From positions 18,042,001-18,106,000 of the forward strand of contig JBHGNT010000017.1 of the NCBI GenBank assembly GCA_043228905.1: a stretch of DNA of 64,000 nt, in the 5' to 3' direction. Positions 1 to 64,000 of the stretch are shown piece by piece. Made by a program: the position numbers and the translations under genes. Numbering within the stretch: the first letter of the stretch is position 1; the number at the start of each line of letters is the position of its first letter. The stretch is from Azolla caroliniana. Its lineage: Eukaryota > Plantae > Polypodiophyta. The notes under the pieces are model-generated. The model saw nothing but the letters and a program-made list of their open reading frames with translations. It did not search any database and was not told where the DNA came from.

Positions 1-418
1 AAGATCAACCGCGAGTCGCATTCTTGTGCTCATATGCCAAGGGAGAAACCATAGTGATTGAAGATATTGCATATCTTGGAACTTCAATCCACGACAAATT
101 TCCCTATTCGGGTCCTTGCTTCCAGTAAGTGTTTCCTTTCTATGAAAATGATCCACCTTGTTCTTTGCATAGAATTGAAATTTTAGTGATATCGGTCTAT
201 GAACATATGTTGCCTTTTTTGATCTTTCTTTGTGCATTTTGTGTTTTGTATTGTCCAGGGACTTGAATGATAACTTGAAACAGGTTTTCCAGAGTGTGCT
301 CAAGGCTAGAGGTATCAACTCAAGCCTAGCTGAAACTATAGTGGAACATTTAACAAATCAGTACCAAGATGAATATATTGGGTGGTTAAAGAAAGTTCGA
401 GATTTTCTTGTTCGCTGA
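1..418 (+). CDS. 3' end of a mitochondrial glycoprotein (MAM33/C1QBP-family) gene; exons <1-124 and 259-418
   Basis: GT-AG intron 125-258 joins ...PYSGPCFQ|DLNDNLKQVFQSVLKARGINSSLAETIVEHLTNQYQDEYIGWLKKVRDFLVR*, matching the family C-terminal pattern YxGPxF..L...L...RGI...EY..WL..V..F. Confidence 0.7.
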
Positions 419-814
419 AAGTGCTTAAGGGTTATTAAATGTGAAAAGCTTCGGGGATCACCATTGAATCAGTGTGTGGACGAAGGCAGCCATAACATAA
501 CATCACCTCGGTTGCTTAGAATCAATGATAATGTAATACCTTTGGTTGATTTGGGGTTACAAACATACAATTTTGTAATTTTGGATTTTGTTTTGTTGAT
601 TTGCGGGCACTCATATTTTCTTGTTTTTTGGTTTGTACAAACTTGATGGTTTGTACAAACTTGACGCCGTTCTGGTGATACCATTCTTTATAATCGATGA
701 ATTTGAGAACCAAGGAAGCCCTCAGTCCGCATATCAGCAAATCAATCAAGCAGTAAGCCCATATTCACAATAATTGGATGGACTCTTTTTCAAACCTTCT
801 GTTTTGAAACATTT

Positions 815-914
815 NNNNNNNNNNNNNNNNNNNNNNNNNNNNNNNNNNNNNNNNNNNNNNNNNNNNNNNNNNNNNNNNNNNNNNNNNNNNNNNNNNNNNN
901 NNNNNNNNNNNNNN
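815..914. other. Assembly gap (100 N)
   Basis: Run of N. Confidence 1.
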
Positions 915-3900
915 AGCCCAGTCAGCATCGGTGTAGCCGACTAACTGCGCGGCTGCACCGGTCCGATATAGCAGTCCCCGGTCCTTAGTGCCGTTGACAT
1001 ACCGAAGTATGCGTTGCGCACACTGAAGGTGTTCCTCGGTAGGTTGCGCCATGAACTGACTGATCACTCCGACCGGATAACTGAGGTCGGGTCGGGTGAT
1101 GGTCAAGTATATGAGGCTTCCGACAATTTGTCGGAACCTCATCGGGTCGCATACCGTTCCCGTATCGGGACGAAGCTTGACGGTTCTGTCCAGAGGAGTC
1201 GAGACTGACTTACAGTCAGCCATCCCGAATTTGAAGAGCATACTCAGCACGTAGTGACGTTGGCTAATCAATATGCCTTCGGGGGTACGGATCACTTCGA
1301 TCCCGAGGAAGTAATGAAGGTCCCCCAGATCCTTCATGTCGAATGATGCTGCAAGCTGGAGCTTCACGCGGTCGATTTCACGTAGGTCGGCGCCAATGAT
1401 GACCAAGTCATCAACATATAGTAAAATACTGACTGGTCCGAGTCGACCTTTCCGGATGAACAGGGAAGAGTCCGATTTTGACGTGACGAAGCCCATCCGA
1501 CGCAGTTGTTGCGTGATCTTCACGTTCCAGACACGCGGGGCTTGCTTCAGTCCGTAAAGGGACTTCTTCAGTCGGCATACTGCCGAGGAGTTCGTTCCAG
1601 AGTGAAATCCGGGAGGCTGTACCATGTACACCTGTTCCTCAAGGTCACCTTGCAGGAACGCATTCTTTACATCCATCTGATGTAAGTGCCACCCCTTCAC
1701 CGCAGCTACTGCGAGCAAAACACGGATGGTCGTCATTTTCGCGACCGGCGTAAACGTCTCTTCGTAGTCGATGCCGTGTTTCTGCGCGTAGCCCTTTGCC
1801 ACTAGCCGAGCCTTGTACCGGTTGACCGAGCCATCGGTGTTGTACTTGACCTTGTACACCCACCTACACCTGATCGGTTTTACTCCTCTTGGTGCGTCAA
1901 CCAGGTCCCAGGTCTCGTTCTCCGCCAATGCGTGCAACTCTTCCTCCATCGCGGCACGCCAATTCGCGTCTTTAGCCGCTTCTGCGTAGCTCTCCGGCTC
2001 ACGCACTTCCGCTACACGGGTCATGTACGCATAATGATGCGCCATGTACTCGTTGTATCCGAACCACAAAACAAGATTCTTCTGGCGGGTAGATCGGCGT
2101 AATCTCACATTAGCCGATGTCGAGGCCTTCTCGGTTGACGCGGTCTTCACCTTTAAAGACCCGTCATCGGTTCCCTCGGAGTCGGACTCGCATCGGTCTG
2201 ACTCGTTCCTATCCGTGCCGGAATCCGATACCTTCTTCTTCCCTTTCTCTTTGCGTGTAAGCCGTCTCCTCGGCTTCCTGCGCGGGGAATGCACGACCGA
2301 GTCTCCACTACTCGCCGACTCTTCATCGGACTGGTCGTACCGACTCAATTGTCCAATCGGTCCACTTAAACGGAGTGAAATCGGACTCTCTTCGCGGGTC
2401 TCGATTTCGGGCTCATCCGGAGGCATCTCGGCCTCGCCGACCTCATCGTCAGAGCTCGGATTGGAGTTGGGGTTCGGAGTCGGGGGCTGGTACTAGGACG
2501 CGGACTCGTCAAACACAACGTCGCGGCTAACACACGCTTGTTGTGCGAGGGTTATAGCACTTATAACCCTTCTACTCGTCCGAGTAACCGACCAAGATGC
2601 ATTTCTCGGCCTTTGCGTCCAGCTTCCTCCTTTTCTCCTTCGGTACATGCACATACGCAATGCTACCGAACACCCTCAAGTGTCGCAAGTTCGGCTTCGT
2701 TCCGAAATACAGCTCGTGCGCCGACACTTTGTCTCCGATCCAGTTCTGGATGTATACCGCGGTCCTTACCGCCTCAGCCCAGTAGAACTTGGGCAAACTC
2801 TTCTCCTCCAACATTGCCCGTGCCGCTTCCACAACTGACCGATTCTTCCTCTCGGCCACGCCGTTCTGCTCTGGCGTGTATCTACAACTGAATTCGCGCC
2901 GAATTCCCATTTGTTGTAGATAACCGTTGAATTGACCAGAAAAGTACTCTTTTCCGCCATCCGACCGCAGGCACTTGATCTTCCGTCCCGTTTCCGTTTC
3001 CACGAACCCTTTGAGGTCCCGGAAATAGTCGAAGACTTCACTCTTCCTCTCAATGAGGTAGATCCACGTGTGCTGCGTGTGGTCGTCGATGAATGAGATG
3101 AAATATCGGCTCCCGCCAAGACTAACGTTTTGTGCCAGCCCCCATACATCGGAGTGTATAAGGTCGAGCTTATTCCGGCTCCGGTTTAGCTCGTTGGGGA
3201 AAGGAAGTCGGTGTTGCTTCCCGAGCTGGCAGGCTTCACAAATTTGTGCCTTTCGGCCACTAAATTTGGGCAATCCGAACACTACCTGTTTCGATTGGAG
3301 ATCTTGAAGCCGCTGGTAGTTGACGTGGCCTATCCGCTTGTGCCACAAGTCGATGTCCGACTCGGTTTTCTTCCCTTCGCGAACATTGCGGTGCCGCCGT
3401 CAGTGGAGTCGAGGATGAACATCCTCCCATCTCTGTGCCCTTGCGCAATCACACGGCCTTCTTCCTCAATGAAGCACCCGAGGTGTGTAAACCGAACCTC
3501 CATCCCTTGGTCGACGATCTGTCCGACCGAGACCAAGCTCTTCGTGATTGTCGGAACGTGCAGCACGTTCATGAGTTTCCCTTTCTGCCCGACATGGCTA
3601 AGGGGAACTTCTCCGACATTCGCGATCGGATGCGGAGTGTCGTCTCTAGTTGCGACTACTCCAGGTTGTATCGGTTTTTCAAGGTACGAGAACCACTCCT
3701 TATGGCTCGTCATGTGGTTTGACGCGCCGGAGTCTACGTACCACACCTCGTCCAATCTCGGGGTGATCCGTTTCATTGACTTTGCTTTGTGTCTCGTCAC
3801 GAAGGCAGACCCTTCTCTGGCTCTCTCGGAGTCTTCGGCGTAGTGTGATCGCTGCCGATTTCCCTTGTCGGTATGTCCAGAGCCGTTTCCGGAACTGGTT

Positions 3901-4550
3901 CTCTCTGAATCGGCGCGCTTCTTCTAGCACTCACTTTCCCTGTGGCCTTTCTTGCCACAGTACCAGCACTCCGCGATGGCCTTCCCTTGCCGATTCTCAT
4001 CGCTTCGACTCCCCCTGTTTCCGGAGGGTCCGGAGTTGCTGTCGGCATCACTTCGGTGCCTTCTTCCTTGATCTCGTCGGCCGCCTCCATTGCGTGCCGA
4101 CTCGCCTCGTCCTCCACGTCCACGGGGCCTATCTCCCTCCGTGTACAACATTCTGCTGTTGGTGTGCGTGCTTGTAGACGCACCCGCGTGGTTCTCCTCT
4201 ACCAGGAGCATTGACTGTAAGTCGAAAAAGGACGGCGTATTCTCCCGGGTACACACAGCCGTCCGGAACGCTCCGAACTTCGACGCCAAACCTCCGAGAC
4301 AGATCTGGACCATCTCACTCTCCTCGATGTTCACCTTTATGGAGGCGAGGGAGTCGCAAATATCCTTGATCTTCGAGGTATAGTCCGCCACCGACGAGTC
4401 GCGTTGTCGTAGGTTGCTCAACTCCTGTCGGAGCTGAAGCTTCTTGGCTGTGGTGCTCGCGGCGAAGATCTTCTTCAGATTTTCCCACACACCATTCGGC
4501 GTCATTGCATCCCGAACATAGCTCAATAGTTGTTCGCCCACACACGACGC
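915..4550 (-). pseudogene. Copia-1 gag-pol (gag zinc knuckle, protease, integrase, RT, start of RNase H) with premature stops and frameshifts
   Basis: CWYCGKKGHRESEC; WYVDSGASNH; WHKRIGH, HSDVWG, SDGGKEY, EQNGVAERKNR; HQMDVKNAFL, SLYGLKQ, YVDD, YTDADWA. Confidence 0.95.
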
Positions 4551-5227
4551 TGTCGGGGTAGTTGTGGTTCGTGCGGCAAAGTCGCGGGGACTAAGGTTAA
4601 GGGGAGTTGAAGAAACTTAACTTTTAATAAGGCTTGTATGGTGATGATAGAGTGGTTAAGGATAGCAAGAAGAAGAGTTACGAGTAATGTGTGTGTGTGT
4701 GCGAGAGAGAGAGATGAGCATAGATAAAAGATAGAGACAATGTATGCTTCAAGAAAGAAGATTGAGACAAAGTATGATTTAATAAGGAAGATTGAGACAA
4801 AGTATGAATCAAGAAGCAAGAGTATTTGATATAAACATGATGTATATTAAAAAGACAATATTTTACCAACTTTACAATCCTTGATCGCAAACTGAACACA
4901 TTCTCTACCGACCCTTGATTCGAACTCTTGACTCCAACTTGGAAACACGAGCCTCTTCACCAACAAGCTAACTTGTTTGTTTTTGTGATTATCTTATTTC
5001 TCTAACTTTCTCTTGATTCCCCTCCTTGTTTTCCCTTTCCCCTCTTTATATAAGTGTTGCCATGCATATGGTAATGTATGGGAGCATGGCATGCATGCAA
5101 TGCATGAGTTACATGTAATGCATGATCGCCATTTGGCGCACATGCATTGCATGTGATGAATGATGGCTATGTATGAAAATAGATATGAGATAATTATAAT
5201 GATGAAAATGCATTCTAAAATAACTAA

Positions 5228-5290
5228 CCTAGCTTAGTGGTGTATGCTTGGTGCTTGGTATACAAGGTTGAGGGTTCAAGTTCCTCAATT
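5228..5290 (+). promoter_or_regulatory. tRNA-like Pol III A/B-box unit in the element A 3' LTR (copies at ~11651-11712 and ~11787-11846 in the 5' LTR)
   Basis: A box TAGCTTAGTGG; T-arm GAGGG-TTCAAGT-TCCTC about 44 nt downstream; antisense to the element. Confidence 0.55.
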
Positions 5291-5391
5291 TTACTTAATA
5301 CAATATATAGCTTCATTCTTATATCATGAAGCACATTTATTACACACTTTTACAACATTTAAGCTCATTTTTATATCGTGAAGCACATTCT

Positions 5392-8300
5392 TCACGACAC
5401 CCACCCCCTCTGAACTTGCACATTGGTTGTGCAGAGTTCATCCAACACTTCTTCCGATTCTTTTAGTTCTTCTACTTCTTCATAAAATTGAGGCTCTAAT
5501 GACTCCCTCCTTTTAAATATTTTAATCCTTTTTCCTGCAATTGGGATACGAATTTCTGTCCCATCTAATTCATTGAGGAAATATGTGGCTTTATTTGTTA
5601 TTTTCCTAACTTCATAAGGTCCAAACCATCTTTTTGCAAACTTCCGAATAGTACTGTATTGATTATCTAGGCTATTATCATATACTAATACCCAATCTCC
5701 CTCTTGCACCTTTCTTGGTCGTATTCTTTTCATCTTGTCAAATCTGTCCTTATTCTTGATTCTTGCCTCTTTCAATCTAGTAGCTGCTTTTTCTATGTCT
5801 TCTATCCTTGATTGAAGTTGTCGTATTCGAACTGCAAGTAAATCTTCCCTACTCATTTCCGATTCCCAAGGCAACACAACCCATGTAGTTATCTTTTCTT
5901 CAATTGGCATTATTGGCTTCTGTCCTGTGATTAATTCTGCAGGCATATATCCAGTAACAGTGTTGTGAGTTGTCCTATCAGCCCATAGTGCATAGGGTAA
6001 GGTTTTTGGCCAATCACTAACCCGTCCTCTACATGCCTTTGCCAAAGCTTTGACTATTGGCCCATGTCCCCTTTCTACCTTTCCATTAGCTTCTGGATTG
6101 TACGCTGTTGTCAAAGAAAGCCGAATTCCTATTTTGTCGAAAAAATCTTGAGCTTCCGCAGAATTGAGTTCTCCCCTATCTGCCACTATCTTCCCGATAC
6201 ATCCATATCTACAAACAATGTCCTCCAAGATGAATTGACATACTCCTAATGTCCCTTTTGTTCGCAATGAACGACCTTCCACTTGATTTGTTAGATCTTC
6301 TCTAGCAAGAACCAAGTATCTCTTTTGTCCTACTCCAAGTGGCATTGTTACCAAATCTATCATCCACTTGTAATGCACCCCCGGTGAGTATGTTGGGTGT
6401 AATTCATCACAAAATTTTACATTTGAATAATATTGACAAGTGGGACAAGTTTCCACATACTTTTTTATTTGCTCATAGTATCGAGGCCACCAAAATCATT
6501 CTTTAATCTTACTGAAAGTGGCCCACACTCCTCGATGACCAGCCCATTCTTTGTCATGCAACTCTCTGATTATCTCCTTTCTTTGCCCTTCAGAACCTAT
6601 TACTCTTTGCGGGTTTCCAGTCTTGGTTTCTTTGCGGGTTTTCGGATGTCGCCATAGATATCCTTCATGTAGGAAGAACTTATGGGCTTTCTTGCGAAAC
6701 TGTGCGAACTCTTTTCCAGATCGACCTTTGTACTTGTCAGGGGTTTGTAGGTATTTCCCTATTTCCTTGAATTCTTCTTCATACTCTTCTTCTAGAAACT
6801 GCATTCCTCCTTCCCGAGTAATGCTTGTGGTAAGGACTGTTTGTTCTTTGTCCTCATCGTCCGAGTCTGGAATCTCCTCTTCCTCTTGATAACATATCTG
6901 CTATTGCATTTCTATTCCCAGAGATATGTTGAACTTCAGGGTTGATTGATCTAATATAGATACACCATCTTAACATGGCTTGATCTGGAATATCACAATT
7001 AGCTATGATACCCAGAATAGGCAAACAATCAGTTTCTATTATTACTTCAGCACCAATTAAGTAATCTTTGTCTGTCTTTACAGCTGTTACTATCCCCCAT
7101 AGCTCTCTCTTCACCTGTGCATATTTTCTTTGTCGACCACTAAGAACCTTTGCCCCGAATCGGACTGGATACCTTTCTTCCCTATCTTGTTGGCTTATCA
7201 CCCATCCAATTCCAATGGGACTAGAGTCTACTGTGAGATATATGGGCCGGGTGTAGTCTGGTTGCTTTAATGGTGGAGCTTGTGCCAAGTAGTACTTCAA
7301 TTTCTTCATTGCCTCTGAATGCTCTTCACTCCATTCAAATGTCTCTCCTTTTCTTAGGAGTCTATATAAAGGTTCAGATAAATGGGCATAATGCGGAATC
7401 CATTTACAGTAAAAAACACATACCCCCAGAAACCTTCGTACTTCTGAGATGGATGTACATTCCTCTTGCATATTTTGAATTGCATTGACCTTGGTTGGGG
7501 ATGGCTTTCTCCCATACGGGCCACACATATGACCAACTATTAATATCTCTTTTGCCCCAAATATTGACTTCGCCCCTGATAAGGTCAAATGCACTTCTTC
7601 CATCCTTGATAGCACCTTCTCACAATCCTTGATATGATCAGCAACGAATTGACGGCAACCACTTTCGTCCAATTCCTCGTTCTTCTCTTCCTCCTTGCAT
7701 CCCTTAATTGGAACATCATCTAGAAAAGGCATTGTAATATGAGGAATAAAATCACGAAGTACCTTGTTCATTCCATTCATCATATACGCCACTGAGTTGG
7801 TCGCTCCTTGCGGCAAGGTGCACATCCGTACTAACCCTATAGGTGTCTTGATAGAAGTTATATCTCGACTTTTGATAGCAAGTTGAAATTGATCATACCC
7901 GGAATAAAGGTCTCCCATTGAATATATAGCTCTTCCTGCAAACATCTCAGCAAACTCATCCACAATTGGCCCTACTCCCGAGTTTCGGATTGTTACCTTA
8001 TTCACGGGTTGCATATCTTGGATAAATCGGAGTCGCCCATCTTTCTTTAACACGGTGAACCATCGACTCGAGTAAGGAGCGTTTGATGGTTCCAAGATAC
8101 CCATCCTTATCTTTTCTTTCAAAAGTTCTAATAGTTGAGGGATTCTAGCCCTAGGCATGGGTATTGGCTTAAAGTTCCATGGAATATGAGGGATAGTGAA
8201 TATAACCATGGGCTCCACAATTTCTGGATCCACACACCCTATTTCCTCCGGTTGGAATGCGAACGCCTTTCCATGCCTTTTTAACATCTCCCTGAACTGC

Positions 8301-8905
8301 TTTTCTTCAGCGGGTAATAGGAAGTCACCCCCTCCTATTTTCATCCCTTGTATTGTTTCCGGAGTAAACACATGTCCTACCTTTCGTGGGTCTCTGATCA
8401 TTGGCTCTGTGGCTGCTTCTTTGATTGCCTTTTCACTATCCCCTGGAAGTGGAGCAGCAATAGGACGAACCTTCTTCTCCACTGTCTTGTACTTTGTTGG
8501 TACATGTGCTTCATGATCCTTTCGAGCAACTTCTTCAATGACCTCATACATCTTGATTGAATGGACAGGAACTTGGATTTCGTTGTCTTCTTCCATTGCT
8601 TCCAAATGAGTTATTGTATCTTCAAAACTTAATTCTTCAAACATATCCTGAATTTCTTCATCATCATCTATTAATCCAGAACACTTAAAGTACTCGAAAG
8701 CATTTTGTATTTTATTATTATTTACTTTTAGTATAAAAGTAGCACCATTAGATGAGATTGTACAAGGAATATCTTTATTTACATTATTATTTATGGGGTT
8801 TTCTTTTATGCTCGGGCTATCACAGCCCCTACCTGTAAAAGCCCTATCTAAAAATCCTGGGAAAACTCTACATCCATCTCTTGAATTGGATGTTCCCTCA
8901 AGCAT
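5392..8905 (-). pseudogene. Element A RT-RNase H-integrase (one frameshift near 6870, one TGA at 6496)
   Basis: MGDLYSGYDQ, LPQGATNS, FLDD; RNase H TVDSS, KRELWG, ETDC; integrase H-H-C-C, MIDLV, ADRG, ANGKVERGH, GPY; no chromodomain. Confidence 0.9.
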
Positions 8906-10962
8906 TCTTTGTTTCTTTCATGGTTGGGCCTCACGGTTAAGAATTGGACAGTCTTTCTTCCATCTTGACTCTTGATTCTCGCGAAAGCCGAACCATCATC
9001 AATAACCTTTGTTTCCATCCTCACTGCGGTGATGTAGGGCTGGCCAAGGATGATGGGGTAGGTTGATCGATCCTGCACAAAGAAATTTTGATTCACCGAG
9101 ACATCACCAATTGTTACCTTCACACTAGGACATGCTCCGAATAGATCCTCCATAGTTTCTGTGGCAACTCTTATTTTCCACCCATGATTCTTATCGATCG
9201 GCCATCGTCCTCGAGCGTAAAATTCCGATGACATCATGTTAATCTCTGATCCATGATCGATCAAAGCAATACATGGAATTTGCTGCTCCCCAATTTTTGC
9301 AGGTGCCTCCGTTGTTGCTCAAGCCCAATGGTCCCTTGTATAGTGACTCCTATCCCCTTCATGGACGCCAACATCATTCTGGTTTTTTACACTTGCAGCA
9401 TTGATGGTGCCACCATACAAATCTTGGAGTGTTGCTGCACACCCTCCCGTAATTTCCTCCGTCACCTGTCTCTTCCTTCTAATAATATCTATGATAACTT
9501 CATGAAATTCTTTCTTTGCTATACCCAACACTTCTCTTAAAGTAAATTCTACCTTACTATTTAATATTCTTGTTTCTAGTACCTTTTTTATATCCGTCGT
9601 TGTTTCTATGTCTGAGGCAAGCTTGAAAGATGGGCCTGTCTTTCCTTTTACTTTATCAGCTTCCTTCGGCTCAATAGCACCCTTTTCCATCTCCCTTCTC
9701 TTTTGTTCTCGTGTCTCATGTCTCTTTGTCGGATCAGCTTCCTCAGCTCTCTTCCGCTTCTCTTCCACTAGCACATCTTGTGCACTCACTTGGGCGAATG
9801 CTGATAGCGCGTCTACTGGATCATTCCATCCAGTGAAGTTTCGTATTTCATCTCCCGCTCTTTTTAATTCATCCACTCGAACCTTCCCTTTTCTTGCATA
9901 ATCCATCACATCTTGCCAAAAGCCAGATCCACCATATGAGTCTTCTACGCACAATCCTAAGGTTGCCACGGATTGTATCGCTTGAGTCGTTTCTCTCTCG
10001 GCATCTTCCATTAGCCTTTTCATTCCTCCTCACCCGAAGTTGAGTTGAAGTGGTTGTCGAGTCTCAGTTGAGTGAATCTTGCCATCTTGATAGTAGATTT
10101 TATTATGATTAAGAGCATCCCTATGCTCTTGACAATCTTTCTTCTGGTGGTCGATACTATCACACCACATACACCTTCGAACCATTCCACCTCCCTGCCT
10201 TGATGAAGTCGAGCTTTGTCCCGATTCTAGCTTCGTCACTTTGATCGACAAGTCTTTCATGCCTTTCACTAATTCGTGTAAGAGTGATTCTTCTACTTTC
10301 TTTTCTCCCGACTCGTTCCCCGTTTCTTCATCATTTCTGTCGGGCAACTCCATAAACCATAACTTTCTTTTGCAGAAATGGGCGCACGCCCTTTTCACCT
10401 CCTCCCAATCTTCGGTAAGTCCACTTGGACTATTCTGATCTTCTAAAAGCATTCCCAAGTCCTTCCTGTCTTTAATATTAGTAGCTTGTAGAAACAATAT
10501 TACTTTATCTGGCACTATTATATTTCTATCTCTAACATTTAGTTGCTCAAATCTTTCAGAAAACTCTTTTAATACTTCCAAAACACTTAAATGTTTATTA
10601 GACTCTACCCAATCCATGAAAGCTCGCCTTGTCATCCTTGACATATCGTTGAGGTTGTATTCATTGAGTAATGCCCTTTCGAATGTTGTCCATGTCTGAT
10701 TCTCCCTTTGAAGATCTTGGATCCTCTCTTGTAGCCCAATCGCAGCGACTCGACTAAAGCTATTAATTTTTGTAGCTTCGTCGACACCGCGTTTAAGCAT
10801 TTCTTCATTATAAATCTTCAGAAATCTTGTTAAATTTATACCTTCGAAGATTCCTACTCGTGCGAGAATATTGTCGACGGCTTTGTCGATGCTTGCCATC
10901 ATCCCTTGTTCCCGCATCACTCGTTCCATCATTGTACACATAAGCCTCATTTGCTCCTCCAT
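8848..10962 (-). pseudogene. Element A gag-protease frame with two in-frame TGA stops
   Basis: ORFs 10962-10030, 10023-9319 and 9264-8848 share one frame; CMWCDSIDHQKKDC knuckle; IDHGSEIN protease motif. Confidence 0.85.
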
Positions 10963-12848
10963 TTCTCCTCGTCGCCGCCTTCACGTTGGGTTCACCAAAT
11001 GTGTCGGGGTAGTTGTGGTTCGTACGGCAAAGTCGCGGGGACTAAGGTTAAGGGGAGTTGAAGAAACTTAACTTTTAATAAGGCTTGTATGGTGATGATA
11101 GAGTGGTTAAGGATAGCAAGAAGAAGAGTTACGAGTAATGTGTGTGTGTGTGTGCGAGAGAGAGAGATGAGCATAGATAAAAGATAGAGACAATGTATGC
11201 TTCAAGAAAGAAGATTGAGACAAAGTATGAATCAAGAAGCAAGAGTATTTGATATAAACATGATGTATATTAAAAAGACAATATTTTACCAACTTTACAA
11301 TCCTTGATCGCAAACTGAACACATTCTCTACCGACCCTTGATTCGAACTCTTGACTCCAACTTGGAAACACGAGCCTCTTCACCAACAAGCTAACTTGTT
11401 TGTTTTTGTGATTATCTTATTTCTCTAACTTTCTCTTGATTCCCCTCCTTGTTTTCCCTTTCCCCTCTTTATATAAGTGTTGCCATGCATATGGTAATGT
11501 ATGGGAGCATGGCATGCATGCAATGCATGAGTTACATGTAATGCATGATCGCCATTTGGCGCACATGCATTGCATGTGATGAATGATGGCTATGTATGAA
11601 AATAGATATGAGATAATTATAATGATGAAAATGCATTCTAAAATAACTAACCTAGCTTAGTGGTGTATGCTTGGTGCTTGGTATACAAGGTTGAGGGTTC
11701 AAGTTCCTCAATTTTACTTAATACAATATATAGCTTCATTCTTATATCATGAAGCACATTTATTACACACTTTTACAAATAAATAGCTTAGCCTAGTGGT
11801 ATGTACATTGTACATCGTATATAAGGATGTGGGTTCAAGTCTCTCAAATATTATTAAATACAACATTTAAGCTCATTTTTATATCGTGAAGCACATTCTT
11901 CACGACAACGCGAAGCAGTATAATACCCTGCTCACCGATTGCTCCCATGACGGGAAGTCTCTATGTGTCGATTCGGGTGCCGCGTCATTAGCTCCTTTGA
12001 CATAACTCCAATAGTCGTGCCCGAGCAGGTACTGGTGCATCTTGTAAGACCAAGACGCGTAGTTGGTTCTGTCGAGCTTCTCTGTTGGAAGCGAGCTCGC
12101 CATGCCTCTATCCATTGTTCTTGTTCTTCTTCGTCAAGCTGTGTCGGCTGCAGAGAGGTTCTCAACCCTTGCGCTCTGATACCATGTAAAAAGTAACGTG
12201 CGGAAGCAAGTATGAAGACCGAACAGAAGGAAGAAAACTCAGGTTTAATGGAGAGCTTGAGCTTACGCAGTATACGTAGTATACGCTGTCGTGCCTTTCG
12301 GCTTCGGATCGTTGCGTGAGTCGGGTGGGAACCGCTGGGGTTTTGGACTAGGAAGAGGAGAGTTTTAAGGCTAATAAGAATATAAATATGTTGTAAGAAA
12401 GAGTTATAGCAAACTCGTGAATCCCACGAGTGTATTGTATTAGATTAATCAATATGAATATAAGAATATAAACTTCGGTTGAAAGAGAATGATATAGAAT
12501 TCTCGTGAATCCCACGAGTATAGTTTATTAATTGGTGTTTTTTAGAAACATATCCAGTTTCCAAATATTTTTCACACACAATTACATTGTGCTTCCCATC
12601 CTTATGTAGTGATGAGGAAGTCTTAGTAATCCATGCTTTTTCTCTAACTATAGACCCCATGCTTTTCCTATAGATAGACTATATGCTTTATCTAAAGTGA
12701 TCATGCTTTTTCTAACTTGTGCGTTTTTTATCATGCACGCTAGATGTGTATGTGTAGCTTTTTCTTTTGTTATGCGTTTTTCTAATGTTTATCCTAGCGT
12801 GAATTTACCTTTCTATGTGGGACATCTATGCTTTAACACTAATGAAAT

Positions 12849-12910
12849 GCTAGTGTAATGGTAAGACATTACATTATTAACATGGAGGTGCAAGGTTCGA
12901 ATCTTGCCCT
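12849..12910 (+). promoter_or_regulatory. tRNA-like Pol III A/B-box unit in the element B LTR (copies ~15640-15700 and ~19568-19628)
   Basis: TAGTGTAATGGTAAGACA ... GCAAG-GTTCGAAT-CTTGC with tRNA-like spacing. Confidence 0.55.
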
Positions 12911-13014
12911 ATACATGTTCCATTTATTTTGCTATTTTCTTCTATTTCTTCATTTTTTATTGAATCTAATACTATATACGTTTTTCACGTAGTGTACAAA
13001 ATACACTACGACAC

Positions 13015-15039
13015 TCACCCCCTCCAAACCCGCACATCCTCCGGTATGTGCCGAAGTTGTTGGTGTTTGTTAGTCTCCTCCGTCCGGTCTCTACCCGATT
13101 GGTTTCGTTGCCGGCTCGTAGTACCCTCGACTTCTCTTGTTATGTTGACTTTGTCTCTCCATTTGGAGCACATCCATTCTTTCCACTCGAACCATTGTCG
13201 ACATCCGATCCACCATAGTCTTCGTTCGCTTTTTGCATGGCCCGCTTGGTCCTTGTCATCCGCGGTAGTATCTTTTCTTGCCCTCTTTCTTTTCTTCATC
13301 AATCTCGACTTCTTTTCGGATTTTCGGTTTAGTCGGATTAGCTTACTTCCGATTCGGTCTCGTCGGATCGTCTTTCGTTTAGTTCGGCTTCCTTTCCGAT
13401 TTGTATTCGGTCGATCCGGACTCGGTTGATCGGTTTTTACCGATTCAGTGCTCTTTCGGGTCGGTTTCTTTTCTTTTCTTTTCGTCCGGATTTGCTTTCT
13501 TTTCTTCGTTTTCACCTGCCTTGTCCGGTTCGACTTTCGGCACTTCTTTCCGTTGTTCGCCACGTAGGTCCTCCGATATGTGCTCGTTGTTCGGTCCTCG
13601 TGTGGTTGTAATGCATGCTTCTTTTCTCGCCGTAGCGCGTGCTTCTTTATTCGCCATAACACACGTTTCTTTATTCGCCGTAGAGCGTGCTCTGTATTAC
13701 GCGCTTCTCCCGTCGTAGACCCGACCTCCGCATTGTCGCACTTTCTTTTAGATTGGAATTTCGGATGGATCATTTTCCATCCGAACCGACTTCCGACTTT
13801 ACCTTCCTCGCCGCCATCTCCCGTCTCTCCGGTCTCACGTTGGTTCTCGGACACAACCGCCGAAGTCTCTAGATATTGTTGGCATGAATCCTCGGTATTA
13901 CCTTCTTTCGTAGTTTCACCCTTAGCATTCTTCTCGGCTATCTCTTCATCGTATTCGTCGGCTTCGACATTCGTTTTCTCTCCGCCACCTTCCGTCTCTT
14001 CGGTCTCACGTTGCCTTTCGATCGCAACCGCAGGAGTCTTTGGAATCAGTGGTGGGGAAGTCTCGATATGGCAATCCGCCATTGATTCATCCATAGCCAC
14101 CTCCGATTCGATTTCGTCTTTTGTGGCTACCTCCTTAATCACATCCGCTTCACACTCTTTATCTGCATCAATTATGCAAACATCTATTATGCTTACCCCT
14201 TTTTGACCCGATGTCTCGGGCACTTGTATCCCGAAATTTCCTTCTACACTTGCATTATCGGCCTTATCCTTCGCCATCGTTCTTTCACAAGACGAGTGGG
14301 TGTCTTGTTCCACTCTTTCTCCCGTGGTACCATCATGTTGTATTTCGGCCTTCATATTGGCTTCATCGTTTTTCCTCAATCGACCATCCTTCATGGGCCA
14401 TGTCGTTGTTGACGAGATTCTCAGCTTCCTTTCATCATGTCTTCGGCATACCCTTTCGACTTTGGCCCAATCCTCGGTAAGGCCGTTCGCACCGTCATCA
14501 TCTTCGAGTTCGATCCGAATGTCCATCCTTTCTTTTCGATCGATCGATTTTACGAACATTAGGACTTTATCCTCTCCCACCAATCGTTGTTCCCGCTTCG
14601 AGAGTCGAGCAAAACGATGCTCGAACTCTAGGAATGCTTGTGTTGCACTTCGGTGGGTCTTCTTCGATGCCACCCATTCGTCGAATTCTCGCCGATCTTG
14701 TCCCTTCGATCTCTTGTAATCATATGCCTCTCGTAAAGCTTCTTCGAATGACCCCCATGTCGAGTTTTGTTGCCGTATCTTGTGGATTCTCTCTTGTAGC
14801 TCATCCGTGGCCACCCGATTGAAGGATGTCACTTGCAATCCTTCCGGTATCCCACATCGTATCATCTCCGCCTTGTAGTCACGTAGATAGCGTGACACAT
14901 CGTTTCCGTTGAATTGTCCGTTTTGTTGTACGAGCCGCTTTACTGCCCCCGTGATCTCCGACATCACTCGTTGTTCTTGTAGCATCCGCTCGAACATCAT
15001 CATCATCGTTATGCTCATTGCCTCTTGTTGATTCTCCAT
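13015..15039 (-). CDS. Element B Gag-derived protein (~674 aa from ATG 15039) with acidic, basic and Trp-rich C-terminal segments
   Basis: N-terminus aligns by eye with element A Gag (FNGNDVSRYLRDYKAEM vs FEGINLTRFLKIYNEEM; GLTEDWAKVERVC vs GLTEDWEEVKRAC); the ORF fills the whole internal region. Confidence 0.75.
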   Translation of the reverse strand: MENQQEAMSITMMMMFERMLQEQRVMSEITGAVKRLVQQNGQFNGNDVSRYLRDYKAEMIRCGIPEGLQVTSFNRVATDELQERIHKIRQQNSTWGSFEEALREAYDYKRSKGQDRREFDEWVASKKTHRSATQAFLEFEHRFARLSKREQRLVGEDKVLMFVKSIDRKERMDIRIELEDDDGANGLTEDWAKVERVCRRHDERKLRISSTTTWPMKDGRLRKNDEANMKAEIQHDGTTGERVEQDTHSSCERTMAKDKADNASVEGNFGIQVPETSGQKGVSIIDVCIIDADKECEADVIKEVATKDEIESEVAMDESMADCHIETSPPLIPKTPAVAIERQRETEETEGGGEKTNVEADEYDEEIAEKNAKGETTKEGNTEDSCQQYLETSAVVSENQRETGETGDGGEEGKVGSRFGWKMIHPKFQSKRKCDNAEVGSTTGEARNTEHALRRIKKRVLWRIKKHALRREKKHALQPHEDRTTSTYRRTYVANNGKKCRKSNRTRQVKTKKRKQIRTKRKEKKPTRKSTESVKTDQPSPDRPNTNRKGSRTKRKTIRRDRIGSKLIRLNRKSEKKSRLMKKRKRARKDTTADDKDQAGHAKSERRLWWIGCRQWFEWKEWMCSKWRDKVNITREVEGTTSRQRNQSGRDRTEETNKHQQLRHIPEDVRVWRG

Positions 15040-16127
15040 CTCCTTGCCACCCGCCTTCACGTCGGGTTCACCAACTGTGTCGTGCCTTTCGGCTTCGGAT
15101 CGTTGCGTGAGTCGGGTGGGAACCGCTGGGGTTTTGGACTAGGAAGAGGAGAGTTTTAAGGCTAATAAGAATATAAATATGTTGTAAGAAAGAGTTATAG
15201 CAAACTCGTGAATCCCACGAGTGTATTGTATTAGATTAATCAATATGAATATAAGAATATAAACTTCGGTTGAAAGAGAATGATATAGAATTCTCGTGAA
15301 TCCCACGAGTATAGTTTATTAATTGGTGTTTTTTAGAAACATATCCAGTTTCCAAATATTTTTCACACACAATTACATTGTGCTTCCCATCCTTATGTAG
15401 TGATGAGGAAGTCTTAGTAATCCATGCTTTTTCTCTAACTATAGACCCCATGCTTTTCCTATAGATAGACTATATGCTTTATCTAAAGTGATCATGCTTT
15501 TTCTAACTTGTGCGTTTTTTATCATGCACGCTAGATGTGTATGTGTAGCTTTTTCTTTTGTTATGCGTTTTTCTAATGTTTATCCTAGCGTGAATTTACC
15601 TTTCTATGTGGGACATCTATGCTTTAACACTAATGAAATGCTAGTGTAATGGTAAGACATTACATTATTAACATGGAGGTGCAAGGTTCGAATCTTGCCC
15701 TATACATGTTCCATTTATTTTGCTATTTTCTTCTATTTCTTCATTTTTTATTGAATCTAATACTATATACGTTTTTCACGTAGTGTACAAAATACACTAC
15801 GACAACGCGGGAGAGACAGAGAGAGTGAGAGAGAGAAAATACAAGAACTATATTCAACAAAAGATCTCAATTCACTACTCTATACATATGTGTGTTCCAT
15901 GAACACTTTTATACAAGTCCTCGAAGGACTGACTGAAGTACTGACCGTACTTCAATGCTCTTTAAGAGCTCCTACACTAACTACACTAACTCCCAAATAT
16001 ATTCCTCACGGAATATCTTTCCTAACGACCTCCTGGTTTACGCACTCGGCTTAACCGATCGGTCCCAACCAATCTGGTCCTAGGCTTCTTCAACCGATCC
16101 GGCCGATGTTGAGCTTGTCTCTCAACA

Positions 16128-18706
16128 ATTTACAACTAGGAAAAGAGCCACCATGGGAACGGATCTACAACTTGTCACCAACCGAGCTAGAAGTCCTTCG
16201 AGCCTACATAGAGGAGAACTTGGCAAATGGGTTCATTCGAAATTCGGAATCTCTAGCCGGCGCACCCATTCTCTTTGTCAAGAAAAAAAATGGATCACTT
16301 CGTCTTGTCGTGGATTATCGTCTCTTCACAAAGATCGACTTACAAGGCACATATAACCTTTTACGGATCCGACCAGGAGATGAATGGAAGACCGCTTTTC
16401 GCACCTGATATGGGCACTTCGAGTATACAATTATGTCATTCGGTCTCACCAATGCGCCATCAATCTTCCAGCACATGGCAAATGATATATTCCGAGATCT
16501 CTTGGATATTTGTTTGATCAACTATTTGGATGATCTACTAGTTTATTCAAAGACTCAAGAAGAGCATGATTCTCATGTACTATAAGTACTAAAACGAATT
16601 TGAGAACATGGTCTTTATGCAAAACTGGAAAAATGTAGTTTTGAGTGCAACCAGGTGGAATTTCTAGGCTATGTCATCTCCTCGGAAGGCATCTCTATGG
16701 ATCCAGCTAAGGTCAGAACTATGGTAAGGTGGTAGACTCCTTGTTCGTTGCGAGATGTGCAATTTTTTTTAGGCTTCGCAAATTTCTACCGCAAGTTTAT
16801 ACAGGACTACTCAAAGCTTATTTTGCCTCTCACATAGCTTACCAAGTAGGGGTAGTCATTTGTTTGGTCTAAGGAAGCATAAACAACTTTTGTAAGTCTT
16901 AGGAAAGCATTTACATTAGATCATATTCTAGCTTATGTTGATCTGAAAAAATCGTTCATCATGGAGGCAAACGCGTCGGATTTTGCCATTGGTAGCATTC
17001 TATCCCAACAAGGCGATGATGAAAAACTACATCATGTGGCTTTCCACTTGCGCAAGTTTAATGTGGCCGGAATCAACTGCGAGATACATGACAATGAGCT
17101 ACTAACAATAGTGGACTCTTTTACACACTGGAGGCATTTCCAGATCTTCTCATCAAGTCACCGTATTCAGTGATCACAAAAACCTTGCCTATTTCCAGAT
17201 GCATTATCGTGGTGCTCGTATCTGGCACCTTGTCTTGGTGATCCAACATTCGATAATCAAAAGCAAGTCAATCTAGGACCAACATGACTGCAAGCAACGT
17301 TGGTTTTTGACACTCCATTGGATTCCCGCGTTATTGAGACCATACGTGAATACTTGAAGATAGATGCTTTCGCTCAAGCCATTCTAGTGCAAATTGATCC
17401 CTCGCGGGCAATCTGTTCACAATCCCAACAACTAGGTACGGACAATTGACAATTCGAATGTCATGATGAATTACTATTCTTTAAGAAAATCTTGTATGTT
17501 TCCAATGGTTCTTGTTGCCTTCAGGTAGTCCAAAATTGTCATGACACATATACAACTTGAGATTTTGGTAGTACTAAAACGTTGGATTTAGTACAACAAC
17601 CATTTTTGTGGCCTCATATGCGACGATTTGTCGAAGACTATGTTCAGACATGTGATACATGTTGCAGAGCAAAGATGTCAAGACATCATCTATATGGTTT
17701 ATTGGAACCATTACCAATTCCAAGCAAGCCGTGGCAGTCCATTTCTCTAGATTTTATCACACATATTCCAATTTCAAAGGGATTCGATGCAATCTTTACA
17801 ATAGTAGATTGATATACTAAGATGGCACATTTCATGCCTTGTACTAAGGCAACCATTAGTGAAGAAACCGTAGAAATTTTCATGCGTGAGGTATTGGGGC
17901 ATCATGGCCCTGGAAAGTATCATTAGTGACCGTGGACCTCAATTCATCTCGAAATTCTGGAAGCATCTCTTCAAAATGCTCAAGGTCACTTGTAACCTCT
18001 CCTCCGTCTATCACCCTCAAACATATAGACAAGCAGAACGAACAAATCAAACGTTGGTACAATATCTTCGGTGTTTTCTAAGCTATCAACAAGATGATTG
18101 GGCGGATATTCTCCACTTTGCCGAATTTGCTTATAATAACTCTATCCACTCATCGACTAGGGTTACATCATTTTATGCTTATACAGGCTATCATTCTTGA
18201 TGGTGTGTGTTCGAAACTCTGGAGTTACCCACAAATCCTCGTGCAGAGGATCATTTGGAGAGGCTATGAAAGATACAGGCAGACCTATCTACCCATTTAA
18301 ATCAACCTCAACAAACACATAAGGCTTATGCGGATCATCATTGGCTTCCATCCTATTTTGACATTGGAAATCGGGTATGGCTATTACGACAACACATCAA
18401 GACTACTCGACCATGCGATAAATTGGATTATTGACAATTAGGTCCTTTCTGTATTATTGGAAAATTTAATGATATCACTTTTCGTCTTGATGTACCTCTG
18501 CAACTACGGTTACATCCGATTTTTCATAGTTCTCTTCTCGAACCCTATCAAGATAACATTATTACAGATTGTATTACACCACCACCATCACCCCCCATCG
18601 AGCTTGAAGTAAGACCGAAGTATGAAGTTGTTGCCATCCTCAATTCCAAGATTGTTCGCAACAAGCTCTACTATTTGGTTGATTGGCTAGGCTATAGTCC
18701 AAGCGA
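16128..18706 (+). pseudogene. Degenerate chromovirus (Tcn1-like) pol: RT, RNase H, integrase, chromodomain
   Basis: [83 protein letters not shown]; many stops. Confidence 0.88.
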
Positions 18707-18970
18707 TGTCGCGGAGATCCGCACTTGCATGTCGGATCCAGGCGGGACCACCGGGGTCATGGACCAGGAGTGGAGTTGCCGGAGGATCGAATCCTCTTGA
18801 GTTTGTTGTGTAGCCGGCCTGTTTGGATCCGGATGGTGTCCGGGTCAGACCTTGCCGGCCGGTTCCGGTTCCTCTCCGGATGCGACCGGTGACCGCTTGC
18901 AGAGTAGGAAGGCATGCACCCATCCTTAACGCCCTTCTCTTCGCATGTACAAGGGCCCAAAGAGGCACAG

Positions 18971-19730
18971 TGTCATGCATTTAAGTGCCAGATCGTTTGC
19001 GTGAGTCGGGTGGGAATCGCTGGGGTTTTGGACTAGGAAGACCAAGAATTTGAGGCGATTTTAATTATGAATAGAATAGTAGAAACTTGTGAATCCCACA
19101 AGTATAATGTATTTTATTGATTAATATTTATGTAAGAATATGTATTTAGATTGATAGAGAAAGATATAGAAATCTCGTGAATCCCACGAGTATAGTTTAT
19201 TAATTGGTGTTTTAGGAAATATATCCAATTTCCCAAATATTTCACACACCTTTTACATTGTGCTCCCATCCTTATGTAGTGATGAGGGAGTCTTAGTAAT
19301 CCATGTTTTTTTTTTTCCCTCTAACTATAGACTCCATGCTTTTCCTATAGATAGACTATATGCTTTTTCTATAGATAGACTATATGCTTTATCTAAAGTG
19401 ATCATGCTTTTTCTAACTTGTGCATTTTTTATCAACTATAACGTTTATGCACGGTAGATGTGCATGCGTAGCTTTTTCTTTTAGCATGCGTTTTCTTTTA
19501 ACTAAAGTTTATCCTAGGTGAATTAACCTTTCTATGTGGAACATCTACTTTTTAACACTAATGAAATGTTAGTGCAATGGTAAGACATTACATTATTAAC
19601 ATGGAGGTGCAAGGTTTGAATCTTGCCCTATGCATGTATTATTTATTTTGACATTTTCTTCTATTTCTTCACATTTACTAAAACGTTACTTTATAAGTTT
19701 TTCATGTAGTGTACGAAATACACTACGACA
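18971..19730 (-). mobile_element. Solo LTR of the element B family inside the element D LTR
   Basis: TGTCA...CGACA; colinear with 12287-13013; flanks ACAG / ATGG. Confidence 0.88.
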
Positions 19731-22373
19731 ATGGGTCACGGCCCGGTTAACCGCGCCCGCGCACACGCACACACACACACACACACACGTTCAAGATGCT
19801 TATTGATGTATCGGTTTCACATAGAGAGGAAGAGGGAACTTGCATCCTAGGATTGATTGGGGGCACTAGGGCTCGATCGCATGATGGGATCCTTGTGCAG
19901 GGCACGCCTCTTCTGAGAATGATCGCGTCCTGTCGCCAAGTCGCCTTCCAGAAGCGCATGGGCTAACCGGCACGAGAGGGGTCTTGCGCAACAAGGAGGG
20001 GAGCCTACCAACGAACCACTTGGCGCGCAGGCTCGTTGCGAGCAATAGAAATCAACACCGTTGCACACCCACACACACCGAAGTGTTCCAGAAACCCACA
20101 AAAACCCTGCAAGAAACCAAAGATAGCCCGCACGTTGTCTGTCGCCCCAACCACGCTTATTCACTCACAACCACAGACGAACCACCCTCCTATTCACACT
20201 GTAGACGAACCCTAACAGAAAAAGAGACACTTGAATCCCTAGCAAAAACAAGAGAGAGACCAAGACGAAATAGAAACAGAAAACAAAAATAGAAATGTAT
20301 ATACACAAAATGGAACCCAACGGGTGGGAACCCTTGGAACCTCGAAAACGAGGAACCCCTATACAAAGGGCACACCCTCCCTTTTATAGAACAAGGCGAG
20401 GTCGCGTGACTATGTGGGATAAATCCTGATATACATGGGATCCTTTGTCCCAACTTTATTGCCTATTCGGCGCCATAAAGGCGCCCCTAGCTCCTACGCT
20501 AATTTTGTACAAGGGTGGGTGCACATGGTGCACCTTGCCGATCCTTCCAATATTCTCCGGTTTCTCACTGTGGCCCGAAATCTTCATGACATCTGCCGCC
20601 ACCAAACCACACGTCCACCGGTATGTGCCAAATCCGGAGAAGGGCGAAAGATTCGGGCCGTTGAGAAATTGGTCTTCTGTGACCCGCATCCCGGCTTGCC
20701 ACGTCGACCACTGCCGGTTTGAACCGTCGGCTCCGGTTCGTCCTTCGCGTTTTCCTCTCTTTAGGCTCGTTCGACCCGTCAATAGGTCGTTCGCCGTGAC
20801 CCTGTAGTACGCATGCCCCTTTGTTGGCCCTTCACTCGGCCACATGCATGCTCCACTCTCCGCCATACACCTGGTGTTCTCTGCTTGAGGAATACTTGTA
20901 GTGGCCCGCTTGGCCTTAGTTGATCGTCCGCGTGATCCTGTTTGCCATCCCGTGCGGTTGCCCATCACCTTCGTCCCCTCGCCGCCACCTTCCTTCTCCT
21001 TGGTCTTACGTTGCCACGTCGGCTCAGATTGCCAAGGTCTCTAGAACCGGTGTGGAGGATCCCTGTCCGGCCTTCTACCGAATATCTCTTGATCCGGCAA
21101 CCATCCTTCGCACACGTACTTTCTTTCCAACACCTCCGTGTGTTGTGCATCCCTTCCTCGCGGTTCGACATCGTCATGCTGAACTCCGGTCACCTTTCAT
21201 GCACCCTTCGTCGGCCCTTGCCCGGCCAGATCGTGCACCACCGATTCGCATGCCGGTGTCCTCCGTCAGAGGATCACCCCGTAGTAGCCTGCTTGGCTCC
21301 TCCCATCTCACGCTGCCGCAATCGGTTCGAAGTCTTTTGCTCGCCGTTGTCCCCTCGCCCCCACCAGGTTGTTATCTCGGGCTTGGCATGTCACACTAGT
21401 CGTTGCTACTCCGACTGAGCCATCGAGATCTCCGAAGCAGGTGTGGAGGATCCTCCTTCGACTTCCGATCTTTGTCTCCGGTCTTCACCCCGTGCAGCCT
21501 GTTCGCGCGCCCGTTGTCATGAAGATTTCCGGCTACGGTGTGAAACCGGGGTGGAAAGGGCAAGTCGGTGGTGTGCAACATGGGCACATGTATAGTAGTA
21601 ATATGGTATATAGAATAAGGGGAGAACTTATCCCACATTGTAACGTCTCTCCCTCCTTGGGCTATAAAAGGAAGGGAGGGGTCACTTTGGAAGGGGTTGC
21701 CAATTTTGGAGTTAGAAGGGTATACCACTTAGGTCTAGGGTTTGATAGTGTTCTTCCTCTTCATTTTATTCTTGTTCCCTTAGGGTTTCTACTTGGGTCT
21801 TTTCACCCTATTTCGTTTAGGGTTCCATTTTGAGCTTTCTTCATCATTGTCTCATGGGTTTGGTTCATTCTTTTGAGTGGAGGTTAGTATTTTGTTTAGG
21901 TTTTTCTCCCGGAGAGAGTTTGTGCGAGTTAGGGTATGTTGTTTAGGGTTTCGATTGCTACCCTCTCTTCTTCGTGTGAGAGTTTGGTTTGGTTTGAGGG
22001 TTCCTACAACAACGGCTTTAGGCATTCCAGTGGCGGTGCTTAGAGATTCGGTTTCCTCTCTTCGATGGAGAGCGTTTCGCATGGCGGCCGGTTCGAGAAG
22101 GGAGGACGAAGCGGCACGGGAACACTCCATCATCTTCGGGGCGTGACCAACGGTGGACGTCGCGGTCCCGACGGCCCACTTGACTCGCCTTCACCGGTCC
22201 CCCATTCTTATCTTGATGTATTAACCGATTGTTTGTATTAGCCACCGGATTCGGGGCATGTAACCATCTTGTTGTAAAACTCTTGTAATATATATTCATG
22301 TTAGTGTATATCTATCTTCCTTGTAACATATTTGAGTCGGGTCCATATTCGCGTTGAACCATTTTGTGAAACC

Positions 22374-22835
22374 TGTTAGCCAGCCGGCAAGGAGTGTAGA
22401 ACAATCCAGAATATGAAAGGGCAGAAATAATCAGAGGCTGTTATTAAGATATTAAGTAATTAAGTAGATTTTAGAGAAGTGAATGGACGGACCGGAATCG
22501 GTATGCCGATCCGGATCCGGACCGGTTCATATTAGTGTGTCGGTTGGCACCATTTTGTATCCAGAGCCGGTGATCTATAAAAAGGCCCGGTTACATTGTA
22601 AATGAGGACGGATAATTAATAAAGCTCTATTTTCTTATCTCTGCGTATTGATTACTGTTTTGTGCTAATTACTTTTGATCTTACACGTCTATTAAGATTA
22701 AGGATATGTTGCTTAAGTAACTGATTAAGGTTTGATTAATCGTCTGTCTAACTGTGTTTCACCGTAACACCCTTTGGTGAAGTGTCTTCTGTAAACACCA
22801 TGTGTTAGGCTACTGTCCAGCCCTAAAGAGTAACA
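22374..22835. mobile_element. Solo LTR (462 bp) of an unrelated family in the element C 5' LTR
   Basis: TGTTA...TAACA termini; 5-bp TSD AAACC; absent from the other C LTR. Confidence 0.85.
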
Positions 22836-24693
22836 AAACCCTACATTCCTTGGAGCCGGAAGCCGATTCCAGATTGAAACCCACAAAGCCTAAGGACTCC
22901 ACCATTCGTCTCCCTAGTCGCGGTCCCGCCTAGGATCCTACACGTACTCGCGGAATACCGCGACATATCTTTGGTGAACCCGACGTGAAAGGCGGCAAGG
23001 GAGAATGGAGGTCGATGTAGAGGCTTCGTGGTGAAGGCAATGTCAAAGGCGAGGATGAACATACACGGAAGAAGGGTGGATGAGAAACGGTTTGGAAGCC
23101 GTTGAGAGTGCGATCGAAGAAGTTGATCATATGCGGGAGAACGGGATCCGGCAATGTGGAGAAGGTATGGACGGACCCGGACGAGAACTGTGAGAGCGGC
23201 CTTTCGGATAACCGATCCCAAAGGGAGGAAAGACTATATGTTGATACCACGGGAGAGGGTGCGGAGAAAACCGCCCTCTCGGCAAGGGGAGAAGGACGGC
23301 CCGAGAAAGGGTTAGGAAGACGTATCGGAGGCCTGAGGAGGATCCTTCACATCGGATCTAGAGACTTCGACGGTCGGCAACGGGGTCTACGTAAGACCAA
23401 GAGGTTGATGGTGGCGGCAAGGGGACAAAGGCGAATCAACAAAGACGAAGAAGGGGAAAGTCGGGAATTGACTCGACCGAAAGACAACACAAAAGGCGGG
23501 AGTAGAGAAAGGAAGCCCAGTCCTATGGGATCCTCACACTGACACCGGCAGTTCAGGCCGACATGGCAACGTGAGACCGAGTGAGAAGGATGGTGGCAGC
23601 AGAAAACGGGACCCAGCAACACAAAAGAGCGGATTGGGAGCCGGTGAGATGGGAGCTGGCAAGACTCGAATTGAAAAAGGGGCGAACCCTTACCGGTCGG
23701 TTACAGTTTCGGAAGGAGCCAGTAAGGGCAAGCAAGGAGTAGTGTGCCAAGCCGGAAAGGCACACCTGGGAGCAGATCGAGAGACGTGCATGTGGCCATT
23801 AAGGGCCGGTTTGAAGCACAAGTACGGGACGACGTTCGGCACGGGCGGTGCCGAACAAGGATGGTGGAAGACGGCACATGACAGTGTCGGGAACGAGGTA
23901 ACATGGGTGCGTAACAGACTGCACGGTTGAAGACCGGAGACAGTATCAAGAGCCGGAGAAGGATCCTCCACACTCGCTTTGGAGATCTCAGCGACTCAGT
24001 CAGAGTGGCAAGCCAAGCCTGAGATGACAAGCCGGTGGGGACGAGGGGACGACGGCAAGCAAAAGGCTCTGGACCGGTCGCAAGGGCGCGATACGAAAGG
24101 GGGCCAAGCGGGCTAGTACAGGGTGTTCCTCGGACACGGAGGACACCGGTATGCGGAGAGGAAGGCGATGCACAATCTGGCCGGGCAAGGGCCGACAACG
24201 CATGCGAAAGGGTAACCGGAGTTCGGCACGGTGGTGCCGAACTATTAGAGATTAGGTACTAAAGTAAGCATAAAATAAGGATATATCAATGATAGATCTA
24301 GAAAGAATAGAGAGAAAAGAGAGAAAGAAGGGTGCCGATCCACCCGACCACCCCCGAGCGAAGGGATCGAGACGGACTCGAGCCTCGATCGGCGTCCCAT
24401 ACCACCGCCTTGGCGTCGAGTCGTACCTGGACGATAGCGCGCTTGCTACAAGAGTCGTTCCACTCACGGACAGAGTCTCGACGTAGTCAATGCATGCCCA
24501 AATGAGGGTAGCTAGGCCTCTTATTTATAGTAATTCTCAAGGCCCCCAGCCATGTTCACACTTGGCCTCATGGGTTGTCTCAATCCCGAGGATTAAAAGT
24601 AATCCTCCCCTTCTTTAGACTCTTTGTTTAAACCTCACACTTATCCACGTGTATAGAATACTACGACAATTCTCACCACGGGATATTATATGG

Positions 24694-27600
24694 TCATGCC
24701 CGTAACATACTCCCCCTCTTTAAAACATTGCACTCTTGCAATGGAAAGTTAGGGAAGTTAGTTCTTAGAGTCGTTTCGCGTTCCCATGTGGCATCCTTGA
24801 TTGATTTATCCATCCATTTTATTTTAAATTCTCGGATTTCCCTAGCACGTAATTTTTTTGTTTTAACATCGAGAATTCTTTCTGGTACATGTGGTTTAGA
24901 AGATAAATCTTCAGAAGTAACCAGAGTTTTAGTTGTGACTGTATTGTCGCCAGAACCTAGAAGTTCTTTTAGACGACTTACATGAAAGACTGGATGGATT
25001 CCAACACCATCGGGAAGAGCGAGACGATAGGCTGATGATCCAATGCGTTTGAGGACTGTAAAAGGTCCACAAAACCGTGGGGCTAACTTAGCGCACTTAC
25101 CCGTAGACAATGTCTTAGAATTGTGAGGTACACGTAAAAATACCTTCTGTCCAGGGCTGAATACACGAGGTTGCCTGTGATGATCGGCATAAAAACGCGC
25201 TCTATCTTGAGCTGTTTTTATATTATCCCGTGCAATATGCAACATATCTTGCATATCCCGAAGAAAGTTTTGCGTACTTCGCAACTCATCATGATGTATA
25301 TTAACATCAATCGGGGCTCGTGGCTGAAATCCATACATCAACATAAAAGGACTATATCCCGTCGACGTATGCTTGGAGCTGTTATAAGCAAACTCCAAAA
25401 TTGGGAGGTAACGTTCCCATTTTGTTGGTTTTGCACCAACGTATGCTCGAAGCATGTCCTCAATAATTTGATTTACTCGTTCTGTCTGTCCATCGGATTG
25501 AGGATGATCCGTGGAGCTCATGCTCAACGTAGTTTCTAACTTCTTAAAGACTTGCGTCCAGAAGTCACTAGTAAACTTCGGATCTCGGTCACTCACGATA
25601 TCCATCGGTAACCCGTAAAAACGAAATAAGTCATCAACGAATTGGTAAGCCAATTCAGGAGCTGTTACCGTGGCAATAAATCTGGCCATTTTAGTTAGTC
25701 TGTCAACCACAACCCATATGGCATCATGACCTTTTTGGGTGCGAGGAAGGCTAACAATAAAATCCATGGATATACTTTCCCACTTATTATTGGGAATGTC
25801 CAAGGGATGTAAAAGTCCTTCGGCTTTAAGTCGCTCGGCTTTGTTAACCTGACATTGGTGACATTTAGTCACATAGCTATGTATGTCAGGACGCATCTTA
25901 GGCCAATAAAATTGAGTGGAGATGAGAACGAGTGTACGATGTATTCCAGGGTGCCCTGCTGAGGGTGCATCATGGCATTCAAAAAGAATTCTCTTTTTGA
26001 CCTCAGGTAAATCTGGAACACAAACCTTCCCATTACGGTAGAGCAGACCGTTAGCAATGTGGAAGTATTCCTTCGAGGGTGTGGTGGTGTCTGTTCCAGA
26101 CTCGACTCTTGCCCAGTATTTTGCAAAATAATTGTCATCAGGATACTTTCCTCGAAGGTGATCATAAAGATCTGATGTTATTTCAGTGAAGCTAAGCATG
26201 TTAACTTCACGGATGCGACTTAGTGCATCAGCGACAGTATTCATGGAACCTTTACGATATCGTATGGAAAAATCAAAGTCCTGGATGAGATCAGCCCATC
26301 GTGCCTTACGACCTTTCAGGTCTTGTTGGTCACAAAAATATTTCAAGGACTCGTGGTCCGTAGTTACCACAAAGCGATTTCCATAAAGATAATGGCGCCA
26401 TGTTTTGAGCGCATGTATAACCGCAAATAATTCCTTTTCTTGAACGGTATACCGACATTGAGCAGAATCAAGTTTCTTACTCTCGAATGCTATTGGTTTA
26501 CCATCTTGATACAAGACAGCACCTATAGCATAATCGCTTGCGTCGGTTTCAACCTCAAAAGGTTTTGAAGGATCGGGTAAAAGAAGTGAAGGAGCCTTGC
26601 ATACCAAGTCCTTGAGTTCCTTAAAGGCGAGGTCTAGTGTAGCATTCCACACAATAGGTTTTGTAGACTTACGCGTTTGACCTTTTAGAAGATCAGTAAA
26701 CGGCGTCGTCAATTGTGAGTAATTACGAAGAGATTTTCGCAAAAATCCGACAAAACCAAGGAATGATCGAACTTCTCGAATATTCCGAAGAGTGGGCCAA
26801 AGCTTGATTTTCTCGATGCGAGAAGGATCAATTTCAACTCCTCGTTCGGTTATGAGATGTCCAAGATAAGTAATTGATTTCTTGAAGAACTCACATTTTG
26901 AGATCTTCGCGTAAAATTGTTTGTCACGCAATATTTGTAAAACAAAGCGGACATGTCTAGCATGTTCTTGTAATGTACGGCTATAAACTAAAATATCATC
27001 TAAGAAGATAACGACAAATTTTCCAAGTTGTTCTCGGAAAATGTCATTCATTTCTTGTTGAAATGTAGCCGGAGCATTGGTCAAACCAAAAGGCATAACC
27101 AAAAACTCATAATGGCCGTAGCGCGTACGAAATGCTGTTTTAGGAACATCGTCCTCACTTATTCGTATTTGATGGTAGCCAGTACGGAGATCAAGTTTCG
27201 TAAAATACCGAGCTCCCTGGAGACGGTCAATTAGATCGTCAGCCCGGGGCAATGGGTACGAATTCTTGATTGTCACTTTATTCAAGCGTCGGTAATTAAT
27301 ACACATACGCCATGTGCCCTCTTTCTTTTTAACCAAGAGAACTGGTGCACCCCATGGAGATTTACTATAACGTATATAACCCATTCGTAAATAGTCTTTA
27401 AGTTGCTTAGCTACCTCATCCTCTTCAGATCGACTTAGGCGATACGGAGGTATACTAATGGGTGCAATGCCAGGTACAATATCTATACGATGGTCTATAT
27501 TACGTTTAGGAGGTAAACCATCGGGTACTTCACTCGGAAAAACATCACGAAAATCGTTTACGATTTCATCAAGTTGTTTTTGTTCAAAATATGTTAATTG

Positions 27601-29118
27601 ACCCGAGACATTATCGATATTGTAAACGTGAATGTCCGGATCAAGTACACAATAAAATAACGTAGAACAAGACAACTCGGATATTGATGGACACGAGGAA
27701 ACAATCGAGAGGGATTGTTTTTTTACACATTGAATAAAATGCGTACAATCGTTGAGTACAAAAGAAATGGAATGGCGAACCCAATCAATAAATAAAGAAG
27801 AGCTTTTATTATAAAACCAGGGATAACCCAGTATTACATCGGTGGTACTAAGATTCATTACATGGAAGTCTACTTCCTCTATATAGGTATCAATAGAAAT
27901 TCCTAAAGAATGAATCGCCCCGTTGATGTGTTGTACTCTTCCATCAGCCAAGTGCACCGTGTAGGTGTGATCACTTACGGTGGGTTGGATTCCCCATATC
28001 TGTACCAAACGATCATTCACAAAATTGTGTGAGCTTCCCGAATCAAATAAAAATTGTACGGGAGATCCATTGATATACCCGTTTGCACGTAGTAAATCAT
28101 TGGGACCCAATACATAATGAGGGAAAGAACATTGACAATTACTCAAATGATGTGTATAGACCTGAAGGACATTAGGAATCTGACCTTTATGGTCTGTAGC
28201 TTTAGGTTTGGCGTCGTGCTCTTTTCGTTGGAGCTTACGACATTGCTCTTTTGTATGACCCTTCTTTTTGCAAAATACGCAAAAAGGATGTTGTCGCTTA
28301 TTATCGCGATCCATGAATTCGTTGGGTGTCTTGCGTTTCCCAACGAATTGCGACTGCTTAGTCCCGGGCGCTTCGTTGGGTTTGTTATGGTCCTTCTTCG
28401 AAGTGCGTTGATAGCGAAGAACTATCTCAACGGCCTCTTCGAAGGATTTTGGATCCTTATCGTGCACTATCCAGTGATAGTCCGAATTGGGGATGCCATT
28501 GACAAAACAAGCTATTAACCAATTGTCCCCTTCTAGACCCGATTTTTGGATTTGGGTTCTAGCATGGTGGACATAGTCTTCTAGCGAGGAAAACTTCCTG
28601 CTAGAGAGGTTCATTAAAGCTTGTGCTGCCTCGGTTCGAGAGGGAGGTTGTAGAAATTGACCCTTGAAAACTGTGACAAAGTCTGTCCAGGTCTCGGGCA
28701 ATCTCCCCAAAGTTCGGAGGCCACGCCACCAGGCGGCGGCCTTACCCCCTAGTTCTCGGCCGACATATGCAATCTTCGTACTATCTGGCGTGGGATAGAG
28801 CTCAAAATGAGACTCCCATCGGCCCAGCCACGTGCAGATTGCTTCTTCGGTTCTTTCCTTTTTATCTCCCATAAATGGCTTTACGACAAATGATGGTTCA
28901 CCCTGACGCTCATCAGGTCTATTAATCTCATTTTGGAGACTAATGACTCGTGCCTCGAGAGCACTTTGAGATTGCCGAAATTCGGTCAACTGCTGCGCGG
29001 TTGAACTAAGGAAATGTTGTACTTGTAAAATATACGCCTCAATGGACATTGTCCCAGGAGGATTTCCTTGAGGTCTTTCCGCTTGAGCAGAGGGCATCGG
29101 GTCGTTATTCTGAGCCAT
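24694..29118 (-). CDS. Intact single-ORF Gag-Pol polyprotein (Gag, PR, RT, RH, INT, chromodomain); likely start ATG 29118, ORF open to 29208
   Basis: [14 protein letters not shown]; LFDSGS; [14 protein letters not shown]; [10 protein letters not shown]; ISMDFI/SDRD/TERVN; PERILDVK...FKIKW...ATWE. Confidence 0.95.
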
Positions 29119-30315
29119 TGAATGATTATTTCTGGCAAAGAAATAAGATAAGGTCAGACAAATAGTCATAACATCTTGTCGTGGTGTAAACATATCATGG
29201 GCAAACATTAATCGATATCATGATCTCACGTCAATACCCCTTTAGACGTATGAGATGAGGTTCAAGATCAGGTTACTATGGTAACACAGAGGTGTTTTAA
29301 AAACCATGGGGGTGACAAATGAATGCCTTTCCCTGATCTCTATATCGATTTTTTTCATGGCGGCTCCCCGAGGCTCAACCATGTATGTTCGCGTCATGAA
29401 TAGTTTATACACGAAAAAAATGTTAACAATAACTATGTTTCTGTGCCCACATATGTGGTTTCGGCTCTTTAAGTCCTATTACGAGGACCCCGAAGTGCAC
29501 TTAGACCTAAAGTCTAAACATGTATTATAGTCATATGTATCAACGATGTTGTATGGTGTTGGTCATATTTGAACTCGAGACCTCGAGGACAAATACATTA
29601 AACACTTGAGCCAACCAAGTATATTGCGCGTCTTGAATGTTTAATGTTTGAGGCGTATTCGAGATATGCGAGGCATTTGCCCCTATATGTTTTTGTTTAA
29701 AAGAAACATATAGGTCAAGTGGCCTTATTTCTCCCTCATTTATTACCCACTATGGTTGTACGCTACCTAACCTCAAGCCTCGTAATTACGATGGCATATG
29801 CCAAAGTGTAACCTAATGGTCAAGCCGAATGAGCCCTTGTGTCTTCGTAGGCTCATGTGGCCCATCACATGGTCACGTCATTACGAATGCCACTCGTAAG
29901 AACGAGCTCATGGTGGCATCGTATCCATGTAACGAGGGGAGATGTTGGATACGTGTGTCATTAGAGCGACCCTACTTGATGTGGATCAAGCCCGACGTAT
30001 TCAACATCATTTTGGCTATACGAGGTTCGTTACGTAACGAAATATCAAAGTGACCAACGGGAATTTCAACAATAAAAATTGTTGATAAAAGGGATGGTGA
30101 CAACGCCATTCTCACAAAAATGTGAGGACGGCCACCAAAATCCTCTCCCCAAGTAGGAAAACATTTGATATGAATCACGTAATCTAAAATATACACATAT
30201 GTCAATATATCACATATATACGATCAGAGACGTATATAAGTGACCACATATGCGTATACTAAATGAATCGTTTTTTTTTTATATAGCCAACAATGATGTA
30301 TTCGGGATACGTAAT

Positions 30316-30560
30316 CGAGGCATATACCTCTACGCACACGAAACATCCGAAAATAAGGTTAAGCGTAATTCGCAATTGAGGTATTGACCTCTTACGCATA
30401 GTAAATCCAACGCATATCAATTCGAACGAATCGAGGTATTGACCTCGTACGCGAACGTAACATATGTTCGTGAACGTAATACGCAATTGAGGTAGTAACC
30501 TCGTACGCATACGACACTCATCACATATGATTTATATGTCAAACGAGGTATTGACCTCGT
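30316..30560. repeat. Five repeated short hairpins GAGG(T)-loop-(A)CCTC at 55-61 nt spacing in the element I leader
   Basis: Copies near 30316, 30378, 30432, 30489 and 30543, e.g. ACGAGGT-ATTG-ACCTCGT. Confidence 0.75.
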
Positions 30561-33196
30561 GGACATATATAAACGTTTAAGATAACCAATTAAATACCAC
30601 GTCAACATCATTGAATATATGAAAAAAAAACTACATATTAAGTATACACATGTATAGAAGGGAGAAGAAAAATTAGATAAAAAATTAAGGAAAATTTACC
30701 GAAGTTCTTTCGCTAATCCTTGTCTGCATGAAGGCGACCGCACAACGATCAATCGCCATCCCACGCGAAGACAAAAAGAAAACCAAAAGAAACGTTAGTA
30801 CATAGGCTCTGATACCAAATATTAGAGATTAGGTACTAAAGTAAGCATAAAATAAGGATATATCAATGATAGATCTAGAAAGAATAGAGAGAAAAGAGAG
30901 AAAGAAGGGTGCCGATCCACCCGACCACCCCCGAGCGAAGGGATCGAGACGGACTCGAGCCTCGATCGGCGTCCCATACCACCGCCTTGGCGTCGAGTCG
31001 TACCTGGACAATAGCGCGCTTGCTACAAGAGTCGTTCCACTCACGGACAGAGTCTCGACGTAGTCAATGCATGCCCAAATGAGGGTAGCTAGGCCTCTTA
31101 TTTATAGTAATTCTCAAGGCCCCCAGCCATGTTCACACTTGGCCTCATGGGTTGTCTCAATCCCGAGGATTAAAAGTAATCCTCCCCTTCTTTAGACTCT
31201 TTGTTTAACCCTCACACTTATCCACGTGTATAGAATACTACGACAATTCTCACCACGGGATATTATATGGTCATGCCCGTAACACGAACTATGAGGAGGG
31301 AATGTCGGCACACAGAGGTGCTGAAAGGGAGTATAGGCGCGAAGGATGGTTGCCGGTTAAGGTGATCTCGAACGGAAGGTTGGAGAGGGATCCTCCACAC
31401 CGGTTTCGGAGACTTTGGAAGTTCAAACCGCCGAGGCAATGTAAGAACAAGGAGAAGGAAGGTGGTGGCAAGGGGACGAAGGCAACGGGCAACAACACGG
31501 GATGGCAACCGGGACGACGTGAAGGGCACCGACATGGAGGTCGGGGTGACGGCACGCTCTACTGAGAGAGAGCGCGACGAGCGAGGTAGAAACAAGGAGC
31601 GCATAATGGGGTCACCTAAGGACCGAAGAATGAGTGCGCATTCGGAGGACGACAATGACACATGGGTAGCGCCTACCGGAGGCAAGCGTGGATCAGATGG
31701 AGCCGATGGATCAGGGCCGGTAAGGAGCCAACAAGACGGTCGGGTGTCAGGAAGGCAGAGAACCCAGTTGATCACCGTCGCCGAAATCTCTCACCCTTTT
31801 CTTTCTTGGCACGTATCGGTGGACGTGCAATTTGGTGGGGGGCAGATGTCGTGAAGATTTCCAGCTACGGTGTGAAACTGGGGTGGAAAGGGCAAGTCGG
31901 TGGTGTGCAACATGGGCACATGTATAGTAGTAATATGGTATATAGAATAAGGGGAGAACTTATCCCACATTGTAACATCTCTCCCTCCTTGGGCTATAAA
32001 AGGAAGGGAGGGGTCACTTTGGAAGGGGTTGCCAATTTTGGAGTTAGAAGGGTATACCACTTAGGTCTAGGGTTTGGTAGTGTTCTTCCTCTTCATCTTA
32101 TTCTTGTTCCCTTAGGGTTTCTACTTGGGTCTTTTCACCCTATTTCGTTTAGGGTTCCATTTTGAGCTTTCTTCATCATTGTCTCGTGGGTTTGGTTCAT
32201 TCTTTTGAGTGGAGGTTAGTATTCTGTTTAGGTTTTTCTCCCGGAGAGAGTTCGTGCGAGTTAGGGTATGTTGTTTAGGGTTTCGGTTGCTACCCTCTCT
32301 TCTTCGTGTGAGAGTTTGGTTTGGTTTGAGGGTTCCTACAACAATGGGTTTAGCCATTCTGGTGGCGGTGCTTGGAGGTTCGGTTTCCTCTCCTCGATGG
32401 AGAGCGTTTCGCATGGCGGCCGGTTTGAGAAGGGAGGACGAAGCGGCACGGGAACACTCCATCGTCTTCGGGGCGTGACCAATGATGGACGTCGCGGTCC
32501 CGGCGGCCCATTTGACTCACCTTCACCAGTCCCCTATTCTTATCTTGAGATATTAACCGATTGTTTGTATTAGTCACTGGATTCAGGGCATATAACCATC
32601 TTGTTGTAAAGCTCTTGTAATATATATTCATGTTAGTGTATATCTATCTTCCTTGTAACATATTTGAGTCGGGTCCATATTCGCGTTGAACTGTTTTGTG
32701 AAACCCTACATTCCTTGGAGCCGGAAGCCGATTCCAGACCGCAACCCACAAAGCCTAAGGACTCCACCATTCGTCTCCCTAGTCCAAGACCCCCGCGGTT
32801 CTTCCTAGGATCCTACACGTACTCGCAGAATACCGCGACACCGTGCTCTTGTTCCCGGCACCGCCGTGTGCATCCTTCCGCCGTCCTTGTTCAGCACCGC
32901 CTGTGCCGAACACTGTCCTGTACTCATGCTTTGAATCGGCCCTTAATGGCCACATGCACGTCTCTCGTTCCGCTCCCAGGTGTGCCCTTATTAGCTCACC
33001 GCTCCTTGCTTGCCCTTATTGGCTCCTTCCGAAACTGTAACCGGCCGGTAAGGGTTCCACACTTCGTCAACTTCGGGCTTGCTGATTCCCGTCTCGCCGG
33101 ATCTTGATCCGCTCTTTTGTGTTGCCGGGTCCTGTTTCCTACGGCCACCGTCCTTCTCACTCGGTCTCACGATGTCGTGTCGGCTCGAGCTGCCGG

Positions 33197-33555
33197 TGTC
33201 GCGAAAATAGGAAGAGGACACGTGAACTTGAGGTAGGACCCTAGGGCCTCCGACTAAAGGATATCACATTCGTGCGTTTATATCTTTAACAATTAATGGA
33301 AATAAGAAATTTAATAATTTTCATTAACAAAGGAAAATAAATTACAATATGTCCCAAGATTGGGATTCAAAAGTTTTAGGTTTACTGTGATTAATAGAAA
33401 AGAAAAATTAGGGGTTTTGAGAGATATGGCTTTCGTAAGGAAAATTAGGGTTTTTGAGTGTTATGGCTTCCGTAGGGAAAATTAGAATTAGGTTATACGA
33501 GAGATATCGCTTCTGTAGGGAAAATTAGGGTTTTTGGGCCGGCACGTACGCTACC
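33197..33555 (-). mobile_element. Truncated LTR related to element E, inserted in element D
   Basis: Starts TGTCGCGAAAATA like 34696 and 48819; left flank CCGG; right end fused to copia integrase sequence. Confidence 0.7.
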
Positions 33556-36122
33556 TTCGATTAGATGGAGGCAAAGAATACTTTTCGGATGAGCTCACGG
33601 AGTATCTCTGAAAAGAAGGTATCCGACGAGAATTCTCATGCCATCACACGCCTCAACAAAATGGTGTAGCAGAGCGCAAAAACCGGCAGATTGTTGAAGT
33701 CGCACGGGCCATGATGAATGAGAAGAACCTGCCAAAATCGTACTAGGCAGAAGCAACAAACACGGATGTATACCTCATGAACAGGTGGACAACCTCGGGA
33801 GTGCACGACATAACTCCTCATGAGAAGTTCTTTGGAAAGAAGTCTTCGCATGTCCGCATTTTCGGCTCAATCGCCTATGTGCACATTCCCGACGATACGC
33901 GGCAAAAGCTCAATCCAAAGTCAGAGAAATGTATCCTCGTAGGATACTCGCTCGAACAAAAGGGGTACAAATGCTACAACCCATCTACCCGAAAAGTTCG
34001 AACAAGTCGAGACGTAGTCTTCGACGAATACGCATTCTGGTACACACCAAAGACGATTCCGATTACGGCCCCAACTGACCCTAATTTTGCCGTAATCGAT
34101 ATGGAGGAAGAAGATCATCTCTTGCATATGCACGAAGAAAGCCCAATTACGACACGGATGAGTAGACCACAAGAGCCCTCAAGTGATCAAAGCACATCTC
34201 GGCCAAGTCCAAAGCTAGCCAAAGGGAAGGTGAAAATGCAGGAATACGAAGATCATTTCGAACTTCACAATGAGTTCGAAAACCTTGACATACATATAGA
34301 CGGCATGAAGAAAGCTCTCATATCCACAAACGAAAAGCCGCGCCGCTCCACGCGTGAAAAGAACCCCGTAACCTGCTACGGCTACGACGAATACATGGCG
34401 TATCATTATGCGTTCATGATGAAGGTAGCGTAAGTACGGGAACAGGACACACTGTCCAAAGCCACAAAGGATCCACGATGGATCAACGCGATGAATGAGG
34501 AGATGGAAGCATTATGCAAGAACGAGACATGGGATCTTGTTCCTCTCCCCCCGAACAAGAAAGTGATTGGCTACAGATGGATTTACAAGGGGAAGCAGAA
34601 CATCGATGGCACCATAAATCACTTCAAAGCACGTCTTGTCACAAAAGGATACGCGCAAACCCACAACATAGATTACGAAGAAACGTTTGCCCTGGTGTCG
34701 CGAAAATACGACAAGGATACGTGAACTTGAGGCAGGACCCCGGGGCCTTCGACCAGAGGATATCAAATTCGTATATTTATCTTAAAGAATTAATGCAAAA
34801 TGAGAAAGATTGACAAATTTCACTAACAAAGGAAAAGAAAGATTACAATCAATCCCAATATTGGGATTACAAATAAGTTTGCTAATGGAGATTACTAGAG
34901 TAATAGATTAGAAGAAACTAAGATATGGATTTGATAGAAAATTAGGGTTTTTTTGCTTTGATGAGAAAATTAGGGTTTTTTAGTGATATGACTTTTCTAA
35001 GGAAATTAGGGTTTTCGGGATCCTATGGCTCCGATAAGGAAATTATGTGTTTCGGGATCGTATGGCTTCGATAGGGAAATTATGGTTTACTCGAGAGATA
35101 GATTCCTTCCCGTATGGAAAAAGAATCGAATTATGAGTGATAGATCCCTCCCCTTTACACTTGCATGAAGGAACTTCAATTTGCATCTCCAATTCCCTTG
35201 CATGCGTCCCACGTGGCGTTTTCTTTAGTTGCATGATCTCTACCTTTTCTTTGCATGCCTTCCAACTTTAGTTGCATGCGTCCACATGGCCTTTACTTTA
35301 GTTTCCTTTACTTTACTTTAATTAGCCACATGATCCTGTCATCCGTCTATCTCAATCGCCGCCCATCCAATTCGTCGGGTTTGCGTCCCACCTTGTTCGG
35401 TCGCCGGTTCCGCCCAATCACCGGTTCTGTCCGGTCGCCGGTTTCCGGTTTGATTACCGGCCAATTAGGGATTGATTTCCGGCCAGTTCTGGTTTGATTA
35501 CCAGCAGATTCGGGATTGATTTCCAGCCGGTTCCGGTTTGATTTCCAACCAGTTCCAATTTGATTTCCGGCCGGTTCTAGTTTCATTACCGGTCGGTTCC
35601 ATTTTATTGCCAGCCAATTTTGGGAACTTAGCCATATTCATCCATCTAGACAAAGTGGCCCAAGTGCTCATAGCACAAATGAAAAATGATGGTTCTCAAT
35701 GTGCTTATATAGCCAGAGCCTAAGTTTCCTATCTGGGATAAATCATAGTTCTATTTTCCCTATCTTCTCAAATTTTATGTTCATATAACTTAATATGTAG
35801 TTGTCCATTTTGTGTGTAGTAAAATGCGTTTTGAAGCTCTTGAGTACATCCATCTTTCTATAACAATCCACTAATCTAATCTAAAATACTTATTTCATTA
35901 TTTAATTTTTACATAGTATGAGAAGATTCACACGACATTCACCCACACCAAACCTGCACATCCACCGGTATGTGCCAATTTTGGTGAGGCTCCACTTTTG
36001 ATTACTTTATGTTAAGACTAACGTGTGGAAGCGTTTAGACAAACAAGATTACTGGTAGAAAACATAAAACAGAAAAATAAGGAGTTAAACGCAAGAGATA
36101 CTCTTACGCGGGAGAGAGCGAG

Positions 36123-36171
<49 letters not shown>

Positions 36172-39100
36172 GCAGAACGAGAAATCTATATTCAAAAATC
36201 TTGTAAAATTCTCTATACATACAACGTGCTCATTAGCATTATTTATACAAGTCCTCGGAGGACTGACAGAAGTACAGCGTACTTCAATGCTCACACGAGC
36301 ATTTGACACTAACTACGAGACTATTAATGCCTAGTAGTCTAGGCTACTAGTAGGCTTCCAGTTACTACTGCCCCCAGCTCACCGGCTCATTAGCTCATCG
36401 GGTTCTCACCAGCTCACCGATCTATCTCGCTCACGGGGCTCAGGCTTATTCAGCCGATCCGGCTCCAGTTGAGCTTGCCACTCAACACTCCCCCTCAAGC
36501 TCAACTTGAGGTTGGTTTGTAGTGTCAGTGTCCGTGGTAGACAATCCTTCCACCCGGCTCGCGCTCCTCGTCCGGTCCAGTCTCTTCTGCCACAACCCCT
36601 CTGGTTCTTCGCACCTCGACCTCCTTGGTCGGCATGTCTGCTCAACAAGCCCAATTCAACTCCCTCGCTATTGTGACTTTGGCGCTTGTCGACCCGTCGA
36701 TTCCTTCGTGTTGGCGTCGACTTTCGTTGCCTTCTCGTCCGCTTGGCCTTTCAGATTTGTCTGAATCGGCACGCTTTTTCCAGCACTCGCTTTCTCTGTG
36801 GCCCTTTTTGCCACAATACCAGCATTCTGTGTCGGCCTTTGCTTGCCGGCCTCCGGCGCCGCCTTGACTCTCCCTGCTTGTAGAGGGTCCGGAACTACTG
36901 TCGGCACGATCTTTGTGCCGTCTTTCCTGCTCTTGTCAACTGCCTCCATTGCTGCCGACCCACCTCGTCTTCCATGCCCACGAGGCCTATCCGCCTCCGT
37001 GTAAAGCATTCGGTTGTCTGTGGGTGCACTTGTTGATGCACCGGCGTGGTTCTCCTCTACAAGGAGGATCAACTGTAAGTCGAAAAACGACGACGTATTC
37101 TCTCTTGTGCATACTGCTATCCGGAAAACTCGGAACTTAGACACCAAGCCCCCAAGACATACCTGTACCATCTCATTTTCCTCTACAGTGACGTTGATAG
37201 AGGCAAGTGAGTCAAAGATCTCTTTGATCCAGACCGTGTAAGTGTAATCAGCCACCGACATGTCCTTTTGTCGGACATTGCTTAATTCTTGTTGGAGTTG
37301 TAGCTTCCGGGCTATAATGCTTGCGGCGAAGACCTTCTTTAGTTTTCCCCAATCTTCCTTTGGCGTCTTGGCATCTCGGATGTGGCTCAACAGCTAGTCT
37401 CCGACACTGGACGCAAAACAGTACATCACCCTGCTTGCCGCTTGTTCCCACTCTAGGAAGTCCTTGTGTGTCGCATCAGGTGTTGTGTTGTAAAAGAAAT
37501 AGCGTGCAGAAGCAATATAAAACCGAACACAGAAACGCAGGTTTAATGGAGAGCTTAGAATATACATAGTATGCGGGAGAGACAGAGAGAGAGAGCACAC
37601 AGAAAATCAATTCAAAAAGAATACTCAATGTGTGCATCGTATGTGTTCAGTGAACACTTTTATACAAGTCCATACAGACTGATAGAAGTACGGTATACTT
37701 CAACGCTCACATGAGTGTCTGACACTAACTTCGACACATTAACTACCTAGCAGCCTAGGCTGTTACTAAACTTCCAGTTATTGCAGGTTCCGGCTAACCG
37801 GCTCCCTAGCTCACTGGCTCACCAATACGGCTCATCCTTCCGGATGCCGATCCGGATCCAGTTGAGCTTTCCGCTGAACACTCCCCCTCAAGCTCAACTT
37901 GAGGTTGGATCGTAGTGTCAATCTCCATGGCAGTCGGTCCTTCCACCCGGCTCCTTCTAGCGTCACTCCGCCTCACTCGCGCTCCTCGTCCAGCCGGTCC
38001 TGTTTGCCGCGACCCTTTTGTTTTTGCGCACCTCAACCTCCTCGGTCGGGTTGTTTGCTCAACAAGCCCAAATCAGCTCCCTCGTTGTTGTGACTTCGGC
38101 GCTTGTCGATTCACCGATTCCTTCTTGTTGGCGTCGACTTTTGTTGCCTTCTCATCCTCTTGGCCTTGAATTGATCCGGTTCTTCTGAATCTGTCTGTTG
38201 AACCGAATCAACTGTCTCTTATTCGTTCCAGCTCTTGTTCGAATCGGTCGCTCCCAATTTGTCTTCCGGTTCCAGGCCCTTCATTACATCAGACCATGTC
38301 CGGGTCTTGGCCTTCTTCTTCCGGTTGACTCTATCCTTGTTGACTCTGTCGCCGCTACCACTTGTTCCGACTTGTTTGGATGTCAACTCGGCTCCTTTCT
38401 TCTTCTTGTCTCCCCCTTTGTCGGTTCTTCCCTCACCAGCGCAACCGGCAATTTCTTTGCCTTTGCCTGTTCCGGTGTCTTTGCTCGTGCCCGTTCTCCC
38501 CCTCAAGTGTGGCACGTCGAGATGCTGAACACCAAGCATTTCGGTGAAGTGTTACAACTTGTCCGATCCGAGCGGTTTGGTGAAGATGTCGGCAACTTGC
38601 TGATCCGTATGAACATACCGAAGTTCGACTTCACCGCTCAGGACAAGCTCATGCACAAAGTGGTAGTGCACTTCTATGTGCTTTGTGTGAGCATGGAATA
38701 CGGGGTTCTTGGCGAGCTGCATGCTGCTCATGTTGTCACAGTAGATCAGGATCGGAGTCGGCACCTTGATCCACAGGTCTTGCAGCAGTCGCCGAAGCCA
38801 AATGGCTTCACAGGTGGCAATGGTAACGCCCCGGTAGTCAGCCTCAGTGCTCGAGAGGGCCACTATTGGCTGCTTTTTGCTGCTCCACGCAACAGCCGTG
38901 CTACCAAGGGAAAACATATAGCCGGAGGTGGATCGGCGATCCGATGCATCGCCGGCCTGGTCGGCATCGGTGTAGCCGACTAGCTCTTCGGTTATACCAT
39001 GCCAGTTTAACAGTCCTCGTTCCTTCGTGCCGCTCCCATAGCGCAAAATTCGATGCGCGCACAGAAGGTGCTCCACGGTCGTCTTCTATATATATTGGTT

Positions 39101-42100
39101 GATCACGCCAACCGGATAACTGATGTCGAGTTGGGTGATTGTCGAATATATAAGGCTTCCAACGATTTGTCGGAACCGTTTCTCATGGCAGGCCGGTCTA
39201 TAGTCGGGACGGACCTTCTCGTTCCGGTCCAGGGGTGTAGAGATCGGGCGGCATTCCGTCATGCCGAACTTGTACAGCATATTCAACACATAGTGTCGTT
39301 GTGAGAGCAATATGCCGTCGAGGGTTCAGATCACCTCGATCCCAAGGAAACAGTGAAGTTCCCCCACGTCCTTCATCTCAAATGCGTCCGACAGTTGGGA
39401 CTTGACTCGGTTGATTTCATCGAGTCCAGGTCCGGTGATGACTAGATCATCAACATACAACAGGATGCAAACTGAACCGTCCGGACCTTGCCGGATGAAC
39501 AACGAAGAGTCAGACTTAGAGGCCGCAAACCCCATCTTACGCAACCGATGCGTGATCGTGGCATTCCAAGCTCGGGGGGCTTGCTTCAGGCCATAAAATG
39601 ACTTCTTCAACCGGCATACCGCCGACTTGTTCATCGCTGACTGGAAACCGGGGGGTTGGGTCATAAGGACCTCTTCTTCAAGATCGCCTTGAAGAAATGC
39701 ATTCTTCACATCCATCTGGTGAAGATACCACCCCCGTGCCGCAGCAACCGCCAACAGCACATGAACTGTCGTCATCTTCGCTACCGGAGCGAAGGTCTCG
39801 TCGTAGTCGATTCCGTGGGTCTGCGCGTATCCCTTCGCCACTAACCGGCCCTTGTACCGGTTAACCGAACCGTCGGCATTGTACTTTACCTTGTACACCC
39901 ACTTACGTCCGATCGATTTACAGTGTCAGGGAGGGTTAACTAGGTCCCATGTGTCGTTGGCATCAAGTGCCCGCATTTCTTCCTCCATAGCAGCACACCA
40001 ATTTTCATCCCTTGCCGCTTCTGCGTAGCTCTTCGGCTCACGCACTTCCGCCACCTTGGTCATGTACGCATATCGATGCGCCATGTTCTCATTGTACCCA
40101 TACCGCCTCACGGGGTTCTTCTGGCGGGAAGACCGGCGTAACTTATCGTTACCCGGTTTGAGGTCCTTCTTGGCCGGTTCAAACTTCACTCTCAAAGATC
40201 CACCTTCATCCTTTCCGTAGTCGGATTCGCTCCGATCCGACTCAATTCTTTGCGCGTGAACCGTCTCCTCGGTTCCTTGCGCAGGGAGAGCACGGCAGAG
40301 TCTCCATTACTCGTCGGTTCTTCATTGGACTGGTCATCCCGACTCACCCGCTCATTCGGTCCACTTAACCAAAATGAGGTTGGACTCTCTTCTAGAGTGC
40401 CAAGGTTTCATCTTCTAACTGGACCGATTCAGGCTCACTAGCCTCATCCTCCGGTATCGGCTCGGGGTCGGAAGTCGGAGCCGGTAAGGCATACCATGAT
40501 GCCGTCTCATCAAACTCAACATCCCGGCTAACTCAGACCTGCTTCGTCCGGGGGTTATAACATTTATACCCCTTTTGCTCATGCGAGTAACCGACCAGGA
40601 TGCATTTCTCTGACTTTGCATCCAACTTCCTCCGCTTCTCATCCGGCACATGCACATATGCAATGCTACCGAATATCCGAAGGTGTCTCAAATTCGGCTT
40701 GCGCCCGAAATATAGCTCATGCACGGACACCTTGTCACCAATCCGGTTTTGGATGTAGACGACCGTCCGGACTGCCTCCGCCAAGTAGAAATGGGGCATG
40801 CTCTTCTCCTCTAGCATTGCCCTTGCCACGTCAACAATCGACCGGTTCTTCCTTTCGGCCACACCATTTTGCTCCGGTGTGTATCTATAGTAGAACTCTC
40901 TCTAAATTCCTTTCTACTGCAGATAACTGTTGAATTGGCTGGAAAAATATTCTTTTCCGCCATCCAACCGCAGGCACTTGATATTCCTCTCCGTTTCCCG
41001 TTCAACCCGGCTTTGCAGGTTCCGGAAACACTCGAAGACTTCGCTCTTCCGCTCAATGAGGTAGATCCATATGTGCCAGATGTAGTCATCGATGAAGAAG
41101 ATGAAATACCGACTCCCGCCAAGACTAACGTTCTGTGCCGGTTCTCATACATCCGAATGAATAAGGTTGAGCTTGTTACGGCTACGGTTTCGTTCAGTGG
41201 GGAATAGAAGCCGGTGTTGCTTCCCGAGTTGGTAGACTTCACATATTTGGGCCTTCCGGCCACTGAACTTCGGCAAACCGAAAACAACTTGTTTCGTTTG
41301 TAGGACTTGAAGCCACCGGTAATTGATGTGGCCAATCCACTTGTGCCAAAGATCAATATCCGATTCAATCTTCTGTCCTTTGGCGATCAAAGCGGTGTCA
41401 ACGTCATTAGTGTCGAGGATGAACATCCTCCCATCTTTGCGCCCTTGCACAATGATTTGGCCCTCTTCCTCGATGAAGCACCCAAGGTGCGTAAACCGCA
41501 CCTGTATCCCCTAGTTAACGATCTAACTAACTGACACCAGGTTCTTCGTGATAGTCGGAATGTGTAATACGTTCATCAGCTTCCCCCTCTGTCCAACATG
41601 GATCAAAGGGACTTCTCCGACATGCACGATTGGGTGTGGAGTGTCATCTCCGGTTTCGACAACTCCTGGTTGTTCCGGTTTCTCCAAGAAAGAGAACCAC
41701 TCTTTGTGGTTCGTCATGTGATTCGACGCATTGGAATCAACATACCACACTTCCTCTGATTTGGAAGTGGTCTGCTTCATCGAGTTAGCCTCGTGTTTTA
41801 TCACCAAGGTTGGCCCTTTACTGGCTTTTCCGGTTTTGGATCCTCCCGATCCTTCTGCGTAGTGCAAGTATTGTTGGTTCTCTCTGTCGGCCTTGCTGGA
41901 TCCGGATCTGTCCAAATCGGCGCGCTTCTTCCAACACTCGCTTTCTCTGTGGCCCTTTTTACCACAATACCAACATTTTGTGTCGGCCTTTGCTTGCCAG
42001 CCTCCGGCGCCGCCTTGACTCCCCCTGCTTGTGGAGGGTCTGGAACTACTATCGGCACGTTCTTTGTGCCTTTGGTCCTGCACTTGCCGGCTGCTACCAT

Positions 42101-42494
42101 TGCGAGCCGACCCGCCTCATCCACCACGCCCACGGGGCCGATCCGCTTCCGTGTACAGCATCCAGCTATTGGTGGGTGCACTTGTTGATGCACCGGCGTG
42201 GTTCTCCTCTACAAGGAGCATTGACTATAAGTCGAAAAATGACGGTGTATTCTCCCTTGTACACACAGTAATTCGGAATGCTCCGAACTTTGACGCCAAT
42301 CCCCCAAGACAGATCTGCACCATCTCGCTTTCCTCGACATTCACATCAATGGAGGCTAAGGAGTAGCATATATCTTACTAGGACCAAATGGTCAAAACAA
42401 GGAGTGCGTAGAGATAGGCACAAGACGATTAGAGGGTGCTTAAGCTAAACAAGAGAAAGTAGGCAACATACACTAATGAGAGAGAGAGAGAGAG

Positions 42495-42570
42495 AGAGAG
42501 ATGTTTTTAATTCAAAGAGGGAGAGATGTTTTTAATTCAAAGAGGGAGAGATGTTTTTAATTCAAAGAGG
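42495..42570. repeat. Three tandem 25-bp units followed by (CT)n in the PLE 3' region
   Basis: GAGAGATGTTTTTAATTCAAAGAGG x3; reads ATTAAA on the element strand. Confidence 0.85.
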
Positions 42571-42574
42571 GTGG

Positions 42575-42629
42575 TGGTCTTAGGCAAACTAGTTTCGCTC
42601 AATAGTGGAGCTCTTCAGTGCAAAGACCA
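42575..42629 (-). ncRNA. Type I minimal hammerhead ribozyme
   Basis: Minus strand UGGUCUU-U-GCA CUGAAGA GCUC-CACUAUU-GAGC GAAA C-UA-G UU UGC-CU-AAGACCA: full core, stem I, stem II and palindromic mini stem III (AACUAGUU). Confidence 0.85.
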
Positions 42630-42871
42630 TTACAACAAGAGAATGTGATTTATAAAGGGGTGGGAAGGAAGAGGGAGTGAGAGAAAAAGGAGTGGGGAGG
42701 ATTTGATTTGTGTAGTAGATGAGAGAGAATAGAATGTGGTGATGAGAGAGAGAGAGAGAGAGAGAAATGTGTGTAGGAAAGTGATAGGGAATGAGAGAAG
42801 GGAAATTAGTATAATGATGATGGTGAGGGGGGAGTTTTTAATGTGATGAAAAAGGGGGATTTGGGATAATA

Positions 42872-43073
42872 TTAAGTGGGGGATGTGGGTGAATTATTTG
42901 AAAACTTAGTGTTAAGTGGGGGATTTGGGTGGATTGTTTGAAACTTTAGTCTTAAGTGGGGGATTTGGGTGGATTGTTTGAAAATTTAGTCTTAAGTGGG
43001 GGATTTTGGTGGATTGTTTGAAAACTTAGTTTTAAGTGGGGGATTTTGGTGGATTTTTTGAAAACTTGGTCTT
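42872..43073. repeat. Five tandem 40-bp units overlapping the PLE stop codon
   Basis: AAGTGGGGGATTTGGGTGGATTGTTTGAAAACTTAGTCTT-like unit x5. Confidence 0.9.
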
Positions 43074-44747
43074 AACTAGGAGGGCATTTAAGGACTTAGA
43101 TTTTGTCCAACATACGAAAGGGCGTGAGATGCTTGTAAGCTCGGGATCTAACATTAAGTCATTATAGAGATTTTTTAGAAAACTATGAATGCCTAGTTTT
43201 GGGGTATGTTTGGTGTATCTAAGTTTAAAGATTGTGGGGTTAAGGGAAGTAATAGTTTTGGGTTGATATAGGAGTGTTTTTCTAAGACTAAAAGGTATTT
43301 TCTTATAGCATTTTAGTATAAAGGATGGAGGGTAACCACGGTTAACTAGTCTATTGAAAAAGAGTTTTTTCATTTGGTAGAAACCTAATGGGGTGCTTTC
43401 TCTAATAAGATATCTCTTCACTTCATTAGTGATAAAGTGTTGTTTCGTATGGGAAGGATGATCCGATGAAAAAGGCAAGTATTGGTATGAATTGAGAGGT
43501 TTTTGAAAACAATTGAATAAGAAAGATGAATTTTTGAGGTTGATCCATATGTCTAAAAAAGGTAGCCGAAAGGGGGAAGTTTGAATGGTAAGCTTGATGG
43601 AGTTATTTGTGTGTGAAGGGTAAAAGTCGAGATATTCTAAAAGTTGAGATTTGGTGCCTGTCCAGACCCCAAATGCATCATCAATATAGCGGGTGAAGTA
43701 GAAGAGATGGGGGGGCGATGGTTGTAAGTTTTCGAGATATACTAAAAAGAGGCATGCATATACGACTGAAAAGTTGCTACCCATGGCCGTACCTTTTATT
43801 TGTTGGTAAACTACGTCATCGAAAGTGAGATAGTGATATTCTAAAATAAGGGCACTAAGGGTATAGATGAGATTTGTTTTCGAAGGGGAAAAGTGGGGGG
43901 TGATTAGACTACGTAGGGCTTGGAGTCCTAACTTAGGGGGGATACTAGGATAGAGAGATTCAACGTCAAACGTGAATAAGAAACTATTAGATGGTGGGTG
44001 TAGGTTTTCTAGTGATTGGATTAGTGTGTGAGAGTCTTTTAGATATTGTGGTTGGAGAAGGAGGATTGGTAAAAGTTGGTGGTGTAACCACTTCGATGTT
44101 TGTTCAAATAAGGAGTTATTATATGAACAAATGGGCCGGAAACCCATAGGTGTTTTGTGTAATTTAGGGAGGAAATAGAGGTTGGATACTTGATATCCTT
44201 TTTTGGGTTTGTGGAGGATGAAATTAGCTTCAATTGGGGAAAGTGTACCTAAGTGGTTTGTTATTATGTTATTAAGGCGGTATAGTAACTCTTCCAAGGG
44301 GAAGTGGCTGACTCTCTTATAGGTGGTAGAATTCGAGAGGTGTTCTATGGCTTTGGTGTAGTATGTGTCTTTATCTAGAACACATACTCCCATATTTTTA
44401 TCGGCTGGGAGGATGATAATGTGTTTGTTGTGTTGGAGGCTTTTAAAGGCTCTAGAGAGGTGGTATGGGATTCTAGTGTTTATGGGTTTAGTGTTGTGTG
44501 CTATTTGGTTAAGGATGTGTTGGTGTTTTTCTATTATGGAGACTAGGGGTGGATATTCTGTGGGTGGCATCCAACTAGGGTTAGGTAGTTTGAAGGGGTT
44601 GAGAGGAAGTGAAGGTGTATTTCTAAAAAAATGTTTTAGCTTGAGGGATCTCGAGAGGTGGGTGAATTCTTTTAGGATATTGTTGGGTGAGGGAGGTGGG
44701 GATGGTAGGATATACTTAAGGCCTAGGTTTAGCAATTGTGTTTCATT
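43032..44747 (-). CDS. Penelope-type reverse transcriptase plus thumb, uninterrupted (~570 aa), no C-terminal GIY-YIG; start missing
   Basis: LLNLGLKY, ILPADKNMG, YFLPKLHK, RPICS, TFDVESLYPSI, QIKGTAMGS, YFTRYIDD, LPFLDI, YLPFSSDHP, NRGYP. Confidence 0.9.
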   Translation of the reverse strand, partial: NETQLLNLGLKYILPSPPPSPNNILKEFTHLSRSLKLKHFFRNTPSLPLNPFKLPNPSWMPPTEYPPLVSIIEKHQHILNQIAHNTKPINTRIPYHLSRAFKSLQHNKHIIILPADKNMGVCVLDKDTYYTKAIEHLSNSTTYKRVSHFPLEELLYRLNNIITNHLGTLSPIEANFILHKPKKGYQVSNLYFLPKLHKTPMGFRPICSYNNSLFEQTSKWLHHQLLPILLLQPQYLKDSHTLIQSLENLHPPSNSFLFTFDVESLYPSIPPKLGLQALRSLITPHFSPSKTNLIYTLSALILEYHYLTFDDVVYQQIKGTAMGSNFSVVYACLFLVYLENLQPSPPHLFYFTRYIDDAFGVWTGTKSQLLEYLDFYPSHTNNSIKLTIQTSPFRLPFLDIWINLKNSSFLFNCFQKPLNSYQYLPFSSDHPSHTKQHFITNEVKRYLIRESTPLGFYQMKKLFFNRLVNRGYPPSFILKCYKKIPFSLRKTLLYQPKTITSLNPTIFKLRYTKHTPKLGIHSFLKNLYNDLMLDPELTSISRPFVCWTKSKSLNALLVKTKFSKNPPKSPT

Positions 44748-46821
44748 TTGCTGGATCCGGATCTGTCCAAATCGGCGCGCTTCTTCCAGCACTCGCTTTC
44801 TCTGTGGCCCTTTTTACCACAATACCAACATTTTGTGTCGGCCTTTGCTTGCCAGCCTCCGGCGCCGCCTTGACTCCCCCTGCTTGTGGAGGGTCTGGAA
44901 CTACTATCGGCACATTCTTTGTGCCTTTGGTCCTGCACTTGCCGGCTGCTACCATTGCGAGCCGACCCGCCTCATCCACCACGCCCACGGGGCCGATCCG
45001 CTTCCGTGTACAGCATCCAGCTATTGGTGGGTGCACTTGTTGATGCACCGGCGTGGTTCTCCTCTACAAGGAGCATTGACTATAAGTCGAAAAATGACGG
45101 TGTATTCTCCCTTGTACACACAGTAATTCGGAATGCTCCGAACTTTGACGCCAATCCCCCAAGACAGATCTGCACCATCTCGCTTTCCTCGACATTCACA
45201 TCAATGGAGGCTAAGGAGTAGCATATATCTTTGATCTTCAAGGTGTAATCAGTCACTGACAAATCGCGTTGTCGTAGGTTGCTCAACTCCTGTCGGAGTT
45301 GAAGCTTCCTGGTTGTAGTTCTTGCGGCGAAAATCTTCTTCAGATTTCCCCAAGCATCTTTCGGCATTTTTGCATCCCGAATGTAGCTTAGGAGTTGTTT
45401 GCCCAGACAAGACGCGAAGCAATACAATACTCTACTCGTCGATTTTTCCCACATAGGGAAATCTCTGTGTGTCGATTCGGGTGCTATGTCATTTGCTCCA
45501 TTGACATAGCTCCAGTAACCGTGCCTGAGCAGGTACTGGTGCATCTTGTAGGACCAAGATGCGTAGTTGTTTCTGTCAAGCTTCTCCGTTGGAAGCGAGC
45601 TAGCCATGCCTCTATCCATCGGTTTTTACCTGTTCTTCTTGGTTGGTTTTCTTTTCAAGTTATGTCGGCTGCAGAGGTTCTCAACCCTCACGCTCTGATA
45701 CCATGTAAAAGGAATAGCGTGCGGAAGCAATAGAAAACCGAACACAGAAACACAAGTTTAATGGAGAGCTTAGAATATACATAGTACGCGGGAGACAGAG
45801 AGAGAGAGAGCACATAGAAAATCAATTCAAAAATAATACTCAATCTATGCATCGTATGTGTTCAGTGAACACTTTTATACAAGTCCATACGGACTGACAG
45901 AAGTACGGTATACTTCAACGCTCACACGAGCGTCTGACACTAACTTCGAGACATTAACTACCTAGCAACCTAGGTTGTTACTAAGCTTCCAGTTACTGCT
46001 GGTTCCGGCTAACCGGCTCCCCATCTCACCGGCTCTCTTGCTCACCGGCTCACCGATCTGGCTCATCCTTTCGGATGTCGATTCGGATCCGGTTGAGCTT
46101 GCCACTCAACATGTGTCGTTAGCTCCGTCGACATAGCTCCAGTAACCATGCCCAAGCAAGTACTAGTGCATCTTGTATGACCAAGATGTGTAGTTGGATC
46201 TGTCGAGCTTCTCCATTGGGAATGAGCTAGCCATTCCTCTATCCATATCTTTTTGTGTCTGTTCTTACCGGGTGTTAGGGTTTGTCTTTAGAAGCTATGT
46301 CAGCCTCAAAGGTTCTCAACACTCGCGCTCTGATACCATGTTAAGACTAACGTGTGGAAGCGTTTAGACAAACAGGTTTACCGGCAAAAACAGAAAACAG
46401 AAAAATAAGGAGTTAAACGCAAGAGATACGCTTACGCGGGAGAGACAAAGAGAGAGAGACTGTGTGTGAGCAAAACAAGACATCTATATTCAAAACTCTT
46501 GTAAAATTCTCTACAACGTGCTCATCAGTACTATTTATACAAGTCCTCAGAGGACTGACAGAAGTACAACGTACTTCAATGCTCACACAAGCATCTGACA
46601 CTAACTACGAGACTATTAATGCCCACTAGTCTAGGCTACTACTAGGCTTCCGGTTACTACTGGACCCAGCTAACCGGCTCCCCAGTTCACCAGTTCGTTA
46701 GCTCACTAGGTTCTCCCCGGCTCACCGATCTATCTCGCTCACCGGCTCAGGCTTATTCAGCCGATCCAGCTCCAGTTGAACTTGCCGCTCAACACTTTAC
46801 CTTTTTATTGATGTACCCAAA

Positions 46822-48766
46822 TCACCATTGCCATCCGATCCACCATATTCTTCGTTCACTCTTTGCATTTCCATGACCGGTTGTCATGGCTCTCTTTGCT
46901 CCTCTTGAGCATAATGCTTCATGCCTCGTGCATGGGCTACCTTCATCTCGACCATCTCCTTGGTCATCTAATTTTCTTTTATCATTCTTTCTTATTCCAT
47001 GCATGTCTTTCAAAAGCCTTATCAAAATACGATGGTTGAGTACTCTTAGTGATTCGTTCTTTTGCGGCATGCTCTCCTCTAGGTCCTTAAGTGACCACAT
47101 TGCATGCTTCCCACTTTGTCCACTTTCGTGGTATACTCTCGTGTTGGATTTGACCATGACTTCTATGCTAGTATCATCCTTGTTAGATTTTGTGATCACG
47201 TCTTTCGTATCCGCTTGGCCCACTTGGCCCACATCTTTGCCTTTTGAGGTTTGCTTGGTCTCTTTGTTGCACACATTAGCTTTTGTCTTCATGCTTTGCC
47301 TAACCTCTTTGTCGCACGCATGAACTTTCGTCATTTTGCTTTGCTTTACTTCATTGTTGCACACACTAGCTTTAACCCTTGCTTCCTCGCCGCCATCGTC
47401 CTTCTCTTGGGTCTTACATCGGTTAATGCCCAAGTCTCTCAAACGAGTGTGGAGGAATTTTGTAGTTTGGCATTGCCTTTGTCGTGCCACTCTTAGCCAC
47501 TTCCACCTTGTGGTTGTTCACATTGGCGTTGATCTTTGTTTCCTCACCGCCACCTTCCGTCTCTTGGGTCTTACATCGGTTAATGCCCAAGTCTCAAGAA
47601 CTTTTGTGGGGAAAGTCTCTTCATGATCTTTGTCTTCCCTCTTTGGCTTGACGTCTCCCTCTTCTTCGCATGTGTTACCTTCGACCTTCACTTCCTCGTC
47701 GCCACCTTCCGTCTCTTGGGTCTCATGTTTGCTTTTCGACACAACTACCCAAGTCTCTGGAACAAGTGTGGAGAAAGTCTCGACACGGCCATCCGCCATT
47801 GACTCGTCCTCAGCCACCTCTAACTCGATGTCATTTTTCGTGGCTATCTCCGCAATCACATTGGCCTCACACTTTTTATCTCCCTTGATCATGCAAGCTT
47901 TGCTCATGCTTGCACCTTCATCACTTGATGTTTCAGACACGATGCGTGTTCCAAAACATTTGTCCTCGCTTGAAGTTGCATTCGCCACCCTCAATTCATT
48001 GGTTTCATTCTTCATCATTCTTTCTTTGCAAGATGAGAAGGTGTCTTGTTCCACACCTTCTTCCATGGTACCATCATGGTACCGAACATGGACCTTCGTA
48101 TCGACCGTAACATTAATCCGCATTTGTTGGGAGGCCTCTTCTTCCTCGATCACCATTTGCTTCAGTTTTTGCTCCTTTTGGAGCTTCTCTTCAGCACCAT
48201 CTTGCACCTTTAAGTTCTCTAATGCTTCGCTAATTAAGGCTTCTATGTTGAGTATCGAATCTTCCCTCTTCAAGCTTTCTTCCTTCGGTGGTGGCATGTT
48301 GTTGCATTTTGTCCTCCTTCGATCATCCCTCATCGGTCGTGACATTGTCGACAATATTCCTATCCTCCTCTTGTCATTTCGTTGGCATACCTTTTTCACT
48401 TCGTCCCAATTTTCAATGAGGCCATTCGCACCATCGTCATCCTCGAGTTGGACTCCAATGGCGTTCCTCTCCTTCCGATCAATCGATTTCACAAACATTA
48501 GGACTTTATCTTCCCCCACCAATCTTTGATCCCGCTCCGAGAGTTGGGCAAAGCGACTCTCGAACTCAACGAAACCATGCATGGCACTATGGTGGGTTTT
48601 CATCGATGACACCCATTGGTTGAACTTATATAGAATTTGTCCCTCCGCCTTTTTGTAAGCTTCATTGATTGAAGCCTCTCGATCTCTCGCCTTGAGCATG
48701 ATTTCCACAACAGACATTATGCCTTTCATCAATTCCTCTCCTTGAGTTCCACTTGTCGAAGCCATC
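46822..48766 (-). pseudogene. Element E Gag-derived ORF (frameshifted), homologous to the element B ORF
   Basis: Shares VGEDKVLMFVKSIDRKER, LEDDDGANGL, DESMAD and AKSERR(I/L)WWIG with the element B protein. Confidence 0.8.
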
Positions 48767-51073
48767 TTCGCACTTGATATCCTCCTACTGCCTCGTTTCA
48801 CGTCGGGTTCACCAAAGATGTTGCGAAAATACGACAAGGATATGTGAACTTGAGGCAGGACCCCGGGGCCTCCGACTAGAGGATATCAAATTCGTATGTT
48901 TATCTTAAAGAATTAATGCAAAATGAGAAAGATTGACAAATTTCATTAACAAAGGAAAAGAAAGATTACAATCGAGATTACTAGAGTAATAGATTAGAAG
49001 AAATTGAGATATGGATTCGATAGAAAATTAGGGTTTTTTGGCTTTGATGAGAAAATTAGGGTTTTTTAGTGATATGGCTTTTCTAAGGAAATTAGGGTTT
49101 TCGGGATCCTATGGCTCCGATAAGGAAATTATGGGTTTCGGGATCCTATGGCTTCGATAAGGAAATTATGGTTTACTGAAGAGATAGATTCCTTCCCGTA
49201 TGGAAAAAGAATCGAATTATGAGTGATAGATCCTTCCCCTTTACACTTGCATGAAGGAACTTCAGTTTACATCTCCAATTCCCTTGCACGTGTCCCACGT
49301 GGCGTTTTCTTTAGTTGCATGATCTCTACCTTTTCTTTGCATGCCTTCCAACTTTAGTTGCATGCGTCCACATGGCCTTTACTTTAGTTTCCTTTACTTT
49401 AATTAGCCACATGATCCTATCATTTGTCCGTCTCAATCGCCGCCCATCCAATCCGTCCGGTTTGCGTCCAGCCTTGTCCGGTCACCGGTTCCGCCCGATC
49501 ACCGGTTCTGTCCAATCGCCGGTTCTCGATTTGATTGTCGGCCGGTTCCGGTTTGATTTCCGGCCGGTTCCCGATTTGGTTCCCGCATGCGAAGCCGTAT
49601 GGCTTAAGCGTATACTAAAGGATTTGGGCACACCCATCAAAGATCCAATACGCCTCTACTACGATAACATGAGTAGTATTCATTTGGCGCGGAATCCCGT
49701 ATTTCACTTGTGGACCAAACACATAGAAGTGTACTACCACTTCATCCGCAAGCGCGTACAGGCAAGAGAAATCGATCTCCAACACATTAGCATGCACCTA
49801 CAAGTCGTTAATATCTTTACGAAGGCCTTAGGCATTGACAAGCTCGAGCAATTCGCTTCAGACCTTGGTCTCATGACATATACATTGCCGAGCTTGAGGG
49901 GGAGTACTATACGCGACGACATGGAAGGGGTACGCAATGATACACATGCAATACATGATCGCGTACTCCACGCAGCCGACTAGTCAAGTCGAAGTACAAA
50001 CCGAACAACTTTTTGACAGATGGAAGTTGTGTTCGAAGGGGCGTGTTGAGAATCGAACTCAACTTCCCATAGGAATAGGTTTCACACTAGCTCATGGACA
50101 TTCCAGGCTAGTTTTGTAAATAATAGAAAGGGCACTTGCCCTAGCTTAGTTGGTATTTAAACCAACTCATTGTAACTTAGTTGGGTGTTGGAAGTACTTT
50201 TATTGTTAATACAATTTACCGTTTTCTCTATCTTTGTCTTGAGCTCTCTCTATCTCACTCCCTCTCTGTTGTACACACACGTTTGTCTTCCGCTGCATTA
50301 TACCATTGACTCCATTTCTTTACATCTTTTCGTAAAACTATTTAAGATTTCACTCCAACTCAAAATTTTACTTTGAAGATTTTGACTATCCTTGTTTAAT
50401 TGAGAATAACATTAGATAGCACATTTATAAAGTTAATGTATATGAATACCAAAACCCAATTACATTGAAGATTAAAAGACTGGTCTAGTTTTCGCCTCTA
50501 TTATATGGATTGGATTGAAACGTAAGAATATAAGAAGATGGAGATGTAGGAATTGTGGGTAGAGCTTTGGAAGGATCTCCTCAAGTTTTTATTAAGGCGT
50601 CCAATGAGACAATTTCGTTTCTCTTGTTGTCGATGGTCTCTAACATCCTCTTGATTCACTACCCCAAAGCTCATTCAAGATTTTGACAAAGCTTTCACCT
50701 TGATGCAAAATTCCCCCAAACCATGAACTTTCCTCTCGCTTGCGTAGGTTTTAAGAGGCCCTTACCAATATAGTAGCACTTGATCACCAGACTCAATTTA
50801 TACAAAAATTTGATGTCCCTTTTCATTTTTACCACATACCTCAACAATGTACCTTGTTGCTTACTATAGAATACATTTCTCCATTCGTCATCTATTACGA
50901 GATTTAAACCCCTAACCTTTCGCTCATAGTGTACTTTCTTTGACAATTGAGCGAAGTATTTCAATTGTCTTCCCGCTCACCTTATCTTGTGACCTTCTTT
51001 TCGTACATCTGCCTATCCATATTTCCTCATGTGCACTTCTCACATCACACTAGTGTTACATTGCATTTGTAGA

Positions 51074-51499
51074 TGTTAAGGATTAGGTAATTAAGCAAGG
51101 GCTAATTATTACCTAATTATGTGATTACGCGATTACGTAGCGGAATATTAGTGATATGTGTGTATGTGTGTGAGTGAGAGGAAGAGAGAGAGAAGTACAC
51201 TTAGGAACACAAGATGGGGGATGATTAACTATATTAAAAGGTAAATATCAACTATCATCATCAAATACAAAAATACCTTCAATGAGGTATATATAGGTTT
51301 CATGTGCAAGGGTGCACATGTGCTCGGAGAATATAGGTACAACGTGTAAGTCCTATATTAAATGAGCATGGAGTGGTGGATCTACAATGTATCCCACTCT
51401 ACAATATAGTCAACACTTCTAACTAGATTCTATCTAGGTAACTACGAAGTTACATTGTTGACTAACTAACTAAACTAAGTTGAGCTTGATCTCTCAATA
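51074..51499 (-). mobile_element. Old solo copia-type LTR
   Basis: TGTTAAG...TTGAGCTTGATCTCTCAATA resembles the copia LTR ends in this window; 5-bp TSD GTAGA. Confidence 0.7.
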
Positions 51500-51504
51500 G
51501 TAGA

Positions 51505-52300
51505 TTACCTAGAACTATTATGCTTAGTTGCATAATTTCGTTGAGATCTAAATTCGTCTAGATGTGGAGATTCCTTTCTTTGGATTTCATTACAAATATT
51601 CTAACTTCAGAGTGTGTGACCAATGCCATCATCATAGTTTTGGATTGGTTCACTAAGACATCAATAGTAAAAAGATAACATACCTTATTTTAAGATGACA
51701 TCATGGTTTCCCAGATTATATTATCATTGATCATGGACCATTATTCAGAATCCATATTAAAAGTTTAGAAGCACTTGCTCAAGGTTCTCCATATTTGTTG
51801 TGTAACGTGTGTGGCTCTTGTAATATAATGTGAAGGTCATGAAGTCATGTGAAAAGTTAGATTATGAACAACTTGATCACTTACAATATTCATCCATATC
51901 AATGATGTTACAACGTTTTGTTTAGATCTTTCACATATATATCCCCACATGATGTTCCATATCCCAAGATAAGAACCCTATGCCTCTAGCTCCATTTAAG
52001 AACAGTTGCTTCCATCCACCTGTAGTTTAAGTTAGCGATGGACCAAAGTTCAAGATTGAAGTTGTTTTTTACCCCAAGATTATGCATGGAAAGTTACACC
52101 ACCCCATCAATTGGTTAAGTTATACACCTAATTATTGGACTTGGGAACCCACTACACATCCTACTTTTGCTCTAGGTTGTAAAACATATTTTCATCATTG
52201 GTATCTTGATAGACCAAGTCCTCGTTCATGCTTTGCAATTCATAGAGCTCGATGTCAAAGGAGGGGTTATGTCATCAGAATTTAAAATGTCACGCATTCA
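51505..52300 (+). pseudogene. Highly decayed chromovirus integrase and chromodomain remnant with PPT
   Basis: AIIIVLDWFTK-like segment; WLSYTPNYWTWEP; AAGGAGGGG followed by TGTCA at ~52270. Confidence 0.55.
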
Positions 52301-54602
52301 GGGGGACAACAAGTAATAATTAATGTAAGCTAATTTTCTATATTATTGTAATTTCAATTTATTTTGATACTTTGTACTTGTGTGATACTTACGCATGATC
52401 CTTAAGGAACTAGTATACACACTAGACAAATAGCAAGTAATCATCATGGCTAGGTGGACCGTGGTGAGCCTGCGTAATAGTAGAAATACTGTATATATGT
52501 ATAGAATATCTCAATGCCATCTAATCATTCCAATCCAATAACAATCTTCAACATATTTATTTTGTAGCTCTTGTTCTTATTGTATGCAATGATTTTCTTC
52601 TTGGGCTATTATTATTTTTACTTTGACCTTAAACAATTGGCATGCATACGAATCATTTGTTTTGAAGTATAATCTTGTCATTCATGCTAAAAAAAGAAAA
52701 GAAATTACTAAGTATTTAGAAAATGATAACCGACGAAGCTCATTATATTCAACGCATATATGTATATAACTATATGCCGTGGATTATGTATACTTATAAG
52801 GGTTTCCATAGAAGTTATAATATGCAATACGTCATCATAGGGTTTTTGCCAAAAAAATATATTTTGCAAAAGAAACCTTTTTTTGTCGTTTTATATATTC
52901 TAACTTCCAAAGGTTCTATTCTATATAGATTACCCAATACGATCTTGTAGTTTGTGATTTCTTTTTGTTGAGTCTCCTTGATGACGTAGACATCATCTCT
53001 AGAAAGAATCATACTAACCAATATCGGCTATTTTAAGCTAGGCATGAATAGAAATAGTTTAGAAGGAATTATTGGAACCTGAATAATCAATATGGAAATA
53101 AATACCTTATTGTCTCTTGATGTTTTTGGTGCACATGTTACTTGATTGCGTGGGAAGTTGTGATTGATTTTCAGTAATTGTACTCCAAAGAGAAAAGGGG
53201 TATAGTTGGTAGGCACGATGCATGTGGGAAGTGAAGAGGGATCAATCTTTTATCATCTGCATTAGAAGCCTTGAATATAAAAACTTGGTTCACAGGTTGT
53301 AACTTGTAATGAATGGTATAACTACTATATTCACTCGCATAATTTGACATATGTCTAAACAGTCCATCACACTACATATTTTACATATAAGTACATACAT
53401 GTCAAGCTAACTTACATGAAGAACTCATAGATTTTAGCCCCGTTTGTAGTTGACATTCAAAAACAAGTTATCACTTTCAAGACTTGGGACATAATTTAAG
53501 TTCAATGCATACCATCTACCTTATCATCCGTTTGGTGATATCCGAATTCTCAAAACCAGAAAACAATATGTGAAATGTGCACTATTGGGTGGCTGTGTAC
53601 TTCACATATACTTTTTTGGTCCTGTCTCAATCTCAACCTCTCTCTCTCTCTCTCAACATATAATTTCTTGATGTTAATTTTAAATGAATAATTAAAATAC
53701 ATGTGATTGTACATAACCTTTTACCACCGCCTACAAACAAGTTCCTATTTTGTTGTTCCATGACTAGTTTGTGAGTGTGCCTATGTTTGCTTTTACATTG
53801 ATTTATTATTAAAGTTGGATATAGAAAGTTGGGAACATTTTCCTTTTTCCTTTAGTTGAGAACGAACATTTTCCTGTGCCAAACTTCTAAGATATGCTTA
53901 GCTTTTGATGGGCTCATCATTTATTGACCTATAAATATAGCTATTTTTGAGACATGGCATAGACAGATGTTGCTTGTATTGTTCTGCTCTAAATTTAAAG
54001 ATGTAACAAAGTTGACATAAGAAATGTGTACCACGTTATCTTGTGAGTAAAAAACTAGGGTATCTCATGGGTCATATTTGAAACAACTCTTGATGTTAAA
54101 TACATACATATTCGTCAAAATCAAAAAGTAATATAATAATAAGAAAACATGGGCCAAAGATCCTTGGAAATGGTTAACTAAGAACTCGCATTCAATGTCG
54201 GCTAACAAAAATCAAGACATTCTCAAAAACAAGCAAAATGTCAATGACAATAATAAAGTCTGGTGGCACATGCAAGAAGATATAGAAGAAATGTCTCATT
54301 TATAATTTATAGAGATGAAAACAAAGAGCAAAAACTCTAACACGTCTAACATGGAGAGAGAGAGAGAGATCTATTAAAGTTCTCTAAGACTAAAATTGGC
54401 CCATGAGAGAGAGAGCCCTTTACAAACATCTAATAAAATTGGAACACGTATTAAATTAGTATGTACAAGTTTAGGTGTACATACATTACGTTGTAAGCCT
54501 ATGGGTAGATAACTTTTACTTGTACTTTCTCAATGTTTTTAATACTATTGAAGAAAATCTTTCAAGGAAAAAAAAAAGCATGTGCAAGGACGACACACAC
54601 AA

Positions 54603-54637
<35 letters not shown>

Positions 54638-54736
54638 ATGTGTTCATTAGCTTCTCCAATGACACCCTTTGCCACAACTCTAGGACTGCTTACGCATACA
54701 CCTAGGTTAGTGTGTGTATGCTCGAGATTAAAACAA

Positions 54737-55049
54737 GGGAAAAGTACCAAGATACCCCTGGAAGTTTGTCTATTTACCAGAATGCCCCTGGAAGTTCCAA
54801 ATTTACCAAACTACCCCTATGTCCAAAAAAATACACTTTATAAAGTAAGTACAAAGGACCCAAAGAATCTCTTAAGTAAATAAATGTGTGTTTTAAGGGT
54901 ATTCTGGTAAATAGGGATTGTAGATTTTAGTGTATAATTACTTTATAAAGTGTATTTTTTTGGACATAGGAGTAGTTTGGTAAATTTGGAACTTCCAGGG
55001 GCATTCTAGTAAATAGACGAACTTCCAGGGGCATCCTGGTACTTTTCCC
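54737..55049. mobile_element. Mutator-like MITE (313 bp)
   Basis: ~110-bp TIRs GGGAAAAGTACCA.../...TGGTACTTTTCCC; 9-bp TSD TTAAAACAA. Confidence 0.9.
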
Positions 55050-55569
55050 TTAAAACAAACTATGTATAGATGCCTAGCCTTTGTATATTATATGTGAGAG
55101 TTTATCTCTCTCGAAGGCTTTTTAGCACACATAAACATTAGGTTGCACATAACTAGTGCTTTGTGACTTTAAAACTTTTGGGTTCAAGTCTCAAGATAAT
55201 TCTAGTTTGAGAACTAAAACTTTCTCTTCCAACAATAACTTCACAACCTTGGTTACATGTACATATATAATTATCTAAAAAGCCTAGGGCTGAAAGCAAT
55301 GTCTCCTAGCATGAATATGGAATGATAAAATCGAGACAAAACCTTGGGGCATGTGGGTTTGGGCATTATTGGGTTCGTGTGCAATCAAGAGTTTCAAAAT
55401 TGGATAAAAGTAAAATGCAACTATTGAGTGTGAGTTTGGTTGGGCATGTAAATGTTAAATTGATTAATCGGTATAATAACAAATTTTGCAAAAAACAACC
55501 TGATCGGCAACACTAGAGTAACTCGAGACCATGTACATAAAGCTAAGGTTTAAACAAAATGAAATTAAT

Positions 55570-56480
55570 TAGTTTTTCAAAACGCAAGTAAAACTTGAGG
55601 AGGAATTTGAACTAGGGGTACATACTCATAATATACCAAGAGCCACAAACTTTGGCTACGGGAAACTATTCTTAATATGAAGAACTACCAACTTTGACAA
55701 GTAACCTTGATAATATTATTCTACAAACTCAACCAAGAAAACCTAATGATGATAGACAAAAGCTTATACTATTCCACAAATTTGACCAAGGATGCATATT
55801 GATGATGCAATGGTTACTAGAAACTTTGACCAAAGCCACATAGTCATAAAACGACAATCACGAACTTTGACTTAGCTGGTATACTGATAAAACTAATAAA
55901 TGCATACTTTGACCAAGGGCACAAAGCAAGATTTCTATAAACGTTAATTGGGACTATAGTTTGCATTACAATTACTTAGGTAGATACACCAAAACATTAT
56001 AAAAATAACTGCAAATTTCGACTACGGGGATGCTAGACTAATGCTGCTAAGAACAACAAAGGGTATGTATATATTGATAATACCGAAAACTACATACTTT
56101 AACCACGATTGGGTACCAATTGATATTACTCACAATCACAAAGGGGCTACATCCTAAAATAACTACCACAAGCTTTAATCACCAAGGGGAACAAGCAATA
56201 TCCGCTACGAAACCACAACAGGTCACATAACATATCAACAATACTAATAATGAGACAATTCGACCAGGGGTATAGACCGATAATATTGATAATGACGAAC
56301 TGTGACAATTAGGGGTGAATATTGACGATACGAAAGCTACAAATTGGTAGGCTTATTGGAGAGGTGTATGAATGCGTGACTTCTAACGACAACAAACATT
56401 GGCCATGGGGTACATATGAACCGATTGAGATGATGGGCAGACATTGGCAGACATTGGCACCCCCAAGGGGTATCAACTGA
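55570..56480. repeat. Degenerate ~40-bp minisatellite
   Basis: Recurrent AAACTTTGACCAAGGG...ATATTGATAATAC motifs. Confidence 0.55.
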
Positions 56481-56689
56481 GATTATTGAAAACTACTGAA
56501 AATAGGCCTCCCTCGAAAAAAATAAAAAATGTAAGAAAATATAAATAAATAAATAAAAGATAAATAGGAATCACATAAAATTAAAAATAAATAAATAAAT
56601 AAATATATAAGTAAATATAAATAAATAAGTAAATAAAAGATAAATAGGAATCACACACACACACACACACACAGAGGTTTTTGAAAGAA

Positions 56690-57230
56690 AATTAAGTCAT
56701 GATTTTGTACTTGTTTTTCTTTTTCAGAGTGTTGTTATGTAACTCTTAATTCATGATTGTGTAATTGTTTTTCATTTTTCAGAGTGCTGTTATGTAATTG
56801 AATTCATGATTCTTTGTAATTGTTTTTCTTTTTCTGAATGTTGCTATTTAACTTAATTCATGAATTTGGCAATTGTTTTTCTTCTTCTGAGTGCTGGTAT
56901 GTAATTTAATTCATGATTTTCTGCAATTGTTTTTCTTTTTCTGATTGTTGCTATGTAACTTAATTCATGATTTTTTGCAATTGTTTTTCTTTTTTTCTGA
57001 GTTCTGGTATGTAATTTAACTCATGATTCTGGAGTTGTTTTTCTTTTCTTTATTTTTCTCCGAGTGTTGTTACATGTGCACCTTTTCTGAGAGTTGTTCT
57101 GGAATTCAATTCATGATTTTGTAACTGTTGTGTTTTATTTCTGTTTTTTTTTTTTTCCTCTGAGTGCTGTAATGGAAATGAATTCATGGTTTTTTCTTTC
57201 TCTTTTTTCTGAGTATTGTTGATATAATAT
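56690..57230. repeat. ~55-58-bp tandem repeat upstream of the TBL gene
   Basis: About nine units of AATTCATGATTTT...AATTGTTTTTCTTTTTCTGAGTGTTGTTATGTAA. Confidence 0.8.
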
Positions 57231-57577
57231 GGCAGGGCAACAGATGCTCTGCTCTGTCTGTGTATTGAGAGAGACAGAGATGGAGGGAAGATCCTTCACT
57301 TTGAACCAATTCAAAAGTATGAGATGGCTCCTGTGCATCTGTATATATATAATTTAAACTGTCAGAGAGAGAGAGAGAGAGAGATATGCTGATTTCTGCA
57401 GAGAATCATGAAACAGGGGAAGATAAAAAGCCAAAGATAAATAGATAGATAGATAGAGAGTGAGAGAAAGAGAGAGAGAGAGAGATTTCTGCAGAGAATC
57501 ATGAAGGAGCAGACATAAAACCCAAATGGAAAGCAAACTTGCCAGGGCTTGTGAGGCAGGAGAGAAGAAGTGAACTC

Positions 57578-57618
<41 letters not shown>

Positions 57619-57762
57619 CTAGAGAGAGAAACCATTAGAGGGATACATGAACAGAGCGAAGTTAACAGAAGAGAGAGAAGGAGAGGCAAGCCCTGTAGAG
57701 AGAGAAACCATGAGAGGGCACATATATGTATCATGTATGTATGTATTGAGAGAGAATTAAAC

Positions 57763-57794
<32 letters not shown>

Positions 57795-58131
57795 CCCAAC
57801 ACCTAAAAAGAAAAGAAAAGAAGAGAGAGAGTTTATAGAGGGAAAGAAACTCCATTAAAAAGAAAAAACCCATTGCAGAGAAACAGAGAGAGAGAGAGAG
57901 AAGAGATCATCAGATATACATATAGACATAGAGAAAGGCCATTGGGGGAGACAGACAGACAGAGAAACAGAGAGACAGGCAGATTCTTCCATTGCAGAGA
58001 GACAGAGGTTTTGAGAGACTTATTAGAGAAAGATAGGTAAAAGAGAGATCCATTATATTACATGGAGATAATATATGCATATATCAAGAGAGAAAGCCAT
58101 TAGACAAGAGATGAAGCAGTGATCAAAAGGC

Positions 58132-60913
58132 ATGGGGTTGCCCATAACTACTTCTTCATCATCATCACCACCATCACCACCACCACCATCATCATCATGG
58201 CCTCTCACTGTGGTTGCAGGTTTTGGCATGAGAAGCCTCCTGTTTCTGCTGCTTTCCATGGCCTCCATCACTCTCTTGCTCCTCCTCTCCACTGATTTCC
58301 TCACCTTTTCCTCTTCACAACTCCTCACCATCTCCACACCATCTTCAGGTAAGTTCCTTCTTTCCAAACTTTATATTTGTCTTTTCTTTATTCAATTAGT
58401 TCCTTCTTTCCAGACTTTCCTTATATTTTTCTTTTCTTTATTCAATTAGGTTAGTATAGTTTTTGTGGTCTATGAAGTGCTTTGTTTCTCCAGCTTTGTG
58501 ATCTATTTGCTCTTCAAATGCTTGGCTTTATGATCTATTCTTCCTCCTATTGTATTGCTTATGTTGATTTTCATAATGTCCATACATTCTGTTGCTATTC
58601 TGGTTGTTAGCCAGTTCAAGATCAAGTGCCAGTTTAACAACTTAATTTCTATGAGCATTCTATGACCTTCAGGAATCAATAAAGCTATAGAATATACTAC
58701 TAGCCCATCACTTCGGCAACTGTCACCCACAACTCTTTACTTATGCCTCATTTAACCAAAAGATCGGTATCGTTACATAGCTCTTTATTAGGGTAGAATC
58801 AAGATAGTGCATCATGTTGGAAGCAATAGATTCTAAGCTAGTAAAGAGTGCATTGCAAATGTGAGGTTGATTGTCTTAAACAAGCATTCATGGGTTATTG
58901 GTTCACTTTCTTTATCACTTTTTAGTATGATTGGGGAGACTGTATCCTATCTCTAATGATGTAAGGGAAACACAATGAGAAGTAACTATCCTTATCTCCA
59001 TATTGGATTGCTAGTATGATTTCTCTGCTTATTATTCCAAGGAATAGGATTGATCTTTTTAAAGTTGTTTTTGATCCAAAACACATGTTTCATGCCACTC
59101 CACCCATACAGACAAATTCTTATTTTTGTTGAATTCTAGGGTCTTATCCAGGAATCTTGATCCATAACCAGGAACAAGAATCATTATATAATCGTGAAAC
59201 AGACTCCATCATCAACAGTTCAAATGTGGGGACATGGAATAACCATGGAAGCCCAAGATCTGCAATCGAGAAGCACAAGGAATATTCAAAGCTCATCAAA
59301 CCAGATCTCGTAACATTAAAGCATGGAATCCCAAGCTCAGAAATCAATATGTGGAAGGAATCTTCAAGCAAGATGAATGATGAAGGTGTTATCGATACGA
59401 ATCACGAAGAAAAGGGCCTTAGGGAAAGGATTATTCAACATGACATGACAGATACATATCGAGGGGGTCATAGCTCGGCCCCAAAGGCGAGAAGTGTGTG
59501 CCATTGTGCCTTAAAAAAACATTATAACGTCACAATTTCTTAATTAAAGGATTCTAACTATTCCCGTTCGGGTCTATATAACTCTTTTATCCCAGGCTGC
59601 AATTACTACACGGGGAAGTGGGTGAAAGGTGTGAACAAGCCCCTGTATTCGGGGAAATCGTGCAAGAGATGGTTATCTGGGATGTGGGCATGTCGAGAGA
59701 TGAATGGCCGGCCAAGCTTTGACTATGAAAGCTACAAATGGCAACCGGATGGTTGTAATTTGCCTGTCTTCCGGAGCCGTGATTTCTTGTCGAGGTTGGA
59801 TTTCTCGAAACTCTCATCAAGCAAGGGAACCATGATGGAATCTCATGAATAGAAATTAAGTCTGGTCCATTGGGCATGGTCATTGCATACTTTTCTGTTG
59901 TTGGGTATTTACCAAAATACCTGTTGGTTTTATTGAATGGCCAGAATACCGATAAGGAGTCGCATTTTCTAGTCATTTGTGTAGGGGGTATTATTTTGGT
60001 GTTTTCCTCTTGGGGTATTTTGGAAGTGACAAAATGTTTTGTGTTGTGTAGGATGCGAAACAAGGTTTTGGTGTTTGTCGGGGATTCGATAGGAAGGCAG
60101 CAATTCCAATCGTTAATGTGCATGCTCACGGGCGGGAAGGATGATGCTTTAGTGGACGATGTGGGCAAATACTATGGTCTTGTGAGGAGAAGAGGCGAGA
60201 TACGAGCCGAAGGGACGGCACAAAGGTTCCTAGAAAGCAACACGACGATAGTTTATTATTGGTCGGCCACTTTGTGTGAACTCCAAGCTCTTAACGCAAC
60301 TTGCAAAGATACCGAGTATGCAATGCATCTCGACCGGCCCGCCACATTCATACAGAAGTACCTCAAGGTCATCGATGTCTTGGTATTGAACACGGGGCAT
60401 CATTGGAACCGAGGAAAGATGAATGCGAACAAGTGGGTTATGTATGTAGAAGGTAAGCCTAATACTAATGTAAGGCTCTCCAAGGACTTTGGGTTTGCTC
60501 GGAACTTCACCATACACAAGGTCGCCACATGGCTTCATAATCAACGTGAGCGGAATAAAACAAGAGCGGAAGTTTATATAAGGTCGTTGTCCCCAAGGCA
60601 TTTTTTCAATGGGGATTGGGATTCGGGAGGCCGGTGCGATGTTAGCTTGGTGCCGGTCGAAGCGAAAAACATTAGTGGTCAGAATGTGTTGGACTCTTCT
60701 GTGGAGAGTGCGGTTTTAGGAACAAGGATACATATGCTTAATATCACGTATATATCTCAATTTAGAGATGAAGCACACATTTCCAAGTATAGACCTCAGC
60801 AGAGTGGTCAAGATTGTCTACATTGGTGCCTCCCTGGGGTCCCAGATGTGTGGAATGAGCTTCTCTATGCCGAAATTCTTTCAAAGGAGATTGGAGTTGT
60901 TAAGGATGTTTAG
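58132..60913 (+). CDS. TBL: TRICHOME BIREFRINGENCE-LIKE polysaccharide O-acetyltransferase; exons 58132-58348, 59140-59493, 59596-59794, 60052-60913
   Basis: N-terminal TM anchor; CNYYTGKWV...WAC...YKWQPDGC; GDS motif (FVGDSIGRQQF); DCLHWCLPGVPDVWN; phase-compatible GT-AG introns. Confidence 0.93.
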
Positions 60914-62396
60914 TGCGGAGGGTAGCTCATGCAACTCGAGGTATTATAGAAACATGGATATAGAGAAATTCATAGCCACATTGATTCATACCAACCTTTA
61001 GAATTTTACAGCCTCAAATGACATGAGGATTCTATAGAGTGGTATAATTTCAATAGGAAGTGCTAACGATTTTATCGTAGCTCTAATAGCGTGAAATATA
61101 CTTGAAAAAAACATAGAATTATTGTATATCTTGATGGTGGTAGTTGATTGGCATATTGCCTTCGTATGTTATTTTCTTGTGTCATTCATATACTACTTAA
61201 TATTTCACAAAGTAAGGTTGTTTGTCGAGCGGAATGTTATGTTTTATCCCTTTTATCCCTTTATGTTGGAGAAAAGGACAATAACCATATGTGCGATTTC
61301 TTGGAAATATGGACCAAGAAAAGAAGAGTAATCTTAAATTTGGTCATACTTGATTGTTTTGAACCATTCTATATCTTTATGTAGGAGAAAAGAACAATAA
61401 CCACATGTGCGATTTCTTGGACATTGGACTAAGAAAAGAAGAGTTCATACTTGCTTGTTTTTATGTGTTTGCATACCCAATAATGTTGTTGGTGCTCCAC
61501 TTTAGAGTCCAAAGATGTTCTAGATTTGTCTCTACATTTTTCTGTGTACATTTCCGATTCCTTCAACACCATTGTCATAGTCCCAAGGTGGCGATTGGTT
61601 CTAATGGGTTTGATTGAATTTTATTTATGAGAAAAAAAGAATAGAAAATCGTTGACAAGGTGAGGTGGTTAGGTTCACATTTTAAAGTTGCAAGTAGATG
61701 TAGGACACAACACAATGTCTACATCTTTCATGCTACACACAATTAGTGGTAGGTGCACTAAATCGTTTCCTTTTGTTGCGGTAATACTCGTGAGCTGTGA
61801 TGCACAAGTGAAGTGAGTTAAAGAAAGGAGGTACACGTTTGTGTTTGGTTTAGCTTTTACTTGTTCTGCAAAAAAGGATAAGAGGAAAAATGAATTAACA
61901 CCTTCAGAAGAATTCGAACAACTGGATGGATGCATTGCCCAAGGCAAGATACCCAAACCAGCACATAACTTTTTCCTTTGATTTTTGTAATTCTTCACAA
62001 AATGTGTGTAGGCACACACATCCTTTAGACTTCTATCACATACGGCTGTTGTCCTCTCAAAGGTTATTAGATTGTTGTGTAGTGATATACAATATTCCCT
62101 CTAGCTTATATTGTCAAGGTGTTTCAAATTATAGAATAAAGGTACTACATCCTTGTTATTAAATATATGCGATATGAGAAGATAGAAGAATAAACAAATG
62201 AGTGATGTTTAAATACAAGCTTATGGAGTTTTATTCGTGACAAGTTGCATAAATTATTTCTCTATTATTATGATGTATTTGCCTCGTAACAGACGATAAT
62301 TTTGAACACATTTGCTTCAACAACAAACTTGTTGGCTTGATTTGCCCATCTTTCACTTTTTTGTTTCCCTTGGGGTTTTAAATGAATTATGCAAAA

Positions 62397-62434
<38 letters not shown>

Positions 62435-63813
62435 TTTGTGTGGTTATTCATGGAACATCTCCTCCACTAGAAGCCAATTCCATTTGTTTTCGGCTATCAA
62501 CATATCATACAAATGCATGTGGATGTTCTATATTGGTGGGAAAAAAATTGGCTTCACTAATCACAATCATATTCAGTTAAAAAAAGGGGAAATTATTTTG
62601 AATAATTCATCAAATAATTACATACCATTAGATAAAATATTCATGACATTCCTATGCATACATATTTGTCACATGCTCTTTATGACAATGTTACATTTGA
62701 ATATCTACAAATAAATGTTTGAAACTCTAGATTTGATAACGGCCTATGGAGTGTATGTGAAGAATATTTTAGTTCAATAAGATAGTGGGTATGGAGAAAA
62801 GAGAGAGAGAGAGAGAGAGAGATTGTTTTTATGTGCAGAGGAGATTGATTGTGATCTATGGGTCAAGGCATAACCCATGGTGAGGATCGAACTTGGGTTC
62901 TTTGAATTTCATGACTTTGACGCCACGGTGTAAATGCTTGTTTCACACATAAACTTCAAAGAAGTTGACAGCTTGACCTTGGAACAACTTTTCGCTATGA
63001 AATTTGATGAATGCCATGGGCTCATTCTACTTTATAAGCCACTCACTTTTAAGACAGTTGTAACAAACAATTTTGTCATTGTCATTGTGACAAACCAAAT
63101 TCTTGTACAAAACCATATGATTTTCGTGTATGCATTAGATATTTGCATTTTGACAATCATAGACGTAACAAAAATAATGGCAAGGTCTTTTTTACACTTA
63201 TCCAATCACGTTATCTTTCTTGAGAATGCTCGTGGCCCTTATTTTTTTGTTGTTAGTGCTAAGGGTTTCATCGTATATAAAATAATACTAAACCTGTCTT
63301 TTTCGTCTTTTTCTCTCCCATGTCTGACTATTTTTTGCTTGCATTATATGATCTACCACTATCTTTTGAGACACTTCTCATAATCAAACCTTTTCCTCTT
63401 TCCACCTGAAGGTGTGCCCCTTGGCTTGAAGGCTAGACTATTGGTACTCTTTCTCTCATTTATTAGACTAGCCAACCACCATATAAACCATGTGGCCTTC
63501 AAGAGAAAATATACAAGTTATTCTTCATATTAAGGGAAATATCAAAACTATCTTGTTTATTTTGAGCTATCAAATATACCTTGCTCAAAACATGATGTAT
63601 TCATGTAGTAAAATGATACTCTCACCATATTTCTTTTTGTTGTTTTTTTCTAGAAAAGACGATTATATAGTAGTAATTGTACGAAGATCCTTTTTTGTAA
63701 CATGATACATTTCAATCGTTGATGCCACATATATTAAGGAATGCGAGATGAGATATACAAGGAAGGTTGAATATCTATGGTTGAAAAGGATTTGGATTAA
63801 TATGGAAAATTAC

Positions 63814-63945
63814 TAGGTGTAGGCAATGGTTCGGTTTAGGCTTAACTGGTTTGGCCTTATCCAAGCCAAACCGTTTTGGGGTTCTCAAACCAGAACCAAA
63901 CAAAACCAAACCGATCCCTAAACCGGTTTGGGAACCTCACTATTT
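63814..63945. mobile_element. Possible decayed hAT-type MITE
   Basis: Starts TAGG; clustered AACCG/CGGTT motifs in both orientations; no clear TSD. Confidence 0.25.
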
Positions 63946-64000
63946 TTTTTCTTCCCCTCAACCTCTAATAACATCATCATCTCTCATATACAAATATTTG

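What the first reader, a model, noticed from the sequence alone, without database searches (positions are those of the whole stretch)
4547..34700. A gypsy superfamily that appears to integrate at CpG-centred 4-bp targets inside other TEs
Seen: flanks of the seven TGTCG...CGACA insertions are A ACGC/ACGC, B ACGC/ACGC, C CCGT/CCGT, D left GCGA, 33197 fragment left CCGG, solo LTR ACAG/ATGG, and E left CTGG. Inference: ACAG and ATGG both derive from ACGG by opposite-strand CpG deamination, and CTGG sits in the copia TFAPV motif (here TFALV), so it was CCGG. All seven therefore fit NCGN (five directly, two by reconstruction). Other LTR elements here have 5-bp TSDs (CTTTA, TGTGT, CGAAC, AAACC, GTAGA). 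The element A integrase has no chromodomain, so sequence or methyl-CpG preference could be an alternative way of targeting heterochromatin.
Basis: partly seen in the sequence, partly recalled or inferred. Interest (0 to 1): 0.8.

Follow-up and report, generated by a model that had tools for sequence, protein, structure and literature searches.

The report
Fern retrotransposons that insert at CpG
Thousands of copies of one jumping-gene lineage in this likely fern genome sit at four-base targets with CG in the middle, a habit already published for the moss Phygy lineage to which they likely belong; their integrase likely reads the CG itself, and whether it also senses methylation is untested.

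Summary
In 117 elements outside the window the flanking 4-mer centre is CG in 96, TG/CA in 18 and other in 3 (local CG 5.1%). Of 3,831 non-PPT ends of one LTR terminus, 2,980 (78%) are followed by NCG. It is not a new superfamily. Element A has a 4-bp NCGN TSD, a tRNA-Trp PBS, no chromodomain and no extra RNase H: the profile published for Phygy (Neumann 2019, PMC6317226). Clade membership against reference Phygy sequences was not tested. B and E are gag-only derivatives; C and D show no gag-pol similarity. The host is fern-like. Methyl-CpG targeting is untested and not needed: repeats hold 69% of CGs, so CG choice alone puts 73% of sites beside repeats, against 85% observed (P about 0.02). 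A sister clade has 4-bp targets centred mostly on TA (7 of 8 readable). This scan noted NCGN targets before in a fungal genome (e1-10582392). Verdict: real, already described in moss, mechanism open.

The parts
4551..11907 (-). Element A: Phygy-type Ty3/gypsy, 7,357 bp, LTRs 4551-5399 and 11002-11907, TSD ACGC; inserted in a copia gag; gag-pol interrupted by in-frame stops and a frameshift
5392..6855 (-). A integrase: H2C2 zinc finger, DDE core (D47, D106, E141 of the 5395-6495 frame), GPY-type SH3-like C-terminal domain; no chromodomain
6854..10980 (-). A gag-like ORF (10030-10980), DUF4100 (9319-10029), likely protease (8848-9318, no Pfam hit), RT-RNase H (6854-8917)
10981..10997 (-). A primer-binding site complementary to host tRNA-Trp(CCA), 16 of 18 (B, C, E 17 of 18), 4 nt from the LTR
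12287..15804 (-). Element B: 3,518-bp gag-only derivative, identical 727-bp LTRs, TSD ACGC; ORF 38.5% identical to A gag over 192 aa; in the same copia host as A
18707..20591 (-). Element D LTR (C-like family), left flank GCGA, inserted in the chromodomain-coding end of an old chromovirus; internal part continues 20592-21514 and 32845-33196
   Evidence: the chromodomain label is read from sequence and recalled
18971..19730 (.). B-like solo LTR inside the D LTR; TSD ACAG/ATGG, ancestral ACGG per uninterrupted paralogues
21515..32840 (+). Element C: about 3.8 kb without nested inserts, no similarity to A gag-pol, tRNA-Trp PBS at about 22972, TSD CCGT; inserted in D's internal region
24243..31284 (-). 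Control element: chromovirus with chromodomain, tRNA-Met-type PBS (label recalled), 5-bp TSD CGAAC, nested in C
33197..33538 (.). E-type LTR fragment, left flank CCGG, in D's internal region; other end not seen
34696..49570 (-). Element E: gag-only derivative, LTR 34696-35937 and truncated LTR 48819 to about 49570, left flank CTGG (paralogue CCGG), in a copia pol; holds nested copia elements

Best explanation
These are non-chromodomain Ty3/gypsy elements and their non-autonomous derivatives that sit at 4-bp VCGB targets, likely members of the Phygy lineage, and their integrase likely selects the central CG by reading the DNA sequence itself rather than a methyl mark. Shown: the target spectrum, the shared tRNA-Trp PBS, PPT and TGTCG/CGACA termini, and a PFV/Ty3-like integrase fold. 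Inferred mechanism: a 4-bp stagger needs a sharp bend at a central pyrimidine-purine step, as in the PFV intasome (consensus VYRB). This lineage narrows YR to CG through base contacts; candidates by alignment are the residues after the second catalytic Asp (DRGE, where E aligns to PFV A188) and the extended SH3 loop before RWFGPY. One integrase would mobilise B, C, D and E in trans. Nesting in other TEs follows mostly because repeats are 2.3 times richer in CG than non-repeat DNA, likely helped by selection against genic insertions. C-to-T decay of TSDs shows methylation after insertion, not before.
For: 96 of 117 elements have CG, 18 have TG/CA, against 5.1% local CG. 2,980 of 3,831 genome-wide non-PPT ends are followed by NCG. 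23 of 34 auto-paired ends are identical over 4 bp and 0 over 5 bp; 9 of the other 11 differ only by C/T or G/A transitions. The youngest A/B ends: 59 of 64 CG and 0 TA, although TA is 1.7 times commoner than CG, so flexibility alone is not enough. 90 of 96 CG sites are VCGB, matching the PFV rule (PMC4422553 passages). Chromovirus control: 0 of 25 ends have CG within the first 4 bases. Flank CpG o/e 0.94 equals that of CG-weighted random sites (p=0.73). CG per bp is 0.052 in repeats and 0.022 outside. The sister clade has central TA in 7 of 8 readable targets. ZAM binds CGCGCg directly (PMC2527525 abstract) in Drosophila, which largely lacks CpG methylation (recalled). Best structural matches are the PFV target-capture complex and Ty3.
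Against: Targets lie beside detected repeats in 98 of 115 cases (85%), above the 73% for random VCGB sites (Fisher p=0.009; block bootstrap about 0.02), so something beyond CG density may act. None of the 16 ORFs beside the 17 non-repeat flanks hit Pfam, so no insertion in a clearly unmethylated gene was found. One sister-clade element with a DGGxEN motif has a GCGG target, which weakens the DRGE candidate. LTR-NCGN-LTR stacks look 2-6 times commoner than CG-proportional choice predicts. No reference Phygy sequence was in any tree.
Confidence: 0.7

Rival explanations
1. The integrase prefers methylated CpG (5mC contact or easier bending) and uses it in place of a chromodomain to reach silenced DNA.
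For: 85% of targets are beside repeats, against 73% expected. No host-gene hit among the non-repeat flanks. No chromodomain. TSD and LTR mismatches are rich in CpG/CHG transitions, so these regions are methylated.
Against: Decay shows only post-insertion methylation. The chromovirus control is similar (16 of 23 beside repeats; p=0.13). A fern has 88.87% mCG with CG gene-body methylation (PMC9122828), so mCG would mark heterochromatin poorly. Sister integrases choose TA. No methyl-binding domain was seen.
Confidence: 0.18
2. The CG is read directly, but a second step (the acidic C-terminal tail, a host factor, or affinity for LTR ends) tethers the intasome to TE islands.
For: Residual repeat excess. 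45 places with LTR end-VCGB-LTR start and 0 in the control. 21 of 2,980 ends are followed by TGTCG, about 17 of them true LTR termini, against 3-7 expected. Far ends carry the same TSD in several loci.
Against: The expectation rests on a rough count of 13,000-33,000 termini and ignores clustering and retention bias. The tail (residues 332-367) is low-confidence in the model.
Confidence: 0.1
3. The CG centre is an artefact of CG-rich surroundings, of boundary calling, or of selection after random insertion.
For: The window and the flanks are CG-rich (4.0% and 5.1%).
Against: Enrichment is at least 15-fold, at one offset only (105 of 128 at offset 2; at most 14 elsewhere). It is absent from chromovirus ends in equally CG-rich flanks.
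Confidence: 0.01

Closest known systems
Phygy (non-chromovirus Ty3/gypsy, Physcomitrium patens; Neumann et al. 2019, PMC6317226)
   Same: 4-bp NCGN TSD, tRNA-Trp PBS, no chromodomain, no extra RNase H or extra ORF, short element; frequent nesting in chromoviruses (PMC6911290 passages), as for D here
   Different: Fern-like host, whereas Phygy was described as species-specific. A is 7,357 bp, under the 7,656-9,968 range. Several high-copy non-autonomous families are present. Named relatives occur in Riccia, Calypogeia and Adiantum.
Ginger1 DNA transposons (PMC2836005)
   Same: Gypsy-like integrase with GPY/F, TGTNR termini, 4-bp TSD CCGG (75%) or CCGT/ACGG (24%)
   Different: Ginger1 is a TIR DNA transposon without RT. 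The spectrum here is broader and led by ACGT. Relatedness of the integrases was not tested.
Prototype foamy virus intasome (PMC4422553)
   Same: 4-bp TSD, VYRB consensus, best structural match to A's integrase
   Different: PFV has a weak YR preference; here it is a near-absolute CG.
ZAM errantivirus (PMC2527525)
   Same: LTR element whose integrase binds a CG-containing target directly
   Different: Insect element with a CGCGCg site; relatedness not tested.
TatI (PMC6317226 supplement)
   Same: 4-bp TSD and tRNA-Trp PBS
   Different: TatI carries an archaeal-type RNase H, absent here, and no NCGN preference is listed for it.

Membership tests
Phygy | 4-bp TSD with NCGN motif | tested here: met
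Phygy | PBS complementary to tRNA-Trp | tested here: met
   16-17 of 18 match to a host tRNA-Trp(CCA) gene
Phygy | Ty3/gypsy order GAG-PROT-RT-RH-INT with no chromodomain, aRH or extra ORF | tested here: met
   (intact relatives P0293, P0294, P0310 show no RNase_H or Chromo hit); the protease is placed by position only
Phygy | Length 7,656-9,968 bp | tested here: inconclusive
   A is 7,357 bp and other A-family pairs 7,218-7,406 bp: just under a descriptive range taken from one moss
Phygy | Monophyly with P. patens Phygy in RT/RH/INT trees (the formal definition) | not testable with these tools
   no named Phygy reference was returned; trees lack one
TatI | Archaeal-type RNase H in pol | tested here: not met
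Chromovirus | Integrase chromodomain | tested here: not met
   absent in A, present in the 24694-29217 ORF; A RT is 26% identical to it
Ginger1 | TIR DNA transposon without RT | tested here: not met
   direct LTRs, PBS, PPT and RT are present

The most novel reading that the evidence does not exclude
A lineage of 4-bp-stagger gypsy integrases has switched its central target dinucleotide between branches (TA in the sister clade, CG in seedless plants). The plant branch reads methyl-CpG, which makes it a chromodomain-free route into silenced DNA that avoids CpG-poor gene space and duplicates its own target at every insertion.
Probability: 0.18. Interest if true: 0.8.

Novelty: new member of a known kind. 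Interest (0 to 1): 0.35.

Why it matters
The NCGN habit is one sentence and one table cell in the 2019 survey, and my searches found no follow-up. This genome supplies about 3,000 sites from one terminus alone, extends the lineage to a fern-like host, and shows a passive route to gene avoidance: non-repeat DNA is CpG-poor. The TA-centred sister clade gives a natural pair for finding what makes an integrase dinucleotide-specific. If methylation were read, it would be a new targeting route for LTR elements.

Tried and rejected
Bisulfite runs: none was listed; this is no evidence either way. A wider palindromic target: no position beyond the 4-mer exceeds 0.35. DRGE as the CG determinant: not supported cleanly (L280). 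Horizontal transfer from fungi: one named fungal relative (Smittium, 37%) joins the plant clade on a long, compositionally odd branch, so no claim is made. Ylt1 as closest relative: the passages read gave no TSD and no sequence was compared. ESM Atlas gave only generic integrase and RT clusters. Cluster look-up gave no organism names. Search of earlier findings by sequence found nothing. Contig C124 duplicates the window and was dropped from all locus counts; it could not be dropped from the genome-wide pattern counts. Pfam was run on 45 ORFs from 17 low-repeat random loci, out of 120 ORFs from 40 loci. Of 80 sister-clade loci, 34 of the longer ones were examined and 13 showed LTR-like pairs. 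Random loci were drawn with approximate contig lengths, so some contig ends were under-sampled. The per-element supplement of PMC6317226 (Additional file 1) was not seen; it may bear on TSD detail and host range.

Full report
1. Observation. The window is a nest of LTR elements on contig C17 of a 523-Mb genome. A host TBL gene at 59849-60913 is closest to named fern proteins (Adiantum 68%, Ceratopteris 65%, seed plants mostly 50-60%), so the host is likely a fern. All seven flanks are as reported. A, B and C have identical NCGN 4-mers on both sides. The solo LTR has ACAG/ATGG, and uninterrupted D-LTR paralogues carry ACGG there. E's CTGG corresponds to CCGG in the other copia RT of the window. 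D, the 33197 fragment and E are one-sided. Four of the five 5-bp TSDs were paired; GTAGA was not.

2. Genome-wide test. LTR searches and 40 random 10-kb loci gave 152 distinct outer ends outside the window: 126 CG, 22 TG/CA and 4 other at positions 2-3. One end per element gives 96, 18 and 3 of 117. Background CG is 5.1% in the flanks and 3.7% in random DNA. These loci are the best BLAST hits, so they lean young. An unranked count avoids that bias: the terminus shared by A and C/D-type LTRs occurs 5,584 times (control 3), 1,753 face the PPT, and 2,980 of the remaining 3,831 (78%) are followed by NCG. Of 34 auto-paired ends, 4 of them in the window, 23 match over 4 bp and none over 5 bp. Nine more differ only by transitions and 2 do not match. 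Decay rises with age: TG/CA in 2 of 39 A ends, 2 of 37 B, 8 of 36 C and 9 of 27 E. The motif is VCGB (90 of 96; ACGT 26 against 5 expected). Chromovirus ends show no CG centre (0 of 25).

3. What the elements are. A encodes a gag-like protein, DUF4100, RT, RNase H and an integrase with a DDE triad, and has no chromodomain or extra RNase H. Its frame is interrupted by stops and a frameshift. B and E carry only a gag related to A's; C and D show no gag-pol similarity. A, B, C and E share a PBS matching a host tRNA-Trp(CCA) gene at 16-17 of 18 bases. Named relatives are in Riccia, Calypogeia and Adiantum (RT region 41-75% identical).

4. Known. Neumann et al. 2019 (PMC6317226; passages, section 9 and supplement file 3 read) state that Phygy elements prefer NCGN: 186 elements, 4-bp TSD 100%, tRNA-Trp 81%, no extra domain. 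Jedlicka et al. (PMC6911290, passages; author name recalled) report Phygy's 4-bp TSD and its nesting in Tcn1 chromoviruses; D likewise sits in an old chromovirus. Every testable Phygy feature is met except that the length falls just under the range. Monophyly with reference Phygy was not testable. A search for NCGN with retrotransposon returned only that survey and one unrelated paper. Phygy with fern and LTR returned two papers; one, read in passages, only lists the name, and the other was seen as a listing. Searches for methyl-CpG targeting found nothing relevant by title. Most subscription papers are outside this library.

5. Mechanism. The integrase model (mean pLDDT 79) matches the PFV target-capture complex and Ty3 best. 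For PFV and other 4-bp retroviruses the target is bent at a central YR step, with T and A disfavoured at the edges (PMC4422553, passages). VCGB is a subset of that rule. Flexibility alone does not explain it, because TA is never used by young A/B copies (0 of 64). I infer added base-specific contacts. Direct readout of CG-containing targets has precedent in ZAM (PMC2527525, abstract) and, for TSD sequence, in Ginger1 (PMC2836005, passages). A sister clade from unnamed metagenome contigs (integrase about 30-41% identical; hosts unknown, possibly fungal) has 4-bp targets CTAC, CTAA, GTAT and GCGG on both sides and CTAT on one side in 4 more. One further element was unresolved, and three of the TA cases form one clade. 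The central dinucleotide therefore seems to differ by branch, which fits intrinsic readout.

6. TE nesting and methylation. In random DNA, detected repeats are 49% of bases but hold 69% of CGs. Targets lie beside detected repeats in 98 of 115 cases, against 293 of 400 random VCGB sites, 226 of 400 uniform sites and 16 of 23 chromovirus sites. The excess over VCGB sites is modest (block bootstrap P about 0.02). It could reflect selection, library bias or extra targeting. Low-repeat loci include host genes (5 of 17) and old TEs; those with gene hits have CpG o/e 0.33-0.72. A tree fern has 88.87% mCG with gene-body methylation (PMC9122828, passages), so mCG would be a poor heterochromatin label there. 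No methylation data were listed. The methyl-CpG idea stays open at about 0.18.

7. Side lead. Each insertion duplicates its target. A strict pattern finds 45 places where two LTR ends are separated by one VCGB, several with the same 4-mer at the far end. About 17 of 2,980 ends abut another LTR, against 3-7 expected under rough assumptions. This is suggestive only.

8. Verdict. Real and strong; already described for the moss lineage; new here in host range, scale, non-autonomous families and the TA-centred sister clade. Interest 0.35.

Noticed in passing
window 24243-31284; L123-L150: A young, high-copy chromovirus family (2,396 first-look candidates) has LTRs ending TG...TA rather than TG...CA in the copies read, with 5-bp TSDs. 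TG/CA-based finders would miss it.
   Followed up: partly
L207-L246; 45 places genome-wide: Two Phygy-type LTR ends separated by a single VCGB 4-mer: insertion into an older element's TSD, across families, with one apparent triple (L209); roughly 2-6 times the expectation.
   Followed up: partly
window 42377-44747: A 2.4-kb insert with a long RT-like ORF (YIDD motif, Penelope-like by recall; no Pfam or PDB hit) is flanked by a 484-bp, 99.6% identical duplication of host copia DNA (41893-42376 and 44748-45231) and carries 40-bp tandem repeats.
   Followed up: partly
window 34692-34710: The copia paralogue's sequence right after E's target CCGG matches E's LTR start over 10 bases, offset by 2. 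No general resemblance of flanks to LTR ends was seen.
   Followed up: partly
window 10998-11001, 15074-15077: The PBS lies 4 nt from the LTR in A, B and E (6 in C), which may imply a longer than usual overhang for 3' processing.
   Followed up: no
G000:C17:11937607-11952490 (L024-L027): A tandem array of B-family elements sharing LTRs at about 2.8-kb spacing.
   Followed up: no
L206: Three tRNA-Trp(CCA) genes in tandem about 700 bp apart.
   Followed up: no
G000:C124: This contig duplicates part of the window at 100% identity; likely an assembly duplicate.
   Followed up: no
L247-L326: Sister-clade gypsy elements in metagenomes with 4-bp TA-centred targets, CTAT most often.
   Followed up: partly

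Follow-up and report, generated by a model that had tools for sequence, protein, structure and literature searches.

A 484-bp host duplication bracketing an endonuclease-less Penelope-like element in Azolla caroliniana, with probable priming on a pre-existing break

A truncated Penelope-like element (PLE) in the fern Azolla caroliniana is bracketed by two near-identical copies of 484 bp of host DNA. This repeat probably arose at a break that already existed and whose two ends shared a 484-bp overlap: the reverse transcriptase (RT) of a PLE with no recognisable endonuclease (EN) would have used the free 3′ end as its primer and then joined the two ends. The element lies in a 64,000-nt stretch of assembly GCA_043228905.1 (contig JBHGNT010000017.1, positions 18,042,001–18,106,000), here called “the window” (Table 1).

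The host is a copia element. In the assembly sequence, its gag segment at 41893–42376 recurs at 44748–45231 with exactly two mismatches (41934 A/44789 G and 42059 G/44914 A), and identity is lost abruptly at both edges of the repeat. The 2371 bp between the copies are PLE sequence throughout, and the first base of this insert is the common 3′ end of the PLE family. The exact bracketing described in the original prediction is thus confirmed, as is its statement that the host copia LTRs are more diverged than the duplication (8.3%, i.e., 34/408 columns, vs 0.41%). Each copy has one of the two mismatches, a G>A change in both cases, at a CHG site in one and a CG site in the other; G is the base found at these sites in most copia relatives (7/10 and 7/11). 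Judged from this sequence context, the mismatches are a signature of methyl-C decay, not read error. As the prediction required, the duplication is absent from PLE-free copia relatives: the segment is present once in all 11 of the closest relatives examined (L111–L121, ~87–89% identical), collinear with alignable flanks, a single-copy target state that is judged on paralogous copia copies and not on a true empty allele. An ordinary target-site duplication (TSD), 4 bp long, flanks one LTR element in the window. Staggered nicks on one duplex and overlapping sister-chromatid ends give the same sequence; therefore, strictly speaking, a “TSD” is not established for the 484-bp repeat.

Table 1. Features of the element and its host, in window coordinates
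Feature	Position	Strand	Remarks
Host copia 3′ LTR	37489..37880	-	right end approximate
First copy of 484-bp host segment (copia gag)	41893..42376	.	putative priming end on the right; single copy in 11/11 host relatives
Microhomology TATCTT, target 3′ end vs element RNA tail	42371..42376	+	6 nt; tail read at the tandem junction of the C14 copy
5′-truncated EN-less PLE	42377..44747	-	2371 bp of ~5.06-kb full-length element
Conserved 3′ RNA signal: CGCACUCCUUG motif and 4-bp hairpin	42382..42408	-	just upstream of copying start
Minimal type I hammerhead ribozyme motif, palindromic stem III	42576..42628	-	predicted cut between 42587 and 42586; z -2.5
40-bp tandem repeats, RT stop/3′ UTR	42872..43089	-	from sequence
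RT ORF	43032..44747	-	open from truncation point to stop; lacks ~first 50 of 622 aa; no GIY-YIG at end
Second copy of 484-bp host segment	44748..45231	.	begins with 2-nt microhomology (TT) to element
Host copia 5′ LTR	45704..46111	-	right end approximate; 8.3% from 3′ LTR

The element fits the PLE pattern of pLTR or partial tandem structures with a tail and frequent 5′ truncation. Four copies have pLTRs of 167–362 bp (L172, L177, L179, and L181), and another (C14) has a tandem junction and an inverted 3′ end. Pairing in the 3′ hairpin is well preserved across 10 hand-picked related sequences, with 35 of 40 cells paired and double changes in three of the four pairs. The core motif of the predicted ribozyme at 42576–42628 is also present in six subfamilies, and four copies elsewhere terminate at most 1 nt from the predicted hammerhead cut; an Rfam search gave no hammerhead match. 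A GIY-YIG domain was sought in the 622-aa RT and in ORF1 of five subfamilies, and is absent from these. Pfam gave no nuclease domain in any ORF tested, and alignment of the RT to an EN-bearing relative stops at the thumb; a genome-wide GIY-YIG search gave one match from nine candidates. ORF1 has no trustworthy structure (AlphaFold model, pLDDT 37.8), meaning that it could contain an unrecognised nuclease. Its Atlas matches are to DUF8422 clusters (score 0.93–0.94), and are a lead only; a PDB sequence search gave no match.

The RT is of the PLE type, with 169 homologues that include GIY-YIG-bearing PLE proteins at 31–33% identity over the RT. Among named proteins, those of Selaginella, Ginkgo, and Cryptomeria are the closest (39–41% identity). 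A FastTree analysis of 110 of 121 proteins (those <480 aa dropped, with no named Coprina reference in the set) placed the RT in a 27-member land-plant clade (SH 100), itself nested within a larger “DKN” group that is EN-less, and there are no precomputed GIY-YIG matches among the 27 members. On this sequence evidence, the element belongs to a land-plant PLE clade that lacks the GIY-YIG domain. Membership of the EN+ PLEs (Penelope/Poseidon, Neptune, Nematis, and Hydra) was rejected, there being neither a C-terminal GIY-YIG nor short TSDs; PLE-X and Neptune-derived labels were dropped on motif inspection and the tree. The clade is abundant, with 608 first-look RT candidates in the genome.

Tabulating the flanks of other copies bore out the prediction that host DNA is duplicated, in part: long duplications recur across several subfamilies of the clade, in 22 of 69 scorable insertions (10/36 in family A and 12/33 in sister subfamilies), yet the remaining 47 show none. 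The scored loci are the top-scoring matches, not a random sample. Duplications range from ~38 to 4,030 bp, with a median of ~500 bp; an apparent hard lower limit of ~110 bp was overturned by a single ~38-bp case (L198). The change to the target could be resolved for 7 of the 47 insertions without duplication; seven family A insertions are blunt or have ~12–130 bp deleted. There is no excess of short (5–30 bp) TSDs above chance in a 702-pair control. When the left flank of one insertion was paired with the right flank of another, 1 of 1260 pairs passed as a duplication (both flanks inside one repeat) vs 8/36 true pairs. The divergence of the duplicates follows element age, albeit modestly (Spearman 0.52, p 0.02, n=19; outliers L061 and L166). 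A 4.3-kb, 93% repeat at L176 was not counted because it does not adjoin the element, and copies in satellite arrays (L035, L039, and L041) were left out of the scoring, the match at L041 being no better than that of other monomers. Empty-site homologues were sought for L034, L045, and L049, and none were found. At one further copy (L032), the junction is occupied by a young LTR.

The junctions are informative at both ends of the insertions. Over 11 resolved duplication junctions, the target end shares a mean of 3.2 nt with the RNA tail, with microhomology of at least 2 nt in 9 (p 5e-8 against an assumed chance rate of 10%). In family A, the position of the join slides from −4 to +5, and no cut-site consensus around the breaks is evident by eye. 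Duplication ends match element ends within microhomology at the 484-bp locus, as they do for most of the other 21 duplications. At the second end, beside the duplication, some copies have additions: L178 has (CCCTAAA)3 telomere repeats, L175 and L193 have inverted 3′ ends, and L170 has an inverted RT piece.

We propose that 1–6 nt of a DNA end would anneal to the RNA tail beside the conserved hairpin, much as in telomerase, and that microhomology would then join the cDNA to the other end, which may sometimes have been extended first, either by telomerase or through a second round of priming. Host fill-in would fix any overlap as a duplication; ends that do not overlap would give blunt joins or deletions, and resected ends would give deletions. 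For the multi-kilobase cases, replication-associated sister-chromatid breaks seem the likelier source, because melting 3–4 kb between two nicks is improbable. Of the origins named in the original prediction, endonuclease-independent priming on a free 3′ end gains support from the missing GIY-YIG, the sliding microhomology of the priming junction, the blunt/deletion class, and the second-end additions; a simply resected break fares less well, since it leads to the deletion class instead of a duplication. In reaching our assessment that break priming is probable, we counted in its favor the missing GIY-YIG, the spread of outcomes, the tail microhomology, the second-end footprints, the age correlation, and published precedents. 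Counted against it were the 47/69 insertions without duplication, a possible unrecognised nuclease in ORF1, the non-random choice of loci, and the modest age correlation.

A different route to the same structure is classical target-primed insertion in which a single duplex is nicked at two widely separated points. The nicks would be the work of an unrecognised nuclease in ORF1, or of an endonuclease supplied in trans by a LINE or by the host, and the repeat would then be a genuine long TSD of the kind proposed for Dualen LINEs. We consider this route unlikely, although the geometry of the repeat is identical to that of a TSD. There is a parallel in Dualen-4b_cRei, a Chlamydomonas LINE with the same duplication geometry as the Azolla element: more than half of its insertions have duplications >50 bp, with a median of 900 bp, which the account in PMC9977147 attributes to the two endonucleases of the LINE (APE and RLE), whereas none is recognisable in the Azolla element. 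The lack of a known fold in ORF1 also leaves room for a nuclease, and 608 RT candidates are many for an element that must await spontaneous breaks. On the other hand, the Pfam search was negative, a cut-site consensus is not evident, the 5–30 bp TSDs expected of coordinated nicking are missing, a deletion class is present, and overlaps of 3.1–4.0 kb would require long unwinding. A sloppy nickase combined with primer annealing would also yield microhomology without a consensus.

The remaining alternatives place the repeat outside the insertion event altogether. The duplication might post-date the insertion, as the product of a local segmental duplication or of ectopic recombination in which PLE copies from two separate copia elements took part. 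The region is repeat-dense, and later rearrangement is seen at some loci (L105 and L060/L063); nevertheless, we regard this origin as very improbable, given that the two copies are 0.4% apart vs ~11–13% to the nearest other copia copies and that the repeat ends coincide so widely with the element ends. We give similarly little weight to an assembly artefact, such as the merging of filled and empty haplotypes into one path. The youngest duplications are 99.9–100% identical (L165, C22, L170, and L178), as such merging might produce. Public short-read data comprised 22 listed runs, with no RNA record among those containing the sequence. No contig from four of these runs bridges 44747/44748, and none spans the locus; the runs are possibly from other accessions, and contigs drop rare variants, such that this is no evidence either way. 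By contrast, the two differences at the locus are CG/CHG transitions split between the copies, and older duplications are 2–7% diverged, some with insertions in one copy only (e.g., L053 and L061). Moreover, haplotype merging does not make junction telomere repeats or inverted pieces, and would not end overlaps on microhomology to an RNA tail.

Long target duplications are already published for Dualen LINEs. We found no report of them at EN-less PLEs in the literature searched; Gladyshev & Arkhipova 2007 and Lin et al. 2016, which fall outside that search, may describe plant EN-less PLE junctions. At up to 4 kb, the duplications are on a par with, or exceed, the longest target duplications of retroelements in the literature compared, and are associated with an element that has no known nuclease. 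Craig et al. 2021 treat how EN-less PLEs reach interstitial sites as an open question in the section concerned (PMC8557442). Dozens of young Azolla insertions have junctions that read as break capture, making this question directly testable. If break priming is correct, the element naturally records how breaks in plant genomes are structured, is a source of tandem duplication, and has a compact RT capable of writing RNA onto 3′ ends supplied to it. A broader proposition, which we find plausible but would stop short of calling probable, is that these telomerase-related retroelements, as a land-plant clade, have abandoned the telomere and now spread throughout the genome solely by acting as a break-patching RT. 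Such a mode would explain how EN-less PLEs insert interstitially, and would make them a heritable source of gene-sized duplications. The RNA hairpin would serve as a telomerase-like template boundary, and the insertions would record natural break geometry, with about one-third fixing tandem duplications of 0.1–4 kb.

The rotifer element R9 encodes an endonuclease. It is rDNA-specific, and its TSD is likewise unusually long, at 126 bp, but of fixed length (cited in PMC9977147). EN+ Penelope elements of Adineta vaga resemble the Azolla element in their pLTRs, optional 3′ tail, inverted pLTRs, and 5′-junction microhomology, as presented in PMC3846280, but have a C-terminal GIY-YIG and TSDs of 8–10 bp. 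Precedents for the individual steps come from other systems. Fill-in of breaks with 3′ overhangs gives tandem duplications (PMC8355091). L1 can bridge sister chromatids. Tumours have tandem duplications bridged by L1, as well as L1 insertions that are EN-independent, and in both an RT product connects two DNA ends, with deletion or duplication as the outcome; these are rare side outcomes, and the example shown has an L1 EN motif (PMC7058536), whereas in the Azolla clade the mode is apparently routine and inherited. Telomerase insertions at breaks also link two DNA ends with an RT product, giving a mix of blunt, deletion, and duplication outcomes, with duplication in ~5–16% of loci (PMC2246262, Table 1). 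This is lower than the ~32% observed here, a difference that we counted against break priming. PLE-X elements of Chara and Selaginella resemble the Azolla element in being plant PLEs that lack an EN, have hammerheads, and insert at sites away from telomeres. They belong to Chlamys, with CxC/CxCX1-8C motifs and a fingers insertion, and the passage on Selaginella PLE-X names 28S rDNA as the target with no mention of duplications (PMC8557442). By inspection, neither the motifs nor the fingers insertion were seen in the Azolla RT (P0002 or P0124).

The EN-deficient Coprina-type PLEs have land-plant members in Selaginella Sm1/Sm2 and conifer EN(−) PLEs. Coprina-type elements share with the Azolla element a PLE-type RT without GIY-YIG, an upstream ORF1, and a 3′ hammerhead, but are described in PMC8557442 as attaching to telomeric overhangs. 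Most Azolla copies, by contrast, are interstitial and spread along chromosome arms, rather than telomere-proximal as expected of the Coprina type, and they are often flanked by 0.1–4 kb duplications. Reverse-complement telomeric repeats beside the 3′ hammerhead are absent from the family A 3′ region, and family A appears to prime on arbitrary DNA via a short tail; the sister C22 subfamily retains such repeats near its 3′ end. Two family A copies lie in satellite arrays ~14 and ~52 kb from the end of a large contig, and a third occupies this satellite in the middle of a small contig. One other copy, L201, adjoins telomeric repeats in the opposite orientation.

Long duplications of host sequence are a real, clade-wide feature of the Penelope-like elements (PLEs) to which the insertion in the window belongs. 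That insertion had been originally predicted to lie within a 484-bp target-site duplication (TSD), and the repeat is confirmed in the assembly: the two copies, which fall within gag of a copia element on the minus strand, have sharp ends and two mismatches. As had also been proposed, the copia LTRs are more diverged (34/408 columns differ, vs 0.4% between the 484-bp copies). The segment is single in all 11 of the closest PLE-free copia relatives examined. Because these relatives are single-copy and only about 87–89% identical to the segment, a pair this similar is not accounted for by an ancestral duplication or by recombination of one copia copy with another. The two mismatches are both G>A, in CHG and CG contexts, with one in each copy, the pattern that would be expected for methylated DNA ageing after duplication.

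Features of the window
Feature	Position	Description
LTR element	12287-15804	727-bp LTRs, 100% identical; 4-bp TSD
LTR-like repeats of gypsy element	24240-24707, 30817-31284	99.4% identical
Intact gypsy ORF	24694-29217	1507 aa, chromodomain-bearing
Duplicated host segment, copy 1	41893-42376	484 bp
PLE insertion	42377-44747	2371 bp between the 484-bp copies; minus strand; 5′-truncated retroelement
Duplicated host segment, copy 2	44748-45231	484 bp
Host gene exon	59849-60913	PC-Esterase (trichome-birefringence-like) domain

We examined 47 loci of the element's own family, family A: the window, L031–L069, L105–L109, L129, and L130 (L numbers denote fetched loci), taken from the 40 that were scored among 131 candidates and from a pattern search. 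Eleven were left out, as duplicates of another locus (L050, L055, L063), for want of a 3′ end (L064, L069), for unclear ends (L105, L108, L109), or for lying in satellite arrays (L035, L039, L041). Long duplications are present at 10/36 loci, with lengths of 111, 125, 262, 484, about 530, 818, 982, about 1200, about 1830, and about 4030 bp. Eight of the ten passed a strict both-junction test, vs 1/1260 shuffled pairs; the duplications at L040 and L107 are less clean. Seven further loci (L033, L042, L043, L044, L046, L051, L068) are blunt or have about 12–130 bp deleted relative to paralogous empty sites, sizes that are approximate because several empty-site homologues are just 70–90% identical. 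At the remaining 19, no duplication was found within 3–13 kb. We found no excess of short TSDs: exact junction repeats follow the control distribution (maximum 7 nt at 27 loci; maximum 8 nt in 702 control pairs).

The sister subfamilies, i.e., related PLE reverse transcriptase (RT) groups in the same genome, behave similarly. Searching with the RT returned 608 candidates, of which 73 were scored; 38 loci were fetched, with RTs 38–73% identical to family A, and 33 were counted after removal of five without a visible 3′ end. Duplications occur at at least 12 of these (about 38, 112, 119, at least 155, 198, 286, about 390, 634, 668, at least 934, 3142, and 3826 bp), a lower bound because about half of the loci had only 2–3 kb of flank. 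Across the 69 scorable insertions, a sample biased to young, intact copies, 22 are duplicated, with a median length of about 500 bp. The older the element, the more its two duplicates tend to differ (rho 0.52, p 0.02, n = 19). The 3826-bp pair, 99.97% identical, brackets a tandem array of >4 units (contig C22 of genome G000, G000:C22:8941800-8971799; L202–L204); the 5.58-kb units are 99.9% identical and lie inside that single duplication, which suggests rolling-circle or repeated-jump copying in one event.

Most copies start with part of a common motif ahead of the 3′ end, and the C14 copy, through its tandem junction, identifies this motif as the element's own tail. At junctions where the second copy reveals the target end, this end pairs with the tail over 1–6 nt (mean 3.2; at least 2 nt in 9/11), with a 6-nt match in the window. 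The join position slides across nine positions, and no consensus around the break is evident in the bases at resolved junctions. In six subfamilies, a motif and hairpin lie just upstream of the priming region, with compensatory changes in a small, hand-picked set of related sequences. At L046, an abortive 11-nt extension precedes the full copy. At the far junction, i.e., the 5′ end of the element, the duplicate is directly preceded by three telomere repeats (L178), inverted 3′ ends (L175, L193), or an inverted RT piece (L170); the simplest reading of these additions is a second free 3′ end extended by telomerase or RT and then joined. At L193, the filler between element and duplicate (oriented 6421–6631) has its inverted 3′ end from a sister subfamily, and another part may resemble a Cassandra LTR or 5S rRNA.

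Homologues of the RT number 169, and the closest named ones come from Cryptomeria, Selaginella, and Ginkgo. In a FastTree phylogeny of 110/121 proteins (those <480 aa left out), it falls within a 27-member clade (SH 100) inside a wider endonuclease (EN)-less group. From its RT, partial tandem unit copies (pLTRs), tail, and hammerhead, the element is classed by sequence as a PLE; it is EN-less and probably of the Coprina type. Family A departs from Coprina in both telomere location and telomeric repeats and is therefore not filed as a typical Coprina element; a PLE-X identity was rejected by motif inspection.

The data are consistent with an RT working from free 3′ ends that it did not itself generate. 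Overlapping ends would yield duplications, and blunt or resected ends would yield the deletion class. Thus, EN-independent priming on a free 3′ end, as originally predicted, agrees with the data, whereas a resected break as the source of the duplication does not. For multi-kb cases, we favor overlap from breaks on two sister chromatids over paired nicks, two origins that leave the same sequence. Earlier papers describe tandem duplications from filled-in complementary 3′ overhangs (PMC8355091) and bridging of sister chromatids by L1 (PMC7058536). Telomerase insertions at breaks show a mix of blunt, deletion, and duplication outcomes, but with fewer duplications than in the PLE clade (PMC2246262). 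The main rival, a hidden or trans-acting nickase, appears unlikely. No GIY-YIG annotation was found among members of the 27-member clade, the alignment to an EN-bearing PLE runs only through the thumb, and no nuclease domains were found in ORFs of four sister subfamilies; a GIY-YIG search of the 523-Mb genome, of limited sensitivity, gave one match from nine candidates. The long duplications of Dualen LINEs (median 900 bp) are ascribed to two endonucleases, and R9 has a 126-bp duplication (PMC9977147). EN+ Penelope elements have TSDs of 8–10 bp (PMC3846280), in contrast to about 38–4030 bp in the EN-less clade. EN-independent insertion of PLEs is stated as unexplained in PMC8557442, and the literature searched, which took in only part of the supplement of that paper, yielded no account of EN-less PLEs with long duplications.

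The full unit, defined from longer family-A copies, is about 5.06 kb and comprises ORF1, a 622-aa RT ORF, 40-bp repeats, a GA microsatellite, a minimal type I hammerhead, and a conserved 3′ end; clade copies show the PLE architecture of pLTRs, tail, and inverted 3′ ends. ORF1 is helical and low-complexity, with no significant Pfam match and an unusable AlphaFold model. Four copies (L129, L105, the inverted piece of the C14 copy, and the L179 pLTR) end ≤1 nt from the predicted hammerhead cut, which suggests that the ribozyme is active. Within ORF1 of L036 (6960–6990), a second copy of the 3′-end motif, 16 nt exact, is followed by CCCTAA-like repeats in the sense direction; it may represent the remnant of a junction between units or an attachment to a telomere, and the homologous protein P0126 stops where it sits. 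The left flank of L040 and right flank of L067 carry a short tandem non-coding repeat with the same CAAGGAGTGCG 3′ motif and GA microsatellite; this repeat is probably a non-autonomous partner of the PLE clade.

Several loci have unusual surroundings. At L105 (G000:C1:28662150-28662301), two short 3′-end stubs lie in tandem, and an identical stretch of host sequence (~36 bp) stands before each of them, reflecting either re-priming or later local duplication. L060 and L063 (G000:C16, 12.81 and 12.54 Mb) are in opposite orientation, 270 kb apart, with a common 3′ flank, possibly an inverted segmental duplication. L201 (G000:C60) lies close to a contig end. Directly next to the 3′ end of this element are about 13 telomere repeats, followed by satellite and a long tract of telomere sequence; the orientation is the reverse of that for priming on the G-rich overhang. 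Beyond the L065 5′ end, L102 (G000:C8) holds a LINE-like C-terminal zinc-finger fragment, with a hammerhead motif of the same type ~1 kb past it, oriented opposite to L065. In the window, no Pfam match was found for a 707-aa frame inside the LTR element with identical LTRs, which is very young and probably non-autonomous, and the gypsy element is nested in another LTR element.

What the first reader, a model, noticed from the sequence alone, without database searches (positions are those of the whole stretch)
42377..44747. Interstitial Penelope-like retroelement with an open RT and no C-terminal endonuclease, nested five levels deep in LTR elements
Seen: an uninterrupted PLE-type RT-thumb ORF stops right after the ...SKSLNALLV motif, where C-terminal-EN PLEs continue into GIY-YIG; the 5' end is cut at the RT N-terminus; no telomeric repeats at either junction. 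Known: EN-minus PLEs (Athena, Coprina) usually attach to telomeres, and the Chlamys clade carries its EN N-terminal to RT. Inference: this is either an EN-less PLE mobilising at internal breaks or a 5'-truncated N-terminal-EN PLE. Either would be a little-studied land-plant lineage, and the intact ORF suggests recent activity.
Basis: partly seen in the sequence, partly recalled or inferred. Interest (0 to 1): 0.82.

Follow-up and report, generated by a model that had tools for sequence, protein, structure and literature searches.

The report
Nuclease-free retroelement patching broken plant DNA
A young, shortened copy of a telomerase-like jumping gene with no DNA-cutting domain sits between two copies of the same 484 bases of host DNA, and many relatives across this plant genome carry similar scars, so it likely spreads by copying itself into chromosome breaks that it did not make.

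Summary
The element is real: a 5'-truncated Penelope-like element (571-aa open RT whose model matches telomerases best). The full element (about 5 kb) has an upstream ORF1 and the RT ORF; no GIY-YIG, CxC or IFD was found. It belongs with the endonuclease-less Selaginella 'Coprina'/gymnosperm lineage, not Chlamys. Flanking duplications of about 40 bp to 4 kb occur at 10 of 34 non-satellite copies of this family and 8 of 26 sister-family loci. 3' junctions share microhomology with the element RNA (mean 2.8 nt, chance 0.7), and some internal junctions carry short telomere-repeat seeds. 89 of 101 placed RT hits lie over 1 Mb from contig ends. A type I hammerhead and a predicted -1 frameshift signal joining ORF1 to RT are conserved across families. 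Best reading: RT-primed repair of pre-existing breaks. EN-less plant PLEs are known, and this scan noted related elements before (two notes in this genome, several elsewhere); the kilobase duplications and the frameshift signal did not turn up in my searches. Nesting: four levels confirmed, not five.

The parts
42377..44747 (-). 5'-truncated copy of an endonuclease-less Penelope-like element (3' 2.37 kb of an element of about 5 kb)
   Evidence: 47 matches in the own genome, shared 3' end, variable 5' ends
43032..44747 (-). Open RT frame, 571 aa plus stop; lacks the first 51 codons from the conserved Met (91 from the predicted frameshift site); no IFD, CxC or GIY-YIG
43675..43688 (-). Catalytic YIDD motif
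42872..43075 (-). Tandem repeat with a unit of about 40 bp spanning the ORF end and the start of the 3' UTR
42647..42659 (-). TATA-like box just upstream of the hammerhead; same position in sister families (predicted promoter of the terminal repeat)
42576..42628 (-). Type I hammerhead motif with palindromic 2-bp stem III; predicted cleavage between 42587 and 42586
   Evidence: 190 genome matches against 0 for the reversed control; Rfam did not detect it
42397..42408 (-). Conserved motif about 20-35 nt before the 3' junction in all families seen; candidate RT-positioning signal (inferred)
42371..42376 (-). 6-nt microhomology shared by the element RNA and the target at the 3' junction
41893..42376 (.). 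Copy 1 of the 484-bp host duplication (copia gag), next to the element 3' end
   Evidence: paralogous copia elements hold this stretch once
44748..45231 (.). Copy 2 of the 484-bp host duplication, next to the element 5' end; 2 mismatches to copy 1
37490..46111 (-). Host copia element (level 1), LTRs 87.7% identical, 5-bp target duplication
36010..46796 (-). Copia element (level 2), LTRs 81% identical, 5-bp target duplication
34696..49570 (.). LTR element (level 3), LTRs 89% identical; it splits the pol region of a plus-strand copia (level 4, about 33550-50300)

Best explanation
This is a recent, 5'-truncated copy of an endonuclease-less, Coprina-type Penelope-like retroelement that likely inserts by using the free 3' end of a pre-existing chromosome break as primer. 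Shown: two ORFs, no recognisable nuclease, dispersed young copies, a 3' junction that varies over about 10 nt just before the ORF1 start codon of the terminal repeat, microhomology there, flanking duplications of about 40 bp to 4 kb or small deletions instead of a fixed short target duplication, and short telomere-repeat seeds at some internal junctions. Inferred: (1) transcription starts near the TATA box of an upstream terminal repeat and the hammerhead cuts the RNA 5' end; (2) RT is made as an ORF1-RT fusion by a -1 ribosomal frameshift; (3) the RT pairs a broken DNA 3' end with 0-7 nt of its RNA at an internal site and copies towards the 5' end, usually stopping early; (4) the cDNA end is joined to the other DNA end. 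Where both ends carried the same host stretch (long complementary 3' overhangs that were filled in, or re-copying at a broken replication fork) that stretch is duplicated, 484 bp here. Which of these two break types makes the duplications is not resolved.
For: No EN: full-length copies; 1 GIY-YIG hit genome-wide, not at a listed PLE; a PLE-type EN query gave 2 matches at E 0.4-0.7 only; none of the 47 best homologues carries PF01541; the 34-row land-plant clade (SH-aLRT 100) has no EN+ row. Duplications: 10 of 34 non-satellite copies, 8 of 26 sister loci including 3,826, 3,142 and 3,046 bp at 99.4-99.97%; control 6 of 150 random sites, 4 in the satellite locus and 2 at one site with a 247-bp offset. 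Approximate target deletions of 4-115 bp at up to 6 copies. Microhomology mean 2.8 nt at 17 junctions against 0.72; 0 of 100,000 simulations reached it. Telomere seeds at internal junctions: between duplication and 5' end (L145, L152), at 3' junctions (L166, L167), both orientations at C3:1.695 Mb. One full-length copy has its 5' terminal repeat inverted from the junction site to the hammerhead cut site, as expected if both break ends primed. Five copies begin within about 2 nt of the predicted cut site. Slippery A-AAA-AAC plus stem-loop in 5 families; 66 genome matches, control 0.
Against: Most copies show no detectable duplication (24 of 34; 18 of 26), and for most of these the empty site is unknown. 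3 of 17 junctions have no microhomology and 3 have 1 nt. RT hits are mildly enriched near contig ends (4 of 101 within 100 kb, 0.9 expected; 11 within 500 kb, 4.7 expected) and several sit in a 178-bp satellite that adjoins telomere arrays, so a terminal bias remains. The ORF1 model was uninformative (pLDDT 48), so a cryptic nuclease is not excluded by structure. Long duplications also arise with endonuclease-bearing Dualen LINEs (PMC9977147 passages). A Poseidon PLE initiates without homology, and its hammerhead is dispensable in vitro (PMC11167929 parts 1-2). One 85%-diverged copy lacks the slippery heptamer. No biochemical or expression data.
Confidence: 0.75

Rival explanations
1. The element borrows a nuclease (a LINE endonuclease or a host enzyme acting in trans, or an unrecognised nuclease in ORF1) that makes two widely spaced nicks, so the duplications are true, very long target-site duplications.
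For: Duplications start exactly at the 3' junction and end at the 5' junction, as in TPRT; Dualen LINEs with two endonucleases give duplications of median 900 bp. LINE nucleases in this genome were not surveyed.
Against: Sizes span two orders of magnitude and other copies show deletions; no target consensus was evident by eye beyond the microhomology; telomere seeds point to persistent free ends; the ORF1 conserved region is helical with only Pro/Leu invariant across 14 homologues and no Pfam or PDB nuclease match.
Confidence: 0.15
2. These are ordinary telomere-attaching Coprina elements whose internal copies are former chromosome ends moved inward by rearrangement.
For: Closest described relatives (Selaginella) are telomeric; mild subterminal enrichment; some sister families carry telomere-like C-rich tracts in the terminal repeat; 2 sister 3' ends join short telomere repeats.
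Against: 0 of 37 copies of this family have two or more telomere repeats within 300 bp of a junction; both flanks belong to one host element and are duplicated; 89 of 101 hits lie over 1 Mb inside; the one copy seen touching a terminal array (C7) faces the opposite way to terminal transposition.
Confidence: 0.05
3. The flanking duplications are assembly artefacts from merging an empty and a filled allele.
For: The youngest duplications are 99.4-100% identical; no raw reads of this genome were laid.
Against: Older duplications have diverged (93-98%) and two carry later indels of 260 and 644 bp in one copy; ends coincide with microhomology and in one case enclose a telomere seed; neighbouring LTR elements show normal 5-bp duplications.
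Confidence: 0.03
4. A 5'-truncated Chlamys/Naiad or PLE-X element, with its endonuclease or CxC region upstream of the break.
For: PLE-X families are EN-less, plant-borne and in Chara genome-wide (PMC8557442 section 9).
Against: No GIY-YIG upstream in full-length copies; no CxC; motif A-B' spacing of 59 aa equals the Selaginella homologue's 60; RT3/RT4 motifs match the published 'Selagine1' row, not Chlamys rows; the three EN+ homologues scanned have a C-terminal EN.
Confidence: 0.02

Closest known systems
EN-minus Coprina-clade PLEs of Selaginella moellendorffii (Sm1/Sm2; 'Selagine1' in Craig et al. 2021 Fig. S1) and EN(-) PLEs of Pinus/Picea
   Same: RT without EN; same RT3 and RT4 motifs as the Selagine1 row; Selaginella, Ginkgo and Cryptomeria homologues in one clade; type I hammerhead in the terminal repeat; two ORFs, tandem arrays, 5' truncation.
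   Different: Dispersed, not telomere-attached; this family has no telomere tract at its 3' end; flanking duplications up to 4 kb; predicted -1 frameshift. I could not read Gladyshev and Arkhipova 2007 or Lin et al. 2016, so what they report on position and ORF joining is unknown to me.
PLE-X (EN-minus Chlamys-related; Chara braunii, Selaginella 28S rDNA)
   Same: EN-less plant PLE with non-telomeric insertions; the authors call its insertion mechanism open.
   Different: PLE-X has CxC and CxCX1-8C motifs and belongs to the IFD-bearing clade; none is present here; no Rfam match at 14 sister loci, so no rDNA targeting seen.
Athena/Terminons of bdelloid rotifers; fungal Coprina-1_Alen
   Same: EN-less, coiled-coil ORF1 plus RT ORF, hammerhead near the 3' end, priming by base-pairing with a free DNA end, telomere caps on truncated ends.
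   Different: Those pair with telomeric overhangs through repeat tracts at chromosome ends; here pairing is 0-7 nt of chance microhomology at internal sites.
Poseidon PAc (Anolis) internal initiation
   Same: Reverse transcription starts inside the RNA near the terminal repeat/ORF junction.
   Different: PAc cuts its own target with GIY-YIG and needs no homology.
Dualen LINE duplications (Chlamydomonas) and R9 (rotifer)
   Same: Unusually long duplications flanking a retroelement (median 900 bp; 126 bp).
   Different: Both are non-LTR elements; the authors attribute the Dualen duplications to its two endonucleases, whereas this element has none.

Membership tests
Penelope-like elements | RT closest to telomerase RT | tested here: met
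   First 11 Foldseek matches are TERTs. The sequence-profile PDB search was weak and ranked prokaryotic RTs first, TERT at E 0.11.
Penelope-like elements | Pseudo-LTRs, tandem or inverted arrangement, 5' truncation | tested here: met
Penelope-like elements | Hammerhead motif in the terminal repeat | tested here: met
   Core invariant, distal stem I re-pairs through different sequences in 7 copies; cleavage activity not tested
Coprina (EN-minus PLE) | No GIY-YIG endonuclease | tested here: met
Coprina (EN-minus PLE) | RT groups with Coprina references | tested here: inconclusive
   Clade with a Selaginella protein and motif identity with the published Selagine1 row; the tree held no named fungal Coprina, Athena, Neptune or Chlamys reference
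Coprina (EN-minus PLE) | Attachment to telomeres through reverse-complement repeats next to the hammerhead | tested here: not met
   0 of 37 copies of this family; 89 of 101 RT hits over 1 Mb from ends; only short seeds at a few sister junctions
Naiad/Chlamys | N-terminal GIY-YIG | tested here: not met
Naiad/Chlamys and PLE-X | CxC motif and insertion-in-fingers domain | tested here: not met
Penelope/Poseidon (Dryad), Neptune, Nematis, Hydra | C-terminal GIY-YIG in the RT ORF | tested here: not met
   Same stop position in 9 of 15 long copies (571 aa), earlier stops in the other 6; sister families and land-plant homologues end at the same place

The most novel reading that the evidence does not exclude
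A telomerase-related retroelement lineage in land plants has left the telomere and become a genome-wide break-filling element: a frameshift-made ORF1-RT protein competes with telomerase for broken DNA ends, primes on microhomology at a fixed internal RNA site, and leaves tandem duplications of up to 4 kb, so that each insertion records the geometry of a spontaneous chromosome break.
Probability: 0.55. Interest if true: 0.8.

Novelty: new variant of a known kind. Interest (0 to 1): 0.62.

Why it matters
How endonuclease-less PLEs reach internal sites is stated as open in Craig et al. 2021. This genome supplies more than 100 copies, many young and with intact RT frames, whose junctions can be read; they point to priming at existing breaks, sometimes on repeats that telomerase likely added first. 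That makes the proposed functional link between PLE and telomerase RTs testable with a small protein and a defined RNA start site. Kilobase duplications made at insertion would also be a source of structural change in plant genomes, and a gag-pol-like frameshift would explain how a two-ORF PLE expresses its RT.

Tried and rejected
Pfam found no family in the window ORF and phmmer found no PDB sequence; only the model and the homologue search identified it. Rfam missed the hammerhead. rDNA targeting: no Rfam match at 14 sister loci. ORF1: Atlas gave no usable hit, the AlphaFold model was low-confidence and was not fold-searched, PDB and Pfam profile searches gave nothing meaningful. RNAalifold did not recover the hammerhead fold, so stems were checked per sequence. 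Fused forms: 14 longer homologues; the 9 best (Closterium, Ginkgo, one unnamed) list no GIY-YIG. Expression: no RNA holder listed; two guessed-RNA contig sets covered only fragments; no evidence either way. Short (under about 25 bp) target duplications could not be called reliably. Rows dropped: 3 satellite copies from the duplication count; 2 near-identical unplaced-contig duplicates; 2 of the 11 rows from the microhomology test (one failed context search, one LTR-LTR match); 31 of 132 RT hits (C5 and unplaced contigs) from the position test. [quoted passage not shown] 2016, Arkhipova et al. 2017; they and their supplements may already mention internal copies or a frameshift (from recall, some Athena/Terminon ORF pairs were reported to use frameshifting; unchecked). 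Searches that did not surface the duplications or the frameshift in EN-less PLEs: (0 papers).

Full report
Observation. The minus-strand frame 43032-44747 encodes 571 aa without a stop. Pfam does not recognise it, but its homologues are PLE-type RTs and its model (pLDDT 93.4) matches telomerase RTs in ranks 1-11 of the PDB search. The frame ends 13 residues after SKSLNALLV and is followed by 655 nt without a GIY-YIG. The copy lies 1.0 Mb from the end of contig C17, inside the gag of a copia element. Four nested LTR elements are supported, two by 5-bp target duplications; a fifth level was not established. The host copia LTRs are 87.7% identical, while the two copies of host DNA flanking the PLE differ at 2 of 484 bases, so the PLE came in long after its host.

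The family. A DNA search of the own genome gave 47 matches (40 of 298 candidates scored). Copies share the 3' end and differ at the 5' end. Longer copies run up to about 2.7 kb further upstream and carry ORF1. An RT search gave 132 matches (131 of 466 candidates scored) from at least five families, 65-82% identical in protein. Intact sister copies show the plan: TATA-like box, hammerhead, pyrimidine-rich tract, a conserved short motif, the 3' junction zone, the ORF1 start, ORF1 (745-881 aa: helical N-terminal part, Pro-Asn repeats, Pro/His-rich tail), ORF2 in the -1 frame, 3' UTR, then the terminal repeat again. Head-to-tail arrays of 2-4 units exist. No GIY-YIG was found in ORF1 or ORF2; the genome has one PF01541 hit, away from every listed PLE, and a PLE-type EN query found nothing significant.

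Placement. In a quick IQ-TREE tree of 119 RT rows (the 120 listed homologues minus those covering too little of the core, plus five genome sequences) the window RT lies in a 34-row clade (SH-aLRT 100) with Selaginella, Ginkgo and Cryptomeria proteins, none with a GIY-YIG annotation. The tree had no named PLE references. The RT3 and RT4 motifs match the 'Selagine1' row of Craig et al. Fig. S1 (supplement part 54), and the motif spacing shows no IFD. ORF1 has distant homologues, including Cryptomeria proteins whose locus numbers alternate with RT genes. It works like Coprina/Athena (EN-less, primes on a free end) and descends from the plant Coprina lineage, but fails the telomere-attachment feature.

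How it inserts. Of 37 distinct copies, 3 lie in a 178-bp satellite and cannot be scored. Ten of the other 34 have the host sequence after the 3' end repeated before the 5' end: about 40, 103, 125, 255, 484, 530-660, 817, 975, 1,870 and 4,030 bp. A stricter scripted test passed 11 of 37, of which 2 are satellite and 1 has incoherent offsets, against 6 of 150 random sites. Paralogous host elements hold the stretch once. In sister families 8 of 26 loci show the same: 112, 119, 286, 349, 389, 3,046, 3,142 and 3,826 bp, the last around a 23-kb array of four units; a ninth of about 33 bp is likely. Many loci had short flanks or were interrupted, so these are lower bounds. Up to six other copies show approximate target deletions of 4-115 bp. 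At 17 junctions with a known target, element RNA and target share 0-7 nt, mean 2.8 against 0.72 by chance; the window copy shares 6. Telomere-repeat seeds of 1.5-10 units sit at several internal junctions of sister families; telomerase use at internal breaks is reported in mammals (PMC2246262, abstract only), and breaks with complementary 3' overhangs give tandem duplications by fill-in (PMC8355091, abstract only). In the C14 copy the 5' terminal repeat is inverted from the junction zone to the hammerhead cut site, which fits priming from both ends of one break. Against a purely internal life: 4 of 101 placed hits are within 100 kb of a contig end (0.9 expected), and contig ends need not be telomeres.

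RNA signals. The hammerhead core is invariant, stem III is a 2-bp palindrome of the dimer type, and distal stem I re-pairs through different sequences in seven copies; 190 exact motif matches against 0 for the control. Three short copies of this family (against 28 contexts that keep the core), the inverted C14 piece and one full-length sister copy begin within about 2 nt of the predicted cut, indirect evidence that the RNA 5' end is made there. ORF1 ends a few codons after A-AAA-AAC, and a -1 slip there enters ORF2; a stem-loop follows in all five families (z -1.7 to -6.1 against a crude block shuffle). One diverged copy lacks the heptamer. The frameshift is predicted, not shown; an in-frame Met lies 40 codons downstream.

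Literature seen. PMC8557442: passages, section 9, supplement parts 1 and 54 and a supplement search. PMC4209133: parts 1-2 of 4. PMC11167929: parts 1-2 of 4. PMC6431247, PMC13159263, PMC12477314, PMC9033089, PMC9977147 and bioRxiv 10.64898/2026.07.22.740005: passages. Three key papers were not held. EN-less PLEs in Selaginella and conifers, and EN-less PLE-X with genome-wide spread, are already described; I found no description of kilobase flanking duplications or of a frameshift for them in ten searches.

Earlier notes of this scan (unchecked) report related hammerhead-bearing ends in this genome and EN-less PLEs at internal sites in other genomes. One calls the host a fern and favours chromosome-tip attachment; I did not test the host, and my counts do not support tip attachment as the main mode.

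Verdict. A new variant of a known kind: an endonuclease-less plant PLE lineage that has spread through chromosome interiors, most likely by filling existing breaks (0.75). Interest 0.62.

Noticed in passing
L152:3470-3680 (G000:C8, near 11.409 Mb): Between the 286-bp duplication and the 5' end of a sister PLE lies a short telomere seed plus a stretch that looks like antisense 5S rRNA (recognised from recall, not searched): a possible templated insertion at the second junction.
   Followed up: no
L101:6000-6500 (G000:C3, near 1.695 Mb): Two different PLE families joined head to head with telomere-repeat runs in both orientations and an inverted RT fragment between them, 1.7 Mb from the contig end.
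   Followed up: partly
L098:1-7900 (G000:C7 start); L092 (G000:C46): Terminal telomere arrays followed by a 178-bp satellite; on C7 the array is joined directly to a broken ORF1 of a PLE tandem, suggesting healing of a break inside the element.
   Followed up: partly
L041-L044, L090-L097: A 178-bp satellite fills the ends of C3 and C8 and several unplaced contigs and hosts many PLE copies; whether it is a preferred target was not tested.
   Followed up: no
L033, about 1590-1640 nt upstream of the window copy's 5' end: ORF1 of this family contains an in-frame near-copy of the element's own 3' junction sequence, possibly a relic of an old self-insertion.
   Followed up: no
L065:5718-6004 (G000:C1, near 28.662 Mb): Two short terminal-repeat copies in tandem, separated by a copy of the 40-bp target: repeated priming at one break.
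   Followed up: partly
window 24694-29217 (-): Intact 1,507-aa chromovirus-type Ty3/gypsy polyprotein with LTRs 99.4% identical (24240-24707, 30817-31284): a very young element.
   Followed up: no
window 12287-15804: LTR element with 100% identical 727-bp LTRs and a 707-aa frame without any Pfam match.
   Followed up: no
window 59849-60913 (+): Host gene exon with a PC-esterase domain, the only host gene seen among the ORFs scanned.
   Followed up: no

Follow-up and report, generated by a model that had tools for sequence, protein, structure and literature searches.

We consider it quite probable, from the genomic sequences compared, that the terminal repeat of an endonuclease-less fern Penelope-like element (PLE) carries a type I hammerhead that cuts in vivo after GUU, setting the 5′ end of the element RNA, and that most copies of the element come from RNA with an intact downstream hammerhead. 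The element lies on the minus strand of the window, that is, the whole stretch of 64,000 nucleotides of Azolla caroliniana DNA that was analysed, and its features are collected in Table 1.

The motif is a type I hammerhead by its core (CUGANGA...GAAA...NUH around a three-way junction) and by its topology, with helix I open and helices II and III closed, an assignment that rests on these two traits and places it outside every curated Rfam family. All the parts listed in the original prediction were present where they had been placed. Stem I is interrupted by a 1x2 internal loop, stem II closes a loop of 7 nt, and stem III is formed by 2 bp (A-U and C-G) with the loop UA. The distance to the stop of the ORF (43034-43032, same strand), given before as about 400 nt, is 403 nt.

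Table 1. Features of the element and of its insertion site, numbered from the first letter of the window.
Feature	Position	Strand	Basis
Type I hammerhead: core with stem I of 7+3 bp, stem II of 4 bp, and stem III of 2 bp	42575..42629	-	sequence, conservation, covariation
Outer stem I, 7 bp	42629-42623 x 42581-42575	-	
Inner stem I, 3 bp	42621-42619 x 42586-42584	-	
Core, CUGAAGA and GAAA	42618-42612 and 42596-42593	-	
Stem II, 4 bp	42611-42608 / 42600-42597	-	
Triplet GUU	42589-42587	-	
Predicted cleavage site after GUU (42587|42586); matches the point where eight leader-starting copies at other genomic sites have their 5′ boundary	42586..42587	-	boundary mapping
Palindrome AACUAGUU, predicted to form stem III between the molecules of a double hammerhead	42587..42594	-	10/10 representatives palindromic; dimer fold predicted
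TATA-like box 27 nt ahead of outer stem I; the terminal repeat likely has its RNA polymerase II promoter here	42649..42656	-	spacing kept; promoter function inferred
3′ UTR: tandem repeats of ~40 bp and pyrimidine tracts	42657..43031	-	sequence
5′-truncated ORF2 coding for the PLE reverse transcriptase; the frame is open as far as the stop and has no GIY-YIG domain past the thumb	43032..44747	-	homologs, tree
Leader after the cut, 216 nt, with 25-nt repeats and a CT microsatellite; in full units ORF1 follows it	42371..42586	-	sequence, full units
Box (42408-42398) and 4-bp hairpin (42393-42382), both conserved, immediately ahead of the fixed 3′ end	42382..42408	-	conservation; role in reverse transcription start inferred
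6-nt overlap of the element RNA continuation with the start of the duplicated target; likely priming site	42371..42376	-	junction comparison
Target duplication, copy past the element 3′ end, 484 bp, 99.6% identical	41893..42376	.	pairwise comparison
Target duplication, copy past the element 5′ end	44748..45231	.	pairwise comparison
Host Ty1/copia element, gag region interrupted by the PLE	37489..46100	-	LTR-like repeats near 37489-37869 and 45704-46100; primer site 45703-45692

Judged as a single sequence, the motif was unremarkable. The Rfam search that had been suggested as a check returned no family at its gathering score in the window, and the best score for the motif was 15.2 bits (Hammerhead_HH9, E 7.4) against a gathering score of 52 for HH9; its folding z was -1.5, weak alone, and the bare core pattern gave 4 matches where 6.7 were expected. 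The motif stands beyond chance because it is conserved: a tight hammerhead pattern found 162 sites in the whole genome and its reversed control found 0, the motif keeps the same place in families found without the pattern, and stem I has compensatory changes. The pattern matches sort into at least seven families (lettered below) with different loops and flanks, and families B, C, F, and G were recovered independently of the tight pattern, each with the motif at the same place. A DNA search for family copies, in which 40 of 113 candidates were scored, retrieved 30 loci. Among nine subfamily representatives, 54 of the 63 cells of outer stem I were paired and double changes occurred in 4 of the 7 pairs; a strand-swap control, which disregards relatedness, was equally good in 7 of 10,000 cases. 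The main change, from GGUC/GACC to GACC/GGUC, may reflect just one or two events. Covariation was counted on hand-set anchors because MAFFT left outer stem I out of register, and the pairs of the core and inner stem, invariant among representatives partly because the search pattern selected them, were uninformative. The conservation and covariation named, beside cleavage, as tests of the original prediction were in this way both found. At L172, and at L147 near position 1500, the hammerhead core was cleanly deleted between short shared bases.

The GUU triplet and the palindrome were kept in 10/10 representatives; the palindrome of family F is AACAUGUU, and one family swaps the loop UA for AU with the palindrome preserved. 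When folded freely, the monomer was predicted to adopt an inactive register in all 10 representatives, and the dimer of the window motif, with the core held open, was predicted to gain ~5 kcal/mol over two monomers. The idea of a dimer would fit the preserved palindrome. Loops I and II, the site of tertiary contact in hammerheads, both vary among families, and those of family E are presumably the closest to canonical hammerhead loops. Two earlier descriptions had to be corrected. GUU, pointed out as less common than GUC/GUA, is no oddity because it is fixed in all the folded representatives and is also present among the PLE hammerheads in the supplement of PMC4209133; and the motif, described as a minimal type I hammerhead, is not of the minimal metazoan PLE type but nearer to the canonical type of Selaginella in the available text of the same paper.

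The ORF that precedes the motif had 248 homologs, including PLE proteins bearing GIY-YIG, and its nearest named relatives were from Cryptomeria, Selaginella, and Ginkgo. It has the N-terminal motifs and thumb of a PLE-type reverse transcriptase, which bears out its attribution to a PLE. In a quick tree that left out named Coprina, Athena, and TERT sequences, the window reverse transcriptase, the Selaginella protein, and the Cryptomeria and Ginkgo proteins formed one clade at 99%. ORF2 ends ~218 aa after YIDD, against 339-390 in GIY-YIG homologs. Pfam detected no GIY-YIG in the scanned ORFs of full units of families C and E, nothing in the window ORF, and no informative family in ORF1; GIY-YIG is absent at either end, as in endonuclease-minus PLEs. 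Tandem and partial-tandem copies, 5′ truncation, and inverted 5′ pieces, which are habits of PLEs, were all seen. Full units have the order hammerhead, leader, box and hairpin, ORF1, ORF2, and 3′ UTR. ORF1 is a low-complexity frame of ~750-880 aa with 17 relatives, all unnamed, and a search of the ESM Atlas with it gave no match at 0.9 or above. In families A, C, D, and E the heptamer A AAA AAC lies close ahead of the stop of ORF1 and ORF2 occupies the -1 frame, which suggests a putative -1 frameshift at the overlap of both ORFs.

Other classes were considered for this element. PLE-X identity was dropped, given that neither CxC nor IFD nor the CxCX1-8C extension was seen and that the listed PLE-X hammerhead differs; in translations read by eye there was no CxC before the reverse transcriptase and the distance from motif A to B′ was ~57 aa. 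A plant LTR retrozyme, defined in the available text of bioRxiv 2026.07.22.740005 by a type III hammerhead in LTRs and no coding capacity, was ruled out by the type I motif and by the element coding for a reverse transcriptase. The reverse-complement telomeric repeats that Coprina has beside its 3′-end hammerhead are absent in family A; families C and E have telomere-like repeats within their leaders, upstream of the box. The element was filed as an endonuclease-minus PLE of the land-plant reverse transcriptase clade, and not as a telomere-associated Coprina, because it fails the telomere tests. Family B (L148 4108-6600; L153, L154, L155) comprises non-coding hammerhead units of ~1.8-2.2 kb, often in tandem and with a decayed ORF1 start; it likely acts as a non-autonomous partner and would parallel, in plants, the type I retrozymes of animals. 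At L144, about 1010-1610, there are three tandem units of ~176-198 nt with TATA, hammerhead, and part of the leader, in which the GAAA side is changed; they are of retrozyme size and probably inactive.

Taking into account the surroundings of the motif, its polarity could be addressed. A TATA-like box lies 24-28 nt before outer stem I in 9/9 representatives. All 30 family A loci run past the cut and end about 190-260 nt beyond it, just after the conserved box and the 4-bp hairpin, and they diverge within a few bases past this hairpin. The other families likewise continue to the box and hairpin, whose stems vary in matching fashion, and in tandem units the ATG of ORF1 follows ~20-35 nt after the hairpin. 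With TATA upstream, the start of ORF1 downstream, and every one of these copies extending past the cut, the motif therefore belongs to the following unit, as its 5′ part. It is the 5′ end of the element RNA that the cut likely makes, rather than a 3′ end for the template, most copies are likely derived from RNA with an intact downstream hammerhead, and the conserved box with its hairpin is likely the signal for the start of reverse transcription. The location "in the 3′ region of the PLE" holds in that the motif sits 3′ of the ORF here, but functionally it would be a 5′-end device of the following unit. Similarly, the proposal that cleavage processes tandem or read-through RNA agrees with the copies that begin at the cut site, but the RNA that is copied does not owe its 3′ end to this cut. 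Within ORF1 of family A (L063 minus strand, oriented 3618-3645) a sequence nearly identical to the 3′-end hairpin was observed. In another family (L020 810-857, 1241-1288) one telomere-like repeat directly follows the hairpin, a candidate for true telomere priming.

In families A, B, C, and D we looked for junctions by requiring post-cut sequence and, 14 nt upstream, a base other than the canonical one; about a quarter of the junctions escape such a search. The copies that begin 0-2 bases from the cut, coinciding with the position originally proposed, number eight: two in family A, four in D, and two in C, all independent of one another and each with its own flanks. Two of these boundaries are exact, one is short by 1 nt, and five have 1-2 ambiguous T, templated or added; six copies are leader-only, one runs into an internal piece of ORF1, and one is an inverted leader. 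Among the matches listed, those starting at the cut were 2/4 in family A, 3/6 in D, 2/3 in C, and 0/5 in B; a wider family A search had 1 at the cut among the 28 matches listed. No copy among the matches listed for these four families starts in the 11 positions next upstream of the cut. Four apparent near-cut matches turned out on inspection to be internal deletions or point changes and were rejected, and seven further matches were canonical-like, judged from the matched letters alone.

An independent sample of family D was drawn by its last 116 nt. It gave 43 matches, 37 of which were mapped together with 2 other loci; one +113 tandem with its flank was excluded as a later amplification. Three copies begin at the cut (two without the query's own), one at +18, and two events at -35 and -41, while the rest start further upstream or beyond the region. 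From a background of 11 ends in 1,380 nt, 0.03 would be expected in 4 nt, which gives P ~5e-4 for 2. In a family A copy, C14, an inverted leader ends at the cut and is joined to a complete ORF1-ORF2 unit whose downstream hammerhead is intact, the whole later split by a 13-kb LTR-bounded insertion. This structure would fit a linear RNA cut at the first site only; the inverted leader could instead come from a second RNA. Three or four copies start inside the 5′ strand of stem I, near the putative transcription start. Judging by these boundaries, hammerhead cleavage likely takes place in vivo.

The window PLE is truncated 5′, near 44747, and is inserted in the gag region of a copia element. Elsewhere in the window we observed an open Ty3/gypsy chromovirus-type polyprotein frame of 1507 aa (24694-29217) with flanking repeats 99% identical, a young LTR element; an exon of a trichome-birefringence-like (PC-esterase) gene whose best named matches are ferns (59849-60913); and a MITE-like inverted repeat of 117 bp, 95% complementary and 83 nt apart (54735-55051). 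An initial idea of a moss host was dropped, since a gene nearby has its best named matches in ferns.

Considering the 39 regions of family A, 32 were mappable, of which 5 had a clean target duplication (111, 125, 484, 817, and 977 bp), 7 were ambiguous, and 20 were without duplication within the region. The copies starting at the cut had a duplication in 0/5 (10-kb regions), and the long duplication as a rule was rejected on these two counts. Arrays of other families lie within duplications of 3,826, about 3,600, and 33 bp. At six clean duplications, target and RNA overlap just past the hairpin by 6, 6, 5, 2, 2, and 3 nt; at three ambiguous ones the overlaps are 1, 0, and 0 nt. Such junctions suggest priming on free chromosomal 3′ ends by an element with no endonuclease of its own. 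The element is not restricted to chromosome ends: of the first 100 pattern matches listed, 88 are separated from contig ends by at least 1 Mb and 4 fall within 100 kb of one (0.9 expected). For two contigs the length used was a lower bound, and a contig end is not necessarily a telomere. Those 88 interior matches led us to drop telomere attachment as the main route, and rDNA targeting was dropped with no rRNA matches in 8 loci. At one chromosome tip (L156 1-8000) a long CCCTAAA array abuts a family C copy inside ORF1, and this copy faces opposite to what terminal attachment would give, as in a healed break.

One insertion, of 23 kb, consists of 4 seamless units of 5.58 kb plus 284 nt, inside the single 3,826-bp target duplication, and the units differ at 3 sites. 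It is located at L158, L077, L078, and L159 (G000 C22, 8.945-8.968 Mb), within a copia element, and in the unit that was read ORF2 is broken. Further arrays have units of 4.66 and 6.1 kb. Chimeric insertions (L062 2602-3708; L126; L132; L075/L076; L166) join two families head to head or in series, which suggests that both ends of a break served for priming and that template jumping occurred. Copies of different families are found in a 178-bp satellite, possibly centromeric (L062, L064, L151, and the C29 array), and a tandem cluster of six tRNA genes or tRNA-derived repeats lies beside a PLE chimera (L076 6952-9075).

Taken together, a possible course of events can be described. Transcription would start a few bases before stem I, from the TATA box, and the read-through RNA of a tandem locus would carry two hammerheads, which could pair through the palindrome and cut slowly, removing a capped piece of ~45 nt. 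The reverse transcriptase would start 0-15 nt past a hairpin, on a chromosomal 3′ end pairing over 2-6 bases. A start at the downstream hairpin would give long copies through the intact hammerhead, such as the window copy, and a start at the hairpin beside the cut end would give the leader-only copies. The window copy would be a lone, 5′-truncated by-product, and efficient cutting by its hammerhead would call for a partner RNA. The purpose of the cut would most likely be 5′ maturation of the message, perhaps aiding cap-independent translation, an aid reported for viral type I hammerheads in the available part of PMC13725137.

The same boundaries and arrays could be accounted for in other ways. 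Both hammerheads could cut and the unit RNA be ligated to a circle, on which rolling-circle reverse transcription from the hairpin would rebuild the hammerhead and make arrays, as the model proposed in the available text of PMC4209133 has it. The seamless four-unit array inside one duplication, with its few differences, and the arrays with other unit lengths speak in favour of this, and it would account for copies that cross an intact hammerhead despite cutting. We nevertheless hold it to be rather unlikely, since copies ending at the cut require a linear 5′ end and the C14 copy combines such an end with an intact second hammerhead. Moreover, the family D array on C20 has the core changed, U4 to C, in all three hammerheads, and a family B copy begins before stem I and spans two intact hammerheads; arrays could also come from unequal exchange or from smoothing of the assembly. 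Because the C20 cores are all changed, cutting may be dispensable for spread, as was found in vitro with an animal PLE (PMC11167929).

It could also be thought that the 5′ ends pile up by stalling of the reverse transcriptase at the hammerhead fold, or from a second transcription start, with no cutting in vivo. The predicted misfolding of the monomer would agree with this, as would the weak in vitro activity of PLE hammerheads with a short stem III (PMC4209133) and an animal PLE with no reads at the cut (PMC11167929), both as far as the available texts go. Yet a stop caused by structure should fall where stem I has its 3′ foot, ~12 nt past the cut, and the family D control window from +1 to +14 contained one match only, itself beginning at +1. 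The usual spacing from TATA to start is shorter than 66-72 nt, the distance of the box from the cut, which is too far for a usual start. We regard these two variants as improbable, more so than the circular RNA. Least credible of all is a role of the hammerhead as 3′ terminator: it would agree with the position of the motif past the stop of ORF2, but the family A loci, without exception, and the other families extend beyond the cut to the box and hairpin. Linear RNA cut at its 5′ hammerhead is the reading we prefer.

Insertions beginning at the scissile bond would be a DNA record of cutting and would fix the polarity of the hammerhead as a maker of 5′ ends. The eight copies speak to whether PLE hammerheads cut in vivo; in the literature searched no published account of cut-site PLE copies was found, and an earlier mention is possible. 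The hammerhead as such belongs to a known ribozyme class, and it is the setting that is new. The family is a young, multi-copy case of spread without endonuclease, a question left open for PLE-X in the text available from Craig (2021, PMC8557442). More tentatively, and with rather less than even confidence, we propose that this land-plant clade of endonuclease-less PLEs uses free DNA 3′ ends for telomerase-like priming and spreads in this way in the interior of chromosomes, with duplications up to 3.8 kb, and that a deliberately slow, dimer-dependent hammerhead behind a TATA box splits its RNA into uncut templates and decapped messengers; the leader-only insertions would then document, for the first time in a genome, that a PLE hammerhead cuts in vivo.

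By comparison with known systems, drawn from the accessible portions of the papers cited, the nearest is that of Selaginella moellendorffii, where type I hammerheads in endonuclease-deficient plant PLEs were already known (Cervera and De la Pena 2014, PMC4209133). Type I topology, a short palindromic stem III, and the terminal-repeat position are shared, and the Selaginella protein of the 99% clade resembles the 'Selagine1' row of Craig's Fig. S1 (PMC8557442). In contrast, the host here is a fern and the copies are mostly chromosome-interior; cut-site copies, TATA placement, and long duplications were not found in the accessible text of PMC4209133. Coprina and Athena/Terminon also have no GIY-YIG, a hammerhead near the 3′ end, and head-to-tail arrays (PMC8557442, PMC6431247, PMC13159263), and the two overlapping ORFs are as in Athena and in Ascochyta Coprina. 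These elements attach to telomeric overhangs via telomeric repeats beside the hammerhead (same sources), whereas family A has no such repeats and would prime ~200 nt further on. PLE-X of Chara and Selaginella is likewise an endonuclease-less plant PLE with a hammerhead and non-telomeric insertion, but only PLE-X has the CxC motif, IFD, the CxCX1-8C extension, and 28S rDNA or (CA)n targets (Craig et al. 2021, PMC8557442).

In Poseidon PAc of Anolis, reverse transcription starts inside the RNA at a stem-loop downstream of the hammerhead and the template is mainly uncut RNA (Frangieh et al. 2024, PMC11167929), as we propose here. PAc has an endonuclease, primes without homology, and in the accessible text shows no reads at the cut site, while fern copies do start at the cut and their junctions overlap by 2-6 nt. 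The Dualen LINE of Chlamydomonas is also flanked by target duplications of hundreds of bases and has two endonucleases (PMC9977147), where the fern element has none recognisable. Further literature for comparison is PMC12477314 and PMC7229834. Finally, retroelements whose RNA owes its 5′ end, ahead of the ORF, to a self-cleaving motif follow the same logic with a different class of ribozyme; they rely on co-transcription by the host, whereas the fern PLE appears to bring its own TATA-type promoter.
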